64,000 nt of DNA from Thermoanaerobaculia bacterium (GTDB taxonomy: Bacteria > Acidobacteriota > Thermoanaerobaculia > Multivoradales > Multivoraceae): NCBI GenBank assembly GCA_963664405.1, contig OY761158.1, positions 1,248,001 through 1,312,000 on the forward strand. Direction: 5' to 3'. This document shows, in pieces, positions 1 through 64,000 of the stretch. Positions within the stretch are counted from its first letter, which is position 1; each line of letters starts with the position of its first letter. The position numbers were made by a program, and so were the translations under genes. The notes under the pieces were generated by a model that did no database searches, was not told where the DNA came from, and saw only the letters and a program-made list of their open reading frames with translations.

Positions 1-198
1 GGATGGCCCCCCTCGAGGGCGCGTCTCACGAAACTCGCTCAGTTCGTTCGTCATCGTACCTCCTTTGTCGAGTCGAGTCCGGGGAGTGCACGGCCCGTGC
101 CATGCTCCGAGGGGCACGCGAAACGCCCGATACCCCGGGCTCCATAGGCACTGTCGACGACGCCGCGCCCCACGCGAGCGAGACCCATGATCATTCTT

Positions 199-229
199 AG
201 TACATGATATGTACTTCTAACGTACATAT
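199..229. repeat. AT-rich overlapping palindromes: ATATGTAC-N7-GTACATAT (207-229) and AGTACAT-N3-ATGTACT (199-215)
   Basis: Read directly; function unknown (operator or recombination site). Confidence 0.55.
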
Positions 230-349
230 TTTCTGCTTCAGGAGGCTTGCCGACCAGCTCGACGGCAGCCCCGAAATAAACAGCGGGTCACCCGGCGCTA
301 CCAGACCGGTAGAATCGAATATCTCAACTAAGGCCTCAGGAGAACATCG

Positions 350-760
350 ATGACGACAAGCGGCTACTACTCGACCCTCGTACTCACAATGAGCCTCGCG
401 GCCTGCGCGCCGGGACCCGAAACTGCAGCTGAACCCAAAGAGCCGGACAGATTGGCGGGGGCGCAGCTCGATGGAGCGCTCTCTGGCTCGGACGTTCTTC
501 TTCTCGACGTGCGCGAGGCCCACGAGATCGCGGACCTCGGAACTGTCGAAGGCCACCTGCACATTCCCATCGATCAACTCCCGGGCCGGCTCGGCGAGCT
601 GCCTCGAGATAAACCCATCCTCACCGCCTGAAACGGCGGTGGACGAGCCGCGCGTGCCGCGGCTTTGCTAGTCGAGAACGGATTCGAGGTGGCCGGATTC
701 TGCGGCCTCAGAGACTACGTGGGGCCGAGAATCTACCCGGAGATAGGCGAAGAGCCCTGA
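350..760 (+). CDS. Lipoprotein rhodanese-domain sulfurtransferase, probable selenoprotein (Sec at TGA 629-631), 136 aa
   Basis: AGGAG RBS; lipobox LAAC; LLDVRE and GHLHIP motifs; frame stays open past the TGA as U-NGGGRAARAAALL..EEP* (rhodanese CxxGxR loop); same arrangement in the paralog at 51434. Confidence 0.85.
646..664 (+). promoter_or_regulatory. Putative bacterial SECIS hairpin AGCCGCG-CGTGC-CGCGGCT
   Basis: 7-bp stem starting 15 nt after the TGA, GU-containing loop; 6-bp core identical in the paralog. Confidence 0.6.
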
Positions 761-796
761 GCCCTGCCTCGCAAAGATTCCACCAGATGGGGGTAG

Positions 797-1417
797 CTAG
801 CGGTCCGAAGTGAGGCCCAGCTCGACGTCGAAAAAATCCTTCACCATCTGTAGCACCCGGGCCGAGCCGAATTCACCTCCTCTGCCGTGGGCGCCGCCCT
901 CGACCGTGTAGAAAGTGTGCTCGACTCCGTCCTTCGTCAGCGCCGCATCCAGCAGCTCGCTCTGGTTGTAGGGAACCGTCTTGTCTTGGTCGCCGTGGAC
1001 GATGAGGAAGGGCGGATCGTCTGAGGTGACGTAAGTAATCGGATCGGCTCTCCGCACGAGATCCGGGTGATCTTGAATCGGCGCACCGATCAGTAGCGAC
1101 TCGGGTGACCCCGGGTCGTCGTGAACCAGCTGACTCCCCGCCGCATCCATCTTGGTGAAGGTGGTCGGGCCGAAAAAGTCGGCTACCGCCTGGACTCGGC
1201 TCGACTGATCCGGATGACCAAGGCTCCCCTCCAACTCTTCGACATCGCCGCTGGTGCCGAGCAGGGCGACGAGGTGCCCACCAGCGGACGGACCCCACAC
1301 GCCGATTCGGGAGGGGTCGATATCGTACTTCTCGGCATGTGCACGCAACCAGCGGATCGCCGCCTTGCAGTCGTGGATCTGCGCCGGGAAGGTCGCCACC
1401 CCACTCAGCCGATAGCC
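797..1417 (-). pseudogene. 5'-truncated alpha/beta hydrolase (esterase), paralog of 51849..52790
   Basis: GPSAGG and HGDQD motifs present; similarity to the paralog stops at ~1417, so the signal peptide and HGGG are lost. Confidence 0.85.
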
Positions 1418-1475
1418 CCTCGCTTCAGGACTCGGACCTAGCAACTCCGGACTCGACGCCGCTTATACTCGCCCG

Positions 1476-2924
<1,449 letters not shown>

Positions 2925-3125
2925 CATTTCTTCCGACGAGAGGTGTGGCACCCTTCGGGAGGGCAGGACTTTTTCGTCCGCCACAAGTGGCAATTTACGT
3001 GCGCCGCTAACAGAGGAGCCGCTCGACAGCAATGTCGTCGTGTACACTAGTGGGAAATCTACTCTAGGAAGTGGCTGACGCTCTTGGCTGCGGGTGCTGC
3101 CATGGGTCATTTGATAGGAGGAGTG

Positions 3126-3972
3126 ATGATGCGGCATCTTGTCTGCGCGTTCTCTCTGTCTCTGCTGGTGCTTCCTGCTGGTGCCTCTCCTCCACCCCCG
3201 GAGATGGTCGACATCCCGGAGTTTCAGGCTTGCCGCACCGTCGGGTTAATAACGCTGAACCCCCCGGAGCCCGACCAACCCGCGATGTTTGCACTAGACG
3301 TTGATCTCGACGCGTTCCCCCAAGCAAAGTGCAACGACGGTTCAGGAGCCGTCTTCTGGGTGCGCCGCTATGAGACCCTGGGGGCGCAGAGCGTGGAGAA
3401 CCAGAACAAGTGGTGGATCCACCTCCCTGGCGGTGGCGCTGCGGTGCGCGGCTTCGGCGCCGCCGACCGCTACTGCACTAACGCGTCGCGGATGAGCACG
3501 CTGGATATAGACAGGGGACCCATCGCACCGCGGAGCATCGCCGCCGGCCCCCCGGAGAACCGCTTCCGCAATTGGAACCACGTCTTCATCTACAACTGCA
3601 GCTCGGACCGCTTCGTGGGCGCCGCCGGCGCGGTGGCGACCAGCGGACAGCCCACGGGCGCCTCCGATCCGGTCGACTACACCATTCATTACAACGGCGC
3701 GCACATCCTCGACGCCGTCCTCGACACCTTGAAGCGCCACGACGGCGTCGTCAGCTACATCGACCGGGAGGGGAAGACACGGGTGATGCCCAACCTCGAC
3801 GCGGCCACGACCGTGATCTTCGCCGGCGAGGCGGCCGGCGCAACCGGCGTAATCCAGCGCGCCGATGATGTGCACGCGTCGCTTCTGGCGACGAACACCA
3901 ACTGCGTCGGCGAGTCCTGTGACGTCGACGTCGGTGCCGTCGTCGACGGCGCATATCTCCCCAGCCAGGAGA
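3126..3972 (+). pseudogene. 5' half of a secreted pectinacetylesterase/Notum-like protein, interrupted by the island
   Basis: GGAGG RBS, signal peptide, CNDGS, HLPGGG, NWNHVFIYNC; joins in frame to 46718..48118. Confidence 0.75.
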
Positions 3973-4009
3973 GCTGGCAACGCGGATTCAAATCCCGTTG
4001 GGGACACCA
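3973..4009 (+). other. 3' fragment of a tRNA (Glu-like) carried in the att site
   Basis: GCTGG-CAAC-GCGGA-TTCAAAT-CCCGT-TGGGGAC-A-CCA = anticodon 3' strand, variable loop, T-arm, acceptor strand; no 5' half. Confidence 0.75.
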
Positions 4010-4303
4010 GCATCTAACTTATTCTCTATTCTTAACTTACTCTTGATCCATGAATGAGTCTAGATTGTAGGCTCCGGGCTAGAGTAGGCAATAGGTAGGA
4101 TTCGAGCAGCGATTTCTCGCTTCTGGGTGGCGGATCAAGACGTGAGCACTGGCGGACTCTCGAAGACCCTTCTTGAGGTTCTTTCTACGCCCCGGTTTGC
4201 CAGCCGAGTCCTCTTCGCTGCGGCTGTCGGTGCGGTGGTCCCGCTCTTCGGTCAGTAGTGGGTTCCCAGCATAGAAGGTCTGGAGGGGGCATTGGGGTAC
4301 CTC

Positions 4304-5241
4304 TGAGCCGGTCCGGGAATTGTGGACACCTGTAGAAGGCGCGAGAATGCGCCGAGGAGGTGTTCGTGATGAGCAAGCGTCGTCGTTTCAGCCGTGAATT
4401 CAAGTTGGACGTGGTTCGAATGGTGATTGAAGGCGGCCACAGCGCGACAGAGGTGTCGAAGGATCTGGAGCTTCGTCCGGAGATGGATGGTTCGTCGCTG
4501 GGTGGCGCAATATGGCGAGGACCGCGAGCAGTCGTTCCCGGGTCTTGGCCGGCAGAAAGAGCGGGACGCAGAAATGGCGAAGCTCCGTCGCGAGCTGGGC
4601 CGCGTGCGGGAGGAGCGAGACATTCTAAAAAAAGCGGTGGCGATCTTTTCGGAGCCCCGTCGATGAGGTTCGCGTTCATCCGGCAGCATCGGGCCGAGTT
4701 CTCGGTGCGCCGGATGTGTTGCGTCCTCGAGGTATCGACGAGTGGGTACTACGCTTGGCTTGTCCGGCCGGAGAGCGAGCGGAGTCGGGGAGATCGCCTT
4801 CTCAAGTCGAAGATGGCAGGAGAGTTCAAGGAGTCGCGCGAGACGTACGGTTCTCGGCGACTGGGTCGATCGGTGGGGTGCGGTCGCACTCGTTCCCGAC
4901 GCTTGATGCGCGAGGGCGGGCTGGTGGCGAAGAAGACCCGGCAATTTCGTGTGTGCACGACCGACTCCTCGCATTCGCTGCCCGTGGCCGAGAACCTTGT
5001 GGCCCAAAACTTTACGGCCACCGGGCCCGACCAGATCTGGGCGGGCGATATCACTCAGATTCGGACGAGGGAGGGCTGGCTGTACTTGGCGGTATTGCTC
5101 GATCTGTTCTCTCGCAAAGTTGTGGGCTGGGCGAAGAGCTCCTCGCTCGAGTCGAGCTTCTGTCACCGCGCGTTAGAACGTGCCGTGGCGAGCCGCCGAG
5201 CGGGCCCTGGCCTGATCCATCACACGGATCGAGGCAGCCAG
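4304..5241 (+). mobile_element. IS3-family element, truncated (orfA frameshifted, orfB ends at HTDRGSQ)
   Basis: TG..GTGGACACC left end; RRRFSREFK; A7G slippery site at ~4627; WAGDITQI motif. Confidence 0.85.
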
Positions 5242-5880
5242 GGCGGATTCAACTGGTCGTCGCAACATCTCGTGATGGAGGTGTTTCGATGGGAGTTGGC
5301 AAGTGTCAGGGTGCGATTCGAGCGATGCGTGGCCAGATGTGGTCACCTGGCCGGCCCTCGACAGCGCGGCGCGAGGACCGGATCCGGTTCTGGGAGACGA
5401 TCGCTCGTGGGGCGTCCAGCGAGGACGCCGCAACAGAGGCTGGGGTGTCGCCGGCTGTCGGATCGAGATGGTTCAGGCAAGCTGGTGGAATGCGACCTAT
5501 CTCGTTGGCTCCGGTGTCGGGGCGTTATCTGTCGTTCGCCGAGCGTGAAGAGATCGCCATCCTTCACGCTCAGCATGTTGGGGTACGTGAGATCGCTCGA
5601 CGTCTGGGTCGTTCACCGTCGACGATTTCGCGGGAGCTGCGCCGCAACGCGGCGACTCGCAGCCGTGCCATAACCTATCGGGCCACGACTGCGCAGTGGC
5701 ACGCGGAGCGGCGCGCCAGCCGTCCGAAGGTCTCCAAGCTTGCCGCGAACGACGCCTTGCGTGAGTACGTGCAGAACCGCCTCGCCGGCGTGATCGCAAG
5801 GCCTGACGGGGAGCTGGTGCCGGGTCCGGAGGTGCGTTGGATCGGCCGTCGGCACGGCCGTCGCCAGGATCGGCGTTGGG
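5242..5880 (+). mobile_element. IS30-family element, 5' fragment
   Basis: GGCGGATTCAACTGGTCGTCGCAACA end; RYLSFAEREEI..LGRSPSTISRELRRN HTH. Confidence 0.8.
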
Positions 5881-5904
5881 CTAAGCCACGACGCTGGAGC
5901 ACCT

Positions 5905-6530
5905 TGCAAAAACTTCCCTAGAGCTTCCCGACCCCGACCGTCCGCGACGTGAACCACCGTCCCGTGACTGCTGTCCACGACCACCGTGACGTACTCGTGC
6001 CGGCGTTGAAACGACGTCTCGTCTACACCCAGATGGCGGGTCGGGCGCAGCGTTCTGCGGGCCAATCCTCGGCCCACGGCACGCTGCTGAACCCCGTCGA
6101 TCTGATCCCAGCTCAAACGCAGAAGCCGGGCAACAGCCGAGAGATTCGACTCTCGAAGCCAGTCGATCGCCAGCCGCTCGAACTGTGCCGTGAAGCCCGA
6201 GCCGACCTCGGCCCACGGCACACGAACCTGGCGCACGCCGTGATCTCCGCACTTCACACGAGGAACCTCCGCGACCAGAACCGTCATGTACTGCATCGTG
6301 TCGAGGTGACGCCACTTGCGCTCACGCGTGTCGTAGCGCGGACTCGCCGCTCCGCATTCCGGACACGCTAGCTTCCCTGACCCGTTCTCCAAGTGCACTT
6401 CCACCGTCTCTGGACCTAGCTCGACATCTGTCACATGCCACGGCTCCTCGATCCCAAGAAGCTGGGCGTAAAGCTCTCGATCTCGCATACTCGCAGCATA
6501 CGATCAACCCACACGAAATCCCGAAGAGCC
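5905..6530 (-). mobile_element. ISL3-family element, 5' fragment
   Basis: GGCTCTT end at 6530; CPECG zinc finger, WRHLD, GVDETSF. Confidence 0.85.
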
Positions 6531-6842
6531 TTTTTAGGATCGCATGCTCCTGCTTCACTCGAGCCAGCTCGCGACGAAGGCGCTTGACCTCCTCCGCGGG
6601 ATCGGGCTCCGATCCCAACGACTCCCGGTGCTCGAAATGCTTGCGCCAACGGCGAATCTGCTCCGCACGCACATCCAACTCCCGAGCCACCTCGACGACC
6701 GAACGGCCCGTCCCGTAAGCGAGGCGGACCGCCTCGCGCTTGAGCTCCTCGCTGAATCTCCTCCGTGACTGACCCATCTCCTGAACACCTCCAAGTCCAT
6801 TCTCGGACTTTTAGCGGTGTCCACCAAATCGGGGTAGCTCCA
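6531..6842 (-). mobile_element. IS3-family left end + orfA
   Basis: TG..GGTGGACACC end; RRRFSEELKREAVRL; ends at ILK in the A-run. Confidence 0.8.
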
Positions 6843-6959
6843 CGTAGCCCCCGAGGGCATTTCCGCCCGGGCAAGCTGGGTACACAGCTCTTCGAAGCCC
6901 TTGTCTCGGCCGCCGTTCAGGGGCCTGATACTGTTCCAGTCAAGAGCAACTCGGCTCAT
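6843..6959 (-). pseudogene. N-terminal remnant of a nuclease-like protein (possible defence nuclease-ATPase)
   Basis: DWNSIRPLNG..GFEELCTQLAR resembles N-termini of Mrr/REase-like STAND proteins; cut by the IS3 end. Confidence 0.45.
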
Positions 6960-7003
6960 AGGAGAAGCGCCTCAGAAGTGGATGTCCGTTGCGTCGTTTT
7001 AGG

Positions 7004-7490
7004 GCGTTGTTGCACGAGTCGTGACTGGCCCGCACGATGCCCAATCGAAAGGGTCCTCACCTGCCGTTGCGATACGACACTGGTCGGCCGAGGGCGGTCA
7101 TCCGATTGAAGGATCTCACAGCCGAGGACGACCTTACTCCCCTGCCCAGCTGGACTACGGGCGCGAAGGCCATCTCCGATGATGGACTTGTAGCGGAAGA
7201 ACGCGTTCTCCACCCGGCCCTGACGATGGTACCCTGACGCCCGCTTCCAGCGGCGCTGGCCGAGCGTCTTCACCAAATGGATTGTCCGATCCCGCGCGGG
7301 CGACCGCGGGCCGTGGCCAGACACGTTCGCCGTCCTGGCCGGTGGGACGACGACCATCGCACCCCGCGCCCTTGCGGTCTCGTAGAGGCGTTGTTGCACG
7401 AATCGTAATTGGCCCGCGCCGATCTCGATCCACAGCTTCTCCACCGGCCGATGCGGTACGACATTGGCCTGCCCAGCCCAGTCATCTGAT
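7004..7490 (-). mobile_element. IS5-family transposase 3' fragments with two tandem right ends
   Basis: WKRASGYHRQGRVENAFFRYK; GCGTTGTTGCACGA repeated at ~7004 and ~7388. Confidence 0.7.
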
Positions 7491-7494
7491 TCAT

Positions 7495-7684
7495 AGTAGG
7501 TCTGCTCGCTGATCCCGAGCTTCTTGTACATCTGTGGGATGTGCAGCCCTCGGCTCAGCTCGACCTCGGCCTGCCGCAACTTGCTGACGATCTGTTCCGT
7601 GCTGTAACGCTTGGTGGGCATCCCCGCCTCCTTTCGCCCAAGAGCCTAACGCTGGATCTGGACTCGTCCAAGGGGGGCAGGTCA
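7495..7684 (-). mobile_element. IS3-family (IS407-like) left end + orfA fragment
   Basis: TGACCTGCCCCC end; KRYSTEQIVSKLRQAE. Confidence 0.75.
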
Positions 7685-7716
7685 GATTCGACGGAGTGTT
7701 CGCTATATGAGAACAT

Positions 7717-7830
7717 TTGGGTGTGAAGGCGGTCGGGAAGATCGAGTGGGCGACCAAGGCCGTGAAGGACATGCATCGCCTCGCCGCCCCGGCCCGCGAG
7801 CGGATCGTCGCCAAGGTCGAACAGTACGCG
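7717..7830 (+). pseudogene. RelE/ParE-like toxin N-terminal fragment
   Basis: KIEWATKAVKDMHRL..RERIVAKVEQYA. Confidence 0.5.
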
Positions 7831-8258
7831 GCGGTTCGGCTCTCTTGTGCCTCTGTCGGCCAGCCTCGCGTACGCGTCGCTGGCCGACGTTCGATCGTCG
7901 TTCGGTGACAACGGCAGTCGTGACGACGTGCCCCGCACTTCAGCCGATTCGGCCCATGGAGAATCCGCGTAATGCCTTGATAATACAGTATATTATGGAC
8001 GGAGTTGGACGACTTGAAATGTTGGTGGATCCATTATGGTCATCATGGCGCTGACGACTGCTAAAGATCTATAAATACCTGGTATTAATAGACTTACTGC
8101 TTATGTATCAGACGTGATTCCCTCATTCACTCCCGCTTTCTGAACGGGAATCCATCCGACTGTATGAGAAGTCCGTGGACGAGTTCTGAGTAATCAACCG
8201 AGGCCGCGCGGCCGGGCGTGAGATCGGTATGTTCCAATCCGCGCTGGCCGATCCGGTG

Positions 8259-11399
<3,141 letters not shown>

Positions 11400-11407
11400 T
11401 AGGACCT

Positions 11408-12634
11408 TTACGGCATCCCCGGTACGGTTGCGCGCAAGCGAAGTTCACCGGAAACAAGCTGTGGCAGAAGCAAGTCACGTAGTCCAGCTAGATATTGGTT
11501 TGTTTTTTCCTTATTTAGTATCGAATAGTGAATCGGCACTATTGTTTCATCGAACAGACGCCTGAGGTGTTCTCCCACGTCGATTATCTTCAACGCACTG
11601 AAAGTGGATTTGTTCATATTCTGAAAGACTGAACCTCCACTGCCAACCAGCATTATTTCCGACGCGAGCCGCCTACAAGACCAATACAAATATGTGCCGG
11701 CCCTGCAATCGTGCGGAACGATGCTATTGATTTGCTGGTTGGTCTAAGTCTCTTGATGGTTCAATACGACTAGCCCAGGTGTGGCGATGCAGCTAACCGA
11801 AATGATTCCAGGTGGTAGCGTCTTATTACCCTGCGAGTCGGCTCCATACTTGGAAAGCATAGTCTCAGTCTTGACTGCATAGACCTTGCCGTGCATATCG
11901 GGGATCTTCAGGAAGGGAATATCATTTCCGTAGAAATCCAGATTGCGAGTGCTCGGAGTCTTCCCGGTAACAATCTTACCGAAACTGCTTAGTGGTTTCA
12001 CTTTCCACCCCGCCGGTATCTCACCCAGTTCGGACTCGACAAGCCGATCAGGAAACAGGTCGGAAAGATGCCGGGGTAATCCCGTATCGCGGCCCTTCAT
12101 CTTCGCCCGGACCGGATCGAAATCGACGAACCAGGACTTGAACAGCGCCTGGGCCATCGCCTCCAGTGTCTCGTTCATCCGCCGGTTCAGATCGATCTTG
12201 TCGTCGAGGTTGCCGAGGACGTGCGCGATGGATCGCTGTTCGTAAGGTGATGGAACTATAGCTGGGAGGCCGTGAATATGGTTGCGATTCAGCGTTGGTA
12301 CACTACTTCCAACATTGAATTGTACAAGATCAAGAGATTTCAGAAAGTAGTAGCAGAACCGAGGATCATTTCCATTGAAGTTCTTTACCCATAGGGTCGT
12401 ATTCAGTGGCCAAAAGTCTTCCTCAATAAATTGACCTCCACCAATGCTTCCTGAACGACCGATCACGACACCGGGCCCTTTTACTTTCGCTTCTTCGTGC
12501 CTACCAACGGGACCTGTGGATGCAATGACTGGATAGTTACCTAGCTTGCGTTGGGATGTGGGTAAATCGAATCCTCTTTGCAATGTGACCACATCTCCAA
12601 GCGTCGTATAGCGCCACTCACTCCACACAGCCAA
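11408..12634 (-). pseudogene. hsdS: Type I R-M specificity subunit with in-frame TAG at 11744-11746
   Basis: Two-TRD layout; the frame continues TNQQINSIV after the TAG and ends with [14 protein letters not shown]. Confidence 0.9.
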
Positions 12635-15600
12635 GGTCCCTTAGACTGGCGGCAATTGCCGTGTCGAGCCGTGCACCTTCAGTTTGCTGCTCGTGAAGCT
12701 GTGCCACGAGCCGTTTCATCTTGTCCTCGAACGGTTCACCGTCGTCCTCTTGGGGCTCTACGCCGACATAGCGGCCTGGCGTCAGCACATAGGCGTGCTT
12801 GCGCATCTCATCCAACCCCTCTCTGCCAAGATGCTTGAGACATCTCGCCACCCCTCAAATAGAGTAGGGCGGAGAGGTGAAACCTGATGTCTGAAGAGAG
12901 GAAGATGGAAGAGATGAGATCAGCAAGCACGTCCATTGCGGTCCGGGGCGAGGAGGAGGTTTCCCAGCTTCCCCCGTGCGCCCAGCTGGGGTCCGCGGAA
13001 GCGCCGACGGGCGAGCGTAGCGAGCACGGAGACGCAGCAGCGGGCGCCATCTGGGCGCGGCCGAGCCCTGTGTTGGATCCTGAGGTGGCCGCCAAGCCAA
13101 CGCGGCGGACCTTCACGGCCGAGTACAAGCTGCGAATTCTCGAAGAAGTCGATCTCGCCACGCCTGGCGACATCGGCGCGATCCTGCGCCGCGAGGGATT
13201 GTACAGCTCGCACTTGACGGCCTGGCGCAAGGCACGTAGGACCGGCGCTCTGCGAAGGCTGGGCCGAAAGCGAGGGCGCAAGGCGAAGCAGGCCGATCCA
13301 CAGGCCAAGAAGATCGAGCAACTGGAAAAGGAGCTCTCCCGTACTCGCGAGGCGCTACGCAAGGCAGAGCTGATCCTCGAAGTGCAGGGAAAAGTTGCCG
13401 GGCTGCTGGGCTTCAACCTCGAGGACGGGAGGAACTCCTGATCGCCGCCGCCGAGTTGGCGTTGCAGGTCGGCGTCAAGCCGTCCTGTGTCGCTCTCGGC
13501 GTGGCACGGGCGACTCTGTACCGTCGTCGGAAGCCAACTACCGGGCCGCAGCCCCGGCCAACACCCGCCCGGGCTCTGAGCGAGGACGAGCGCCAAGCCG
13601 TCCTGGACGTCCTGGACTCGCCTCGTTTCGTCGACCGTGCCCCCGCCGAGGTCGTCGCCACGCTCCTGGACGAGCAACGCTACCTCTGCTCGGAGAGGAC
13701 CATGTACCGCATCCTCGCTGCGCGAGCTCCGGTGCGCGAGCGGCGCAACCAGCTTCGCCACCCCGACTACACCAAGCCGGAGCTGGTGGCGGCCGCCCCC
13801 AACCAAGTCTGGTCCTGGGATATCACCCGGTTGCGGGGTCCTGAGAAGTGGAGCTACTACTACCTCTACGTCCTGCTCGACATCTTCAGCCGCTACGTCG
13901 TCGGCTGGATGCTCGCTCCCCGCGAGAACGCCAATCTCGCCGGTCGCCTCATCGAGGAGACCTGCTGCAAGCACGACGTCAAACCTGAGGTGCTCACCCT
14001 GCACAGCGATCGGGGCTCCCCGATGACCGCCAAGTGCACGGCTCAGCTACTCGCCGATCTGGGACTCACTCAGTCGCTCAGCCGGCCCCAGGTCTGTGAC
14101 GACAATCCCTTCTCCGAGGCCCAGTTCAAGACCCTCAAGTACCACCCGAGCTTCCCCTCCCGATTCGCCAGCCAGGAGGCCGCCCAGGCTTTCTGCAGGA
14201 CCTTCTTCCCTTGGTACAACACCGAGCACCGCCACGGTGGGATCGCACACCTGACCCCTCACGGCGTCCACCACGGTCGAGCGGAGCAGGCCCTTGCCGC
14301 ACGGCAACTCGCGCTCGATGCCGCCTTCCAAACTCACCCAGAACGCTTCCTCCGAGGGCGACCCATCGTCTCGCCTTTACCTGGAACCGTATACATCAAC
14401 CGGCCTGACGATACGCAGGCCTCGACCGAAGAGGACCTTCACTAATTTATGACTCGAGGTGTCTCAAAGTTCTTGACAGGTTCCGAACGATGCGCTCTTG
14501 CAGAAGCCGGGAATGTCGGCGCAGGCGGCGCTAACGTCTGCCGTGCGCCAGGCGTGGTAGGTGCCGGCGATACGGGCAATGTCCTCGTCGGTCAGCTCAC
14601 GGTGCGTCCGGTCCACCATCCGGCCGAGCTTCCTCGCGTCGATGAACAGGATCTCGCCCTGGCGCTTGCGTCGGCGCGCCAGGAACCACAGACAGGCGGG
14701 AATCTGGGTGGAGTAAAAGAGCTGACCCGGCAGTGCAATCATACAGTCCACTAGCTCCGCCTCGATCAGGTTCTTCCGAATCTCTCCCTCGCCCGATTGG
14801 TTTGAGGACATCGACCCGTTGGCGAGCACGAACCCCGCGACGCCCTTCGGCGCTAAGTGGTGGACCATGTGCTGGACCCAGGCAAAGTTGGCGTTGCCCT
14901 TCGGCGGGATGCCGTAGCGCCAGCGCTTGTCCTCGACCAGCCTGTCGCCGCCCCAGTCCGAGACGTTAAACGGGGGATTGGCGAGGATGAAATCGGCCTT
15001 CAGGTCCGGATGGCGGTCGTTATAGAAGCTGTCGCCGTGGGCGATCTGCCCCCCAATGCCTCGTATGGCCAAGTTCATCTTCGCGAGCCGCCACGTCGTG
15101 TAGTTCGACTCCTGCCCGTAGATCGAGATGTCGCCGCGCGCCTTGCCGCCGTTGCCGTTTCCGCTGGAGTGGGCGCGAATGAACGAGATCGACTGCACGA
15201 ACATTCCCGAGGAGCCGCAGCAGGGATCGTAGACCCGCCCTCGGTAGGGCTCCAGCATCTCGACGAGCAGCTTGACGACACAGCACGGGGTGTAGAACTC
15301 GCCGCCTTTCTTGCCCTCCGCGCTCGCGAACTGCGAGAGGAAGTACTCGTAGACGCGGCCGAGGACATCTCGGGAGCGTGCTTCGGCATCCCCGACACGG
15401 ATGTTTCCGATCATGTCGATCAACTGACCGAGACGCTGCTTGTCCAAGGCAGGCCGCGCGTAGTCCTTGGGCAGCACCTCCTTCAGCCCCGGGTTGTCGC
15501 GCTCGATCGCGGCCATGGCCTGATCGACGGTCTGGCCAATGGTCGACTGCCGCGCCTGGGCCTTCAGGTGCGGCCAGCGGGCTTCCTGCGGCACCCAGAA

Positions 15601-15840
15601 GATGTTCTCTGCGATGTATTCATCGCGGTCCTCCGCAGCGTCCTCGCCCCACCCGGCCAGCACCGACGCGTGACGCTCCTCGAAGGCGTCCGAGATGTAC
15701 TTCAGGAAGATTAGGCCGAGCACCACATGTTTGTACTCGGCGGCATCCATCGAGCCTCGGAGCGCATCAGCCATCGCCCACAGCTCGGCCTCGTAGCCGG
15801 TTGTTGCCCCGCTATCGGAACGTGTGCTCGCTGTCTTCAT
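12618..15840 (-). pseudogene. hsdM: Type I R-M methyltransferase interrupted by an IS
   Basis: [18 protein letters not shown]; removing the IS restores ..[19 protein letters not shown]. Confidence 0.93.
12817..14485 (+). mobile_element. Complete IS3-family element (orfA 12887..13441, orfB 13456..14445), 3-bp target duplication AAC
   Basis: IRs TGCCAAGATGCTTGAGACATCTCG / CGAGGTGTCTCAAAGTTCTTGACA; WSWDIT, HSDRG; AAC at 12814-16 and 14486-88. Confidence 0.92.
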
Positions 15841-16439
15841 TAGCTCTCGTCGGTTTCCCTAGTGCCATGTTGCGGTCCTCCAGATATCGACACGCCTGGG
15901 CCGCTTCCCTCCGATCCTGTAGGCGTTTCTTGTCGACCCGGCCAACCTCATTAGGTCGACGGCAGGCAACATATGACAAATGTCGTGCCGCCGTACAGTC
16001 GGTCGAGGCAGTTGCCATCTCGAGAGATTTCCGGTCCGCAATGGACCAACGTGCCCAAGGAGCAGCAGGGATCGGATACAGCCGTCGGAGGCCCGTCCCC
16101 TCGCCAGGGCTTCGCGTTTGTACTCGGCTAGGATGCGGAGTGCGTCACGGGGCATGAACTGCCCCGGATAGAACGCACTCTGGCCGACCGCGATCGAGGT
16201 TCTCCACAGGCGCTCCGGGAGCAGCTCGAGGCCATCCGCTGGCGTGGCTTGGTCCGCCTCTAGTACGTCGCTGGAACTCTAGGGACATCGCCGTTTTGCC
16301 CGTTGTTGACACCGCAGAAGCGGGCTCGTCAATGTACGGGCATGGAGATTCATGGCGGCCCAGGGTTCCAAGCGTCGGGGCGTGTCTGGCGCGCTTGAGG
16401 CGGGAGAGCCAGCCTACCCTTTGGGGCCACGCTTCGCGG

Positions 16440-16480
16440 GTCCCCGGCAGGGGCTGGCGGGGGGCTGTGCCCCCTCTGAT
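16440..16480. other. Possible oriT upstream of the mobilisation genes
   Basis: GGGGGGCTGTGCCCCCT hairpin resembling the ColE1-type oriT context, directly before mobC. Confidence 0.35.
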
Positions 16481-16500
16481 CCCCCCAACGGCAACAGCAC

Positions 16501-16749
16501 ATGAGGGGCGCTGGACGCGACGTGTGGGTGAAGATCCGCGCCCGCGAGGCGGAGCGTGCCGAGTGGCACGCGAAGGCGAGCTCCGCAGGGTTCACGCTGT
16601 CGGATCTCGTGCGCCGGTCGGTGGGCCGGGCGCGCACCTGGACCGTGGCGCACGCCGAGGCCGTCGAGATCGTCGCCCACCTGGTCGCCATCGAGCGGGC
16701 GCTCGCGGCGTTGGCCCCCGTCGGCCGCCCCGACCCCGATGCACATTAA
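16501..16749 (+). pseudogene. mobC: MobC/MbeC-like relaxosome protein, short and probably internally deleted
   Basis: RDVWVKIR..WHAKA..TLSDLVR ribbon-helix-helix; overlaps the relaxase start. Confidence 0.6.
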
Positions 16750-17050
16750 GTTCCTGGCCCGCGGAACGGGCTCGGCCCCGGCGGCAGCCGACTACCTGCT
16801 CGGGGCGCGGGATGCGACCGGGCAGCCGCGCGAGGGCGTGGAGGTCCTCCGGGGGGATCCCCATCAGGTCGCCGTGGTGGCCGACGCGCTGGCGTTCGAG
16901 CACAAGTACACGTCGGGCGTGATTGCCTGGGCACCGGACGACACTCCGACCGACGCGCAGATCGGCGCGGTCATCGATGCCTTTGAACAGACGGCCTGGG
17001 CGGGGCTCGAGCCCGACCGCTACGCCTGGGCGGCCGTGGTGCATCGGCAG
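16739..17050 (+). pseudogene. MbeA-like relaxase, 3' truncated
   Basis: MHIKFLARGTGS..ADYLLG..EVLRGDP..KYTSG..WAAVVH. Confidence 0.75.
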
Positions 17051-17267
17051 CACTCCAGCGCCGATACGCAGAAACCGTTGAGGCAGCGCGTGCGGTTGCG
17101 CGCGTTCGTGAGTCCAGCGCGAGAACTGCTGCGGCTCTGATGGCGTCTCTCATGTCCGAGTTGCTTGGAAGTGACGTATCGGATCGTGGGACCTGCGGCC
17201 CTTCGCTGTTAGGATGCGAGCGGGACGTTGGGAACCGCACGAACGCAGGGACGAGACCTGACATCAC

Positions 17268-18185
17268 TTGCTATCGGAAATGCTAGAATTCCTGGACGTA
17301 AGGCCGACAATTGTCGCATTGTCCAGCATTGTCGTCGCTCTGCTTGCAGTGGGTGCAGCAGCGGCGTCGGCTTGGTTCGCCAGGATGCAGTTTAGAGGCA
17401 GCTTGGTAGTCTTTTGGCGACCACGAGAGGCCGGCTTTACTACAATCGATGTAGTAGCACGCAATGTTGGAGGCGGATCAGTACGCAGTGTGGAGGTTAC
17501 GAGTGATCAACCTGACTTCCAGAGACTTGAGTTCGCAGAATTGCCGGTCGCAACTGAGTACTGCATCGATACAATGAGTGGAAAATCAAGTCCACAAGAG
17601 TACTACACGAGACACGGATGGGGGCGACGCCTGCGATGGAGGCCACGAAGATGGCGAATCGATCCGGCGAAGTTCGCTGGAGTCCAGACGCGCGGCGTGA
17701 CAGCACTGCGAAAGATCTCAGATACATTGGAGAGTGTGGAGAGAAAGGTAAGGGATTCGCCTGTTCTACGGAACGCCGGCAATACGATAGGGATCTCACG
17801 TTCAAACGAAGAGACGTGGGTGCTTCCATCTGGGGTAATCGCTGTACTTCTTCCGGATGACTCGGAGACTCTCCGGACACATATCCAAGACGAGACGGTG
17901 TTGGAAAGCGGCTGGAGACAGAACAGACACAGCGGAACTTCCATAGGCACGCACGCGCCAAAAGACGTCATGCGAGTAGTTGTTGATCCAGAACGGCTGT
18001 CGCCCGAAGAAGAGAAGAAGCTGGCATCGTACCTGGACTATGGAGAGATCACCCTTCACTATAGCCGCCAGCAGGCGCGCTACCGGATTCTGACAGTCAT
18101 TAACCCACAACGAGGTGCACGAATAATCGAGCGCCACGTGGTGTACGAGCAACCCGCTGCAAGCGAAGAGGACAACAGCGAGTAG
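17268..18185 (+). CDS. Hypothetical protein with an N-terminal TM helix
   Basis: 305-aa ORF, lower GC than its flanks. Confidence 0.6.
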   Translation: MLSEMLEFLDVRPTIVALSSIVVALLAVGAAAASAWFARMQFRGSLVVFWRPREAGFTTIDVVARNVGGGSVRSVEVTSDQPDFQRLEFAELPVATEYCIDTMSGKSSPQEYYTRHGWGRRLRWRPRRWRIDPAKFAGVQTRGVTALRKISDTLESVERKVRDSPVLRNAGNTIGISRSNEETWVLPSGVIAVLLPDDSETLRTHIQDETVLESGWRQNRHSGTSIGTHAPKDVMRVVVDPERLSPEEEKKLASYLDYGEITLHYSRQQARYRILTVINPQRGARIIERHVVYEQPAASEEDNSE

Positions 18186-18349
18186 CAGCGTGAGCACGGG
18201 CGCAGGAAGCAGGGCCGAACCGCGACCGCGACCCGTCCCCGGCCATCTACGGACGGTGCTTGTGGTACGACCGAATGCAAGTCAAAACGGGGGATACAAC
18301 GGGGGAAACGGCCGCTCTGAAACGACGTAAAGCGCGTATTTTCAATATG

Positions 18350-19422
18350 TTATAGGTTTTTGGTCTCAGAAGCCCTGGAAGCTATCTCCCGCAACACGTC
18401 GATCTCCAACGCGCGAAGCTCGCGGTAGGCGATGATGAGGAAGTTGCCGCAGCCGCACGCCGGATCGAAGAGCCGCAGCGTGCCGAGCTTGTCCCGGAAC
18501 TTCCGAAGGTCGGCCATGCTGCGGCCGTCCCGGCGGGCCTGCAACCGCCGGAACTCGGCCCGCAGGTCGTCGAGGAACAGCGGCTCGATCACCTTCAGGA
18601 TGTTCTTCTCCGTCGTGTAGTGCGCCCCTTGGGCGCGCCGGTCGGCCGGCTCCATGACCGACTGGAACAGCGCGCCGAAGATGGCCGGCGAGATCGCCGT
18701 CCAGTCGAATCGGCCCGCGTCGAGCAGGGCCTGACGCATCGAGGCGTCGAAATCCGGGATGCGAAGCGTTTCGGCGAATAACTCGCCATTGACGTGTGGA
18801 AAGCGGGCCAGATCGTTGTCGAGCGCCCGCGACCGCCGATCCGGCGGCGTGTTCAGCGCCTGGAACAGCCGCGCCATCCACGGGCCGAGGTCGGCGCCAT
18901 CGGCGGCCGTGCGTTCCTCGATGAACTGGAGGAAGATGTCGCGCGGCTCGAAGATGCCGGTGTCGTCAGCGAACAGGCAGAACACGGTCCGTACCAGGAA
19001 CAACTCCAGGTCGTGACCATCGTAGCCGGACGCCTTCAGCGCAGCGTGCAGATGCGCGATCAACTCGGACGCCTCGATGTTGACCGGGTCCTGGTCGCGG
19101 AACGTGCGGCGCTGCACGCCGATGATGAACCCGAACTTCTCGACGTGCTGCGGCAGGTCGGCGAGCACGAAGCGTGTTTCTTCGCGTTCGTCGCGATCGA
19201 GCAGCTCGAACGACCGGAAGTCGCAGAGTAGCTGGTAGCGGGGGCGGTCGCGTTCAGGCAGTGCGTCGAAATACGAACCGGCCTGCTGACTCGCGGCGAC
19301 CAAGTCGCGCCCGGCGCTCTTCTGCTCGACCAGCAGGACGCCGGGCCAGAAGAGGTCGATGAAGCCGGACGTATCGTCTAGCCGCCGAACGTGCTCCTCG
19401 TAGCGGGCTACCGTGCGCCGCC
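18350..19422 (-). pseudogene. MmeI-like type IIG/IIL restriction-methyltransferase fragment, both ends lost
   Basis: GFIDLFWPG, LFADDTGIF, ISPAIFGALFQ, GAHYT, DPACGCGNFL. Confidence 0.85.
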
Positions 19423-19425
19423 GGG

Positions 19426-19923
19426 TCAGTTTGGGCGGTCGGGTCTGGAATCATCGCCCCTCAGATACCTCGCCCCCAAATCCTCCTCCTCGTCGACGGG
19501 CTCGGAGATATCTAGCGCTTGTGCGTCTTTTGGTGATAAGCCAAGATCGGCCTGAAACGAACGCATCAATTTATACTCCATGTTTAGAGGCTGTAGTAGA
19601 TGATGCTTTGCCATATTAACTTGCCCCGAGGAGCCCTGGCGCAGCATCTCAGGGCCGTCTCTTTTTAGTATAGCTTCCATCTCCCGGCAACGGGCCCAGG
19701 CTGCGCACCAGCCAGCCATAGCGCCGAGGTATTTAGCCCGGTGTGTGCCATCCTCCGCCATGCGGAAACACAGCCAGCGCCATATCCTCTTTGCCTGGTT
19801 CGACAGTTCAGTAGGTGGCTTCGGGTGCACGGTGTCCGCCGGGGGGCGCTGAATAACCCGAGACGCCCGAGCCGTCCCTAGTAGCTCCTTCTGATGTTGC
19901 GTTTTGCGTCGGTTATTCGGCAC
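19426..19923 (-). CDS. Phage terminase small subunit (P27-like), copy 1, followed by a terL stub
   Basis: PKPP.ELS..AK.IW, ..DLGLSP; paralog of 38081..38569. Confidence 0.8.
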   Translation of the reverse strand: MPNNRRKTQHQKELLGTARASRVIQRPPADTVHPKPPTELSNQAKRIWRWLCFRMAEDGTHRAKYLGAMAGWCAAWARCREMEAILKRDGPEMLRQGSSGQVNMAKHHLLQPLNMEYKLMRSFQADLGLSPKDAQALDISEPVDEEEDLGARYLRGDDSRPDRPN

Positions 19924-19980
19924 GGGGCCAGCCTAGATTAGGAAATTTCATTGTGGCACGATATACAGAACACGGGCGCG

Positions 19981-20123
19981 CGCTGGAGGGGCGTCAGCCA
20001 GGCGATGTCGTAGGTGCCCTCCAGATCCGGCTTGCCGTCGGGCCTGCGTGGAATGTCCCCTTCGGCAGCCAAGCTCGGCAGCGAGATCGCGCCGAGAAGA
20101 AAGCACAGGACCGTGTGTTTCAT
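19981..20123 (-). pseudogene. 5' fragment of a secreted protein, paralog of 61775..62827
   Basis: Signal peptide, then IPRRPDGKPDLEGTYDIAWLTPLQR, then an abrupt fusion to the terS upstream region. Confidence 0.75.
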
Positions 20124-20185
20124 GTCATTTTCGTCAATCCTTCTTCGCCATTGATTTCGACGCGAATGCGACCCTCCCTGCGCTC

Positions 20186-20971
20186 TCACAAATCCAGCTC
20201 TAAGCCTCCCGGCTCTTCCAGCTTGCGGACTTCCCACAGAAGCTCCGGCGGAAACACCTCCTCGTAGATGCGCTTCATCGTGACCTCGTAGTCCCACTCT
20301 GTCGACAAGGGGCGCCAAGCCAGCGCGTCGAGCTGGGCGCGGACGATTCGCCGCATCGAGGCGATCGAGTCGCTAACGTCGACGAGGCCGATATCACGCA
20401 TCGCGAGCATGAAGCCACTCACCCCCATGGTCCCGGTGACCGCATTACTTAGCAAGGAAGAGACTTCTCGTCGAGACAGTCCCGATGGCAGCACCAGGTC
20501 CCCACTCTCGAATGCCTCCACCAACACCGCCGACCTGACGCGAAGATAGTCCTTCCTTATCTCGGCCGTCCGCTGCGTCTCCTGCGACGAGGCACGATCG
20601 ACGATGTTTGCTGTGAGGGCGATGCTCCCTAAGCTAAAGGGGTGAGGGATAATGGCGTTGATCTCGGTGATAGCGACGAAGCGCTCGCGGGGCCGAGCGT
20701 CGAAGGCCTCCACCCGTCTTATCAAGAGGCAGCGCAGTTGAAGAAGCTGGGAGTAAAGCGCTAGCAGCACATCTTCCTTGGTGGGGAAGTACTTGTAGAC
20801 CGTGGGTCGCGAGTATCCCGCCACCTTGGCGAGTCGCAGCATGGAGAGGGCGACGATCCCCTCCTCCCCCAAGATCTGTCGCGCCGCAGAGAGGATCTCC
20901 GCTCTGCGCCGACCGCCTTCCCTCTCTCGACGAGCGACAGTCTTCTTCTCGAGATCGATCTCTGTCGTCAT
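20186..20971 (-). CDS. TetR/AcrR family regulator
   Basis: LAKVAGYSRPTVYKYFPTKEDVL. Confidence 0.92.
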   Translation of the reverse strand: MTTEIDLEKKTVARREREGGRRRAEILSAARQILGEEGIVALSMLRLAKVAGYSRPTVYKYFPTKEDVLLALYSQLLQLRCLLIRRVEAFDARPRERFVAITEINAIIPHPFSLGSIALTANIVDRASSQETQRTAEIRKDYLRVRSAVLVEAFESGDLVLPSGLSRREVSSLLSNAVTGTMGVSGFMLAMRDIGLVDVSDSIASMRRIVRAQLDALAWRPLSTEWDYEVTMKRIYEEVFPPELLWEVRKLEEPGGLELDL

Positions 20972-21195
20972 AGGGCGCTCCCCGCGTTGGCTCTACGGCA
21001 CGCTGCGAATGCCGATCGGTGTCGAGCGCAGCGAAGAACTCAGAGTACCTCTCGGCTGACACCTTGACTCCAACACTGTGTAAGAATACAGTCTCATCTG
21101 TACCGCATCAAGCATGCGTGGAAGAACGAGGTCCGAACCGTATCCGCTCCTAGGCGGCTTTACGTAGATTTCTCAGTAGCGAGCAAAGAACAATT

Positions 21196-23970
21196 ATGGA
21201 GAATCACAGAGTGAACACCACCACTCTCAAGGCCTTAGTCTCGATCCTCATCATGCTCGCATTCGCTCAGCTGCCGCTGTGGGCTGACGGTCCGCAGACA
21301 GGGGTGATCGAAGGCCGTGTGCTCGACGCGCAGGGCGGGGCCCTGCCCGGTGCCACGGTGACCCTGGCCGGTCCGCAGGGCGAGAAAACCGCGATCACCG
21401 ATGACGCGGGTAAGTATCGTTTCTCGCTATTGCTGGATGGCGGCTACACCGTCACCGCCGAGCTGGAGGGGCTGGGTAAGGCCGAGGCTTCGACGTCCCT
21501 CAATGTCGGCGATCGCCGTAGCATCAACCTCACCCTGGCGGCGGGCACCGCGGAGACCATCACCGTCACCTCCGAGGCCCCCCTGGTCAACAAGTACGAG
21601 ACAGCGTCGACGGCGACACTCGATGCGGAGGTCGCGGAAGCGCTATCGTTCAGCAGTCGCAACTACATGGACAACATAGGCCTTCTGCCTGGCGCAGTGG
21701 TCTCCGACCGACTGGCGACCCAAAATGGTTTTTCCGGCGGTCGCACCGGCGATTCCCTTACCTTCATGGAGGGCGTCGATGTCAGCCAAACCAGGCGCGG
21801 CGGTGAGTTTCGCATCAAGATACCGACTACGGCGGTCGCCCAGACCACCCTGCAGACCGCCGGACTGGGAGCGGAGTACGGCCGGGCCTCCAATGGCCAG
21901 GCCAACACGGTGATCAAGACCGGCACCAACAACTTCCACGGCGAGGCCCTCTATATTGCGCAGAACCCCTCGTGGCGCGAGGACTGGCATACCGCTCCTT
22001 TTAGTGAGATCGCGAAGCCAGACGAGATCGTCAACAGCTTCGAGGTCTCCCTCGGTGGCCCGATCTATCGCGATCGTGCGTGGTTCTTCGCCTCCAAGGC
22101 CAACACTTCCGAGAACAGATACAACTCGACGCAGGACGGCGTGGTATTCGACGTGAGCAACTACGCCGATCCGCTCCTCGCCAAGCTCAACGGTCAACCT
22201 GGCGACAGTCATCAGCTCTCCTTTACCGTCATCAAGGCGCCGAACGAAGATGTCGCCGACGTCGGCAACCCGGGGGACCTGTTCGCCTTTAACGATACCC
22301 GCCGCGACAACGACGTGGTTACGCTGTCGTGGGACTACGCCGTAACCCCCTCCATCTTTCTGGAGTTCAAGGCTGCCGAGATCGAGGATACGCTGCGCAG
22401 AGGGTCGTTGATTACCCGCGAGATCGACCCCAATGCCCCTCCAGACTCCCCCAAGCGAACCGGATTTCGCTATCACGACCTGGCCAGCGGCTTCAAGTAC
22501 AACTTCAACGCACACGGAAACGGTAACGGTTTCGTAAGCGATCCCCGCGAGCAGCTCAATGCCGCGGCAACGATCTTCAGGGGCAACCACGAGCTCAGGG
22601 TCGGCGCCGACCGCCATGACCTGGGTGCTACCGTCACCGTAATTGTCGGCACCGAGTACGCCGGACGGGGCTACGACGAAAACTCGCCCACCGGCTTCGC
22701 GACTCCGGTAAGGAAACGGGTCTTCGAGCAGGCGACGGGGGAGCCCGAGGTCACCAGCGATCTCTCGACCTTCTACGTCCAGGATCGCATCGACATCGGA
22801 GACAAATGGGTCGTCACCGCTGGACTCCGTCTCGAGGACCAGGAGCTCTACGACAACCTCGGTGTACTGGTCAACGACTACAGTGAGCTGGCGCCTCGCT
22901 TGACTGCCGTTTACGACATGAGGGGCGCCGGCGAGCTCCTGCTCCGCGGCACCGCCGGGCGCTACTACAACCTTTTCCTCCTGCAACTCCCGCTGGGGCA
23001 GTTCTTTCAAGGTGCAACCGGTCGCAACATCTACGACCAGTTCCTCTACAACCCCGTGAGCGGGGCCTACGACACCTTCCAGCGGACGGTCAACACGTCG
23101 GTCGACAGGGAAGCGGGGGCAAGCCTCACCCCCGAATTCCAGGACGCCTTCTCGGTCGGGGTCGATTGGCAGCTCAGCAACCTCTGGGTCGCCAAGGCAC
23201 GCGTCGAATACAGGGAGAACAAGGACGTGTGGACGGTGTCGACGCAGTGGGACGACGCCGGTGAGCCCATCTTCGACCTTCGCACCTGGGACTCGGGAGG
23301 AGCACAGCAGATCGCCGACCGCTGGGGCGTTCCCTCTCCCGGCCGCATGTTCCGCGAGCACAAGGGGCTGGTGCTGGAGCTCAACCGTCGCATGCGCGAC
23401 AACTGGACCGTGCGCGCCAACATCGCTTTCAACGACACCAAGGGCAATGTCGATAATCGGACCAACCGCGACGTCACCTTCGATGGTCTCGGCGGCCTCG
23501 AAGTGGGCACCTTGGTCTCCGACCTCACCAGCCGGTTCAGGGACGGCCGAGTCGCTCTCGCTTCCAATCGCGCGATCGTCTTCAACCTCGTCGGCATCAA
23601 GCGATGGCAGATCGGCAACCACAGCCTGAATACGGGCGCCTACTTGAGCTATCGCGAGGGCCAACCCTGGGGGCTTCAGGCGAACGCCAACATGTTCAAT
23701 CCGGAATCGCTCGAGACGCTGCGGGTACGTACCCTCTTGGAGTCCGCCGATACCAACCAGCTTCCGGACCCGACCGTTCTCAATCTCAATGCGAGTTGGG
23801 TCTTCCCGATCAAGGGATCTTTCGAAGGTCAGCTGGGTGTGGAAGTCTGGAACGCCACCAACGAGGACGCCCAGACCAATGTGAATGCTTTAAACGGCAA
23901 CCCGAGGAGCGCCATCACCTCGTACGTGATTCCGCGCGAGTACCGGGTGAACGTAGGGATTCGCTTCTGA
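21196..23970 (+). CDS. TonB-dependent receptor with a carboxypeptidase-regulatory-like N-terminal domain
   Basis: GRVLDAQGGALPGATV, AEYGRA, KTGTNNFHG, C-terminal Phe. Confidence 0.92.
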   Translation: MENHRVNTTTLKALVSILIMLAFAQLPLWADGPQTGVIEGRVLDAQGGALPGATVTLAGPQGEKTAITDDAGKYRFSLLLDGGYTVTAELEGLGKAEASTSLNVGDRRSINLTLAAGTAETITVTSEAPLVNKYETASTATLDAEVAEALSFSSRNYMDNIGLLPGAVVSDRLATQNGFSGGRTGDSLTFMEGVDVSQTRRGGEFRIKIPTTAVAQTTLQTAGLGAEYGRASNGQANTVIKTGTNNFHGEALYIAQNPSWREDWHTAPFSEIAKPDEIVNSFEVSLGGPIYRDRAWFFASKANTSENRYNSTQDGVVFDVSNYADPLLAKLNGQPGDSHQLSFTVIKAPNEDVADVGNPGDLFAFNDTRRDNDVVTLSWDYAVTPSIFLEFKAAEIEDTLRRGSLITREIDPNAPPDSPKRTGFRYHDLASGFKYNFNAHGNGNGFVSDPREQLNAAATIFRGNHELRVGADRHDLGATVTVIVGTEYAGRGYDENSPTGFATPVRKRVFEQATGEPEVTSDLSTFYVQDRIDIGDKWVVTAGLRLEDQELYDNLGVLVNDYSELAPRLTAVYDMRGAGELLLRGTAGRYYNLFLLQLPLGQFFQGATGRNIYDQFLYNPVSGAYDTFQRTVNTSVDREAGASLTPEFQDAFSVGVDWQLSNLWVAKARVEYRENKDVWTVSTQWDDAGEPIFDLRTWDSGGAQQIADRWGVPSPGRMFREHKGLVLELNRRMRDNWTVRANIAFNDTKGNVDNRTNRDVTFDGLGGLEVGTLVSDLTSRFRDGRVALASNRAIVFNLVGIKRWQIGNHSLNTGAYLSYREGQPWGLQANANMFNPESLETLRVRTLLESADTNQLPDPTVLNLNASWVFPIKGSFEGQLGVEVWNATNEDAQTNVNALNGNPRSAITSYVIPREYRVNVGIRF

Positions 23971-24074
23971 CCTGGGTTGCAGTGACCAGCCGGTGACGGA
24001 CGCCCGCGAGGGCTCCTCGCTATTCGTGGCGGACCCTCAGCTCTCAGTAGGGAATCCGTAGGGGGCTTCTCTCG

Positions 24075-25967
24075 ATTCTACGAACGCTGTCGGTCTGCAT
24101 TGCGGCACTCTGTGCCCCCATCTCGGTCGGTGCGCAGGAGCCCTACTCGAGCGTAGTCCGGCGCAATACCCCGACTCGCGTCTACTGGGGCGACACCCAT
24201 GTGCATACGGCACTGTCGGCAGACGCGATGAACGGGGGCACGCGTCTGGAGCCAGAGCAGGCCTACCGCTTCGCGCGTGGCGAGCAAGTCACCACCACGA
24301 CTGGCCAACCGGTCAAGCTGCTGCGTCCGCTGGACTTCATCGTCGTCGCCGACCACGCCAACAACATCGGCGCCGGCTTGGCGCGCCACAAGTTCGTGGT
24401 GGACCCGGCGTTTCGGCGTACCGAGATCGGGCGGGCCTGGCAGCGCGCCCTTCGCGATCTACGACGCCGTAGCGACATCGATCAGCAGGAGCTCGAGAGC
24501 GGCCCACTGCTGACCGGGCACCGCCCGGGGAGGGTCTCGGTTCGGGACCAGCGATTCCGTCAGACTGTCTGGCGCAAGATCACCAGCAACGCCGACCGCT
24601 ACAACGAACCCGGTGTATTCACCGCCTTCATCGGTTACGAGTGGACACCGAGCGTGGCGTTGACCGGGGGCCCTCATCGCATCGTGATCTTCAAGGACGG
24701 TGCGTCGATGGTGAACCGCGTGCTGCCCTTTACCTCTTATGATAGTTCCAAGGAGGAAGAGCTCTGGGCCTTCCTGGCGGAGTACGAGCGCAAGGTTGGC
24801 GGGGCAGTTCTCGCCATCCCGCACAACAGCAACCTCACCGGCGGTGAAATGTTCCGTTTACAGGACTCCTGGGGCCAGCCGCTCACAGCGGAGTACGGGC
24901 GACAGCGTTCGCTGTGGGAGCCGCTCCTCGAAGTTACCCAGATCAAGGGGGACAGCGAGACCCACCCCTACCTCTCAGCCACCGACGAGTTTGCCGACTT
25001 CGAGACCTGGAATGGCTGGGGCGGAAGGCGCGGGTGCCGTCCGAGCCTGGACTGTTTGCCTGGCGGCCCCGCTACACGGTCGAACGAGCTGATTCAGTAC
25101 GAGTACGCTCGCTCGGCGCTCAAGCTCGGCCTGGCGCAGCAGGCTCAAAATGGAGTCAATCCCTTCAAGTACGGCATGATCGGCAGCTCCGACTCGCATA
25201 CCGCGCTGGCTTCCGTCGACGAAGACAACTTCTTCGGCAAGGTGACCAGCAGCGAACCGAGTGTGACGCGATTCTCGAACCAGTCTCCCACTAGCAACTG
25301 GGAGATGAGCGCGGCCGGCTACGCGGCGGTGTGGGCGACCGAGAACACGCGAGAGGCGCTCTTCGATGCGATGCGGCGAAGAGAAGTCTACGCCTCGACG
25401 GGTCCGCGCATGACGGTGCGCTTCTTCGGCGGTTGGGGCTTCGTGCCCGAAGACGCCCACCGCTCAAACCTCGCGCGCGTCGGTTACGAGAAGGGGGTGC
25501 CCATGGGTGCCGATCTCGCGCATGGTCCGTCGGGCCGATCGCCTACCTTCTTGATCCGTGCAGTGAAAGATCCCGACGGCGCGAACCTCGACCGAGCCCA
25601 GGTGATCAAGGGCTGGCGTGACCGAAGCGGCGAGCTCTACGAAAGGGTCTACGACGTTGCCCTGTCAGACGGGCGCAGCGTGGGTCGTGGGGGCAAGGTG
25701 GAGCCCGTCGGCAACACCGTCGATCTGACTAACGTCACCTATCTGAACAGCATCGGAGATCCGGAGCTGGCCGTGGTCTGGCAGGATCCCGACTTCGACC
25801 CCGACGAGCACGCGTTCTACTACCTACGCGTCCTCGAGATTCCCACCCCGCGCTGGACGGCGTACGACGTCAAGCGCTTCGGCCTGGAAGATGTGCCCGA
25901 GGAGGTGACGATGATCACCCAGGAGCGGGCCTACAGCTCTCCGATCTGGTACACCGCAGAGGAGTAG
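24075..25967 (+). CDS. DUF3604 (PHP-like) secreted protein; start uncertain
   Basis: YWGDTHVHT, VADH, IPHNSN, QIKGDSETHP, QERAYSSPIWY. Confidence 0.85.
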   Translation: MLRTLSVCIAALCAPISVGAQEPYSSVVRRNTPTRVYWGDTHVHTALSADAMNGGTRLEPEQAYRFARGEQVTTTTGQPVKLLRPLDFIVVADHANNIGAGLARHKFVVDPAFRRTEIGRAWQRALRDLRRRSDIDQQELESGPLLTGHRPGRVSVRDQRFRQTVWRKITSNADRYNEPGVFTAFIGYEWTPSVALTGGPHRIVIFKDGASMVNRVLPFTSYDSSKEEELWAFLAEYERKVGGAVLAIPHNSNLTGGEMFRLQDSWGQPLTAEYGRQRSLWEPLLEVTQIKGDSETHPYLSATDEFADFETWNGWGGRRGCRPSLDCLPGGPATRSNELIQYEYARSALKLGLAQQAQNGVNPFKYGMIGSSDSHTALASVDEDNFFGKVTSSEPSVTRFSNQSPTSNWEMSAAGYAAVWATENTREALFDAMRRREVYASTGPRMTVRFFGGWGFVPEDAHRSNLARVGYEKGVPMGADLAHGPSGRSPTFLIRAVKDPDGANLDRAQVIKGWRDRSGELYERVYDVALSDGRSVGRGGKVEPVGNTVDLTNVTYLNSIGDPELAVVWQDPDFDPDEHAFYYLRVLEIPTPRWTAYDVKRFGLEDVPEEVTMITQERAYSSPIWYTAEE

Positions 25968-25971
25968 CCAC

Positions 25972-27237
25972 GTGAACACGAACATCAGTCGCCGTCACTT
26001 CCTCACCAGCCTCGGGGCGAGTGGGGCCGCCCTCGCCGCCAGCGGGGCCCGCTTCGCTACGCCCGCCGCCGCCGCGATCCCGGGTGAGCGCCTCACCATC
26101 CATTCGGTCGACTGCTACCCGGTGAAGCTGTGGTCCGGGACTCCCGCTCTCAGCACTTTCCCTTCGCGCCGCGGCGCCATCACCTCCGACTTCGACCCTC
26201 GTCGCTGGCTCCCCTCGGGCCCCTTCGGGCAGCTCGGCGGGGCTACGGTGGTGGTGATCCACACCGACCAGGGGGTGACCGGTTACGGGCTGGGCTGTGG
26301 TGGGGCCGCCGCGGCCACCATCATCCACGGCCATCTACGCGATCTCCTGGTGGGGGCCGACGCACGCAATGTCGAGATGCTGTGGGAGCAGCTCTACGGG
26401 TCGGGGCTAGCCTACGGTCGGCGCGGTGTTTTTGTCATGGCTCTGAGTGGCATCGACAACGCGCTGTGGGACATCGCGGGCAAGGCCGCGGGCCTGCCGG
26501 TATGGCGCTTGCTGGGCGGCGTCCACAAAGAGCGGGTGCCGGCCTACTACACCGGGACTCTGGTCGAGCGGGGCCTGGACATGGGCTTCGAGAACTTCAA
26601 GCTGACGGGGATGCCCGCAATGTCGGAGGGGAGGGAGACGATGGCCCGCCTGCAGTCGGTGCTGGAGGAGGTGAGAGGCCAGATCGGCGACGAGCGCCGG
26701 CTGATGATCGACTGCTCGATGAAGTGGAACGACGTCGAGTTCACCATGGAGATGCACGATCGCCTGGCGCATCTCGGTCTCTACTTCATCGAGGAGCCGC
26801 TCTCGGCCGACGACATCCTGGGCTACGCCGAGCTGGTGCGACGTTTCGAAGGGCCGCTGGTGGCCTCCGGCGAGCACGAGTACACCCACTTCGGCTTCGA
26901 GATGCTCTTTCACCACGACGCGGTCCAGGTCGTCCAGCCCGATGTCAGCTGGTGCGGCGGCATCACCTCGCTGCGACGCATCAGCGTGATGGCCGAAGAG
27001 CGCGGCCTACCCTTCATCCCGCACCGTGGCGGCAGTCTCTTCGGCCTTCCCCTCGTTCTGACCTCTTCGAACGCGCCCATGGCCGAGAGCTTTGGCACCT
27101 TGGACGATGCAGCCAACGATCTGATGCTCGCCATGACCTCGCCCTTCGAGAGCGGACACTACCTGGCACCTTCCGGCCCTGGCTTCGGTACCGAGATCAC
27201 CGAGGATCTGGTCAGGCGCCACCTGGCACCGGCATAA
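25972..27237 (+). CDS. Mandelate racemase/enolase-superfamily dehydratase with a Tat signal
   Basis: SRRHFL; SGIDNALWDIAGK, EEPL, SGEHE, QPD. Confidence 0.9.
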   Translation: MNTNISRRHFLTSLGASGAALAASGARFATPAAAAIPGERLTIHSVDCYPVKLWSGTPALSTFPSRRGAITSDFDPRRWLPSGPFGQLGGATVVVIHTDQGVTGYGLGCGGAAAATIIHGHLRDLLVGADARNVEMLWEQLYGSGLAYGRRGVFVMALSGIDNALWDIAGKAAGLPVWRLLGGVHKERVPAYYTGTLVERGLDMGFENFKLTGMPAMSEGRETMARLQSVLEEVRGQIGDERRLMIDCSMKWNDVEFTMEMHDRLAHLGLYFIEEPLSADDILGYAELVRRFEGPLVASGEHEYTHFGFEMLFHHDAVQVVQPDVSWCGGITSLRRISVMAEERGLPFIPHRGGSLFGLPLVLTSSNAPMAESFGTLDDAANDLMLAMTSPFESGHYLAPSGPGFGTEITEDLVRRHLAPA

Positions 27238-27251
27238 GGAGTAACTACGCA

Positions 27252-29063
27252 ATGAGGAAACCTCTCGTATCGCCAAGCCTGCTGTTGGCAGCGTGTGCAG
27301 TTCTTTCAGTGGCCGCGGGGCCGGTCGTACCCCAAGCCGCATCGGGGACCGACTTCGTTCCGGTAACCGACGCCATGCTGCAGAGCCCGAGCGACGACGA
27401 CTGGCTGATGTGGCGGCGCACCCTCGACAGCTGGGCCTACAGCCCGCTAGACCAGATCAACCGCGAGAACGTGGGGGATCTCGCCCTGGTCTGGGCTCGA
27501 GGCATGACGGCCGGCATCCAGACCGGGACGCCGCTGGTCTACAACGGTGTCCTGTACATGCCGAACCCGAAGGATGTGATTCAAGCGATCGACGCGGTGA
27601 CCGGCGACCTCATCTGGGAGTATCGCCGCGAGGTCCCCGACGACATCATGGGCTACCTCGGCTCCCTCGCCGAGAACAACCGCAACCTCGCAATCTACGA
27701 CAATCTGATCATCGATACCAGCGTAGACGACTACATCTTCGCCCTCGACGCGAGAACGGGGGAGCTGGTCTGGGAGACCCAGATCCTCGATTACAAGAAG
27801 AAACCGGCGATTCAGGGCTCCGGCCCCATCATCGCCGACGGCAGAGCGATCTCGGGGCGCAGTTGCCGGACGCTCGGTGGGCCGGACGCCTGTGTTATCA
27901 CTGCGCACGACGCGAAAACCGGCAAGGAGCTGTGGCGGCGGCGGACGATTCCGGCGCCAGGCGAGCCTGGCAACGAGACCTGGGGTGACGTGCCCTTCGA
28001 AGAGCGAAAGCACGTCGGCAGCTGGACCGCGGCGAGCTACGATCCCCAGCTCGAGCTCATCTATATGGGAACATCGGTGACTTCGCCGGCGCCGAAGTTC
28101 CTGTTGGGTGGCACTAATCTCAAGCACCTCTACCACAACTCGACCCTCGCGCTCGAGGTAGATACCGGGGAGATCAACTGGTACTACCAGCATCTCAACG
28201 ACCACTGGGATTTAGACCATCCCTTCGAGCGCATCCTGGTCGACACCGCGGTGTCGCCCGACCGCAATGAAGTACCGTGGATCAATCCGCGTGTGCAGGC
28301 CGGTGAGGTCCGCAAAGTCATGACCGGGATTCCGGGCAAGACGGGTGTGGTCTACACAATCGACCGCGAGACCGGGGAGTTTCTGTGGGCTACACCGACG
28401 GTGCCGCAGAACGTAATCAGCAACATAGACGGGGCCACGGGCGCCGTGACCGAGAACGAAGAAACGGTCTTCACTGAGTTGGGGCAGACAATTCTAGTCT
28501 GCCCCACCTATGCAGGCGGTAGGGGCCCACAGGCCGGCGCTTACAGTCCGCTGACGAATATGATCTACAACCCCTTGCGCAACGCTTGCGCGCAGATGAC
28601 TTCTGACCTTGCCGGGCGACTCCCCACCTACGCGCTCGACGCCACCCACCAGATGGCACCCGGCTTCGAGCTGCTGGGAAATGTTCGGGCGGTTTCGGTG
28701 GAGACCGGCAAGACAGCTTGGATCTACGAGCAGCCGGCCGCCACTATGTCGATCTTCACCAGCGGGGGCGGGCTGGTGTTCGGCGGGGACGTGAAGGGAC
28801 GCTTCCGGGCCCTGGACCAGGAGACAGGCGAGGTGCTGTGGGAGGTCAATCTCGGCGCGATGGTCTCCGGCTATCCAATCAGCTATGGCGTCGACGGACG
28901 CCAATATATCGTCGCCTCGACCGGTAAATCGGTGCAGGGAATGAACGTCGAGGGGATCACGCCTACGACAACCACGGTGACCGGCGACTCCTCCAGGGGC
29001 CTGCCCTCGAGGTACCCGAACAACCTCTTCGTATTCGCACTCCCTCGGCCAGCCAGTGAGTGA
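27252..29063 (+). CDS. PQQ-dependent dehydrogenase
   Basis: AAGGAG RBS before ATG 27252; YSPLDQIN, DHWDLD, GRQYI. Confidence 0.92.
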   Translation: MRKPLVSPSLLLAACAVLSVAAGPVVPQAASGTDFVPVTDAMLQSPSDDDWLMWRRTLDSWAYSPLDQINRENVGDLALVWARGMTAGIQTGTPLVYNGVLYMPNPKDVIQAIDAVTGDLIWEYRREVPDDIMGYLGSLAENNRNLAIYDNLIIDTSVDDYIFALDARTGELVWETQILDYKKKPAIQGSGPIIADGRAISGRSCRTLGGPDACVITAHDAKTGKELWRRRTIPAPGEPGNETWGDVPFEERKHVGSWTAASYDPQLELIYMGTSVTSPAPKFLLGGTNLKHLYHNSTLALEVDTGEINWYYQHLNDHWDLDHPFERILVDTAVSPDRNEVPWINPRVQAGEVRKVMTGIPGKTGVVYTIDRETGEFLWATPTVPQNVISNIDGATGAVTENEETVFTELGQTILVCPTYAGGRGPQAGAYSPLTNMIYNPLRNACAQMTSDLAGRLPTYALDATHQMAPGFELLGNVRAVSVETGKTAWIYEQPAATMSIFTSGGGLVFGGDVKGRFRALDQETGEVLWEVNLGAMVSGYPISYGVDGRQYIVASTGKSVQGMNVEGITPTTTTVTGDSSRGLPSRYPNNLFVFALPRPASE

Positions 29064-29283
29064 CGCGTCTGAAAGTACGGTCCGACCGCCCGTATTACCG
29101 CACATCATGACTAGACCAGCGTTTCCAAAGTTCGTGTGCAATAGCTCGAGGTCATTCTGTTCGCTGGCCAGGCGCGCCGACGCAGGCATATTGGGCAATA
29201 TGTCGAGGAGGCGAAACGCCGTCAGCGGACAGAAGGGGCCGAGATATGTGCGCGAACTTTGGAAACGCTCGTCTAGCGCACAA

Positions 29284-30303
29284 TTGAAAATCAACGCCGT
29301 GCTCGTCGGCCTTGCCGCCTGTTTGATCACCGGGCTGCTGCACGCTGCAGATCCCATCGCCACAGACACCCACCGCTTCATCGAAATCAGAAACGGGATT
29401 TACCTGGCGCAAACGACGGCGTCGGTGTTCAACAGCAACTCGTTGGTTGTCGTCAACGACCAGGATGTCGTGGTGGTGGATTCCCATGCCACTCCGGCCA
29501 AAGCACGCGATCTCGTCGCTTCGATCAAGGCGATCACAGCGAAGCCCGTGACCGCGCTGATCAACTCCCACCATCATTGGGACCACACCAACGGCAATCA
29601 GGAGTTCACCGACATTCCGATCATCGGCCATGAGTTCACCTATATGAAACTGGCGATCGCGCCGCATGAAGAGGTAAGCCGTCACCGTGGTCTCAGCCGC
29701 CAGAATGGAGAATTGGCTCAGTTGAGGGAACAGATCGCGTCCGTCGAGGACGACGAGGAGAAAAAACGACTCGAGACCCAAGCGGCGGTGCTTGGCGCGC
29801 ACCTTGGCGACTTCGACGAGGTCGATCCGACGCCACCCAATGTGACTATCAGCGACCGCATGACGCTCTATCGAGAGAAGCGCGAGATCCAGGTAATCTT
29901 CACTGGGCGCGCTCATACAGGGGGTGACGTCGTCGTCTACTTTCCCCAGGACAGGCTCGTCTTCACCGGCGATATGGCGCTAGGAGGGCCGTCATTCATG
30001 GGCGACGGGTTCGTCGATGAGTGGCCCCAGACCATGGAGAATCTCAAAGCGCTCGATTTCGACATCTTCGTTCCTGGCCACGGCAAGCCGGTCACCGACT
30101 TGAGAAGAATCGATCTCGTTCAGGAGTACTACAGAGACCTTTGGAAGAAGACGGCCGCCAAGCATGCCGCAGGGGTGAGCCCGGAGGAGGCTGCCCGCAC
30201 CATCGACATGACCAATCACACCGAGATCCCCATCCCAGAGCCGGGCGTGAACCTCCTGGCAGTAGAACGGATGTACACTCGGCTGGAGAGGCTCCAGAAA
30301 TGA
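29284..30303 (+). CDS. Secreted MBL-fold metallo-hydrolase
   Basis: SHHHWDH, AHTGGD, FTGD, PGHG; TTG start gives a signal peptide. Confidence 0.9.
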   Translation: MKINAVLVGLAACLITGLLHAADPIATDTHRFIEIRNGIYLAQTTASVFNSNSLVVVNDQDVVVVDSHATPAKARDLVASIKAITAKPVTALINSHHHWDHTNGNQEFTDIPIIGHEFTYMKLAIAPHEEVSRHRGLSRQNGELAQLREQIASVEDDEEKKRLETQAAVLGAHLGDFDEVDPTPPNVTISDRMTLYREKREIQVIFTGRAHTGGDVVVYFPQDRLVFTGDMALGGPSFMGDGFVDEWPQTMENLKALDFDIFVPGHGKPVTDLRRIDLVQEYYRDLWKKTAAKHAAGVSPEEAARTIDMTNHTEIPIPEPGVNLLAVERMYTRLERLQK

Positions 30304-30384
30304 TGGCTATCATTTCCTCCGCCTCTAGTTGTCTTTTGGCGCCGAGGACGGCGCACTTTGAGCTTGCTTCCTATTCGCTCCGGG
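30292..30384 (+). repeat. ~90-bp imperfect direct repeat, copy 1 (contains palindrome)
   Basis: Matches 32032..32122. Confidence 0.9.
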
Positions 30385-30557
30385 AAACGGCTCAGACAGA
30401 TTCTGCAAGTCTCGGGTGAGGTTGGCGCGGAGAAATACTCGCTTGTCCGAATACTCGCCCGCGCTCAATCCTGACTGAGAGTCGATGTCCTCGCGCCATC
30501 TCCGGCGCTCGAGCCGGGTTAGTATCTGAAAACCACCACACCAAGGAGGGCGTCACG

Positions 30558-32030
30558 ATGAGCAAGAAGCAGACCCGCCGGGAGTTTCTACAGCAGTCTT
30601 CTCGCCTGGTAGCCGGCACGGCTCTGGCGGGGCAGGCAGCGACACGCGCCGGTGCCCAACAGGAGAGGCCGCCCAACCTCCTCTTCTTCTTCCCCGACCA
30701 GCACCGTCCCGACTGGATCGGCTACGGCCCCAACGCGCTGCCCATCTCGACTCCGAACCTCGCGCGCCTGGCTCGCACCGGCGTGAGCTTCAACCGGGCC
30801 GTCGTCTCCTCGCCCGTCTGCGCGCCCTCGCGTGCCTGCCTCGCCGGCGGACGCGAGTACGACCGCTGCGGCGTGCGCAAGAACGGCATCCCGTATCCAC
30901 GAGATCGCACCACCTACTACCGTCTGCTGCGCGACGCGGGCTACCACACCATGGGAGTCGGCAAGCTCGACCTGGCACAAGGCACCAGGGACTGGGGCTC
31001 GATGCACGCCGACGCCTGGGGCTTTTCGGCAATGATCAACAACGCCGGCAAGGCCGCGGGCATGGGGGCCTACCTCAGTGACCCGGTCGGACCCAAGGGC
31101 CCTTACTACGAATATCTCGACTCTCTCGAGCCACCTCGAGGCCGCGCCTGCGCCGAAGACCTTGCACGGCGCAGCTCCAACCGTCCCGACGGCTGGTGGG
31201 GTGCCGGTACCCCTTCGCCGCTCGGAAACGACGCTTACTGCGACAACTGGATCGCGCGCAACGGCTTGAAGCTGCTCCGGGAGGCACCGGCCGAGCGGCC
31301 GTGGCATCTGGTCATCAACTTCGTCGGCCCGCACCCCTCGTTCGACATCACCCGCGAGATGGAACGAACTGTCCGTGGTCCGGATCGGATCATCAAAGGG
31401 CTGCCGACGCCGCATCACTACCACAAGGGGACGTTCAGCGCTGAAATGCACGTACGCTCGAGGCAAAACTACACCGCCATGATCGAGAACATCGACGGCT
31501 GGCTCGGCCGTTACATCGACATGCTCGAAGAGACCGGTCAGCTGGAGAACACGATCATCGTCTACAGCTCCGATCATGGCGAGATGTTGGGAGACCACGC
31601 CCGCTGGGGCAAGTCAGTGCCCTATCAGGCGTCCCTCGGAGTGCCGCTCCTGGCCGCGGGGCCCGGCATCCGCGCCGGCTTCGAAAGCGACGCGCTAGTG
31701 ACGATCATGGATCTGGCAGCGACCTTTCTCGACTACGGTGGGGTCAACGTTCCCTCCGATATGGACAGCCGCTCGCTGCGACCGCTGCTTGAGGGCCGGA
31801 CCGACAACCACCGCGACGCTTTGCTCTCCGGTCTGTTGACTCCTGAGGGCGACTGGCGACTGGTGTGGGACGGCCGCTACAAACTAGTACGAGACTTCGG
31901 CGACGAGCAATATCAGCTCTTTGACCTCGAGGCCGACCCTCTCGAGACTCTCAACCTGGCTTCTCGCGAGGCCGGCCGCGCGCGCCGCATGAAAGACTGG
32001 CTACCGGAGGGCTTCGAGGAGTCCGCCTAG
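30558..32030 (+). CDS. Tat-exported sulfatase
   Basis: TRREFL; CAPSR; SSDHGEMLGDH. Confidence 0.92.
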   Translation: MSKKQTRREFLQQSSRLVAGTALAGQAATRAGAQQERPPNLLFFFPDQHRPDWIGYGPNALPISTPNLARLARTGVSFNRAVVSSPVCAPSRACLAGGREYDRCGVRKNGIPYPRDRTTYYRLLRDAGYHTMGVGKLDLAQGTRDWGSMHADAWGFSAMINNAGKAAGMGAYLSDPVGPKGPYYEYLDSLEPPRGRACAEDLARRSSNRPDGWWGAGTPSPLGNDAYCDNWIARNGLKLLREAPAERPWHLVINFVGPHPSFDITREMERTVRGPDRIIKGLPTPHHYHKGTFSAEMHVRSRQNYTAMIENIDGWLGRYIDMLEETGQLENTIIVYSSDHGEMLGDHARWGKSVPYQASLGVPLLAAGPGIRAGFESDALVTIMDLAATFLDYGGVNVPSDMDSRSLRPLLEGRTDNHRDALLSGLLTPEGDWRLVWDGRYKLVRDFGDEQYQLFDLEADPLETLNLASREAGRARRMKDWLPEGFEESA

Positions 32031-32031
32031 C

Positions 32032-32122
32032 CTCCGGAAATGATGGCTATCATTTCCTGCGGCTAGTTATCTTTTGGCGCCGAGGACGGCGCACTTTGAG
32101 CTTGCTTCTTATTCGCTTCGGG
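32032..32122 (+). repeat. ~90-bp imperfect direct repeat, copy 2
   Basis: Matches 30292..30384. Confidence 0.9.
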
Positions 32123-32327
32123 TATCGTTGTCGTTTGAGGCTAGAGGAGTCTTCGCGGCAGGAAAGGCAACGCTGCCCGAAGCGCATGAGAAGCAAGTCC
32201 CGAGTGCGCCGTCTGCGGCGCCATGTTCAGCATCCGTAGGAAGTGATACCGATCACTTCCGCAGGATGGGTCAGCGGGCACATTCGAACGAAAACCTACG
32301 GTTTCTTTTCGTAGGAGAGTCCTTCAG

Positions 32328-32915
32328 TCAAGTCTGATCTTCTCCTCCGGCCGCCGCCACGTAGTTGTAGAGCGTTGGCTTGGAGATCCCCATCAGCTTG
32401 CAGATCTCACGCAGGGTGTGCTTCCGTTCGCGATAGAGGCGAACCGCCAGAGCGCGCTTGGACTCATCGAGAGCCTTGGGACGGCCCCCTTTGCGCCCGC
32501 GAGCTCGGGCAGCCTTCAAACCAGCGTGCGTCCGATCTCGGATCAGATTTCGCTCGAATTCAGCGAGGGCTCCGAAGATGTGGAAGGTCAGCTTCCCGGA
32601 GCTGGACGTGGTGTCAATGGATTCGTGAAGGCTCCGCAGCCCGATCCCACGCTCATCGAGCTCGCCAACAAGTTGGATTAGATCCTTGAGTGAGCGCCCT
32701 AGGCGATCGAGTCGCCAGACCGTGAGGGTATCGCCGCGTCGTACATAGTCCAACGCGGCTGCCAGCCCCGGCCGGGCTGCTTTCGCGCCACTCATCGTAT
32801 CTTCGAGGATCCTGTCGCAGCCGGCCTTCTGGAGAGCATCTCGCTGCATGTCCAGATTCTGATCGTCGGTCGAGACTCGTGCATATCCAATCTGCATAGT
32901 GAGCGTCACAGGCAA
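32328..32915 (-). CDS. tnpR: Serine resolvase
   Basis: GYARVSTDDQ, RLDRLGRS, C-terminal HTH; divergent from the Tn3 transposase. Confidence 0.95.
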   Translation of the reverse strand: MPVTLTMQIGYARVSTDDQNLDMQRDALQKAGCDRILEDTMSGAKAARPGLAAALDYVRRGDTLTVWRLDRLGRSLKDLIQLVGELDERGIGLRSLHESIDTTSSSGKLTFHIFGALAEFERNLIRDRTHAGLKAARARGRKGGRPKALDESKRALAVRLYRERKHTLREICKLMGISKPTLYNYVAAAGGEDQT

Positions 32916-33054
32916 GAAAACCGTTGGAAGCTGCGATATTCTATCGTAGATTGTTTTACCGAGATATTTGCCTACCAGGGCGGCTTTTCACCCTGAAAGC
33001 CGTCGACAACCATGAAGGGCAGAAAAACGGACGTTTTCTTGACCCTGTATTCAG

Positions 33055-35157
33055 TTGGGTAATCGCGACCGAGCCAGCCGGCGAGAGCGCCTCCCGCTTC
33101 TCTTGCGTTCGGACCCGTCAGACGACGAGCTAGCTCGCGTTTGGACTCTCGAACCCTCAGATCTGCCTGAGCTGGAGAGTCGGTTTCGATCTCGGTATCG
33201 CCTCGGCAATGCGATCCAGCTCTGCCTGCTTCGCCAGTTCGGACGATTCCTCCGGGACTTGAGGCTCGTATCGCCGCGAGTCGTGAGTCACGTGGCGCAA
33301 CAGCTTGGAGGTTCGGCTCCACTGGAGGTTGAGGTCCCCCGGCGGGAGGCAACGCTCCTCCAACATCAATCAAACCTGCTCGACCTGGCGGGGTTTCGCC
33401 GCTTTGACGAAGCTGCCCGCGCGGACATCGAGAACTGGCTGGCTTCGAGGGCACAAGCAGGCCAGCTTCCAGATTCGCTCGTCGAGCGAGCCGAGCTCTA
33501 CCTCCTCCGGCGTCGAGTCGTCTGCCCAGCCTCGACGACCTTGGAGCGACTCGTCGTCAACGTCTGTGCCGGCGCACAGAAGGATCTCTTCGAGAGGATC
33601 CAAAGCGACCTGAGCCCCGAGCTGCGAGCTCGTCTGGATCAGGTTCTCTCTGCAGATGACGCGGATCAGCGCTCTTTCTTCCAGCGTCTCAAGGAGTCCC
33701 CACCATCGGCGAAGGTTCGGTCGATCAACCAATACTTGAAGCGGTACAAAGAGCTGGAAGCACTCCTCGAGGGTAAGTCCGATGCGCCACCTGTAGATCC
33801 TGAGTTCGCCTCGCATCTTGCGAACCTGGCTCGCGTCCACTCGGCCTGGCACCTGAAACGGTTCCGCGAGCACAAACGGCACGCCCTGATGGCCTGTTTC
33901 CTTCATGAGAGTCGGAAGGAGATTCTCGACCACCTCGTAGAGATGCATGACCAGTACGTCCTCAACTTGAGCCGCCAAGCACGCGCTGCCCACGAGACCG
34001 AGTATCGAGCCCGACGGAAGCGACAGCGCACCGCTCTTGGTCGAGTGCTGAAGGTGGTCTCGAACCTACTCGACATGCCTGCTGACGAGCCGGTGGCCAG
34101 AGCCGATCTGATCGACAGCGATGCGGAACCTCTCTTGCGCGAGTCGCTCCAAGATCTCAGGTTCTTTGAGCGACTCCAGGTCAGGGGCTACGGTGAGCGC
34201 CTCATCGCGAGGTATCCAACGCTCAGGAAGTACTTCCGTCACTTCCTCGAGCTTCCCTTTGAAGCAGCCTCTGGCAGCGAATCTCTTCTCGGAGCGATCG
34301 AGCTCGTCAGAACCCTCGACAGCACGTCCCTCCTACGGCTACCCGATGACGCCGAGACAAGTTTCGTCCCAAACGAGCTTCGTCCCATTCTCCACGATGC
34401 CGAGGGCCAACTGCGGAGGAATGCGTGGGAGTTGGGACTCGCCCTGGCAATGCGCGACGCGTTGCGGGCCGGTGACCTCTACCTACCCAAGAGCAGGCAG
34501 CACGTTTCGTTCTGGGACCTCATCCTGGACGAATCGCGGTGGGAGTCGGCTCGCTCGGAATCCTACGCCGAGCTCGGCCAGCCGCAGTCGATCGAGGTCA
34601 GGAGCGCTCTGGCGAACCAGTTCAACTACACCGTCTCCAAGGCTGAGGAAGCGTTTGGCGAGAACGCCTTCGCCACGGTCACCAACGGCAGGCTCAGACT
34701 GAAAAGAGACGATCTCGGCCGCCCCAGGGAAAGCCGCCTCCAGCAGACGATCAGCGCCAATCTCCCATTGATCCGAGTCGAGAATCTCTTAATGGAGGTC
34801 GACAGGGCAACGGGTTTCTCGAAGAGTTTCGTCCCGATCGAGCCGCACCGATCTCGCCCTGATCAGTTCTACAAGTCGCTCCTGGCGACGATCATCTCGC
34901 AAGCAACCAACCTGGGCGTGGTCGCGATGGCCCAGAGTGTTCCTAGCGTCACTCTCGACATGCTGCGGCACACCATGCAGCACTACCTTCGAGACGAGAC
35001 CCTCAAGGATGCAAACGCGGCAATCGTCGACGCTCACCACCACCTGCCTTTGAGCTCGCTGCATGGCGATGGTCGGTTCTCCTCCTCTGACGCCCAGCGC
35101 TTCAAGATCCGCGCCGACAGCCTCCTTGGTTCCTACTACCCGCGGTACTTCGGCGAG
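33055..35157 (+). pseudogene. tnpA: Tn3-family transposase, 3' truncated; res site expected in 32916-33054
   Basis: DUF4158-like N-terminus, LRAGDLY, ATNLG, SSSDAQRF..PRYFG, then unrelated sequence. Confidence 0.85.
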
Positions 35158-35350
35158 GTAGACCAACAGAGGCATCTGCGTGCTGCAAAGTGTCGGCTGT
35201 CGATATGTCGCGATCAGCCGCAATCTTCGCGGCGAAGACCTCCCCCTTCTCCAGGAATGCCGCACGACCACGGGTGAAGAGACCGCCGATGCCCTCCGCC
35301 AGATCCTTCTCCTTGCAAGAGGCTTACTTGTTTTTTAGAATGGAAATATC

Positions 35351-36325
35351 GTGAAGAAGACCTCAATCGTGGTGGGGCTTCTTGTCGTGGCGCTCGGAGG
35401 CGTGCCGAGTCCGGCGCAGGGGCAGGGCTGGTATCTGGGGAGCGAACTGGGCGCGCACGTGGTCCCGGCCTTGGGCATCACCGGGCTGTCCAACGACCGA
35501 GCGAGTGTATGTGACGAGTTCATCAATCCGCAGTATGCAACGGTGCCGCAGACGGCGGGATATGAAGCCTACAACTGCGCGGGACCGGATCGCAGGGACA
35601 ACTGGGTTAATCAGTTCGCCAGGGCCACGGGCTTGCAGGCCAGCTGGGTGCTGGGGTATCGCTTCGGGGCCGACGCCTCTGGCCCGCGGTGGCGCCACGT
35701 GCGGACGGAGATGGAATACTTCTACCGCGCCACCGCCTACGACCAGACCGTCGCCGTGCCCGGCCTCGGCGCTGGCTCGGGCAGCGTCACCGCCGACAAG
35801 CTGAATCAAGAACTTCAGACGGCGACGGACCACCTCGGCCGTGTGACCTCGCACACCCTGTTCGCGAACCTGTATTGGGACGTTCGGACCCGCAGTCGGC
35901 TCACGCCCTATGTCGGCGTGGGTGTGGGGATCGGGTCGACGGCGGTGGCCTACGGCAGTCTGTGGTCGAGGAACGCCAATCCCACGGCGATTACCACCGG
36001 CGAGGGGCTGCCCAACGTGGACGACATTCGCCAGAACCTGGCAGCCACGACAAGTAGTTTCCAGGGCATCCTGTCCGACACGCTGGTCAGCCAGCAGGTG
36101 TTGGTCGGAGTGAACTACGCGCTCACCGAGGGTCTGTCGGTGGGTGTCAAGGGTCGCTGGGTCCACGGTGCGGCCTTCGAGAGTGACGACGCGCTCGTCT
36201 TGGATCCGCTGCGTAGTCACGTCCCCAATCTGCGCCGCGATGGGAGCGAACCCGTCTCGGGGCAGCTGCTGACCGACGCCAGCACGCTCTGGGATGTGGG
36301 CCTGAGTCTCACGTACCACTTCTAA
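35351..36325 (+). CDS. Outer-membrane beta-barrel (opacity-like) protein
   Basis: Signal peptide, GWYLG, EMEYFYR, TPYVGVGVG, C-terminal YHF. Confidence 0.8.
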   Translation: MKKTSIVVGLLVVALGGVPSPAQGQGWYLGSELGAHVVPALGITGLSNDRASVCDEFINPQYATVPQTAGYEAYNCAGPDRRDNWVNQFARATGLQASWVLGYRFGADASGPRWRHVRTEMEYFYRATAYDQTVAVPGLGAGSGSVTADKLNQELQTATDHLGRVTSHTLFANLYWDVRTRSRLTPYVGVGVGIGSTAVAYGSLWSRNANPTAITTGEGLPNVDDIRQNLAATTSSFQGILSDTLVSQQVLVGVNYALTEGLSVGVKGRWVHGAAFESDDALVLDPLRSHVPNLRRDGSEPVSGQLLTDASTLWDVGLSLTYHF

Positions 36326-36711
36326 AGCGGGACGCTGGTGCCGGCTCGCCGCCCTGGGCCGCGAAGAAGCGCAACAGCGCGAGCGCACCCGATCCGTACG
36401 TGAGGCCGCCCGTCAACACCACATCAACACCACATCAACCGGGGAAATCTCCAGCGTCGAGCGCACGACAATTCGCACCTGGCTCGGCTGGTCGGCTCGA
36501 CACAAGTGGGTGAGCCGGGCGAACGCGGGGCGGCGGTCAACGCCGTGGCCGAGAGTCTGGCCGCGTTCGGATGGCAGCAGCCCATCGTGATCGACCCGAA
36601 GCGGGTCATCGCGCGTGGACTGATGTGTTCGTGCGCGAGCTCTGCGACTTGACCGGAGCGGTCTCGAGCATCTTGAGCGGGACCCTGAGACAGTAGTAGA
36701 AAGGGGCGGAT

Positions 36712-37200
36712 ATGACTCGTAGAACGGCAGCGGTGCTCGCATTTCTTCTGGTTTCGACAGCGGCAGTCGCCGACATCAAGTTCACCCGGCTCTCTGAGAA
36801 CCGCTTCATTGTCAGCCATCGCAAGCAGCAGTCAATGCTCGGCGCCGAGGCTAAGGCGATGAAGACCCTGTACAGCGAGGTTGCATCCATCTGCATCGCT
36901 GCTGGCTACTCGCACTTCGAACTTGTGACCCAAGACGTGCAAGAGCGCAGCCGTGGCGGTCTGTGGGGTGGTGGCCGCGGTGCCTCTGGCACCGTTGATG
37001 TAAAGATGCGCAACGAGGCAGGCGAGGACCACATCGAGTGTGCCCCGCTGGCCGACCCAAAGAAGGTAGGGGTGGCCAAGAAGAAGCTGGCGAACGGCGA
37101 GTTGGAGTACCCGCGAACGATACCGGGCAAGCGCCAAAAGGCGAATGACGTATCGGAAAGCCCGGCGGTCCGCGACTCACTGCGGCGCACCTGCCGGTGA
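36712..37200 (+). CDS. Hypothetical secreted protein
   Basis: RBS, signal peptide; C-terminus may be a fusion. Confidence 0.55.
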   Translation: MTRRTAAVLAFLLVSTAAVADIKFTRLSENRFIVSHRKQQSMLGAEAKAMKTLYSEVASICIAAGYSHFELVTQDVQERSRGGLWGGGRGASGTVDVKMRNEAGEDHIECAPLADPKKVGVAKKKLANGELEYPRTIPGKRQKANDVSESPAVRDSLRRTCR

Positions 37201-37345
37201 TCACAGCCGTGACCGGAGTGGCAGGGGGCGCGCCGCGAACTGAGGATTGAGCGCCGGGATAGTGCAGTGTCGCCTTGCGTATCGCTTTGGCCGCCGCCGC
37301 CGGCGAGCTGCCGAACGCGCTAGACTGAGCCGATAGGAGTACGCC

Positions 37346-37591
37346 GTGTTCGACACACACACCATCGCCCGCACGTTGACCGACGCGGGCATCGACCCGA
37401 AGCACGCCGACGCCATCACCGCCGCCGTGCGCCAAGCCGCCGAGCATAGCGAACACGTTACGCCCGAGCACCTTGATGCGGCCCTGGCCGCCCTTGAAGC
37501 TCGCCTGACGTGGCGCTTCGCTGGCGCGATACTGGCGCAGACCATCGCCATGCTCGGCGGGATGGTCGCCATCCTGCGGTTGCTCGGCTGA
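37346..37591 (+). CDS. DUF1640/CCDC90-like small membrane-anchored protein
   Basis: FDTH..L.DAG...HADAI, C-terminal TM, AGGAG RBS. Confidence 0.7.
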   Translation: MFDTHTIARTLTDAGIDPKHADAITAAVRQAAEHSEHVTPEHLDAALAALEARLTWRFAGAILAQTIAMLGGMVAILRLLG

Positions 37592-37652
37592 TCCCTGCAG
37601 GTCCGGACGGTGTGGTCGAAGTCAGGTGGCCACGCTCGACTAGACTCTCGCC

Positions 37653-37890
37653 ATGAACGTTTTTCAGTCGCTCATGAATGACCGCGTGACGCTCGTCAAG
37701 AAGGACGGGAAACGGTTCGAGAATCTGTCCGCGTCAGTTCAAACCGGTCTGATATTGACGGACAACCCGGAAATCCCGATTGAGGATGGCGACCAGTTTG
37801 AGCGACAACTGCCGAGCGGGATTGTTGACGTTTACACCGTGGTGGACTCGGGGTTTCAGCAACGTCTTCACAGCATTCCGGCGCACCTGA
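37653..37890 (+). pseudogene. N-terminal fragment of a conserved hypothetical protein
   Basis: DRVTLVKKDG..PIEDGD..RQLPSG..IPAH, then an abrupt change. Confidence 0.4.
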
Positions 37891-37994
37891 GCTTGATTGA
37901 TTTGAGTCGGTCTTCTGCCGCCCTCGCCCAGATCGAGAGCGCCTGGACCGTGCCGGGCAGGTCGGCCAAGGTTTCGGCACCTTGGGGCCGTGGG

Positions 37995-38109
37995 AGAGGT
38001 GGCGCTCACAAGCCAGACGCACTAGCCGCCCGGTAACGAGCTCGCCAGCACAAACCGCCTCAGCGTAGGCCGTCGCCGGGTCAGTTTGGACGATCGGGTC
38101 TGGGATCAT
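37995..38109 (-). pseudogene. Terminase large subunit N-terminal stub
   Basis: DPATAYAEAVCAGE..GRLVRLACERHL overlapping the terS end. Confidence 0.75.
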
Positions 38110-38569
38110 CGCCCCTCAGATACCTCGCCCCTATATCCTCATCCTCGTCAACGGGCTCAGAGATATCTAGCACTTGTGCGTCTTTTGGCGACAAGCCAAG
38201 ATCAGCCTGGAACGAGCGCATGAGCTTGTATTCTCGGTTTAGTGGCTGTAATAGGTGATGCTGCGCCATATTCACCTGCCCATTTACGCCCGTATGAAGC
38301 ACCTGTGGGCCATCTTCTTTTAGTATAGCTTCCATCTCCCGGCAGCGCGCCCAGGCCGCGCACCAGCCAGCCATAGCGCCCTCGTATTTAGCCCTGAGCG
38401 TACCGTCCTCCGCCATGCGAAAACAGAGCTTGCGCCATATGACCCTTGCCTTATTCGACAACTCAGCGGGCGGCTTCGGGTGCACAGTGTCCACGGGCGG
38501 TCGATGCAGGGAGCGATCCGCCCGAGCCGTTCCCTGGAGCTCCTTCTGTGCCTGGGTCTTACGTCTCAC
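38081..38569 (-). CDS. Phage terminase small subunit (P27-like), copy 2
   Basis: K.LQGT.RADR, PKPPAELS, DLGLSP. Confidence 0.82.
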   Translation of the reverse strand: MRRKTQAQKELQGTARADRSLHRPPVDTVHPKPPAELSNKARVIWRKLCFRMAEDGTLRAKYEGAMAGWCAAWARCREMEAILKEDGPQVLHTGVNGQVNMAQHHLLQPLNREYKLMRSFQADLGLSPKDAQVLDISEPVDEDEDIGARYLRGDDPRPDRPN

Positions 38570-38589
38570 CGGCTCATCCTAGCCTAGAA

Positions 38590-38690
38590 TTAGAAAAATT
38601 CACATTGACACGATACCTAGAACACGGGCGCGTCGCTGAAGGCCCTCTTTTATCAGATTAAATGTTTGGTACCCCCCCCCGTACCCGTTC
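38590..38690 (-). other. Putative cos packaging region
   Basis: G9 run, AT-rich tract, GC-rich GCGACGCGCCC, then AATTTTT, directly upstream of terS. Confidence 0.5.
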
Positions 38691-38696
38691 GGCCCT

Positions 38697-38956
38697 TTAA
38701 GGGGCCTCTGAGGGCCTCACAGGGGTATCCTAGCCGCGACTTGATAAACCCCGCGACACACCCGGCCATTACCCGGCCATTAAGTATAAAACTCCTACTT
38801 TTATGCGTCACGGAGACGCCTTTTAAATCAGAATCTGATACCACCCCACACCCACCCCCTCGCCAGCGTCCGTTCGCGCTGTTAAGGGGCCTCTGAGGGC
38901 CTCACAAGGGCACTCTTGGCCGCGACTTGATAGGCAATCAGGCAATCAGGCAATCA
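38697..38956. repeat. Repeat-dense noncoding block
   Basis: 50-bp direct repeats (38697-38746, 38882-38932); ACCCGGCCATT x2 (38760-38781); GGCAATCA x3 (38933-38956). Confidence 0.85.
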
Positions 38957-39049
38957 AGAAGGAGACTTCGCCCAGCCTCCTCGAGCAGCGCGGGGTCGTC
39001 TTCTGCGAGCAGCCTCATCAGGCTCGCAGCCTCGGCCAGGCTAATCTAA

Positions 39050-41054
39050 GGGTCGGCGCGGAAATAACTTCACATTATCGCCGGAGCGTGTGAGGCCGAG
39101 GCGCCACAGGGCGGTCGCTGCATTGGAGGTGGTGGTGAGCTGAGCCCAGGCTGTGGGGCAAGCTCTTCCTGCTCGGTTCGCGGTCTCGGCGAGAGGGTGT
39201 AGTTCCACTTTCCTAGGAAGTCGCTCCTGGCCACCGCGAGCTGCAGCATTTCCTTGTCCGATACCCTGACTCCTTTCTGGTATTGGCGTTGATCACGGCA
39301 CGGCTCGACGCGCAGTCCGGTGGATGTCGTCGTGTTGCGGACGAGGTTGACGAGGATCTCGAAACTCTCGAGAGGAACTCCGGCCCAGTTCTTGCTGATC
39401 TCGCTGAACATCCTGTGCTCGATGGGATTCCATTTACTGGTGCCAGTTGGATAGTGGGCGACGGTGATGATGAGGCCGCACTTGTCTACGAGCTTCTCCT
39501 GGAGGTACTTCTTCCAGGCTCGAAGCCGTGCGCCGTTGCTTGCGCCGCTGTCGGCAAGAATGAGGAGACGCTGAGACGCCGGATAGTGAGATCGACCGTA
39601 TTTGAGCCACCAGGTCGCGATGCTGTTGACAGCGAACTCCGGCGTGTCCGACGACTGTCCGAGGACGAGAACGCCGAAGTTCCTCTGAAGATCGTAGATC
39701 CCATAGGGGGAGGCGATGGCGAGAGCTTCGGACCGGAAGTCGTGATCCTTGACCCGCTTGGCCTCGCGGCACCATGTCTGTCCCTGGTTCTTGAACCGAC
39801 CGATCAGCTCCTTCTTCTTCGTATCGACGCTGATGATCGGGTCGCCAGCGCTTGTGAAATCCTCGCGCAGTCGCTTGATGGCCTTGAACTGTGCATCACG
39901 ATCTGGGGAGTTCCCCGAAGACAGACATTTCCTATTGCTCTTGAGGGAATAGTTCAGGTCTGCGAGCAATCGACGCACCACCGTAGCCGATACGATGATG
40001 TCAAGGCGTTCGGCAAGGCATTGGGCCACCTTTGCAGCGGTCTCGTGCGTCCATCTTTTTGATGACATGGGATCACCAGCTATATCGGCCTCGAGTATGG
40101 AATGGATTCCATCGACTATCTCGGGCGTTTTTTTTCCACTCGTTGGTTGCCACCGCCTGCTCTTCGAACTCTTCCGCGCTCCACGGAGCCGCCGAAGAGC
40201 TCGCGACGTCCTTTTGCGACTGTATGAGGGTCCAGGTCCAGAAGATCGGCGATCTTCCGGTCGCCGCCATGCCCGAGCTTGGTCGCTTCCAGGCCAGCGA
40301 AGAGCCGCCGCTGGCGTTCGTCTAGCAGGCTGAAGAATAAAACGATGGCAGCCCTGAGCTCCTCGGGGAGCACTTCTGGAACGAGGCTGGCAGCTACATC
40401 CTGGAGAGCCTGCCGTTCGTTGCGCATCAGCTTCTGCTGACGACGGCGCCCTGTTTCCGAGCACAAGTATACGAACCTCTTCCCAACTCTGGATCGTACG
40501 ATTCTCTTGCGACGAACGAGGTGCAACATCGCGTGCTTGACCTCGACCTGCAGCAGGAGCTCGAGTTCAGAAGCCGTATAGCCGGCAGCGGACCGGTCCA
40601 CGGCAGCCACCGCAGTTTCGAGGAGGCTGCCATGCCGACTGAACCTCGCCGAACCGCACGACCACAAACCCAGATCGTCGAAATCGGGAATCTCGTTCAA
40701 GGTATAGAACCGCCCTCGATCCGAGTAGCTGGCCAAATAGCCCAATCGAGACAGCGAACGGTAGACCGTCATGGTGGCTCGGGTTCCCATGGCGTCCTTG
40801 AGCTCATCCATGGTGGCCATCTGTTCGCTCATCAAGAGCTCGCGCACTGTTGCATCACGATCTTCGGCTCGTACCATTTGGTATAGTTCCCCTTCCAAAA
40901 GAGGTGACAGGGAAAACTATACCAAATGCGGGCAGGGCTATGCTAGCTCTAAACCTTGCAAACAAGGCGCGTACCGGAGGATTATGCGGTGGCTGAAGAA
41001 GGGGGCAGTGGTATGGTCACCCCAGATACTGGAAACTTATTTCCGCGCCGACCC
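39050..41054 (-). mobile_element. Complete ISAzo13-family element, two ORFs, 3-bp target duplication TAA
   Basis: Perfect 18-bp IR GGGTCGGCGCGGAAATAA; ISVDTKKKELIG, SKWNPIEHR; A8 run in the ORF overlap. Confidence 0.92.
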
Positions 41055-41580
41055 TAAGGAAACTTCGCAAGGTGTAACTCAGCTCTCGTAATCACTTCTT
41101 CTCTTCCAGCATCCCAGGGTAATGAGTGTTGCCTCGGTGTCCTCGCAGAATCCTTATTCGACCTTTTGGCAGTTTTGGCAGTAGGTAGGTCTTTCTGCGG
41201 GGCGAGAACGTCGTCCACCATGCGAGCGAAGGTCACTCGCTCGGCGGTGTCCTGGTCGTGGCCAGCCGCCAGCTCGAGCTCAAGCCAGTAATCGAAGTAC
41301 TCACGGCACTCGGCCGATAGGGTTGGTAGGTTCTTGCGAACGTAGTCGATAGGGTAGCGCAGATGGCGCGGATTGATCCTTACCTCTCGTCGCGGAGCTA
41401 GGTAGCCGCAGGAGCAAGCAAGCACTCGAACGCCAGAGGCGAGGAGATCGGAGCAGTGTCGACAACCACCCTGCCCGATTGAGTCGTGGACAGCTTTAGC
41501 AGCTTTAGCAGCTTTAGCAGGGGTACGTAGCTCCGCGACGACTTCGTAGGGATCAAAATCAGCGAGGATCATTTCCCGTG
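41054..41580 (-). CDS. Hypothetical satellite protein with CxxC..CxC
   Basis: Coupled to the helicase stop; start uncertain. Confidence 0.45.
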
Positions 41581-43048
41581 GATCATCCATACGTCGGAGC
41601 GCCTCTTTCCGTCGACCTCGGCTCCGTCCGGTACCCTCGCGAGCCAACCGTGCTCCTCGAGTGTCTCGACGACAGAGGTCGCAGACTTTCGATCCCTTAT
41701 CGCTGCCGGTCCACGCTGGTAGATGTCGGGCAGAGACACCAGCGCTTCCGTCCAGCCATCCCTAAGCCAAGCCAGAACTCTTCCCGCCAACAACAACTTC
41801 TCGTCCACGTGTGCCACGTCCGTCAGTCTTTGGGCCTCGCTGCCGTAGTAGAGAACAAGCTCGATGCCTCGGCATATTTGGTCGGCTGAGACCGTACGAC
41901 CGTCTGGATCCTCAACGACAGCAAGCACTCCAGCCAACCGAGCCGCATGCTCCGGCATCTTGTTCGCGAAGGGCCTGATGCTCGCCAGCGACCCGCTGGG
42001 ACCCCGATCTTTCTCGACACAATCGGAGAACTTCACCCATGTCATTGCTGCTTTCGGGTCCATCCGGAGTGTCGCTGGCTCAAGCCCCAGCGCCCGATCC
42101 GAGCAGGGCATCGGCCGGTTAAGAAGTGCCAGCATCCAATCCACATACCGATCGAAGTTTTCAGTGCTCTCTTGCGAAACCTCTCGATGGAATCGAGTTC
42201 CCGCCAGCGACTTTGGCGCTGAGATCAGCATGCGCGACAGTAGTCCCTGATCCTGAAGTCGCTCGTCGGCCAGCAAGTCGCTGGAGAGCTGCGGCTGGAC
42301 CATGAGGTGAATAGTTAGGCGTCGACCTGGGAGATTTGAGCTCCCGTCGCCAGCCCGTACCCTCTTGATCGCCTTGCCATCCCAGAGGGCGCTGAGTCCC
42401 GCGGCAGTCTTAATGCGATTGTCCTTGGTCATGCCAAAGCCACCGAGAAACTGCCCCCCTTCTGAAGAGAACATTCCGAGGGACGGTGACCCTATTGCGA
42501 ACAGCTTTATGAGGCCCTCGAGCGTTGGTTCATCCATCGTCCGAATCGGTGGCGCCGGCGGCTCAGGCTTCGGACCAAGATCTCCCAGCTGCTTCGTCTT
42601 CTCCTCGGTGCCGATCTTCTTGTTCTGGAGAATCTGTTTCCGCTCGGTATCCCAGACCGCTGCGACATTCTCGTGATCCTGGCGCTCTTGGTCGTAGGCG
42701 CTGGCCAGGGACTTCTCTAGCATCGTGACTGGTTCGAGAGCGTAGTCATCAGATGTCGTCTTGCGGTCGCCGCTCTCGGCCACCGTCAGGAAGAACTCTG
42801 ACAATGGCCGTGGTGAGCCTACGGGCGGGTGGATATTGCAGAAGGGTTGGGCTGCCAGGGTTACGGCTGCGAGGACGCTTTGCGCGCAGATACCGTCAGG
42901 GGCCTGTGTCTTCTCCTGGATCGCGGCTGCTGCAGGCGCCAATCTCGGACCAAGGGCTTCGATCGGATATGGCTCCGGATCCGGAAGCTCTCGAATAAGC
43001 GGTTCTGGGTCGGTACCCCTGCTAAAGCTGCTAAAGCTGCTAAAGCTG
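41491..43048. repeat. Perfect 36-bp inverted repeat pair (41491-41526 / 43013-43048) built of CAGCTTTAG x3
   Basis: Read directly on both strands. Confidence 0.92.
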
Positions 43049-43119
43049 GTAGGCGCGACGGCGGGCGGTTGGTACACGTCGGCGTCCGCTATTACGCGGC
43101 GCACATCTGCTTCGGACAT
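41569..43119 (-). CDS. DUF3987/YfjI-family replication helicase-like protein
   Basis: YPIEAL, AESGDRKTT, TLEGL, SSEGG, QGLLSRML. Confidence 0.88.
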   Translation of the reverse strand: MSEADVRRVIADADVYQPPAVAPTSFSSFSSFSRGTDPEPLIRELPDPEPYPIEALGPRLAPAAAAIQEKTQAPDGICAQSVLAAVTLAAQPFCNIHPPVGSPRPLSEFFLTVAESGDRKTTSDDYALEPVTMLEKSLASAYDQERQDHENVAAVWDTERKQILQNKKIGTEEKTKQLGDLGPKPEPPAPPIRTMDEPTLEGLIKLFAIGSPSLGMFSSEGGQFLGGFGMTKDNRIKTAAGLSALWDGKAIKRVRAGDGSSNLPGRRLTIHLMVQPQLSSDLLADERLQDQGLLSRMLISAPKSLAGTRFHREVSQESTENFDRYVDWMLALLNRPMPCSDRALGLEPATLRMDPKAAMTWVKFSDCVEKDRGPSGSLASIRPFANKMPEHAARLAGVLAVVEDPDGRTVSADQICRGIELVLYYGSEAQRLTDVAHVDEKLLLAGRVLAWLRDGWTEALVSLPDIYQRGPAAIRDRKSATSVVETLEEHGWLARVPDGAEVDGKRRSDVWMIHGK

Positions 43120-44078
43120 GTCTCTGTCCCTTCGGAGTTGAGTAGTAAATCTAAGAAGTCCTTGCCCGCAGTGGGCGGTTTACAAATGCGCACTACGCGC
43201 CCCTCGCCATGTGCCCGCTTGGCTGCCGCCTCGGCGGCGCGCTCGCCAGCTTCATCGTGATCGGCGGCGATGATGACTTCACGCGCAAGCGGTAGCTGCG
43301 GCAGCTCGATCTTTCTAATGCCGCCTGCCGAGAGCGCTGCCCACGTTGGCTCTCCCGTCGCCTGCTGGACGGCCAAGCCGGTTTCGATGCCCTCGGTGAT
43401 GGCGAGCTCTTCGCCGGCCGCAGCCAGCCTTACCGCGCCGCCCATCACTGGCCCCATCATCTTCCTCTCCGGCTTCACCGGCGCCTTGCCCGAACCATCG
43501 CGCTGGAGGTACGTGCGATGCACCGCAACGACTTGACGGCTCTCACCCACCGCTACAGCTGCCAGCAAGGCGGGCCACCGCTCACCGCCCTCCTGGTGGA
43601 ACTCGTCCGGCAGGAATGCCAATGTCGGCGGGTATGGCGGCTCGAGGCCACGGCTGCGCAGATAGCTTTCGGCGATGGAGTCCGGGAGCTCTTGCCGGCG
43701 GGCCCAGATCTCGCGGGCCAGGGCAGAGTTTCGGGCTGCTTTTGCGTTGCGCTCGGCGGCGACAACAGACTCTGTCTGTCTCGGTGCAGATGGATAATCT
43801 GCACCGACAAAGCCGCCAGTGAGTTCTTCTACGGCTTCGCGGAAGCTCAGGCCACTTAACCGCTGCGCGAGCTTGATGACGTCGCCACCCTCGCCACAAC
43901 CGAAGCAGTGGTAGAGGCTGCGCTCAGGGTCAACACTGAACGAAGGCGTCTTCTCCTTGTGGAGGGGGCACAGTGCAGAATACTGGCTGCCCTGCTTCTC
44001 GAGCCTAATGCCGTGCTGCTCGCACACACGGAGGATCGGCGCGCGGCGTGCCGCCTCGATGTCGAGGAGCGCGGTCAT
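43092..44078 (-). CDS. CHC2 zinc finger + Toprim primase
   Basis: CPLHKEKTPSF..CFGC, TEGIETGL, AADHD. Confidence 0.9.
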   Translation of the reverse strand: MTALLDIEAARRAPILRVCEQHGIRLEKQGSQYSALCPLHKEKTPSFSVDPERSLYHCFGCGEGGDVIKLAQRLSGLSFREAVEELTGGFVGADYPSAPRQTESVVAAERNAKAARNSALAREIWARRQELPDSIAESYLRSRGLEPPYPPTLAFLPDEFHQEGGERWPALLAAVAVGESRQVVAVHRTYLQRDGSGKAPVKPERKMMGPVMGGAVRLAAAGEELAITEGIETGLAVQQATGEPTWAALSAGGIRKIELPQLPLAREVIIAADHDEAGERAAEAAAKRAHGEGRVVRICKPPTAGKDFLDLLLNSEGTETCPKQMCAA

Positions 44079-44271
44079 CTGATTGCTTCTTCCTCGAGTC
44101 CGAACTCCGTGGCGCGATGAGCTCGTGGTCGTTTCGACCGCGCCGGTGGGTTCCGGTCACCGTTCCGATGGGACTGAGGTTCTGGGCAGGAGAAGGCGCC
44201 TTCGTCGCCCGTCCGCTTGCCGTTGCGAGCCATAACGGCCTGCTCGAGCTCGGGCAGGTGTCGTCCCGGGG

Positions 44272-44529
44272 TCATCCGGTAGACCCTCGGCCGGCCATCT
44301 CCTGCCGGACCCTCTCCAGGCGCGTTGTGGTGACATGCGTGCGCGCGCTCACCCATGCCGAAACGTCGCTCGGTCGATATCTCACGAGCCTTCCCACTTT
44401 GCAAAACGGCAAGGGCGGAGTGATACCGCGCGACCTCCACGCCTCGAGCGCGGCAGGGGATACGCCTAAGATCTCAGCGGTTTGCGTGGGCGTAAGGAGC
44501 GGTGCGAGAGAATCTGCGTTGAAACCCAT
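44272..44529 (-). CDS. Excisionase/AlpA-like HTH protein
   Basis: LLTPTQTAEILGVS..WR..KVGRLVRYR. Confidence 0.85.
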   Translation of the reverse strand: MGFNADSLAPLLTPTQTAEILGVSPAALEAWRSRGITPPLPFCKVGRLVRYRPSDVSAWVSARTHVTTTRLERVRQEMAGRGSTG

Positions 44530-44627
44530 TCCGTGTCCCTCCGGACGCAGCCAGCTCCATCGCTAATGCGTGGGCTTTGTCGTCCTATGGTCTAGGATTG
44601 TAGGGATGGGGTGTCGCGGTATCGTCG

Positions 44628-45290
44628 CTAGTGCGACGATCCTTTTCGAGAGCGTGCCACGTAGCTCTTGAAAGTCGGGAATGTGATCCGCTTGTCTGGG
44701 CCGATTCCGTCCAGCCTTTGCTCGTAGAGGTGCTCGCCCTCGCGGTAGATCACGTAGTCGTTGATCTCTATTCCGTCGCCCTCTGGAAGGGATCTCCACA
44801 GCATCTTCGCTGAGATGTTCGGATTCTCAGCTCTCTCGCGGTCGACCCAGGCCTGTATTCCTCGCCGGTACTTCGGGGCTTCGGCGGCTTCTCGCGCCTG
44901 GTCGAGGTTACGCATGCCTCGCAGTACGTCCTCGAAGGACACTTGCGCGAGTGTATGGAGTGCGCAGACTAGCGCCCCCTGTGGGCTTCGCTCCCAGTTC
45001 GCACGTATCCATTCGACCCTCCCCATGAGGAGCTGCGCAGCCCCGACTTCGGCCCGTCGGGGTTTCGATCGCTTCCCCCGTTTCGACCGCAGCATGCGAC
45101 GGGCCTTGCCCTCGATCTGGGTCAGCGACTGCTCGATCACTTCTTCAGGCGAAGGGAGCTGGATTTCGCCTCCTACAATATCTCCTTGATCGTTGACACG
45201 GAGAGAGGCCAAGGGCAGTTCCAGGTGGATGAGGTCGTCTTCGGATTCCACCTCTCCGAGTAGCCTTAGAGGTCGGGGCTCCTTCGCCAT
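44628..45290 (-). CDS. Hypothetical protein downstream of the integrase
   Basis: 220-aa ORF with RBS, in the int-xis interval. Confidence 0.65.
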   Translation of the reverse strand: MAKEPRPLRLLGEVESEDDLIHLELPLASLRVNDQGDIVGGEIQLPSPEEVIEQSLTQIEGKARRMLRSKRGKRSKPRRAEVGAAQLLMGRVEWIRANWERSPQGALVCALHTLAQVSFEDVLRGMRNLDQAREAAEAPKYRRGIQAWVDRERAENPNISAKMLWRSLPEGDGIEINDYVIYREGEHLYEQRLDGIGPDKRITFPTFKSYVARSRKGSSH

Positions 45291-45309
45291 CTCGGGGTTA
45301 CACCCTTCC

Positions 45310-46530
45310 TTAGGCTCTCTCTTTGGAGCCCATCTCTACCACCTCGCCCCCGGGGGAGCCTTCAAGTGCCCGGGCTATTTCGGATGCGATGCGCTCTGCA
45401 CCGGCGCGTACTGGATCCTCGGCGAGATGTGCGTAGCGGGCCGTCGTCTGTGGGCTCGAGTGCCCTAGGACCTTACCGACAATGTAGAGCCCTAAGCCGG
45501 CCGACGCGCCTACCGACGCGAAGCTGTGGCGGAGGTCGTGCAGCCGCACGTCTTCTAGCCCGGCGCTCTCGCGGACGCGCTGCCAGACGTGTTGTAGCGT
45601 AGCTAAGGGCTCTCCGTCGCGGCTGCCGAAGCAGACGTAGGGGTTGCCCGCTTGGCGCTCTGCGTTGGCCAAGAGTTCGCGGACGGGGGCAGTCAAGGGC
45701 AACGCCTTGCGGCCCGTCTTCGAGTCTGGCAGGACGATGAAGCCCCGCTCCCAGTCGACGTCATCCCAGCGCAAAGAGAGCACCTCGCCGGCCCGCATAC
45801 CAGTTAGGAGTAGGAGACGCAGAGCGAGCGTCGTGGTGGGTAGTTGGTCGATCTCCTTCTCGGTCTTCTCGATCGCCTCGGCTACGCGGGCTAGCTCCTT
45901 GCCGGTGAGGAACCGCTCCAATCGGTGCTCGGGGTAGCGAGTGACTAAGGCGGCAGGATTCGTTCCCTGAGCGCGTAGACCCCGCCGCTCGGCAAAGCCG
46001 AGCATTGCCTGTATGACACCTATCGTGTAGTTCGCGGTGCGCTTGGCGCGCCGGCCGATGGACCGATGGAGGCGCTCGACATCCTCTTGCATCAGCTCTT
46101 CGACCTCGATACGCCCAAGGGCGGGGATGACCTCTCGCCGAAGGATGCGGTCGTACTCGTAGATCGTCGAGGGCTTGCAAGTGGGGCGCAGGTGTTCGTC
46201 GAGGTAGAGCTCCGCGAGCTCGGCGACGGTGAGCTTGTCTCGTGCCGCCCGACGTTGGACGAGCGGGTCAAAACCGCGGGCAATCGCAGCGAAGTGCTCG
46301 CGGGCAATCGCCCTGGCCTCCTCGAGCCGGAATCTGCCTATCGGCCCAAGGGACATTCGCCGGTTGCGGCCCGACGGTGCTCGGTACTCGATGAAGTACG
46401 AGCGTGACCCCGAGGGCTTCACCCGGACGCCGAACCCCACCTGCTCAGTATCGCGTAGATAAACATCTCGTGCCGGGTCGGGTCGGCAGGAGTGAACTCG
46501 CTTCTCCGTGAGCTTGATGCGCGGCCGCAT
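45310..46530 (-). CDS. int: Tyrosine integrase with an arm-binding domain
   Basis: GFGVRV..SG, TGMRAGE, HDLRH, LGHS, TTARY. Confidence 0.95.
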   Translation of the reverse strand: MRPRIKLTEKRVHSCRPDPARDVYLRDTEQVGFGVRVKPSGSRSYFIEYRAPSGRNRRMSLGPIGRFRLEEARAIAREHFAAIARGFDPLVQRRAARDKLTVAELAELYLDEHLRPTCKPSTIYEYDRILRREVIPALGRIEVEELMQEDVERLHRSIGRRAKRTANYTIGVIQAMLGFAERRGLRAQGTNPAALVTRYPEHRLERFLTGKELARVAEAIEKTEKEIDQLPTTTLALRLLLLTGMRAGEVLSLRWDDVDWERGFIVLPDSKTGRKALPLTAPVRELLANAERQAGNPYVCFGSRDGEPLATLQHVWQRVRESAGLEDVRLHDLRHSFASVGASAGLGLYIVGKVLGHSSPQTTARYAHLAEDPVRAGAERIASEIARALEGSPGGEVVEMGSKERA

Positions 46531-46717
46531 GGTGGTGGATTTCTCCTCCGACAGTTTCCTACCCTGTGCCTACCTAGAGGGTAGGCGAGGGGTAGGATTG
46601 AGGTATCGGTTTTCATAGTACAGCATCGGGAATGGTATGGAAAGAGGCTTTACTAAAGGCTTTACTGGCAACTATTTAGAGGGCTGCATAGGGCTTCATC
46701 GGGGTCATCTACCCAGA

Positions 46718-48118
46718 CAGGAGACCTGGGACCACTCGACATCGCTTTTTTGCACCGGTGATCTGGACCAGGACGGGTTGGTGGACAACACCTGCACGTA
46801 CGAGGAGCTCCTTCAGTTCCGAGCCGAAACACAGATCCACGGGCCCATGCACGACCAGTCGTGTCTCGACTACCACGCGGGCGAAGAGTGGCGCTGTCTC
46901 AGCCAGCCCCATGTGCTCGAGAACCACGTCACGACGCCCTTTTTCGTGCGCACGGATCTGCAAGATAGGGCGCTCTACTCCGTTCAGGAGGCAATCAACT
47001 ACGGCGATCCGCCGGGGAATCCGCTGACCGCGAGCATCTGGGGCCAAATCATGCACGACCAGCTCACGGCCCTCGCCACCATTGATGCCACCGCCGAGGA
47101 GGGAACCGGCAATCTGGGCCCCGGCATCGTCGAGCCAGGGGTCTTCGGCCCGCAGTGCGAGCATCACAGCGCTCTCTTCGACACCTACCGCTCACATGAA
47201 GTCCTGGCGCCGTCGACCGCCGGCGACCTCAGTTTCAACCAGACCCTGTGGAACTGGTATACGGGCCAGGATCCGCAAACGGCAATAGTCCCCTTCGACG
47301 GGGCCGGGGTCCGCTACGAGCTGTGCCCCTGCAACCCGGACGTCGACACCGCCTGTCTCTTCGACGGCGCTTTCAAGGTCGAAGGAGAGATGATGAACTT
47401 CGCCAACCCGCCGGAGGGGTTCAAAACCGTGGTCATGAGCTTTCCAGGGGGCAGAGCCGAGTCCGACAAGGCGGTGTTCTTCGAATCCTTCACGGCCGGC
47501 AATTTCGAAGTCGGTGTCAAGATGGTCGATGCTTGCACTCTCCCCAGCGGACATCCCCTCCGATTCTACTGGGCGTTCTTGGGCGGCCTCACCAACGCCG
47601 GCACCGAGATGCGCATTACCGACACCGTAACCGACCAGGTCTATACCTGGTCCAACCCCTCTGGATCCTTCCCGCTTACCGAGGGAGACACTTCGGCCTT
47701 TCCATGTGTCGAAGGGATCCCCTCCGTGCCGTGCGTCGCCGGCGATGGGATCGCGTGTCTCCTCGGTGGACGCTTCCAGGTGGAAGGTGAGATGACCAAC
47801 TTCGCCAATCCCCCGCAGATCTTTCCCACGAGGGTGATGAACTTCCCCGAAGACCGGGCCGAATCGGAGCAGGCGGTCTTCTTCGAATCCTTCGACCCCG
47901 GAAATTTCGAAGTCGGGGTCAAAATGGTGAACGGCTGCGGTTTTCCCAAGGGACATCCCCTGCATTTCTGGTGGGTCTTCTACGGGGGCCTGACGAACGC
48001 CGAGACCTACATGAAGGTGACCCAGCTAGAAACCGGCCTGTTCGATGAGTGGCTCAACCCCGCGGGGACCTTCCCGCGGTCGGAGGGGCGGACCCAGGTA
48101 TTCCCCTGCGTTGAGTAG
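46718..48118 (+). pseudogene. 3' half of the split pectinacetylesterase-like gene, with two tandem ~130-aa C-terminal repeats
   Basis: TPFFVR.DLQD, GVFGPQCEHH; ACL..F.VEGEM.NFANPP..FPCVE twice. Confidence 0.75.
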
Positions 48119-48140
48119 CAGGGGAGGGGTGATCGCGCCC

Positions 48141-49045
48141 TCAGTTCTCGAACCCGATCGGGGCGATGTTGCAGATCGAGTAGGTCACCGGCGGCCGACG
48201 ACCCCATAGCGGTTCGGCCGTGATCGAGCGCCGGTCTTTGATCTCCGCTTCGAGCGACGCTACCGCTTCCGGCCGGTCGGCGGCAAGATTGTTCTGCTCG
48301 CGCACATCGGTAGAGAGGTCATAGAGAAAACCACGGGGCTCATCTTGATTGGGCTTGATCAGCTTCATATCGCCCTGGCGAACGGCGACGGTCGGGTAGT
48401 TACGCCATACGAAACGGTCGTGCTGTACTGAACCACCCGCGAATAGCGGCAGGAGATTGTGACCGTCGAGGGCCAGGTCGGCCGGCACAGGCCGCCCTGC
48501 CGCCACGATCGCAGTCGGTAGGATGTCGAGGGTCGACACCGGGGTGTCGATCCGGGTGCCCGCGGCAATGGCTTTCGGCCAACGCATCAAATAGGGCACT
48601 CGTACCCCTCCCTCATAATAGGTGAGCTTGCCGCCCGAGAGCGGCTCGCAGGAGCACAATCCCGAGAAATAGCCCGCACATCCGTTGTCGCCGAGAAAGA
48701 CGACGAGCGTGTTCTCCGCCAGACCGTTGCGCTCGAGGGCGTCGAGGATGCGGCCGACCGCATCGTCGAGGGCGGAGATCATCCCGAAGTAGATGCGGTG
48801 GAGCTCGTTCTCCACGTCGGGGAAGCGGTCATAGTACTTCTGGTGACCTGGAACGGCGAGTGCGGGGCATTGAAAGCGGAGTAGAGAAAGAAAGGGTCGT
48901 CTTTGTGCCGATCGATGAAGTCGACCGATTTCTCGCCGAAGACGTCGGTGATGTACTCCGCCACTTCGTGGATCGTCATCTCGGGCCCTTCCACAATCTG
49001 ATTGCCTCTTGATCGGTTCGGCGGTGACAACGGCTCTGCGCCAGC
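48141..49045 (-). pseudogene. Sulfatase 3' fragment, paralog of 52815..54332
   Basis: 1-bp deletion at ~48842 relative to the paralog; 5' part missing. Confidence 0.88.
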
Positions 49046-49170
49046 CGGTCGTCAGTTTTTTCGGGTGGCAGCTCGGGTTGGAGCCAGAGGACATGCAGAG
49101 AGGGCGGCGCTCAACCTATGCAAAGCTTCGGGAAACTCGAAACCCTAGACATGAAAGGAAGACCGTTGCC

Positions 49171-50010
49171 ATGAATTCAACCCGACAAGTCGCAGTGGTG
49201 ATTGGGGCCACATCCAAGTGGCAAGCTGACGGCCGTAATACCAAGCTTGCACACGGCCGGGCGCTGGAAGACGGTGACCTGCCGGTGACCGCGCGCTGGG
49301 GTATCGGCGGTGCGGTGGCGCAGAAGTTTGCCAAGGAAGGCTTTTCGATGGTGCTCACTACGCGGAGATCCTCCAACGCGAAAGCGCTGCAGGATGCAAT
49401 ACGAGAGCAAGATGGCGATTGCATCACTGTTGAGCTAGACCTGGTGTCCGAGGAGTCGATCTCGCAGGCGTTCGCCAAGATCCGCAGTGAAGTGGGCGAT
49501 CCGGACGTGCTGGTCTACAACGCCGGCTATCTGGAAGGGCGGGACCTGCCCCCGGAAAAGGAGCTGCTCGAGCACATTCCGGTCGAAATGTTCGATACGG
49601 CGCAGCACATCTCCAGTCGTGGACCCTTCCTGGTTGCGAGGGAGGTTCTACCAGCCATGCGCACGAAGGGCGCCGGCTCGTTTTTGATTACCAATAACGC
49701 CGCCGGGCTGCGCGGTCGGAAGAGAAGGACCGGTCAGTCGCTGTACTACCCGAGAGTGATGATGCGCACCCTCGCGCAAGTGCTCACCGAAGAATATTCC
49801 GAGCATGGAGTGCACGTCGCCAATGTGATCATCGACGGACTGATCGACTCCCCAGGAACACGCGCGCTGCCCCAGGCCCAGCAGCGACCGGAGATCATCA
49901 TGGACCCCGCCAAAATCGCGGAGGCCTATTACTACCTACACACCCAAGACAGGTCTTGCTGGACCCACGAGCTGCAATTGACCCCGTTCTCGACCAAGCC
50001 GAGTTTCTAG
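49171..50010 (+). CDS. SDR family oxidoreductase
   Basis: WGIGGAVA, LVYNAG, GVHVANVIIDG. Confidence 0.88.
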   Translation: MNSTRQVAVVIGATSKWQADGRNTKLAHGRALEDGDLPVTARWGIGGAVAQKFAKEGFSMVLTTRRSSNAKALQDAIREQDGDCITVELDLVSEESISQAFAKIRSEVGDPDVLVYNAGYLEGRDLPPEKELLEHIPVEMFDTAQHISSRGPFLVAREVLPAMRTKGAGSFLITNNAAGLRGRKRRTGQSLYYPRVMMRTLAQVLTEEYSEHGVHVANVIIDGLIDSPGTRALPQAQQRPEIIMDPAKIAEAYYYLHTQDRSCWTHELQLTPFSTKPSF

Positions 50011-50186
50011 CTGGGAGACCTGAGCGTCTAGATAGGCCTCCACGTAGCTCAGCGCTCCCTCTCGCTTGTTTTCTGCGGTCGCAGACGGACCGATGCTACC
50101 CTGATCGCCCGTGAGGTGAATTCTCGCGGCGGCGCTCTTCTGAACCGGCCTCGCCGACGTCACCGTGCAAGCAATCCGGTACATAG

Positions 50187-50957
50187 ATGAAACTTGCTAC
50201 CTGCTTCTGTGAGTTCGGGTATTTGAATTTCTTCGTGCTGCCGGCTTTGAATCTCTACTTCGCCGCGCATAAAGAAGTACTCCGGCTCGTCACCTATCCG
50301 GACTATTTCGCGCTGCTACAGCATCTGTTCGGCGATCGCGTCGAGGCGGCGGAGCTCCTGGAACAGGACCCCCTGCGAAGCGGCTACACCAGCAGGCTGT
50401 ATGACGAGCGGTACACTGAAATGCAGAAGATCAACGTGCTTCTCGAAAACTATCTGTCGTCTCTGGAAGAGAGACCGGATCTGCACAGAGTACGGCAGCA
50501 GACCCCATTTTTCTCGCCGGCAGAAGCCACGCGTGACGTGGACAAGCGTGTTCAGGACCTGGGGATCGACGAAATCGTTGTCTTCTACCTGCGCAATCGC
50601 ACCAACACTCACCTCAGAAACTACCAGCACGACATCGACTGGCCTAAATTCCGCCGCAAGGGGCGACTCCTGGTATTTATTGGTGATACCGACGAATCGC
50701 TTGTTCCGTTTCCGGATTCTCCCACTATCTGCAGAACGCAGAATCTATTCGAAAATATGGCATTTTTCCGTCCCTGCGCTCTGTTCGTCAGTAACGACTC
50801 GGGCATTATCGATTTTGCGAAAAACTGTGGGTGCCGAGAGGTGCATATTCTTCCCTCGGAACAGGAGATCAACCCGGCCAACTTCCGGCCTTTCGGATGG
50901 TGCCACACGCAAGAGATCAAACCCGACTTCCTTCTTCCCAGAGAGATCGCGGAATGA
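50187..50957 (+). CDS. Glycosyltransferase family 9-like protein
   Basis: CALFVSNDSG..AKNCG motif. Confidence 0.5.
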   Translation: MKLATCFCEFGYLNFFVLPALNLYFAAHKEVLRLVTYPDYFALLQHLFGDRVEAAELLEQDPLRSGYTSRLYDERYTEMQKINVLLENYLSSLEERPDLHRVRQQTPFFSPAEATRDVDKRVQDLGIDEIVVFYLRNRTNTHLRNYQHDIDWPKFRRKGRLLVFIGDTDESLVPFPDSPTICRTQNLFENMAFFRPCALFVSNDSGIIDFAKNCGCREVHILPSEQEINPANFRPFGWCHTQEIKPDFLLPREIAE

Positions 50958-51337
50958 GGGTCGAGGTATCCAACGGCGAGCTCGTCGACAAGGTCGCTGT
51001 GCTCGAGGTCAAGCTCAGACACATTCTGAACCCCGAAAAGAGAAAGAACCTGGATTTCGAATACAGGAACCTTCGGAGTGCAATGGAAGAGCTGGGATCA
51101 GAAGTGGACGGGGACATCTTCCAACGGCTGATCGACGTTCACGAGAAAAACTGGCACCTCATGGAGCGATGGAATGAACTTGACCAGGAAGGTCGGTTTG
51201 ACGACGAATATGTCGAAGTGACGAGGGCGTCGAACGAATGCAACCGGGAGCGGTTCCGGCTCAAGGTCGTCCTCAACAAGCTCTCGGGCATCGTCGAGGA
51301 GAAGTCCGAGATCTATGGCGACTACACACCGCGCTGA
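50954..51337 (+). CDS. DUF6165-like protein
   Basis: VEVSNGELVDK..LEVK..N.ERFRLK..SGIVEEK; ATGA coupling to the upstream gene. Confidence 0.7.
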   Translation: MRVEVSNGELVDKVAVLEVKLRHILNPEKRKNLDFEYRNLRSAMEELGSEVDGDIFQRLIDVHEKNWHLMERWNELDQEGRFDDEYVEVTRASNECNRERFRLKVVLNKLSGIVEEKSEIYGDYTPR

Positions 51338-51433
51338 GGATCCGCGAACCGATCGCAGCCGCCGCGAAGAGGGTGACACTATTCGAAGCTGGCGAGACCG
51401 GTAGAATCCGGCCCGAAAGCAGGAGAACCAACA

Positions 51434-51841
51434 ATGACGACAAACGGCTACTCAACTCTCGTGCTCGCGATGAGCCTCGCCGCCTGCGCGCCAGGACCCG
51501 AAGCTGGAGACGAGCCCAAAGAGGCGGAGAGACTTTCGGGGCCGGAGCTCGACGGCACGCTTTCCAATACGGACGTGCTTCTGCTCGATGTGCGGGAGGC
51601 CCACGAGCTCCAGGACCTCGGCACTGTCGAAGGCCATCTGCATATCCCCATCGATCAACTCCCGGATCGGCTCGGCGAGCTGCCTCGAGACAAACCCATC
51701 CTCACCGCCTGAAACGGCGGTGGACGAGCCGCGCGTGCCGCGGCCTTGCTGTTGGAGAACGGATTCGAGGTGGCCGGGTTCTGCGGCCTCAGAGACTACG
51801 AAGGTCCCAGAATCTATCCGCCGGCTGGCGAAGAGCCCTGA
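51434..51841 (+). CDS. Lipoprotein rhodanese, probable selenoprotein (TGA 51710-51712), 135 aa
   Basis: Same features as 350..760; synonymous divergence after the TGA. Confidence 0.85.
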
Positions 51842-51848
51842 GGCGATG

Positions 51849-52790
51849 CTACCGACCCGAAGTGAGGCCTAGCTCGAGGTCGAAAAAATCCTTCACTCTG
51901 TGGAGCAGTCCGATCGAGCCGAACTCACCTCCTTTGCCGTGGCCACCGCCCTCGACCGTGTAGAAGGTGTGCTCGACTCCGCCCTGGGTCAGCGCCGCAT
52001 CCAGCAGCTCGCTCTGGTTGTAAGGCACGACAGGGTCTTGGTCGCCGTGGACGATGAGAAACGGCGGATCGTCTGCGGTGACGTAGGTGATCGGATCGGC
52101 TCTGCGTACGAGATCCGGGTGATCTTGAATCGGCCCACCGATCAGCAGCGACTCCGGTGACTGCGGGTCGTCGTGAACCAACCGACTCCCTGCCGCATCC
52201 ATCTTGGTGAGAGTGGTCGGGCCGAAAAAATCGGCAACCGCCTGAACCCGGCTCGACTGATCCGGATGCCCGAGGCTCCCCTCCAACTCCTCGACTCCGC
52301 CACTGGTACCGAGAAGGGCCACCAGGTGGCCCCCGGCGGAGGGACCCCAAACGCCAATTCTGGAGGGGTCGAGATCGTACTTCTCGGCGTGGGCACGCAG
52401 CCAGCGGATCGCCGCTTTGCAATCGTGGATCTGCGCCGGAAAGGTCGCCACCCCACTCAACCGATAGCTGATGCTCGCAGACGCATAGCCGTCGGCAACC
52501 AGGGCGGCGGCAGGGTTGGCATCTCTGCTCCCATTTCGCCACCCGCCGCCGTGGATCCACACGATCAAAGGCAGCGGTTTCTCGGGCCTCTTCTCCGGGA
52601 GGTAGAGGTCGAGCTCGAGATCCTGCTCGGGGGTCTTGGCGTAGACGAGGTTCCTGAGGACGCGGGACCCAGCCGGAGCTTGGCCTTGCCGCCAGTTGGG
52701 TTGTTCAGCCGCGCCGGCCGCCGGCTGCTGCGCGGATACAGCGGGGCCGATCAACCAGACTGTAAGCAACAGGATCTTGATCATGCGCAC
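51849..52790 (-). CDS. Secreted alpha/beta hydrolase (esterase)
   Basis: HGGGW, GPSAGG, HGDQD, GGGH. Confidence 0.93.
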   Translation of the reverse strand: MRMIKILLLTVWLIGPAVSAQQPAAGAAEQPNWRQGQAPAGSRVLRNLVYAKTPEQDLELDLYLPEKRPEKPLPLIVWIHGGGWRNGSRDANPAAALVADGYASASISYRLSGVATFPAQIHDCKAAIRWLRAHAEKYDLDPSRIGVWGPSAGGHLVALLGTSGGVEELEGSLGHPDQSSRVQAVADFFGPTTLTKMDAAGSRLVHDDPQSPESLLIGGPIQDHPDLVRRADPITYVTADDPPFLIVHGDQDPVVPYNQSELLDAALTQGGVEHTFYTVEGGGHGKGGEFGSIGLLHRVKDFFDLELGLTSGR

Positions 52791-52814
52791 TCTTCCGCCT
52801 CGATGATCGCGGGA

Positions 52815-54332
52815 TCAGTTTTCGAACCCGATCGGCTCGATGTTGCAGATCGAATAGGTCACCGGCGGTCGACGACCCCATAGCGGTTCTATCGTGATCG
52901 AGCGCCAGTCTTCAATCTCCGCTTCGAGCGACGACACCACTTCGGGGTGATCTCCGGCGACGTTGTGCTGCTCACGCACATCGGTAGAAAGATCGTAGAG
53001 GAAGCCGAGGGGCTCGTCCTGATTGGGCTTGATGAGCTTCATATCGCCCTGACGCACGGCTACCGTCGGGTAGTTGCGCCATACGAAGCGGTCGCGCTGG
53101 ACTGAACCGCCCTCGAATAGCGGCAGCAGATTATGGCCGTCGAGGGTAAGGTCGGCCGGCGTGGTGCCCCCCGCCGCCGCGATCGCAGTCGGCAAGATGT
53201 CGAGACTCGACACCGGAGTATCGATCCGGGTGCCCGCTGCAATGGCTTGGGGCCAACGCATCAAATAAGGCACTCGTACCCCTCCCTCGTAGTAAGTGAG
53301 CTTGCCGCCCGAAAGCGGCTCGCAGGAACACAATCCCGGGAAATAGCCCGCACATCCGTTGTCGCCGAGAAAGACGACGAGCGTGTTCTCGGCCAGACCG
53401 TTCTGCTCGAGAGCGTCGAGGATGCGGCCGACCGCGTCGTCGAGGGCGGAGATCATCCCGAAGTAAATGCGATGGAGCTCGTTTTCCAAGTCGGGGAAAC
53501 GGTCGTAGTACTTCTGGGTGACCTGGAAGGGCGAGTGCGGGGCATTGAAAGCGGAGTAGAGAAAGAAAGGCTCGTCACTGTGTCGATTGATGAAGTCGAC
53601 CGATTTGTCACCGAAGACGTCGGTGATGTACTCCGCTACTTCATGCACCGTCTTCTCTGTCCCCTCCACAATCTGGTTGCCTCGCGTCCGGTTCGGCGGT
53701 GACAGGGGCTCTGCGCCGCGCACGAGCAGGTCGGTGCGCGGATCTTCCGGCGAGCGAGAGCGGAACTCGTCGTTCGTCGGCATCGAAAGGACGCCTTCCG
53801 AGAGCACATTGACGAAGGTCGTGGCGCCCGACAGATGACCGTAGAACTCGTCAAAGCCACGATTCGTCGGATAGTGCTCGTCCTTGAAGCCCAGATGCCA
53901 CTTGCCGACGGCGCCGGTGGCGTAGCCGGCGCGCTTCAGATGGTCCGCAAAGGTCAGCTCACCGGCGATGAGACCAACATCCGGCACCTCGGGTGAGAAG
54001 CGGGCGTTGTACTCGAAGCCGTAGCGCTGCTGGTAACGGCCGGTCATGAGAGCCGCACGCGAAGGGGAGCAGACCGGCGTTGTCACATAGCCTTGCTCGA
54101 AGATCGCACCTTCTTTACCGATGCGATCGATATTCGGTGTCGACACGCGATCTCCATAAGTCGAGATATCGGCATAGCCGAGATCGTCCGCGAGGATGAC
54201 GATGATGTTTGGTTGACGGGCCGCCTCGGGAGCCTGCGGGCTCTCCGGGCTCACCGCCCCATCATCGTCGCCGCAAGCGGTGAACAACAGGCCGATCAAA
54301 AGCAGAAAGCCGAGTACCCGTCTTCGCCTCAT
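52815..54332 (-). CDS. Lipoprotein sulfatase
   Basis: LFTAC, ADDLG, CSPSR, GKWHLG. Confidence 0.94.
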   Translation of the reverse strand: MRRRRVLGFLLLIGLLFTACGDDDGAVSPESPQAPEAARQPNIIVILADDLGYADISTYGDRVSTPNIDRIGKEGAIFEQGYVTTPVCSPSRAALMTGRYQQRYGFEYNARFSPEVPDVGLIAGELTFADHLKRAGYATGAVGKWHLGFKDEHYPTNRGFDEFYGHLSGATTFVNVLSEGVLSMPTNDEFRSRSPEDPRTDLLVRGAEPLSPPNRTRGNQIVEGTEKTVHEVAEYITDVFGDKSVDFINRHSDEPFFLYSAFNAPHSPFQVTQKYYDRFPDLENELHRIYFGMISALDDAVGRILDALEQNGLAENTLVVFLGDNGCAGYFPGLCSCEPLSGGKLTYYEGGVRVPYLMRWPQAIAAGTRIDTPVSSLDILPTAIAAAGGTTPADLTLDGHNLLPLFEGGSVQRDRFVWRNYPTVAVRQGDMKLIKPNQDEPLGFLYDLSTDVREQHNVAGDHPEVVSSLEAEIEDWRSITIEPLWGRRPPVTYSICNIEPIGFEN

Positions 54333-54418
54333 ATCAACCTCCGGGAGTGCCTCGCAGTATGGCTCGGCTTGTGGTCCGTTGTAGCAGGAGATCCTACTCT
54401 ACCGCCCGCAAAGACCCA

Positions 54419-54760
54419 CTAGGGATCTCCATCCAACTCTCGGAGCCACAAGTAGCAGACTAAGGGCAATCCGAGCACTGCTGCGGAAAGGACGACCTTC
54501 AGTGCCACCATCAGCGGCAACACCTGAGCCAGGCCGAGGACCAAGGTGGGCATCAGACGGTGAACGAGGAGTGGATTGGCGAGATAGACGTCTCGATAAC
54601 CGAAGTCCGGGTTGTCCCACCGCTGGCAAATCGAGAGCTGCACCATGTGTTGTGGCAAGTCGACCATGGGTAGATAGGGGCCGACCCACAGCGGCGCTAC
54701 GCTGAGCAGGCAGAGCAAGCCCAGGAGCGATGTAAAGAGCTTGCGCTCTTTAGGAGTCGT
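54419..54760 (-). pseudogene. Membrane protein N-terminal fragment
   Basis: PLWVGPYLPMVDLPQH plus TM helices, ends early. Confidence 0.45.
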
Positions 54761-54776
54761 CGTCAGCGGCGTGCCT

Positions 54777-56240
54777 TTAGAGCTCAGGAGGACGGGTCGC
54801 TCGCGCCACGTGCTTTTCGAGTAGCTCCCGCATCCGCGCCACCGTGCCCCGCTCGCTCGGGGCCAGTGCGAGGTTGTCGAACTCTTTCGGATCATTCCAG
54901 TGATCGTAGAGCTCAGCGCCGAACTGGCCCTCCGATCCCCATTGGGTGTAACGCCAACGCTCGGTGCGAATGCTATCGCCGACGGTAGGCGGGCGCCGCG
55001 GTTTGTCACGATGAACACGGTCGAGCGTGTCGAAAGTCGTCAGGGCGGTTTCACGCACGGCAGCGGTCGGATCTCGGAGGATCGGGACCAGGCTCTTGCC
55101 CATCAAGTGCCGGGGCGGCTGCAATCCACAGAGCTCCGCCAGGGTCGGGTAGAGGTCGACCAACTCCGCCACAGACTTGGAACGAAGCCCTGCCGTCCGC
55201 CGGTGACGCGGTGAGGAGATGAACAACGGCACCCGAGCCGAGTTTTCGAACAAGGTCGTCTTCTGCCAGAGTTTGTGCTCACCCATGTGATAGCCGTGAT
55301 CCGACCAGATGACGACTACGGTGTCATCCCCGAGTCCATTCCGCTCCAGGGCGTCCAGAACCCGGCCCAGCTGGGCGTCCATGAAGCTGATCGAGGCGTA
55401 GTAGGCCTGGATCGCCTGTCGCTTCTTCTCTTCGCTCAGGTAGAGCTGGTGAGGGCGGTCGACCCACGCCGCGTAGGGCAGGTCGACGAGGTCGTCGAGC
55501 GGCTCCACCGGCAAACGGACCTGGTGCAGCGGATACATCTCGAAGTACTTGCGGGGCGCGACGTAAGGCGTGTGCGGGCGGTAGAAGCCCAGGGCGATAA
55601 AGAAGGGCTCGTCTTTGTGGTCCTCTATCAGCTTGATCGCTGCGGTAGCACCGATGCCGTCCGTCTGTTCCTCGTCGGCGCCCTCCTGTGCCATCCAGCT
55701 GAGAGTGCCACCGAGGCTGCGGGCATCGGGATCGATGGTGTAGATCTGATCTTCCTCGTCTTTGTCGCGGCCTCGCGGGTTGACGGTCTCATCCCAAGAA
55801 GCAGGGTCGTCGAGACCGGCCTCGCCGATCTGGGTCGGCACGCCATAGTGATAGATCTTGCCGACCCGGGCCACGAAGTAACCGCTGTCGCGGAACATCT
55901 GCGGCAGCGTTCTGACGCTGGGAATGGTCTCGCGGAAGCTGGGCGAGTTGTTGGCGCGCACCCCGGTCTGATCTGAATAGAGACCGGTCATCAACGAAGC
56001 GCGGCTCGGATTGCAAGCCGGATAGCTGGTGTAAGCCTGGTCGAATTGGATGCCTTGTCGGGCCAGCCGGTCGATGTTCGGAGACTTGACCAGCGGATGC
56101 CCATAAGTGCCGAGGTCGTTGTTCAGGTCGTCAGAAGCGATGAAGAGAACGTTGAGCTTCTTCTCCTGGGCAGAGGCGACCTCCTGGGTCGCGGCCCAGG
56201 AGATGAGCAGCAAGACGAGAACAAGGACGGTTCTTCGCAT
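54777..56240 (-). CDS. Sulfatase (iduronate-2-sulfatase-like)
   Basis: SDDL, CNPSR, GKIYH, RPHTP, SDHG. Confidence 0.93.
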   Translation of the reverse strand: MRRTVLVLVLLLISWAATQEVASAQEKKLNVLFIASDDLNNDLGTYGHPLVKSPNIDRLARQGIQFDQAYTSYPACNPSRASLMTGLYSDQTGVRANNSPSFRETIPSVRTLPQMFRDSGYFVARVGKIYHYGVPTQIGEAGLDDPASWDETVNPRGRDKDEEDQIYTIDPDARSLGGTLSWMAQEGADEEQTDGIGATAAIKLIEDHKDEPFFIALGFYRPHTPYVAPRKYFEMYPLHQVRLPVEPLDDLVDLPYAAWVDRPHQLYLSEEKKRQAIQAYYASISFMDAQLGRVLDALERNGLGDDTVVVIWSDHGYHMGEHKLWQKTTLFENSARVPLFISSPRHRRTAGLRSKSVAELVDLYPTLAELCGLQPPRHLMGKSLVPILRDPTAAVRETALTTFDTLDRVHRDKPRRPPTVGDSIRTERWRYTQWGSEGQFGAELYDHWNDPKEFDNLALAPSERGTVARMRELLEKHVARATRPPEL

Positions 56241-56269
56241 TCCTGGCTGGAGAGACGCGGCGCCGGGAC

Positions 56270-57751
56270 TCAGGCGACGATCTGCGGAATCAGGGTGCCG
56301 TGGACATCGGTGAGTCGCATGTCGCGGCCGTTAAAGCGATAGGTGAGCTTCTTGTGGTCCATGCCCAGGAGGTGCAAGATCGTGGCGTGTAGATCATGCA
56401 CCGAGATCGGCTGCTCCTGCGCCCGATAGCCGAACTCGTCGCTGGCGCCGATCACCTGCCCGCCCTGGATCCCGGCTCCGGCCATCCACGCCGTCATCGT
56501 GCCGGGGTTGTGGTCGCGGCCAACACCTCGCTGGGAGATCGGCATGCGACCGAACTCGCCGTGCCAGAGAACGAGAGTCGAGTCGAGCAGGCCGCGAGCC
56601 TCGAGGTCGGTCAGCAGACCGGCCATGGGCAGGTCCGACTCCGCCGCATGCTGGCGGTGGTTGGGCTCGAGATTGCTGTGCGCGTCCCAGGTGTCGGTAT
56701 TCTGATTCCCCATACCGCCATGAAAAAGCTGCACGAAGCGCACTCCGCGCTCGACCAGCCGGCGCGCCATCAGGCACTGCCTGCCGAAGGGCTCGGTCAT
56801 CTTGTCGTCGAGCCCATAGAGCTTTTGCGTCGCCACCGACTCCGAAGAGGTGTCGACCGCCTCCGGAGCACACCCCTGCATACGATAAGCGAGCTCGTAG
56901 GAAGAGATGCGCGCGGCGAGCTCGGAGCTGCCGGGATACTTCTCCATGTCGAGCTCATTGAGCTTTGCCAGCGCGTTCAGACGTGCACGCTGCTCGTCGG
57001 CGGTCATGTCTTCGGGCCGCTTGAGATCGACGATCGGCTCGCCCGAGGCGCGGAAGAGAGTGCCTTGGTAGCTCGCCGGCATGAACCCCGCACTCCAGTC
57101 GTTCGGGCCGCCGAGCGGACCGCCCCGATGATCGTTCATGACCACAAAGGCCGGAAGGCTCGCACTCTCCGAGCCCAGGCCGTAGGTAACCCACGCCCCG
57201 ACACTCGGAAAGCCCATCCTCAGCGAGCCAGTCTGCATCTCGTAGGTGGCCTGAACATGGTCGTTCGAGCGTCCGTAGACCGAGCGAAGAAAGGCCATGT
57301 CGTCGACCTTGCGCGCGAGATGAGGAAAGATCTCCGAGACCTCGATGCCGCTCTCGCCGTGGCGCTTGAACTCGAAGGGGCTTGGCATCAGAGGACCGGG
57401 AAACCCCTGCCTGACGATGACGTCGCCCTCGATCTTGCCGTCGAGAGGCTCGCCGGCATACTTGGTGAGCGCCGGTTTGGGATCGAAGGTGTCGACCTGG
57501 CTGACGCCGCCGCTCATGAATAGTGAGATGACCGCCTTCGCGCGAGGGGCGAAGTGAGCCGGCTTCGGCGCGAATGGGTTGCCCACTACATCGCCCGCAC
57601 AAGGCATCGAGCCGAGCTCGGCTGCGAGCAAGCGATCGCTGCCGAGAAGATGAGCAAACGCGAGCCCCGCGATCCCGCCGCCCGACTGGAAGAGAAAGTC
57701 ACGACGAGACCAGAAGTTCTTGGCAGGCTTACCGCAAGTACAGGAACTCAT
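56270..57751 (-). CDS. DUF1501 domain protein (Tat)
   Basis: SRRDFL, GGVSQVDTFDPKP, WDAH, GEFGR, GRDH. Confidence 0.93.
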   Translation of the reverse strand: MSSCTCGKPAKNFWSRRDFLFQSGGGIAGLAFAHLLGSDRLLAAELGSMPCAGDVVGNPFAPKPAHFAPRAKAVISLFMSGGVSQVDTFDPKPALTKYAGEPLDGKIEGDVIVRQGFPGPLMPSPFEFKRHGESGIEVSEIFPHLARKVDDMAFLRSVYGRSNDHVQATYEMQTGSLRMGFPSVGAWVTYGLGSESASLPAFVVMNDHRGGPLGGPNDWSAGFMPASYQGTLFRASGEPIVDLKRPEDMTADEQRARLNALAKLNELDMEKYPGSSELAARISSYELAYRMQGCAPEAVDTSSESVATQKLYGLDDKMTEPFGRQCLMARRLVERGVRFVQLFHGGMGNQNTDTWDAHSNLEPNHRQHAAESDLPMAGLLTDLEARGLLDSTLVLWHGEFGRMPISQRGVGRDHNPGTMTAWMAGAGIQGGQVIGASDEFGYRAQEQPISVHDLHATILHLLGMDHKKLTYRFNGRDMRLTDVHGTLIPQIVA

Positions 57752-60356
57752 TGAGATTCAGCATGACATGAGCGAGGTCGATTAGCGACCCGCTGCGAAC
57801 CAGCTCTTTCGCGATCTCCGCTTCGGTCTCGGTGGGCGGCCGAGAGAGAGCGATCCGGTAGGCCAGATCGATGCGGCCCTCGTTGGTGGCTGGGGCCTCA
57901 CGCTCGAGGCGATCGGCAAAAAGCTGTGCCTGGCCCAAAACGAATGGATTGTTCAGCAGCGTCAGCGCCTGGGTGGGAACGGTAGAGACATTGCGCGCCG
58001 CCGCGGTGGCGTTGGGATCGGGAAGATCGAAGGTATCGAAAAAGGGAAGGCCCAGCGAGCGCCGTCGATAGACATACACGCTGCGGCGCCACACCGATGG
58101 GCCATCTTCGGTGTTGTTCCATTTGCCGTGAGCCTGTGAGGCAAGGATCTCTTCCGGCACATAGGGAAACACCGGCTGGCCGCCGACACTCAGATCAATG
58201 CCGCCGCTGGCCGACATGATCGCGTCGCGCACGATCTCCGCTTCGAGCCGGCGAGGCCGAAAGCGCCACAGATAGTAGTTCTCGGGGTCCTCCGCTCGGC
58301 CCGTCTCGTCGTCGTGAGCCGACGCCATCTGGTAGGCCCGGGAGGTCAGAATCAGGTGGTGCATCTGCTTGACGCTCCAGCCCTCGTCGATGAACCTCAG
58401 CGCCAACCAGTCGAGCAGCTCCGCGTGCGTCGGTGGGTCGCCCACGCTCCCGAAGTTGTCGAGAGAGGCCACGATGCCGCGACCGAAGTGATGATGCCAG
58501 ATGCGGTTGACCATGACGCGCGCGGTCAACGGGTTCTCGGCCGAAGCGAGCCACTGCGCCAGAGCCAAGCGTCGCCCCGAGGTGCGCCCGTCAGGCCGCG
58601 GGATCTCCGTTTCCGGATTGCCGTAGGTCGCTACCGTCACAAAGCCCGGCGCCATTCGCGAACCCGGGCTGCCGGGGTCGCCGCGGATCAGTAGGTAACT
58701 GGGCGGAACCTGGTAACGTCCCTGCCCTTCTTGGTAGAGAAAACTGCCGGGCTCATCCGGCGGCACGCGACAGGCGGGACAGGCGATCACGTCGTCGCCT
58801 TGACCATCCGGCGTGAAGCGGTAGTCGCCGTCGGTGACGATCTCGGCCATCGGCGGCTGCTCTGCACGCTGCTCGAGGAGGGCGGCAAGCTTCTCATTCA
58901 GAAGCGAGACTTGCGCCTTGTCAACCGCCGTGAGGGCGCGATCCACGAGCTCCGGAGGTACTACCACCGACTGCACCTGCGTAACCAGAAGAGCCTCGCC
59001 GGCGCTTCGCTGGTCTTCGCTCTTGAAGAACGCCAGCTGGACGTTCTCCGGGAACTTCTCACGAATCTGCACCGCCTGCAGCCGCTCTCGGTACGGAGCC
59101 TCGATCGCGGCAATCTGATCTCTAATCGCGTTTACCCGCTGTTCGAGGGCAGCTTTCTTCAGCCGGTATTCTTCAGCATCCTCGTCGGAGAGGAGCGGCA
59201 CCTCGGTCTCGACATAGCCGAAGATCGAGGCCTGCATGCGGTAGTAGTCGCGCTGCAGGATGGGGTCGAATTTGTGGTCGTGGCAGCGAGCGCAATGGAC
59301 GGTCAGACCGAGCACTCCCCTGCCGAGAGTAGCAATGACATCGTCAAGGTATTCGTGACGACGTTCGGGGTTGTCCTTCTCACGAAAGAGGACACGCGGC
59401 CCGGCACGCAGAAAGCCGGTGGCGATCCGGGTCTCGTGGCTGACGTCGTCGAGCTCGTCACCGGCGATCTGTTCCACGATGAAACGGTCGAAAGCTTTGT
59501 CGTTATTGAAGGCGTCGATGACGTAGTCGCGGTAGCGCCAGGCGTTGGGACGGTCGTAGTCCTGCTCGTAACCGCTCGAGTCGGCATAGCGAGCCACATC
59601 GAGCCAGTGCCGCCCCCAGCGTTCCCCGTAGTGGGGCGATGCGAGCAGCCTCTCTATCAAACGCTCCCAGGCGTCGGGCGTCGGGTCATCGACAAAGGCG
59701 GCGGTCTCTTCGGGTGTGGGCAGAAGACCAATCAGATCGAGGGTGACACGACGCACCAGAGTAGCTCTATCCGCCTCTGGCGCCGCGCTGAGACCGCGCT
59801 CCCGTCGCGCTCGCTCGAGAAAACGATCGATCGGATGCTCCAAGCCCGAGATCTCGGGCGGGACGCGCTCGGTGGGAAGCTGGAAGGCCCAATAGTCGCG
59901 GGCACCGGGTGGCAGATCGGAAGTTTCGAGGGCAGCCAGGGCATCGTCGGCCCCGGTGGCCCCGGCGCGATCCCAATGGGCACCGTCGTTGATCCAGTCG
60001 CGCACGTCGGCGATCTCGGCCGCGGTAAGGGGATCGCCCTCCATCGGCATGACCGGCTCGTCGAGACCCGCAACGTAGCGATAGAAGCGGCTGTCTTCCG
60101 CGCGTCCCGGTACGATCGCCGGGCCCCGCGTGCCGCCCTTGAGGGCATCTTCCCGAGTGCGTAGGTCGAGCTCCGAAGTCTGGGCGGCGGCGCCATGACA
60201 ATTCCAGCAGCTGCGCTCAAGGAGGGGCCGAATCTTGGCCGTAAAAGTGCGAGCGGGCTGGCTCTCAGACGCAGACTGCGCCCAAGCGCCGGTGGCGCAG
60301 AACATGAAGCCCGTAACCAGGGCTAACAGGACCGCTCGGTTGATCAACCTCGCCAC
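57729..60356 (-). CDS. DUF1549/DUF1553 planctomycete cytochrome c protein
   Basis: CWNCH, WLDVARYAD, CARCHDHK, NRIWHHHFGRG, PTQAL. Confidence 0.93.
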   Translation of the reverse strand: MARLINRAVLLALVTGFMFCATGAWAQSASESQPARTFTAKIRPLLERSCWNCHGAAAQTSELDLRTREDALKGGTRGPAIVPGRAEDSRFYRYVAGLDEPVMPMEGDPLTAAEIADVRDWINDGAHWDRAGATGADDALAALETSDLPPGARDYWAFQLPTERVPPEISGLEHPIDRFLERARRERGLSAAPEADRATLVRRVTLDLIGLLPTPEETAAFVDDPTPDAWERLIERLLASPHYGERWGRHWLDVARYADSSGYEQDYDRPNAWRYRDYVIDAFNNDKAFDRFIVEQIAGDELDDVSHETRIATGFLRAGPRVLFREKDNPERRHEYLDDVIATLGRGVLGLTVHCARCHDHKFDPILQRDYYRMQASIFGYVETEVPLLSDEDAEEYRLKKAALEQRVNAIRDQIAAIEAPYRERLQAVQIREKFPENVQLAFFKSEDQRSAGEALLVTQVQSVVVPPELVDRALTAVDKAQVSLLNEKLAALLEQRAEQPPMAEIVTDGDYRFTPDGQGDDVIACPACRVPPDEPGSFLYQEGQGRYQVPPSYLLIRGDPGSPGSRMAPGFVTVATYGNPETEIPRPDGRTSGRRLALAQWLASAENPLTARVMVNRIWHHHFGRGIVASLDNFGSVGDPPTHAELLDWLALRFIDEGWSVKQMHHLILTSRAYQMASAHDDETGRAEDPENYYLWRFRPRRLEAEIVRDAIMSASGGIDLSVGGQPVFPYVPEEILASQAHGKWNNTEDGPSVWRRSVYVYRRRSLGLPFFDTFDLPDPNATAAARNVSTVPTQALTLLNNPFVLGQAQLFADRLEREAPATNEGRIDLAYRIALSRPPTETEAEIAKELVRSGSLIDLAHVMLNLNEFLYLR

Positions 60357-60480
60357 GACCTCCTCTGGGGAGCCGTAGATGTCGCAACATCTAGGATAAC
60401 GCCCCAATTGTAATGTACCCGGGAATCGAGTGCAGACCTCGCCCGTGCGCGCTTGGCCTTGCGAGCGCTAAACTGAGCGC

Positions 60481-61746
60481 ATGCGGGTTCACCTTGCCTA
60501 TGGAGAGGAGGGTCTCGACCTCGAAGTGCCTGACCACACAACCGTCGTGGTGCCGAGCCATGAGAGCGCACATCCACATCCCCACGGCGCTCTTCTCGAC
60601 GCCCTGCGGCAGCCGATCGGGATTCCCTCGCTGCGCCAACTGGCGCGCCCCGGGCAGAGTGTTGCGATCTCGGTCTGCGACATCACTCGAGCCCAACCCC
60701 GGGAGGCGATGCTCGAAGCGATCTTCGAAGAGCTCGACGGCGTCATTGCCGAGGAAGACAGCACCATCCTCATCGCGACCGGAACTCACCGCACCAACAC
60801 TCCCGAGGAGCTGGGCGCCATGCTCGGCAAGGCGGCCAATCGCTGCCGCGTCGTCAACCACGTTGCTCGCGACCGAGACTCGCTGGTCGATCTGGGTCGT
60901 GTCGGAGCCGGCGTTCCGCTCTTTCTAAACCGCGAGTGGGTCGAGGCGGATCTCAAGATCACGACCGGCTTCGTCGAGCCGCACTTCTTCGCCGGCTTCA
61001 GCGGCGGACCCAAGATGGTGGCACCCGGATTGGCCGGCCTCGACACGGTCCTGGTGCTCCACGATGCCAAGCGGGTCGGTCACGCGAAATCGACCTGGGG
61101 AGTCATCGACGACAACCCACTCCATCGCGACATCCGCGCCTGTGCGGCTCACGCCGGCGCCAAGCCGGACTTCTCGCTCGACGTCCTGCTCAATCAGGAG
61201 CATCGAATCACTCGAGTCTTCGCCGGCGAGCTCTTCGCCATGCACCGAGTCGCCTGCGCAGCGGCGCTCGAAGCCGCGATGCACCAAGTGCCCGCCGCCT
61301 TCGACGTCGTACTGACGACGAACTCCGGCTATCCGCTCGACCAAAACCTCTACCAGGCGGTCAAAGGAATGTCGGCAGCCGCGAAAGTCGTCGCGCCCGG
61401 TGGAACGATCATCTGTGCCGCCGAGTGCCGCGACGGATTGCCCGAGCACGGGCGCTACGCGGAGACCCTGCGCAGCGGAGCCTCGATCCGGGATCTCCTG
61501 GACGAGATCGAGAGTCGGCCCAAAGCGATTGCCGATCAGTGGCAGGTCCAGGTACAGGCCCTGATTCAGGGCAAGGCCGACGTGCTCGTTCACGCTGGAG
61601 GGCTCGATCGGAGCCAGATCGAGGAAGCCCACTTCCAGGCCGCGCCGGATCTCGAGGCCGCGGTGAGAGAGTCTCTCGAAAAGGCCGGCCCGAACGGAAC
61701 TCTATGCGTTCTGCCCGAAGGGCCGCAGACGATCCCTTTTCTCTGA
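60481..61746 (+). CDS. larA: Nickel-dependent lactate racemase family protein
   Basis: DITR, ATGTHR, EPHFFAGFSGGPK, NLYQAVKG. Confidence 0.88.
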   Translation: MRVHLAYGEEGLDLEVPDHTTVVVPSHESAHPHPHGALLDALRQPIGIPSLRQLARPGQSVAISVCDITRAQPREAMLEAIFEELDGVIAEEDSTILIATGTHRTNTPEELGAMLGKAANRCRVVNHVARDRDSLVDLGRVGAGVPLFLNREWVEADLKITTGFVEPHFFAGFSGGPKMVAPGLAGLDTVLVLHDAKRVGHAKSTWGVIDDNPLHRDIRACAAHAGAKPDFSLDVLLNQEHRITRVFAGELFAMHRVACAAALEAAMHQVPAAFDVVLTTNSGYPLDQNLYQAVKGMSAAAKVVAPGGTIICAAECRDGLPEHGRYAETLRSGASIRDLLDEIESRPKAIADQWQVQVQALIQGKADVLVHAGGLDRSQIEEAHFQAAPDLEAAVRESLEKAGPNGTLCVLPEGPQTIPFL

Positions 61747-61774
61747 GCGCCTAGACAGCGGGCGCGCGACGACC

Positions 61775-62827
61775 CTAATTCGCCGACTCGCTCTCGAGCA
61801 GTCGCGCGCCACGGAGGATGTTGCCCATCGCGTAGTTGCCCTCGTGACAGGCATACTCGTAGAGCCGGTGGGGCGTGGCCGGCCAGGTGTACTCGCCGCT
61901 GTAAGGCGCTTCGTAGTCACCGGACTCGACCGTGAACTGGTAGAGCAGACCTGCGGCGTCTAGGCGCGTGAAGCGCTCCACCACGTGTAGATCGCTCGGA
62001 AACGAGGGATTGCCGACAACCGTAGTGGTCAGCCACGACTCCTCTGGAAAACCGGTCGTATCGACAACCAGAGTGTCGCCCTCCCACCAGCCGATCGAGT
62101 CGCCGCTCCGAGAACGGATCTCCGACGGCGCGTGCTCGACGGGGCGCCCCTCGGCGGCGAGGCGGACGATTCGGGCTTCGTGCATCCACTCGATGAGAAT
62201 CATCAAGTGGGTTTCGGTCTGCACCAGGGTCTTGAGGTTGTTGTACGACCGCGGTTGCACCGGAATCGACGATTCGGGATGAAAGATGCAACGATCGGCG
62301 ATCCCCATCACCTCGGGCCCGTCGTAAGGGCCGACCTCCCGGTCGAGCCACCAGGCGTCTCCGGTGTTCTTCTTGGAGAAGGGATAGAGGCCCTCCCTGC
62401 GCGCGCGGCCACGGTCGGTTTGAGGAGGGAGCCGTCCATCAGGCGGATCGGTAAGGAGGGAGGTCCGATACTCTCCGTCAACGAGCACCGGGGCCGTTCC
62501 GCGATCCATATAGAAGGCGTTGTAGGCACCGACATTGCCTCCCGCACGCGGCGCGCTCCGATCCGGATCGCTCGGTCGCGACTGAGACTCGACCGACGCC
62601 GCCGCGCGATCTTGGATCTGTGCAGCTTCTTCACGCGTCAAGACGAGGCTCTCACCGTGCGCGGGATCCCGCTCGAAAGGAGTGAGGGTGGAGATGTCGT
62701 AGCTCCCAGACAAGTCGGGCCTTCCACTGGCAGTTCGCGGGATGTCGTCCGCCGCAAAGCTCGCGCCTAGTGAGACAAGGATCGTCATCGACAACAGCAA
62801 GACACACCTCAGCGTTCCGATCTTCAT
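61775..62827 (-). CDS. Conserved secreted hypothetical protein
   Basis: GRPDLSG, GDSIGWWEGDTLVVDT, YEYACHEGN. Confidence 0.85.
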   Translation of the reverse strand: MKIGTLRCVLLLSMTILVSLGASFAADDIPRTASGRPDLSGSYDISTLTPFERDPAHGESLVLTREEAAQIQDRAAASVESQSRPSDPDRSAPRAGGNVGAYNAFYMDRGTAPVLVDGEYRTSLLTDPPDGRLPPQTDRGRARREGLYPFSKKNTGDAWWLDREVGPYDGPEVMGIADRCIFHPESSIPVQPRSYNNLKTLVQTETHLMILIEWMHEARIVRLAAEGRPVEHAPSEIRSRSGDSIGWWEGDTLVVDTTGFPEESWLTTTVVGNPSFPSDLHVVERFTRLDAAGLLYQFTVESGDYEAPYSGEYTWPATPHRLYEYACHEGNYAMGNILRGARLLESESAN

Positions 62828-62902
62828 CCCGACTCCTCTCCGAGCACTATCCTCAGTGAGACAAAGCTAGCACACGAACAGCCGCTGCGGGGCGAGCTGA
62901 CC

Positions 62903-63985
62903 TCAGCCCCACACTTCGCGTGCAACCCGAACGACAAGCTCCAGCTTTGCGACCTGGTCCTCGAAGGTGATTGGATTGCCGGAGACAGCGCTGGCGAAGC
63001 CACACTGTGGACTGATCGCGAGGCGGTCGAGGGGCATCTGCCTGCTTGCCTCTTCGAGGCGGCGCTCGAGGGTGTCGGCCTCTTCGAGCTGCGGTGTCTT
63101 GGAGCTTACGAGTCCCAGTACAACCGACTTGCCGGATGGCACTGAGGCGAGAGGCGCGAAGTCACCGGCGCGCGGCGAATCGTATTCGAGGAAGAAGGCG
63201 TCGACGTCGATCTCATTGAAGAGCTGGTGCGCGACAGAGGCGTAGCCTCCCTCCGTGAGCCACTTACCCTTGAAGTTACCCCGGCACAGATGCATCGCGA
63301 CGGTGAGGGAATCGGGGCGATCCCGCAAAGAGGAATTGATCAAGTCGAGGTACTGCCCCACCACGGCGCCCGGATCATCGCCGTCTGCCCGCATCCGTTC
63401 GCGCACGGTTTCGTCGCACAGCATCGCGAGAGGAACCTCGTCGAGCTGAATGTAGGTGGCACCGGCCGTAGCCAGGTCGCGTATTTCCTGGCGATAGACC
63501 TCCGCCAGATCGGCGAAGAAAGCGTCATCGCCGCTATAGCCCGCCGCTTTCACCGCGGCTCGATCAGCCCAGAAGTGCATCGTCGGCGGGGATGGCAAGG
63601 TGATCTTCACCGTCCTCGTGGTCTCGTTGCGCAGGAAATCCAGCTCATCCCCAGAAAGCCTGCGCGATCGCCTCAGCTTTCCCGTGACCTTGGGTGCGAT
63701 GAAGGGAATGCCTTTCCCCGAATGATCATGGAAGTCGAAGCGCGCCGGCTCGATACCAAGCCCTTCGATTCCCTCGACGAAATGAGACCAATACGAGGCA
63801 CGCCGGAATTCTCCGTCGGTCACGGCCTCCAAGCCCACACGCTCCTGCATTCGGACCGCGTCGCGGATGCTCTGGTCCTGGATCGACCGGAACACCTCTT
63901 GCGTGATGGAGCCCGAACCCAGGTTGAGAGTGAGCACGATAATCGATGGCGGTCCGATCACGATAAGTGATGGTCGCGTAGCCAT
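62903..63985 (-). CDS. Cobalamin-independent methionine synthase II family protein, N-terminus atypical or missing
   Basis: TDGEFRR, HLCRGN, FLEYD, SPQCGFAS. Confidence 0.85.
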   Translation of the reverse strand: MATRPSLIVIGPPSIIVLTLNLGSGSITQEVFRSIQDQSIRDAVRMQERVGLEAVTDGEFRRASYWSHFVEGIEGLGIEPARFDFHDHSGKGIPFIAPKVTGKLRRSRRLSGDELDFLRNETTRTVKITLPSPPTMHFWADRAAVKAAGYSGDDAFFADLAEVYRQEIRDLATAGATYIQLDEVPLAMLCDETVRERMRADGDDPGAVVGQYLDLINSSLRDRPDSLTVAMHLCRGNFKGKWLTEGGYASVAHQLFNEIDVDAFFLEYDSPRAGDFAPLASVPSGKSVVLGLVSSKTPQLEEADTLERRLEEASRQMPLDRLAISPQCGFASAVSGNPITFEDQVAKLELVVRVAREVWG

Positions 63986-64000
63986 TTGAAGGACTTAGCC

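Follow-up and report, generated by a model that had tools for sequence, protein, structure and literature searches.

Does the island that splits a secreted esterase gene in a Thermoanaerobaculia bacterium act as a DNA switch, or has it simply broken the gene? The locus lies in a 64,000-nt stretch of DNA (the window), and a sequence-only reading had proposed that excision of the intervening DNA would rejoin the gene in frame and thereby control an extracellular protein. The island most likely just broke the esterase gene, although its clean removal would restore the frame. We consider it probable that this integrase-mobilised island, inserted site-specifically, constitutes an in-principle reversible knock-out that is fixed and decaying, and not a programmed switch. 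The features discussed below are collected in Table 1.

Table 1. Features of the split esterase locus and its island, in window coordinates
Feature	Position	Strand	Basis
5′ half of secreted Notum/PAE-like esterase gene, through overlap inclusive	3084–3972	+	Pfam PF03283 PAE, E 7.5e-15
attL core: left half-site, 7-bp overlap CAGGAGA, right half-site GCTGG	3955–3977	+	23-nt repeat
Vestigial tRNA-Glu(UUC) 3′ half in island P′ arm	3973–4009	+	24/26 nt match to genome tRNA-Glu(UUC), pattern search
P′ arm with arm-type repeats GTAGGC/GGTAGGA at 4067–4100	4010–4116	+	Sequence similarity to tRNA-Glu downstream DNA
IS debris: IS3-like, ISL3-like and other transposase fragments, broken frames	4300–7700		Pfam rve/HTH_Tnp_1, ISL3; multi-copy in genome
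Type I restriction-modification genes hsdR (8259–11399), hsdS (11744–12634), hsdM (14464–15840)	8259–15840	-	Pfam
Truncated MmeI-like gene (18350–19303) and small-terminase gene copy 1 (19426–19923)	18350–19923	-	Pfam MmeI_N/hel/Mtase; Terminase_4 E 4e-12
12.3-kb metabolic block: TetR, TonB-dependent receptor, DUF3604, MR/MLE enolase, metallo-beta-lactamase fold, sulfatase	19974–32265	+	Pfam
Tn3-family remnant: resolvase (32328–32915, -), transposase (33055–35277, +)	32328–35277		Pfam Resolvase, DUF4158, DDE_Tnp_Tn3
Small-terminase gene copy 2	38081–38569	-	Pfam Terminase_4 E 1.8e-14; PHROG 83
2.0-kb IS, DDE_Tnp_ISAZ013 transposase	39046–41060	-	Pfam E 5.6e-111
Replication module: DUF3987 helicase-like (41569–43119), primase with CHC2 zinc finger, DUF7146 and Toprim (43092–44078)	41569–44078	-	Pfam; PHROG 2373 DNA helicase
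Excisionase/AlpA-like HTH protein, 85 aa	44272–44529	-	Pfam HTH_17 E 5.7e-11; PHROG 66 E 4e-10
Tyrosine integrase, 406 aa, open	45310–46530	-	Pfam Phage_integrase, Arm-DNA-bind_3, SAM_3, Int_M
P-arm arm-type sites, four GGTAGGM copies, two per strand (two inverted, two direct)	46557–46597		Motif count, inverted repeat
attR core: overlap CAGGAGA, 188 nt from integrase start	46707–46729	+	23-nt repeat
3′ half of esterase gene: remaining hydrolase domain and two ~130-aa C-terminal domain copies	46718–48118	+	BLASTP alignment, internal repeat

By sequence comparison, the open reading frames flanking the island are the two halves of one esterase gene. The Pfam match of the 5′ half reaches 55.3 bits against a gathering cut-off of 26.6, and this half aligns with residues 98–323 of a 778-aa homologue, the 3′ half with residues 292–774 of the same protein (BLASTP). 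Today the frame of the 5′ half reads into the island and meets a stop at 4046, and the right ORF (46637–48118) is the frame that continues the left one (from 3084) across the repeated core. Both halves remain open (~0.9 and ~1.4 kb), and the rejoined product would have the 746 aa or so previously claimed for the secreted protein if it starts at residue 15 of P0001, where the database gene call P0006 also begins; a start at the first TTG would give 760 aa. The insertion point falls in the catalytic domain, between the nucleophile motif and the remaining fold. Uninterrupted orthologues, which the earlier reading had proposed to look for, exist as single collinear ORFs in two relatives: both halves match one 810-aa open frame in G004 (at 68166–68846 and 68880–69797) and one 647-aa open frame in G002. 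A natural empty site exists as well, since a 233-nt sponge-metagenome contig (run X1, record 4) joins both flanks directly; it fits window positions 3810–3977 with 7 differences and then runs on for 65 nt, where 29 of the 30 nt shown match 46730–46759. The collinear homologues and the empty-site contig together support the proposal that the gene is split by an integrase-bearing element and is back in frame after precise excision.

The 23-mer of the right core occurs at one other place in the window, the left core, with three mismatches, and 100 dinucleotide-preserving shuffles gave a mean of 0.00 matches for such a repeat; the core positions first proposed are thereby borne out. Both cores hold an identical 7-mer (7/7) at 3966–3972 and 46718–46724, so the earlier span of 3966–46724 corresponds to two overlap copies, and the repeat brackets an island of 42,752 bp. 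Because discriminating mismatches lie at 3965 and 3973, the crossover is placed within 3966–3972. Arm-like repeats within both ends are likewise confirmed (Table 1). The layout of the P-arm sites recurs in relatives of the integrase, each with its own motifs, and the P′ arm is 81.5% identical over 145 nt to the DNA just 3′ of the real tRNA-Glu gene, with weaker copies at two further genome sites. The integrase has four Pfam integrase domains, among them the tyrosine recombinase (PF00589, E 3.6e-27) and arm-type DNA-binding (PF13356, E 1.2e-15) domains, and inspection by eye finds its R, K, HxxR, H and Y residues in place; PHROG 66, which the small HTH protein matches, denotes an excisionase and transcriptional regulator. 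Judged by sequence alone, recombinase and directionality factor are both present and intact, as had been stated.

Directly to the right of the left core, and overlooked before, lies the vestigial tRNA half, which consists of the 3′ strand of the anticodon stem, a 4-nt variable loop, the T arm, the acceptor strand and CCA, and carries a T-stem mismatch (A at tRNA position 53 against C61). The genome has only one tRNA-Glu(UUC) gene, and ARAGORN called no tRNA gene in the window. Among 29 integrase relatives (43–59% identity), 24 have a tRNA 3′ half from the anticodon loop onwards, 141–404 nt upstream of int, and sit in a regenerated tRNA gene accompanied by a displaced fragment; their targets are Glu, Arg, Gly, Thr, Phe, Lys and Cys tRNA genes, with tRNA-Glu(UUC) used by two of the 24. 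The tRNA anticodon loop of these relatives occupies the kind of position that attR occupies here, and on this comparison the island belongs to a clade of integrases recombining in tRNA anticodon loops. Its arm holds the 3′ tRNA part from anticodon stem to CCA, but its attR flank is esterase coding DNA and no regenerated tRNA gene surrounds it; since CAGGAGA occupies the expected anticodon-loop position, it can be described as a tRNA-type island in a coding site. An attP model computed in-script agrees with the attB model in 22 of 27 bases (9/11, 7/7 and 6/9), compared with 16 of 27 for tRNA-Glu (5/11, 2/7 and 9/9), and the 6.78-Mb genome contains no rival target above 20/27, nor any above 18/27 with an identical overlap. 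The esterase site and the tRNA-Glu anticodon arm have equal 5+7+5 geometry and agree in 9 of 10 stem bases; the overlap differs from the tRNA loop at 5 of 7 positions. A decayed sibling arm is found in the DNA beside the real tRNA-Glu gene.

The remaining gene content combines a satellite-like backbone (int, alpA/xis-like, primase/helicase, small terminase) with defence cargo, an arrangement described for PICI/P4-like satellites (PMC10111431); unlike these, the island has no known helper, two terS copies and much foreign cargo, and it is only distantly related to the enterobacterial elements studied there. Among the island ORFs scanned, none matched a capsid or tail family, and several have no family at all. 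The island is crowded with invading IS elements and transposons: a 1.67-kb IS3-like element (12817–14503; seven genome copies) sits between hsdS and hsdM, the DDE_Tnp_ISAZ013 element is present 27 times in the genome at 80% or more in both identity and length, and the Tn3 transposase ends early at 740 aa, covering only positions 2–124 of the 389 in the DDE_Tnp_Tn3 profile. The MmeI-like gene matches the methyltransferase profile over its initial part only, and the metabolic block has a second copy at G000 1632810–1645108 (98.8% identity).

The interrupted gene itself bears signs of loss. Its Pfam PAE match relates it to Notum/pectin acetylesterase (PF03283; PDB 4uza and others), and a homologue aligns to Notum across the GxSxG motif; the window copy differs in reading GEAAG (residues 248–252 of P0001), in being split and in having two extra C-terminal domains without a Pfam family. 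Of 149 homologues, 138 carry Ser at the nucleophile position and Ala occurs in none of them; with its Ala the restored gene does not qualify as a functional serine esterase. The GSSAGG motif of Notum, the Ser of which we take to be its nucleophile, aligns to GASAGG in the homologue. The genes flanking the locus are pseudogenes, a PQQ dehydrogenase being spread over three frames and a sulfatase truncated. GEAAG had already been put forward as possible decay after insertion, and this objection to a switch is strengthened by the conservation of the Ser, the decayed neighbours, the tRNA-clade origin, the IS invasion and the occurrence of the integrated form only. The Ser-to-Ala change could also mark a non-catalytic binding protein instead of decay.

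As to the state of the site in nature, one contig in each of three near-identical runs (X3, X4 and X5) spans 2500–4400 with 0 differences, giving the integrated form in 3/3. Neither an excised form nor an attB loose end was seen among the matches listed for the contigs of these carrier runs; contigs drop rare variants, and a minority of excised cells is possible.

The knock-out probably came about as follows. The island would have entered the catalytic domain of the esterase gene by conservative site-specific recombination across the 7-bp overlap, bringing its satellite-like backbone and type I restriction-modification system, with transposon and IS cargo arriving later. Its ancestor would have belonged to the anticodon-loop clade, with tRNA-Glu(UUC) as the closest target type, and the P′ arm still holds the 3′ half that would restore that tRNA, whereas the overlap and the P-side half-site now fit the esterase gene instead of the tRNA. 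We infer that attP carried CAGGAGA before the present insertion, through adaptation after an earlier secondary-site event, and that excision is now rare or absent. The knock-out would be reversible in principle because int, the xis-like gene and the two cores have all been preserved, and the natural empty site shows a scar-free joint. What counts against it is that integrase, excisionase-like gene, arm repeats and overlap all look intact and both esterase halves are open; that the attB model is the best match in the genome, which suits a dedicated or an adapted target equally; and that the data offer no explanation for the changed overlap.

The same intactness, the open halves, the scar-free restoration of the frame and the superior fit of the attP model to the esterase site speak for a programmed or conditional switch, in which the gene retains the island until a cue triggers excision and so restores a functional extracellular protein. 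Such a switch is nevertheless very unlikely, given the lost nucleophile, a tRNA-directed clade, a tRNA-restoring segment that is still carried and useless, neighbouring pseudogenes in a genome swamped by IS elements, and the absence of the excised form among the matches listed for the three carrier runs. A second example of the island lineage, or the same arrangement in another lineage, was searched for and none was found; the proposed control of an extracellular protein has gained no positive evidence. We give equally little credence to a combined version, in which the attachment site was re-specified from the tRNA-Glu anticodon loop and int/xis flips a secreted, possibly non-catalytic Notum-like protein.

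Tyrosine integrases are described as enforcing identity in a ~7-bp crossover segment; off-target insertions happen, satellite integrases included, and the PICI/P4-like clade mixes tRNA and protein-gene targets (PMC10111431). A one-off illegitimate event, in which a tRNA-Glu-loop attP recombined despite heterology and repair later homogenised the overlaps to the host, would fit such insertions, the mimicry of the anticodon stem with its 7-nt spacer and the decayed sibling arm. It is unlikely all the same: overlap and tRNA loop agree at only 2 of 7 positions, overlap identity is reported to be strictly needed by tyrosine recombinases other than IntDOT (PMC2817482), a single-strand exchange should leave unlike overlaps in attL and attR, where both read CAGGAGA, and to the left of the overlap, too, the attP model fits the site, at 9 of 11 positions. 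It is barely conceivable that the two ORFs come from unrelated genes, or that the junctions are artefacts of assembly or of rearrangement, for instance by IS elements: the very many IS copies in the genome might drive rearrangements, but both halves align in order to single ORFs of relatives, in the empty-site contig they meet precisely at the core, independent contigs from three runs of two studies span attL without a difference, and the cores show integrase-type geometry adjoining an integrase. The decaying knock-out remains our preferred reading.

Known systems place this reading in context. The sigK/skin and mutL/SpyCI elements split ORFs and are excised precisely, in frame and in response to a cue, to give a functional gene. 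In comK/phi10403S recombinase-mediated precise excision also rejoins a split ORF in frame, but there cue-dependent excision and a functional restored gene are demonstrated (PMC7397523), whereas for the present island excision is a prediction from sequence and the catalytic Ser is missing. Closer is the insertion of Sa3int phages into hlb of S. aureus, where a tyrosine-integrase element splits a secreted-hydrolase ORF that excision can restore (PMC8649754, PMC6597384), and where attP was found experimentally to adapt towards an alternative attB after secondary-site integration and then to favour that site (PMC8649754). Excision and adaptation are measured in that system and deduced here from a single integrated copy and a single empty site; the host, the kind of element (here satellite-like, with no virion genes found) and the ancestral target (here a tRNA) differ too. 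Among tDNA islands, for which anticodon-centred attP sites are described as a major class, the Islander class 'A' islands share the tyrosine integrase with its arm-binding domain, arm repeats beside int, a tRNA 3′ half from the anticodon stem in the attP arm and a 7-nt crossover between the stem strands (PMC4383910). Unlike them, this island lies outside a tRNA gene, its 7-nt segment is no anticodon loop, its int-proximal flank is coding DNA in place of a displaced tRNA fragment, and its tRNA-restoring segment, with the T-stem mismatch, rebuilds nothing.

The locus offers a clean natural example of a tRNA-directed integrase system that has ended up in a protein-coding gene, with the half-site geometry of the anticodon arm kept, the crossover segment new and the tRNA-rebuilding segment a fossil. 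It parallels in nature the attP adaptation that experiments revealed in Sa3int phages, and it bears on the prediction and re-programming of integrase targets. For the host, whose genome is swamped by IS elements, a further gene has been lost or, at most, has become conditional. Should excision prove real, a programmed DNA rearrangement would be added for an uncultivated symbiont lineage, and if both retargeting and flipping were true, a retargeted tRNA-type island would have been domesticated as a reversible gene switch in a sponge-associated bacterium.

The island is bounded by a 23-mer whose right-hand copy has a single other match in the 64-kb window, the left-hand copy with 3 mismatches, and such a match arose in 0 of 100 dinucleotide-preserving shuffles; the core positions proposed in an earlier sequence-only reading were exact. 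Both cores contain the identical 7-mer CAGGAGA, and the two copies enclose 42,752 bp. attL reads CCAGC, overlap, GCTGG and attR reads CCAGA, overlap, CCTGG, and the bases that differ on each side confine the crossover to the 7-mer at both sites. Across the repeat, the left and right open reading frames (P0001 and P0002) continue one another and both remain open; rejoined, they give 746 aa from the start of the database gene call (P0006), as had been predicted, or 760 aa if the first TTG is used.

Relatives of the protein show that the halves belong to one gene and not to two different ones. P0001 matches the Pfam family PAE (PF03283, E 7.5e-15, profile positions 21-141 of 355) and had a match in 5 of 41 genomes (the source genome and 40 relatives). 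In the relative G004, a single 810-aa open frame contains the matches to P0001 (68166-68846, 43%) and P0002 (68880-69797, 40%), one after the other, and in G002 the two share one 647-aa frame. BLASTP pairs P0001 residues 67-293 with residues 98-323 of a 778-aa G004 protein, which P0002 takes up at residue 292 and follows to 774; a six-sequence alignment agrees that both halves are collinear, and the G004 protein aligns with human Notum across the GxSxG motif. Consequently, the insertion interrupts the hydrolase domain downstream of its nucleophile motif, and a secreted Notum/PAE-like gene is split and thereby inactivated. An exhaustive representative search returned 470 homologues, none above 48% identity save the genome's own truncated call; the proposed hunt for uninterrupted orthologues has thus yielded distant single-frame relatives and no close orthologue. 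Protein searches gave no longer homologue of P0001 and no shorter ones for its residues 230-298, while residues 24-230 of P0002 retrieved the genome's own 445-aa call, one 41% relative and nothing else. No P0001 loci were confirmed in metagenome or genome contigs, and a degenerate pattern of the right-flank peptide had 0 matches in metagenome contigs. P0002 also carries two tandem ~130-aa Cys-flanked domains without a Pfam family. Its matches (38 places in the source genome, as many as 54 in relatives) arise mostly through this domain, whose nearest Atlas clusters (scores 0.80-0.82, leads only) are unnamed and mostly from Acidobacteriota.

At least part of window 3500-4300 is present in eight public sequencing runs: the shared fraction of its words is 0.89-1.00 in six runs, which come from two studies, and 0.10-0.12 in two labelled sponge metagenome. 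Four runs, all as Logan contigs, were aligned to 2500-4400, the uncovered stretch of X1 over the island arm being left out of the evidence. In each of runs X3, X4 and X5, a single contig shows the integrated form across the whole interval with 0 differences; the assembly may derive from one of these runs. In run X1, record 4 (233 nt, depth 3) covers 3810-3977 with 7 differences and then extends for 65 letters, of which 29 of the 30 shown equal window 46730-46759, directly right of the attR core. This contig joins the flanks exactly at the core, so that a ~96% identical population has the uninterrupted gene, and the exact excision product exists in this related population. The attB junction sought by the sequence-only reading is therefore seen in X1, but the carrier runs X3-X5 gave no empty-site loose end among the rows shown (there are 61 further rows, and contigs drop rare variants). 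The evidence on the island comprises one integrated copy and this one short empty-site contig.

The island integrase has catalytic, SAM-like, central and arm-binding domains and lies beside an 85-aa HTH_17/excisionase-like ORF; judged by sequence both appear intact, and arm-like repeats do stand inside both ends, as had been noted (GGTAGGM by the integrase, GGTAGG in the left arm). Integrase homologues (E<=1e-60) occur in 69 of 300 genomes of the same order, the best being 59% and 58% identical. Upstream of the integrase, 141-404 nt from its start, 24 of the 29 retrieved loci carry a tRNA 3' half of correct geometry that begins at the anticodon loop; it derives from tRNA-Glu(UUC) in the 58% relative (L030) and in L033, and from Arg, Gly, Thr, Phe, Lys or Cys tRNAs in the remaining relatives. 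These relatives have their own inverted-plus-direct arm repeats beside the integrase, the counterparts of GGTAGGM. Among tDNA islands, those with an anticodon-centred attP form a major class (PMC4383910). In contrast to the relatives and to this class, which target the tRNA anticodon loop, the window island occupies a coding site: CAGGAGA lies 188 nt from the integrase start, at the relatives' anticodon-loop position, and coding DNA follows. Integrase searches for more copies of the island gave only distant matches (24-44%) in genome contigs and none in viral contigs, where an exact-pattern search for the tRNA-like arm also had 0 matches. CAGGAGA with the tRNA-Glu stem had 6 one-mismatch matches in the 300 genomes versus 11 for the control, and three that were inspected had no T arm after them.

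Directly right of the attL core stands a tRNA 3' half, comprising the anticodon-stem strand, a 4-nt variable loop, the T arm, the acceptor strand and CCA, that closely matches the genome's only tRNA-Glu(UUC); ARAGORN reports 0 tRNA in the window. The half has A at position 53 opposite C61, a mismatch in a near-universal tRNA pair that would break its T stem. The attL flanks form the tRNA-Glu anticodon stem around a different 7-nt 'loop'. The insertion of this island, which belongs to a tRNA-targeting clade, was site-specific, and the coding site it entered mimics the anticodon arm of tRNA-Glu. The DNA downstream of the real tRNA-Glu is 81.5% identical to the island's left arm over 145 nt. Beside this tRNA, with IS21 and Mutator transposases, a DprA-like gene and a type I R subunit, lies a decayed sibling island. 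Two further left-arm copies with GGTAGG repeats are weaker. No integrase related to the island's lies near any of the three, and none elsewhere in the genome exceeds 38% identity or lies near the real tRNA-Glu. A possible leftward continuation of homology past the junction at the 0.88-Mb copy found no support in BLAST and was discarded. At 6.517 Mb, an isolated tRNA-Glu-like T arm and acceptor fragment carries the island's T-stem variant without the variable loop, preceded by CCTGG and followed after CCA by unrelated DNA. ARAGORN also calls a tRNA-Pyl (cta) in the genome, which may be false.

Models of attP and attB, computed from window coordinates by script, are equal at 22 of 27 positions (9/11 left, 7/7 overlap, 6/9 right), and attP equals tRNA-Glu at 16 of 27 (5/11, 2/7, 9/9), its overlap differing from the tRNA loop at 5 of 7 positions. 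Beyond attL and attR, a genome scan found no site above 20/27 and none above 18/27 where the overlap is identical. As a rule, tyrosine recombinases require identity of the crossover segment (PMC10111431; PMC2817482), and a single-strand-exchange route would be expected to leave unlike overlaps at the two ends; for both reasons attP would already have carried CAGGAGA on entry into the esterase gene. The specificity of the island would thereby have moved from the tRNA loop to the esterase sequence, leaving the tRNA-restoring segment as a fossil. Adaptation of attP after secondary-site integration has been measured in Sa3int phages (PMC8649754), whereas here we infer it, together with the present-day stability of the insertion.

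The island backbone appears satellite-like. Beside the integrase lie a CHC2-DUF7146-Toprim primase and a DUF3987 helicase-like gene, no virion gene was found among the island ORFs scanned, and two small-terminase genes may stem from two satellite backbones, in tandem or recombined. The island further holds a truncated MmeI-like gene, type I hsdR/S/M with an IS between S and M, and a truncated Tn3 transposase with its resolvase. A 12.3-kb metabolic block (TetR, TonB-dependent receptor, DUF3604, MR/MLE, MBL fold, sulfatase) adjoins the Tn3 remnant and has a 98.8% identical second copy 0.38 Mb away. Across the 6.78-Mb genome the 2.0-kb IS occurs in 27 near-identical copies, which points to a recent expansion of IS elements. 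Three short interspersed repeats look MITE-like, and the two of ~100 nt flank the sulfatase gene.

Coordinates of the features (window positions, or positions in the source genome G000 where marked)
Feature	Position	Strand	Remark
BD-FAE esterase	797-1444		begins at profile position 55
Cytochrome-c/PQQ-dependent dehydrogenase	1476-2924	+	frames 1476-2018, 1592-2278, 2052-2924
P0001, left ORF	3084-		
attL core; CAGGAGA	3955-3977; 3966-3972		
tRNA-Glu 3' half	3973-4009		
IS debris	4300-7700		
Small-terminase (Terminase_4) genes, two	19426-19923, 38081-38569	-	one in integrase-side backbone; pair brackets ~18 kb of foreign cargo
Metabolic block	19974-32265		second copy G000:C1:1632810-1645108
Short interspersed repeats	29111-29276, 30289-30395, 32026-32122		131, 84, 76 genome copies (>=80% identity and length)
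IS, 2.0 kb	39046-41060		ISAZ013-type DDE transposase
Integrase	45310-46530	-	
GGTAGGM arm repeats	46557-46597		
P0002, right ORF	46637-48118		
attR core; CAGGAGA	46707-46729; 46718-46724		
Cys-flanked domains	47320-48118		P0002 ~230-493
Sulfatase ORF	48141-49094	-	profile positions 181-300 of 301
tRNA-Glu(UUC)	G000 2652992-2653068	-	
Left-arm copies	G000:C1 2652885-2653029, 2725906-2726025, 880217-880327		first directly downstream of tRNA-Glu(UUC)
T arm and acceptor fragment	G000:C1:6516719-6516746		L017 ~1499-1526
tRNA-Pyl call	G000:C1:3207503-3207584	-	

The sequence-only reading had gone further and proposed a programmed switch, in which excision controls production of the extracellular protein. 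The empty-site contig upholds its premise of a split gene restorable in frame, and the integrase, xis-like gene, arms and overlap are all intact; programmed control, however, is without positive support and the nucleophile serine is missing, which makes such a switch very improbable. When P0001 was aligned with 149 other proteins listed of the 470 homologues, the nucleophile position held Ser in 138 of the 149 and Ala in none, GESAG being found in three homologues, whereas the window copy reads GEAAG, the very feature already held against the switch. The esterase gene appears to have decayed after the insertion. Beside the locus, the dehydrogenase spread over three frames is probably a frameshifted pseudogene, and the sulfatase ORF lacks its N-terminal part.

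Gene interruption by islands and phages, att sites that are off-target or have adapted, and integrase clades with both tRNA and protein-gene targets have already been documented (PMC10111431, PMC8649754). To these known systems the retained tRNA fossil is a neat, modest addition.

Follow-up and report, generated by a model that had tools for sequence, protein, structure and literature searches.

How does an island that carries the 3' half of a tRNA at one of its ends come to lie in the middle of a protein-coding gene? In the stretch of DNA analyzed here (the window, 64,000 nucleotides of a Thermoanaerobaculia bacterium genome), a pectinacetylesterase-like gene breaks off at a stem-loop and resumes 42.7 kb further on. 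An earlier note, made from the sequence of the window, had taken this junction for the work of a tRNA-targeting integrase redirected to a coding-sequence mimic of an anticodon arm. The analysis shows a clear instance, in nature, of the known use of secondary attachment sites: an island whose integrase family normally enters tRNA anticodon loops lies within an esterase gene, where its site has the shape of a tRNA-Glu anticodon arm. The features on which the argument rests are collected in Table 1.

Table 1. Position of the island, its ends, the interrupted gene and the genes of the island discussed in the text (window coordinates).
Feature	Position	Strand	Remarks
Interrupted host gene (pectinacetylesterase-like), N-terminal part	3084..3972	+	Pfam PAE, E 1.7e-15
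Left junction core (attL)	3955..3977		ATCTCCCCAGCCAGGAGAGCTGG; holds the perfect stem-loop 3961-3977; 20/23 identical to 46707-46729
Inferred 7-bp crossover (overlap) segment CAGGAGA, left copy	3966..3972	.	Anticodon-loop position; identical at both ends
Island body	3973..46717	.	42,745 bp; contents by Pfam scan, limits from both junctions
Island-borne tRNA-Glu(UUC) 3' half	3973..4009	+	34/37 identical to resident tRNA-Glu(ttc)
Int-distal arm (P' arm) of the island attachment site	4010..4116	+	Homologous to the DNA after the resident tRNA-Glu gene
GTAGG repeats (n=3), candidate arm-type integrase binding sites, P' arm	4067..4099	+	Cluster count
DUF3987 protein (P4-alpha-type helicase-like)	41569..43119	-	Pfam DUF3987, E 1.6e-87; single copy in genome
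Primase (CHC2 zinc finger + Toprim)	43092..44078	-	Pfam Zn_ribbon_DnaG, Toprim_3, DUF7146
85-aa HTH_17 protein, candidate excisionase	44272..44529	-	Pfam HTH_17, E 5.7e-11
P4-type tyrosine integrase, 406 aa, full length	45310..46530	-	Arm-DNA-bind_3, Phage_int_SAM_3, Phage_int_M, Phage_integrase
GGTAGG repeats (n=4; two inverted, two direct), candidate arm-type sites, P arm (int-proximal)	46558..46596	.	
Right junction core (attR)	46707..46729		ATCTACCCAGACAGGAGACCTGG; overlap copy at 46718-46724, 188-194 nt from the integrase start
Interrupted host gene, C-terminal part	46725..48118	+	Aligned residues of the G004 homolog: about 337 to 774

The split gene and the two ends of the island

The N-terminal part of the host gene corresponds, by alignment, to residues 98-323 of a 778-aa homolog that is uninterrupted in a genome of the same family (G004), and its frame reads on into island DNA as far as a stop at 4044-4046. 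Because the N- and C-terminal parts abut on this uninterrupted protein, they represent one gene split in the middle. As judged from the reading frames, the insertion splits and inactivates the pectinacetylesterase-like gene, and precise excision would restore it. A protein search with the C-terminal part returned 40 proteins, whose matches, apart from the window's own product, cover the C-terminal repeat domain only.

The empty site occurs in nature, with exactly one copy of the core. In a sponge metagenome run (X1), a 233-nt contig aligns to 3810-3977 with 7 differences and continues past 3977 for 30 letters, 29 of which equal the sequence right of 46729, the left flank being joined to the right flank. 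Three of the 7 differences fall within 30 nt of an end of the aligned piece; the diagnostic positions are 3959, 3965, and 3973. The occupied site was found with 0 differences in contigs of three other runs (3000-4418 in X4 and X6, 3391-4053 in X9); these runs may include the sample behind the genome assembly and thus lend no independent support. An exact-pattern metagenome scan with the 25-nt right host flank gave 0 matches.

The host DNA around the island has undergone recent duplications, with paralogs of an esterase (BD-FAE; 367-1095 and 51448-52147) on either side of the island and paralogs of a sulfatase (48130-49042 and 52804-53717) near it, at 85-89% DNA identity. At 1592-2924, a PQQ-dependent dehydrogenase is spread over two overlapping frames (1592-2278 and 2052-2924), which may reflect a frameshift.

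The 23-nt cores of the two junctions are identical at 20 positions and differ at three: 7 bases before the loop, directly before it, and directly after it. On the + strand of the left junction, CCAGC (3961-3965), CAGGAGA (3966-3972), and GCTGG (3973-3977) come first; CAAC, a T-arm-like stretch and GGGGACACCA, which reaches 4009, come after them. The 5-bp stem CCAGC/GCTGG that the earlier note described around CAGGAGA is confirmed, perfect at the left junction only, with the right-junction arm CCAGA...CCTGG pairing 4 bp; the loop is the same at both ends, as had been claimed. Within the window, at least three GTAGG within 70 nt are found in the two repeat clusters of Table 1 and nowhere else, and the P-arm cluster is one of 4 in the 6.78-Mb genome that hold at least four GTAGG within 60 nt. 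Since the GTAGG clusters of the window are confined to both ends of the island, these ends belong together. The tRNA-like half sits between the core and the GTAGG repeats, which is its expected place on an attachment-site arm.

Behind the integrase lies a replication and integration module, present in the genome as a single copy, in which the primase and the DUF3987 protein are accompanied by the 85-aa HTH_17 protein, which may be the excisionase, and by a 220-aa protein without a family match. Considered as a possible P4-like or phage-inducible satellite, the island has the integrase, the HTH_17 protein, the primase, the DUF3987 protein, and two Terminase_4 (small-terminase-like) genes; no helper phage was identified. 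By Pfam and BLAST, the cargo further comprises type I restriction-modification, many insertion sequences, an MmeI fragment, several transposases, and a Tn3-family segment with a resolvase and metabolic genes.

The type I specificity-gene region (window 11744-15840) is broken by a 1.67-kb insertion sequence (12815-14488) that has six more copies in the genome at 95.6-98.5% identity. The Terminase_4 genes (19426-19923 and 38081-38569), 83% identical to each other, flank about 18 kb of cargo; behind the resident tRNA-Glu gene, a full and a partial copy (2632191-2632676 and 2611681-2611914) flank about 20 kb, and another copy belongs to an island adjoining tRNA-Gly(tcc) at genome position 4477797. 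A 12.3-kb block (window 19974-32265), 98.8% identical to genome 1632810-1645108, holds genes for TetR, a TonB-dependent receptor, DUF3604, an enolase-superfamily enzyme, a PQQ dehydrogenase, a metallo-beta-lactamase-fold protein, and a sulfatase. As a resolvase and a Tn3-type transposase come after it, the block looks like a recent transposition or duplication. Short repeats at 29107-29277, 32026-32122, and 32205-32268, with units of about 170 nt (85-99% identity), 95 nt, and 64 nt, recur in very many genome copies, some of them as tandem arrays, and have the look of miniature mobile elements. A recent burst is suggested for the insertion sequence at 39046-41059, which encodes a Rhodopirellula-type DDE transposase: nearly all of its about 30 genome copies are 99-100% identical.

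The integrase clade and the tRNA-Glu ancestry of the island

The integrase carries the arm-binding (Arm-DNA-bind_3/DUF4102), SAM-like core-binding, and C-terminal catalytic domains of the P4 type, all four Pfam domains scoring above the curated cut-offs (Arm-DNA-bind_3 at E 1.2e-15, Phage_integrase at 3.6e-27). Its translation contains TGMRAGE, HDLRH, LGHSS, and ARYAH in that order, which may be, judged by the expected order rather than by an alignment with a solved enzyme, the catalytic Arg...His-x-x-Arg...His/Trp...Tyr positions.

Insertion at the anticodon loop of tRNA genes is the habit of the clade to which this integrase belongs. When 300 genomes of the order were searched, 117 gave integrase matches at E<=1e-40, and among these the best-scoring 29 foreign loci (40-59% identity) were studied; 14 of the relatives' loci were read by eye. 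The closest relatives are 58-59% identical, and none beyond that level was found in scans of genome contigs (11 loci, best 27% over long matches) and of metagenomes (14 loci, best 45%). At 25 of the 29 best-scoring loci, BLAST matched one of the tRNAs of the window genome no more than 500 nt upstream of int. For 24 of these 25, the matched part extends from tRNA position 26-47 to the 3' end, in divergent orientation to int, the tRNA 3' fragments lying 135-275 nt from the int start codon; L033 has a whole tRNA-Thr in the opposite orientation. The tRNAs concerned are those for Arg, Glu, Gly, Thr, Phe, Cys, and Lys. Four loci (L050, L041, L048, and L052) are without a tRNA match. At L050 (G293:C2), the sequence upstream of int follows tRNA-Phe for 13 nt, counted from the anticodon loop, after which the likeness decays and there is an insertion; the integrase is nearly identical to a tRNA-Phe-associated one, and of the three such integrases in G293, two are separated by 15 kb.

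Two relatives are particularly informative about the insertion point. In G136, a 16.7-kb island occupies tRNA-Glu(UUC), and 45 nt, counted from the first loop base onward, are common to its two ends. The window enzyme is, in a maximum-likelihood tree of 30 integrases, sister to that of L025 (support 97/92), whose int-side junction reads ATCAGA-CTTTCAA-GCTGG followed by the rest of the tRNA-Glu 3' half. The int-side junction of the window reads CCCAGA-CAGGAGA, at the same distance from int as in L025. Mapping the insertion sites of the closest integrases, which had been proposed as a check on the redirected-integrase idea, yielded displaced tRNA 3' fragments, with their start in or close to the anticodon loop, at 24 of 29 loci and a sister at tRNA-Glu(UUC).

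The tRNA-Glu 3' half of the island consists of the anticodon-stem 3' strand, variable loop, T arm, acceptor 3' strand, and CCA, and departs from the resident tRNA at 3 of 37 positions, of which two belong to the T stem. Run on the whole 6.78-Mb genome, ARAGORN reported one tRNA-Glu(ttc), at c[2652992,2653068], with the anticodon arm CCAGC-CTTTCAA-GCTGG, so that the stem CCAGC/GCTGG, which the earlier note had wished to see compared with the genome's own tRNA-Glu, is indeed there. By BLAST, window 3972-4116 matches genome 2653029-2652885 at 81.5% over 146 nt (E 8e-30). Because the match to the resident locus continues for about 107 nt beyond the tRNA 3' end, the likeness to tRNA-Glu is no chance effect. 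The reading of a tRNA-Glu-like 3' half that begins at GCTGG holds, with a host tRNA(UUC) matching the fragment at 34 of 37 positions and close relatives of the integrase using tRNA-Glu. The possibility that the left junction is itself a tRNA gene was dropped: the junction is chimeric, ARAGORN called zero tRNA genes in the 64-kb window, and Rfam gave no tRNA match at E<=1 in 3850-4150.

As the arm of the resident tRNA-Glu is intact, the primary site sequence CCAGC-CTTTCAA-GCTGG is still in the genome. On its 3' side lies an IS-rich stretch with type I restriction genes, a DprA-like gene, and a small-terminase-like gene that shares 94% identity with one of the window island; an integrase was sought in this stretch and none was found. 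From this gene content, we read the stretch as what probably remains of a related island that occupied the true tRNA-Glu site, one that leaves the primary site present, and with this reading 3973-4116 would be the matching arm of a sister element. When 3978-4300 was compared with the 300 genomes of the order, only its tRNA-Glu part (the first 30-39 nt) matched outside its own genome, G148 being among the genomes concerned.

The resident tRNA-Glu(UUC) (L002 19793-19869) has a G1-U72 wobble atop the acceptor stem (3' strand ...GGGGAT). The island copy reads ...GGGGAC, which would pair, as does an orphan fragment elsewhere in the genome, and the 3' half of the resident tRNA may derive from the island remnant behind the gene. 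The orphan, a tRNA-Glu T-arm and acceptor fragment ending in GCCA, lies outside the window (L001 9720-9747, genome 6516719-6516746), between PLD-like and protein-kinase genes with no integrase nearby, and 24 nt of it are identical to the island copy, including both bases that separate the island copy from the resident tRNA. This fragment may be a trace left by some other event; considered as the missing right end of a tRNA-Glu island, it showed neither an integrase in its vicinity nor BLAST similarity to the P arm.

The crossover segment and the insertion history

Normal tRNA insertions share at least 45 nt between their ends, and the crossover point can therefore not be located within the block. 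The off-target insertion in the window, with 7 exact shared bases lying between mismatched neighbors (3965/46717 and 3973/46725), places the crossover of the clade on the anticodon-loop position without an experiment. The codons before the loop are CTC and AGC at the left junction, CTA and AGA at the right junction. In 1696 long high-GC3 frames of the genome, CTC and AGC are used 44.7 and 18.4 times per 1000 codons, CTA and AGA 4.7 and 4.3 times, CTC being 9.5x commoner than CTA and AGC 4.3x commoner than AGA. Because CTC and AGC are host-like, the part of attL before the loop comes from the host, in agreement with the earlier note's view that the host gene supplies CCAGC; because GCTGG at attL matches the tRNA and the arms of the relatives, it is island DNA. 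With host bases before the loop and an island base after it, the exchange took place within the 7 shared bases. A crossover left of the loop was rejected, since the identity block of the relatives starts at the loop and CTA/AGA are 4 to 10 times rarer than CTC/AGC. We infer for this integrase an overlap of 7 bp at 3966-3972; about 7 bp is the usual size for the enzyme class, according to the part of bioRxiv 10.1101/2023.11.06.565760 that deals with overlaps. Should the empty allele in X1 carry G where the window has position 3973, this event would leave the overlap's right limit unfixed.

CAGGAGA and the sister loop CTTTCAA differ at 5 of 7 positions, the first C and last A being common to both, and CAGA before the loop and CTGG after it are kept. 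CTTTCAA was probably the ancestral loop of the lineage, as read across a long branch (relatives 58-59% identical). Site-specific recombination passes only the overlap between partners, so an exact 7-base replacement would mean an overlap taken from the target, and the replacement of the 7 loop bases by host sequence points to an exchange of the crossover segment. This is what the earlier note had meant by an overlap converted to the new target: exactly the 7 loop positions depart from the sister and equal the host.

Taken as a whole, the account that we favor as reasonably probable is that a tRNA-Glu-derived island had its overlap swapped and then re-inserted, with matched overlaps, in the gene. 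The island descends from elements inserting in the anticodon loop of tRNA-Glu(UUC), the retained 3' half being the piece with which such elements rebuild the tRNA, and the crossover segment of the lineage would have changed from CTTTCAA to CAGGAGA, the sequence of the site inside the pectinacetylesterase-like gene. The change most likely came about in two stages. A rare insertion at the secondary site across unlike overlaps would have been followed by excision, giving island copies (circles) with the host's 7 bp, one of which would have re-inserted, with matched overlaps, at an empty copy of the same site. The outcome of these two stages would be identical overlaps at both ends and unconverted mismatches directly outside them.

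The identity of the two overlaps bears most directly on the order of events. After recombination across unlike overlaps, replication would leave one end with each overlap; here both ends have the host version. The most likely partner in the last integration is therefore an attP with an overlap already equal to that of the gene. A rare mismatched event must still have happened at least once in the course of this history, and ordinary integrases do perform such events at low frequency. The relaxed overlap homology that the earlier note drew from the junction is not implied, as mismatched overlaps should leave unlike ends, as in ICEBs1, and here the ends are identical; the other parts of its retargeting reading, the tRNA-Glu origin, the coding-sequence target, and the overlap swap, largely hold, the shift from tRNA to coding sequence being supported by the tRNA-Glu ancestry together with the split pectinacetylesterase-like gene.

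The host site itself resembles the primary stem-loop, with CCAGC (5/5 with the tRNA stem) and CCTGG (4/5) 7 nt apart. For genome scoring, the island core was assembled by combining the left 18 nt of the right-junction core with the right 5 nt of the left-junction core; the flanks of the host-gene site share with it CCAG and CTGG arms 9 nt apart and match at 13 of 16 flanking bases. On these 16 bases, 66 positions of the genome reach 13/16, so a first, overlap-blind insertion had many candidate sites. Scored with the present overlap, the reconstructed empty site would be the best match in the genome at 20/23, followed by sites at 19 and 17. These scores fit a first accidental hit and a subsequent locking on; a longer adaptation to the gene is also compatible with them. 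No circle junction was seen among the loose ends listed in the read contigs of the X runs and no second copy of the island was found, so the attP of the island is reconstructed rather than read.

Several points count against the two-stage account, besides the reconstructed attP, the possible G in the X1 allele, and the many insertion sequences of the island. The genome still has an intact primary site in the resident tRNA-Glu arm; a lineage locked on to the gene is less expected if the island behaves like ICEBs1, whose copies leaving secondary sites returned to the primary site (PMC3715440, in its part on secondary sites); and the ancestral CTTTCAA is read across a long branch, from relatives 58-59% identical.

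A different history, which we regard as unlikely, makes the island a long-standing specialist of the host gene, with the whole 23-bp attP core evolved to the coding site and the tRNA-Glu half a decaying relic; the crossover could then lie in CTGG right of the loop and not in the 7 loop bases. Such a history would suit a core matching at 20 of 23 positions and at 9 of 11 bases left of the loop (the canonical G136 island reaches only about 3 of 9 there), 3 changes in the 37 nt of the tRNA-like half with two in the T stem, as expected without selection, and a G that the X1 empty-site allele might carry at the 3973 position. An exact 7-base block replaced between mismatches is, however, better explained by an overlap swap, and a 13/16 flank match occurs at 66 genome positions by chance. 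Nor was any other island found in the host gene, whose homologs occur in 5 of 41 related genomes (own genome counted) and of which the G004 homolog was read through and is uninterrupted, and the arm DNA of the island is absent from the other 299 genomes of the order that were searched.

It also seems quite improbable, in the version that goes with the earlier note, that a single integration by a tolerant integrase brought an attP with CTTTCAA into the gene across mismatches at 5 of 7 positions, both heteroduplexes then being corrected to the host sequence. One event would suffice, and the two loops have their first C and last A in common; identity in the overlap of about 7 bp is normally needed and heteroduplex overlaps are sometimes functional (bioRxiv 10.1101/2023.11.06.565760 and PMC10111431, in the parts concerned with overlap identity), and the ICEBs1 Int inserts at unlike spacers (PMC3715440, in its description of secondary insertions). 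By the same description, however, replication without repair gives one end with each overlap, whereas both ends here are host-type, and the strands to be corrected at the left and right junctions would be opposite ones. Moreover, the intact resident tRNA-Glu arm should be the preferred target of an attP with CTTTCAA. Repair of both heteroduplexes toward the host is possible, with more assumptions than two stages.

A rearrangement or homologous recombination that put a tRNA-Glu fragment and foreign DNA into the gene is very unlikely: the genome is rich in insertion sequences and repeats and has the orphan tRNA-Glu fragment without integrase at 6516719, but the core is repeated directly at both ends, the integrase lies 183 nt from one end in the geometry of 24 relatives, matching arm-type repeats occur at both ends, and an empty site with exactly one core copy exists.

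Integrase-based genome-engineering tools rely on retargeting by a change of overlap, and the two-stage account would add a wild example consistent with an overlap change alone moving an integrase to a new site. Retargeting driven by the overlap has reportedly been documented for lambda as well. The claim is a modest one, the phenomenon having been documented for ICEBs1 (PMC3715440, in its part on secondary sites), of which the island would be a natural case, and published work (PMC10111431, in its part on target sites) already describing integrase clades in which tRNA targets give way to gene targets or the reverse.

We think it unlikely that the island, naturally reprogrammed by a 7-bp overlap swap, is still mobile and cycles precisely in and out of the esterase gene. 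If it did, the cycling would switch that gene on and off reversibly, and it would illustrate a way for tRNA-targeting integrases to acquire coding-sequence targets in nature. Insertion sequences are so numerous in the island that it may no longer be able to move.

Comparison with known systems

The integrase of ICEBs1 from Bacillus subtilis is not known to be of the P4 type. Its primary site, as described in the parts of PMC3715440 on attachment sites, is a 17-bp stem-loop in a tRNA gene, with 5-bp inverted repeats around a 7-bp crossover spacer, and secondary sites inside genes, used once the primary site had been deleted, resemble this stem-loop. The window island is like such an ICEBs1 secondary insertion in occupying a gene site that resembles the primary tRNA stem-loop and in disrupting the gene. 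It is unlike ICEBs1 in that the primary site is intact in the window genome, where that of ICEBs1 was deleted, and in having the same spacer at both ends, whereas the ICEBs1 insertion in mmsA, by the description in the same source, has unlike spacers and left and right ends that differ. Those parts of PMC3715440 also describe ICEBs1's poor excision out of secondary sites and the return of excised copies to the primary site. A further difference is that the window island keeps the full tRNA 3' half.

Anticodon-centered attachment sites in tRNA genes make up class A of the Islander collection, in which islands of this kind number 2083 (PMC4383910, in its part on site classes). With this class the island shares a tyrosine integrase, a crossover in the anticodon loop, and an island-borne tRNA 3' part (as set out in that part of PMC4383910). 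The relatives of its integrase likewise show a regenerated tRNA together with a displaced fragment. Unlike class A islands, the window island has a protein-coding gene as its target and does not restore it.

The two-stage route has a counterpart in the lambda site-affinity (saf) variants attributed to Weisberg and co-workers in 1983, in which excision from a secondary site is said to have given a changed overlap and a new site preference. As in those variants, the attP overlap of the window island would have taken the sequence of a secondary site, which the element would then prefer; unlike them, with their laboratory selection, lambda Int, and non-tRNA primary site, it is a wild island with an integrase of another family, and its route is a proposed one.

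Integrase clades that move between tRNA and protein-gene targets, such as those of satellites in prophage late genes, fis, and hpt (PMC10111431, in its part on target sites), and SGI1 with its secondary site (PMC2297512) resemble the clade of the window integrase in having tRNA targets in some members, coding or intergenic targets in others, and an identity core of about 7 bp. In those cases, the new targets are recurrent and often conserved; the window, by contrast, holds a single mid-gene case with no repair of the gene.

Follow-up and report, generated by a model that had tools for sequence, protein, structure and literature searches.

The Escherichia coli proteins PspE and GlpE are single-domain thiosulfate sulfurtransferases, PspE being periplasmic, and a six-residue C-X4-R catalytic loop denotes a rhodanese of the sulfurtransferase type. 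In E. coli fdhF, the SECIS is a hairpin directly 3′ of the UGA, inside the coding sequence, with G-U in a small apical loop. Rhodaneses that carry selenocysteine (Sec) have already been catalogued: a rhodanese-related sulfurtransferase stands in the list of new prokaryotic selenoprotein families from the Sargasso Sea metagenome (PMC1088965), and the tabulated passages of two reviews, from 2022 and 2026, separate five rhodanese selenoprotein forms, namely form 1 (UxxS), forms 2 and 4 (UxxG, given there as 'rhodanese-related sulfurtransferase'), form 3 (CxU, NF041203) and form 5, TsoB (PMC9312934, PMC13188914). As the 2026 review quotes it, a bacterial SECIS has a loop of 3–9 nt, a stem of 4–16 bp, 16–37 nt from UGA to loop and a minimum free energy (MFE) of −7.5 kcal/mol or lower, with a G within the first two loop positions and G or U after it (PMC13188914).

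The window analysed here is the whole 64,000-nt stretch of Thermoanaerobaculia DNA, and it holds two paralogous rhodanese genes, 84% identical, with copy A 51 kb upstream of copy B. An earlier note on this DNA had flagged 51710-51841, which is the 3′ third of the copy B gene on the + strand. When the first in-frame TGA is read as Sec (U), the two genes have the following features.

51434..51841, + strand: copy B, a predicted complete selenoprotein gene, 135 aa plus stop, with a single rhodanese domain
51421..51425, + strand: AGGAG, Shine-Dalgarno-like, 8 nt 5′ of the copy B ATG, conserved in both copies
51434..51487, + strand: hydrophobic N-terminus of copy B up to a lipobox-like L-A-A-C (Cys18), a putative lipoprotein signal peptide
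51710..51712, + strand: in-frame TGA of copy B, the predicted Sec codon, residue 93, in the active site U-N-G-G-G-R
51713..51838, + strand: segment of copy B 3′ of the Sec codon, 42 codons that hold the rest of the active-site loop, a helix, a strand and a CGL-DY motif
51782..51784, + strand: second conserved Cys of copy B (Cys117), 24 residues past Sec, a candidate resolving or partner thiol
51839..51841, + strand: final stop of copy B, also TGA
350..760, + strand: copy A, the paralogous predicted selenoprotein gene, 136 aa plus stop
338-342, + strand: AGGAG of copy A, Shine-Dalgarno-like motif
629-631, + strand: in-frame TGA of copy A, the predicted Sec codon
701-703, + strand: second Cys of copy A
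758-760, + strand: final TGA stop of copy A

The protein collection lists both genes as 92-residue open reading frames (ORFs) that end at the first TGA (P0002 and P0003). In copy B this TGA lies in the context P-I-L-T-A-U-N-G-G-G-R-A, at the position of the rhodanese catalytic C-X4-R loop. We give a probability of about 0.93 to the reading that both copies are intact genes, each for a small, probably exported single-domain rhodanese whose catalytic residue is Sec, encoded by the in-frame UGA and directed by a SECIS. The 135-aa enzyme predicted at copy B would then be a real product missing from the annotation, as would that of its paralog, and dozens of related genomes will share the same fault.

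Pfam PF00581 is matched by copy B with 42.6 bits and by copy A with 40.2 bits (cut-off 22.2), and in copy B, where it is the only Pfam match, it covers residues 38-111 and runs straight across the TGA. Because the match spans the TGA in both copies, a product that terminated there would be without the catalytic loop. The six-residue loop U-N-G-G-G-R fits C-X4-R in both copies; in the homolog L040 alone the R is replaced by G. Both genes share with the UxxG forms 2 and 4 the PF00581 domain, Sec at the position of the catalytic Cys, the motif U-x-x-G (U-N-G-G in both copies) and a Sec/Cys pair with a SECIS downstream, and by motif, as tabulated, they fall under the UxxG type, as form 2, form 4 or a further form. 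They are thus further members of a catalogued group, and the known picture of selenoprotein biology is unchanged. Features of the present family that do not appear in the table passages on the UxxG forms are a putative export or lipoprotein-type signal in most members, a second invariant Cys 24 residues downstream, a near-invariant 16-nt hairpin block and a spread over genomes named as Acidobacteriota; the word stem 'Acidobacteri' is absent from the 2026 review (PMC13188914).

Other described rhodaneses are further away. The form 3 model NF041203 (rhodanese_LYCAU) also describes a small bacterial rhodanese-domain selenoprotein, but its Sec lies two residues after the catalytic Cys, whereas here Sec would replace the catalytic Cys itself. 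Membership of form 3 was rejected, since the model requires 115 bits and gave only 25.2, and since the genes have A-U-N where form 3 has C-x-U. No NCBIfam model reaches its cut-off on the copy protein, the GlpE and PspE matches being weak and below theirs. PspE and GlpE resemble the predicted products in consisting of one rhodanese domain, ∼100 residues long, whose C-X4-R loop has six residues, and the PspE structure 2jtq gives a weak match (E 9.7e-4); they differ in using Cys, in lacking a second conserved Cys, in not being lipoproteins and in their low sequence similarity. Among solved structures, the closest in sequence come from CoA-disulfide/persulfide reductases, whose C-terminal rhodanese domains match with E ∼1e-11 to 1e-12 (3nta and 3icr).

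The earlier note had argued from the two copies that the tail past the TGA is coding sequence under a SECIS constraint and not the tail of a pseudogene. Its description of the paralogs was accurate: both copies run for 42 codons without indel to a final TGA, the first 32 nt past the Sec codon are invariant, the first difference being GCC/GCT at nt 33, and the six synonymous pairs are all present (GCT/GCC, CTA/CTG, GGA/GGG, GGG/GGT, CCG/CCC and TAC/TAT). The few amino-acid changes that it mentioned comprise four codons, GTC/TTG (V/L), GTG/GAA (V/E), GAG/CCG (E/P) and ATA/GCT (I/A). By codon position, the differences past the TGA number 3/3/9, and Nei-Gojobori estimates between the copies give dN/dS of 0.226 before the TGA (dS 0.44) and 0.225 after it (dS 0.32). 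The tail carries 15 substitutions, of which 8.5 are synonymous against a neutral expectation of 25.6% (binomial P from 0.02 for at least 8 to 0.005 for at least 9). With so few substitutions in the tail the two-copy signal is modest, and the synonymous excess taken alone is suggestive, not decisive.

Homologs carry the argument further. Among 60 relatives searched, all nine matches at E <= 3e-28 carry one TGA; two are from the own genome, and the other seven are spread over four genomes. Of 401 genomes sampled evenly across the phylum, 35 gave matches at E <= 1e-15, and 36 of the 37 matches carry one TGA (one of the 36 is from an unpublished genome, G108, on which no other statement depends). 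At the nucleotide level, 38 loci from the own genome and the phylum were checked, with five further TGA-bearing matches of the phylum sample falling outside this check; in 38/38 the TGA lies in the same column, before x-G-G-G-R-A-x-R-A-A, and the frame is open beyond it. Named genome records, scanned with a 7-sequence alignment of Cys forms, yielded 62 loci: 27 TGA forms (one locus being two tandem copies), 12 close Cys forms and 4 distant ordinary rhodaneses, the other 19 loci having no match to the active-site pattern and standing outside these counts. The TGA forms among the named records are held by Vicinamibacterales, Bryobacterales, Solibacteraceae, Versatilivoraceae, Terriglobia and one Eremiobacterota record; the holders other than the last we take, by name, to be Acidobacteriota.

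Pooling the 38 loci with the 27, one being shared, gave 64 distinct TGA-form sequences, and the codon alignment with more homologs that the earlier note had proposed was run on this set. No frameshift was found. The TGA is in the same column in all 64, and in the 63 that are uncut by a contig end the frame stays open for 37-64 codons past it. An in-frame C[GSA][LIMV] follows ∼24 codons past the TGA in 63 of the 64, and the remaining sequence reaches the edge of its contig exactly at this Cys. Over the 28 indel-free sequences, which like the homolog counts come from related genomes and are not independent samples, mean pairwise pS/pN falls from 0.57/0.20 for the 30 codons 5′ of the TGA to 0.19/0.04 for codons +1 to +11, and rises to 0.73/0.185 for codons +12 to +31. 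Since pN/pS past the hairpin is like that before the TGA, the tail is ordinary coding sequence under purifying selection, and since synonymous change in codons +1 to +11 is about one-third of that on either side, the first 33 nt are under an extra constraint at silent sites. Thus, on the larger set, both interpretations put forward in the earlier note, a translated tail (pN well below pS past the shared TGA) and a SECIS constraint on its first ∼32 nt (pS 0.19, with a hairpin that fits the published bacterial model), are supported.

The constrained stretch contains a GC-rich hairpin in each copy.

51728..51744, + strand: copy B hairpin core GCCGCG-CGUGC-CGCGGC, with its loop at 51734-51738; an extended stem, with one bulge, covers 51725-51748
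647-663, + strand: copy A hairpin core, with an 8-bp stem (645-652/658-665) and −13.4 kcal/mol

The hairpin starts 16 nt past the TGA, and in copy B its energy is −9.9 kcal/mol for the core and −12.0 kcal/mol for the extended form. A loop of 5 nt, a stem of 6–8 bp, a spacing of 21 nt and energies of −9.9 to −13.4 kcal/mol all lie within the limits quoted for the bacterial SECIS model, and the loop C-G-U-G-C has G and then U at positions 2-3, in agreement with the quoted loop rule. As in fdhF, the hairpin is directly downstream of the UGA in the coding sequence and has G-U in a small apical loop; it differs from that of fdhF in stem sequence, loop sequence (CGUGC here) and spacing. Of the 64 distinct homologs, 48 share one 16-nt block, GCCGCGCGTGCCGCGG, without any change, despite the four- and six-fold degeneracy of its Ala and Arg codons. 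Over the homolog rows, 87.5% of the stem cells are paired, compared with 82.5% in shuffles, and none of 500 shuffles reaches 87.5%.

Where third-position stem pairs vary, the changes tend to be compensatory. To close the loop, 30 rows have G-C, two have C-G (L065 and L068) and two have G-U (L069 among them), and the Eremiobacterota record L107 has U-A; at columns 36/48, 31 rows have C-G, three have G-U and one has G-C. Covariation is thin, with a score of 0.173 compared with 0.160 when the 3′ partners are slid by +3 columns, and most stem pairs never vary. The slid control scores nearly as high because GCN codons repeat in register. Thus, the argument at the RNA level rests mainly on the frozen synonymous sites, together with a handful of compensatory changes. 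Stability of the region is unremarkable for GC-rich sequence (z against shuffles of +0.58/+0.52 for 61 nt and −1.5/−1.1 for 101 nt), and the MFE fold of 61 nt of copy B prefers another pairing, from which the canonical hairpin is absent. The most divergent homologs (L069-L074, L088, L095 and L098, comprising a VF[FY]U group and three Bryobacterales) misfit these pairs, and alternative hairpins for them were drawn by eye only. Rfam gives no match in the whole window at gathering thresholds.

Folds of 101 nt predict one further element.

51702..51723, + strand: possible second helix, uncertain, 8 bp, with the UGA in its 6-nt loop

In 36 distinct rows, 87% of the cells of this helix are paired, with slid controls also high, and its pairs 10-27 and 13-24 are broken in 10-11 of the 36 rows, so that it is uncertain whether the predicted helix is part of the Sec signal.

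Two observations bear on whether the hairpin ends the transcript. A terminator scan flags 51728-51744 of copy B followed by CTTGCTGTTG, a single site where 0.7 are expected in shuffles; it flags nothing at the hairpin of copy A, and the tails of the homologs are not T-rich. Contigs of relatives from four RNA libraries contain the invariant block and run 38-154 nt past the hairpin, although DNA is possible in such libraries; the RNA-run contigs over 51668-51804 are those of relatives only, and at most 4% of sampled words occur in any RNA run.

The Cys forms serve as a natural comparison. In 16 full-length relatives from the protein collection, 37-58% identical to copy B, Cys occupies the TGA column and is followed by NGGGRAARAAALL...FCGL; the shared surrounding sequence is ILTACNGGGRAARAAALL...GFCGL.DY. 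An alignment of 17 sequences, of which 16 are Cys forms, shows no variation at column C93. Twelve Cys-form genes were obtained at the DNA level, and in the stretch that corresponds to the hairpin the Cys forms have varied codons (CGC/CGG/CGT; GCC/GCG/GCT) and varied residues. The family is an unusually clean natural data set on how a SECIS constrains coding sequence, which is frozen in the Sec forms and free in the Cys forms.

Ten of the 12 close Cys forms also have the second Cys, in F-C-G-L, and both ordinary rhodaneses and the solved relatives lack an equivalent of Cys117. Cys117 might be a partner for a Se-S bond with Sec93. At the N-terminus, each copy has a hydrophobic stretch that runs up to L-A-A-C; in copy B this lipobox-like motif is at residues 15-18, preceded by an n-region without Lys or Arg. 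A crude regular expression applied to the 64 homologs finds a lipobox-like motif in 33, another hydrophobic N-terminus in 19 and neither in 12, this last group including some from incomplete loci or with motifs that the pattern missed; in the Cys forms P0006-P0008 the N-terminus looks like an ordinary signal peptide. We infer that the family is mostly exported, often as lipoproteins.

In the mechanism that we propose, SelB carrying Sec-tRNA(Sec) would bind the GC-rich mRNA hairpin, with its 6–8-bp stem and its C-G-U-G-C loop 21 nt past the UGA, and the hairpin-bound SelB would deliver Sec to the ribosome once the UGA is in the A site. Translation would then go on for 42 codons to the second UGA, which has no such hairpin and would act as a stop. 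Because the hairpin lies inside the A-A-R-A-A-A codons, codon choice and peptide would be frozen together. The chemistry might be sulfur or selenium transfer, or thiol redox via a Se-S bond to the conserved Cys117. If the protein is exported and has this partner Cys, it would be an accessible model for what selenium adds to extracytoplasmic sulfur-transfer chemistry.

The two genes lie in a duplicated segment, whose upstream member has these coordinates.

337..1416, strand not assigned: duplicated segment A, matching 51420-52468 with 84.3% identity and 33 gap positions (blastn)

This 1.08-kb duplication holds the whole rhodanese gene and the 3′ two-thirds of a convergent BD-FAE esterase gene (blastn, repeats D1/D2 and Pfam). 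The gaps that could be placed are one in-frame codon of the signal peptide and ∼29 nt in the spacer past the final stop, with none in the tail between the TGA and that stop. In the esterase part, a fixed-offset comparison gives 43/48 and 47-56/60 identities in every 60-nt window except the first. Copy B lies tail-to-tail with the BD-FAE esterase gene, with sulfatase genes adjoining, and the neighbour of copy A is a truncated version of the same esterase gene.

That two diverged copies have been kept, both under purifying selection (dS 0.44, dN/dS 0.22), would suit a further idea that supplements the main reading: Sec is indeed inserted, but with an efficiency that is low by design, the UGA being a selenium-sensing switch and the two copies serving different conditions. 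Under selenium shortage the product would be mainly a truncated 92-aa fragment bearing the signal peptide, and UGA decoding does compete with termination in the bacteria studied. However, nothing that points to regulation was seen, the surroundings of the gene are not shared between loci (the 103 flanking ORFs of 34 homolog loci include no neighbour common to them) and the own genome contains no Cys-form paralog that could act as a selenium-free back-up, the only other match being a 43%-identical domain in a 431-aa open frame. We consider such a switch unlikely, and take the gene as stand-alone.

The main reading, Sec insertion at the UGA, calls for the corresponding machinery, and this is complete in the own genome. 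A tRNA-Sec is found (72.4 bits, ARAGORN anticodon tca), as are selB (339.8 bits), selA (423.1 bits) and selD (362.1 bits), each of the four above its family cut-off. The selD gene is itself of the Sec-containing type: it too has an in-frame TGA, and a hairpin similar to that of the rhodanese genes, GAGCCC-GGUC-GGGCUC, comes after it. All four relatives that hold TGA forms have selB (4/4), and the genomes with the closest Cys forms, G444-G446, whose completeness is unstated, have no selB match at E <= 1e-60. selB is present in G447 and G448, which have more distant Cys forms, and also in G010, which nevertheless has no match to the rhodanese selenoprotein query. From these three genomes, the use of Sec or Cys does not simply track selB.

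The computed data do not distinguish which residue is inserted at the UGA, and sense-codon reading of UGA occurs in some bacterial lineages. The UGA might accordingly be read through with a residue other than Sec, either by a near-cognate tRNA (Trp/Cys) with the hairpin as a general stimulator or because UGA has been reassigned. The final stops of the 64 homologs speak against the latter: TGA is used by 37, both copies included, TAG by 21 and TAA by 5, with one cut by a contig end. Since TGA is the ordinary stop of these same genes (37/64), UGA is not reassigned in the organism, and it is the hairpin that sets the first UGA of an mRNA apart from the second. In addition, the Sec machinery is complete, the UGA lies exactly on the column of the catalytic Cys, which is the signature of Sec/Cys exchange, and the hairpin agrees with the SECIS model on every point quoted. 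Non-Sec read-through is thus very improbable. Least credible, and nearly dismissible, is that the first TGA is the true end of the gene, which would either make a 92-aa product or be a decaying pseudogene, with the hairpin as an intrinsic terminator and the tail untranslated, for although the listed ORFs P0002 and P0003 and the terminator call in copy B point that way, the call is not repeated in copy A or borne out by T-rich tails in the homologs, the open frame and protein motif are conserved for 37-64 codons in 63 uncut homologs with pN well below pS, the 92-aa product would have no catalytic loop, the Cys homologs are full length and, as weak evidence, the RNA-library contigs of relatives run through the hairpin.

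A broader view of the Sec-containing rhodaneses can be offered tentatively, and we hold it to be rather doubtful as a whole. These proteins might form a distinct, Acidobacteriota-wide subfamily of extracytoplasmic, mostly lipoprotein-anchored enzymes that use a Sec93-Cys117 selenenylsulfide in redox chemistry or in a sulfur/selenium relay, and in which the SECIS dictates the A-A-R-A-A-A of the active-site helix. If so, an RNA signal, 16 nt identical across orders, would be fixing protein sequence over long evolutionary distances.

Some minor features were seen around the genes. A gene of the CxU type (...YCTUHNEG...) occurs in one relative, L032, and is not found in the own genome. A TAGAAT upstream of copy B (51402-51407) is shared by both copies; a sigma-70 promoter scan upstream of copy A and copy B gave no full site. 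Among the flanking genes, a few neighbours are slightly recurrent, namely a PQQ dehydrogenase (two loci, plus a broken one beside copy A), a glyoxalase (three loci), a metallo-beta-lactamase (two) and a peptidase S41 (two).

Beside each of the two Sec-rhodanese paralogs (copy A and copy B) lies a member of an esterase pair.

797-1444, minus strand: truncated BD-FAE esterase paralog, 3' of copy A, 215 aa
51849-52790, minus strand: BD-FAE esterase gene, the longer paralog, 313 aa

The truncated member covers positions 55-215 only of the Pfam profile and lacks the N-terminal signal region; no frameshift was found in it. Comparison of the pair gave dN/dS = 0.137, despite the truncation, with dS = 0.444, a value which places the esterase and rhodanese duplications at the same age. 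Tandem Sec-rhodanese genes, two in number and each with its own TGA, are present in a named Bryobacterales record (L088), at ~1285 and ~1684, ~400 nt apart, so the window's genome is not the only one in which this gene has been duplicated. Two copies are also found in genomes G009, G012, G014 and G062.

One Sec-form homolog in G014 (L040; G014:C2:406310-406678) reads U-Q-G-G-G-G-A, with the catalytic-loop Arg replaced by Gly, and has a tail of 64 codons. On these two features, it may be an altered or decaying copy. A distinct rhodanese in another relative (L032; G059:C16:91150-91473, minus strand) reads ...I-T-Y-C-T-U-H-N-E-G..., and the position of its TGA, two residues C-terminal of the catalytic Cys, fits the published CxU form (NF041203). 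A search of the window's own genome with a Sec-rhodanese query found no CxU-type gene of this kind.

An 8-bp helix, UCACCGCC/GGCGGUGG, is predicted to hold the UGA within a 6-nt loop in both copies (621-642 in copy A, 51702-51723 in copy B). In alignment A4, every row with Ala directly 5' of the UGA encodes it by GCC or GCT. This may reflect an effect of context or structure, or be a mere by-product of the T-A-U-N-G-G coding sequence. In the same genome, selD (L021; G000:C1:388007-388930) has an in-frame TGA in the context G-U-A-A-K, followed by a hairpin, GAGCCC-GGUC-GGGCUC. A second selD-like match (L022; G000:C1:565727-566650), without a TGA, lies within a 749-aa open frame that may encode a fusion protein.

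Next to copy A, two ORFs together look like a broken PQQ-dependent dehydrogenase (1476-2924, plus strand).

1476-2018, plus strand: ORF with a cytochrome c motif
2052-2924, plus strand: separate ORF, PQQ propeller match to the last ~100 profile positions only

In two other genomes (L023, L071), the Sec-rhodanese gene is flanked by intact PQQ dehydrogenase genes.

There seem to have been several local duplications or rearrangements in the sulfatase/integrase region, where two sulfatase copies lie 4.7 kb apart, the truncated one matching a portion of the complete gene at 85-89% identity (repeats D3 and D5).

45310-46530, minus strand: phage-type integrase gene, just upstream
48141-49094, minus strand: truncated copy of the sulfatase gene, covering only profile positions 181-300
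52815-54332, minus strand: full sulfatase gene

Three further repeat families are present.

19416-19980 and 38071-38632: 83% identity
30289-30389 and 32029-32127: 89-92% identity
38672-38725 and 38857-38910: 80% identity

The members of the last family share the motif TTAAGGGGCCTCTGAGGGCCTCACA.
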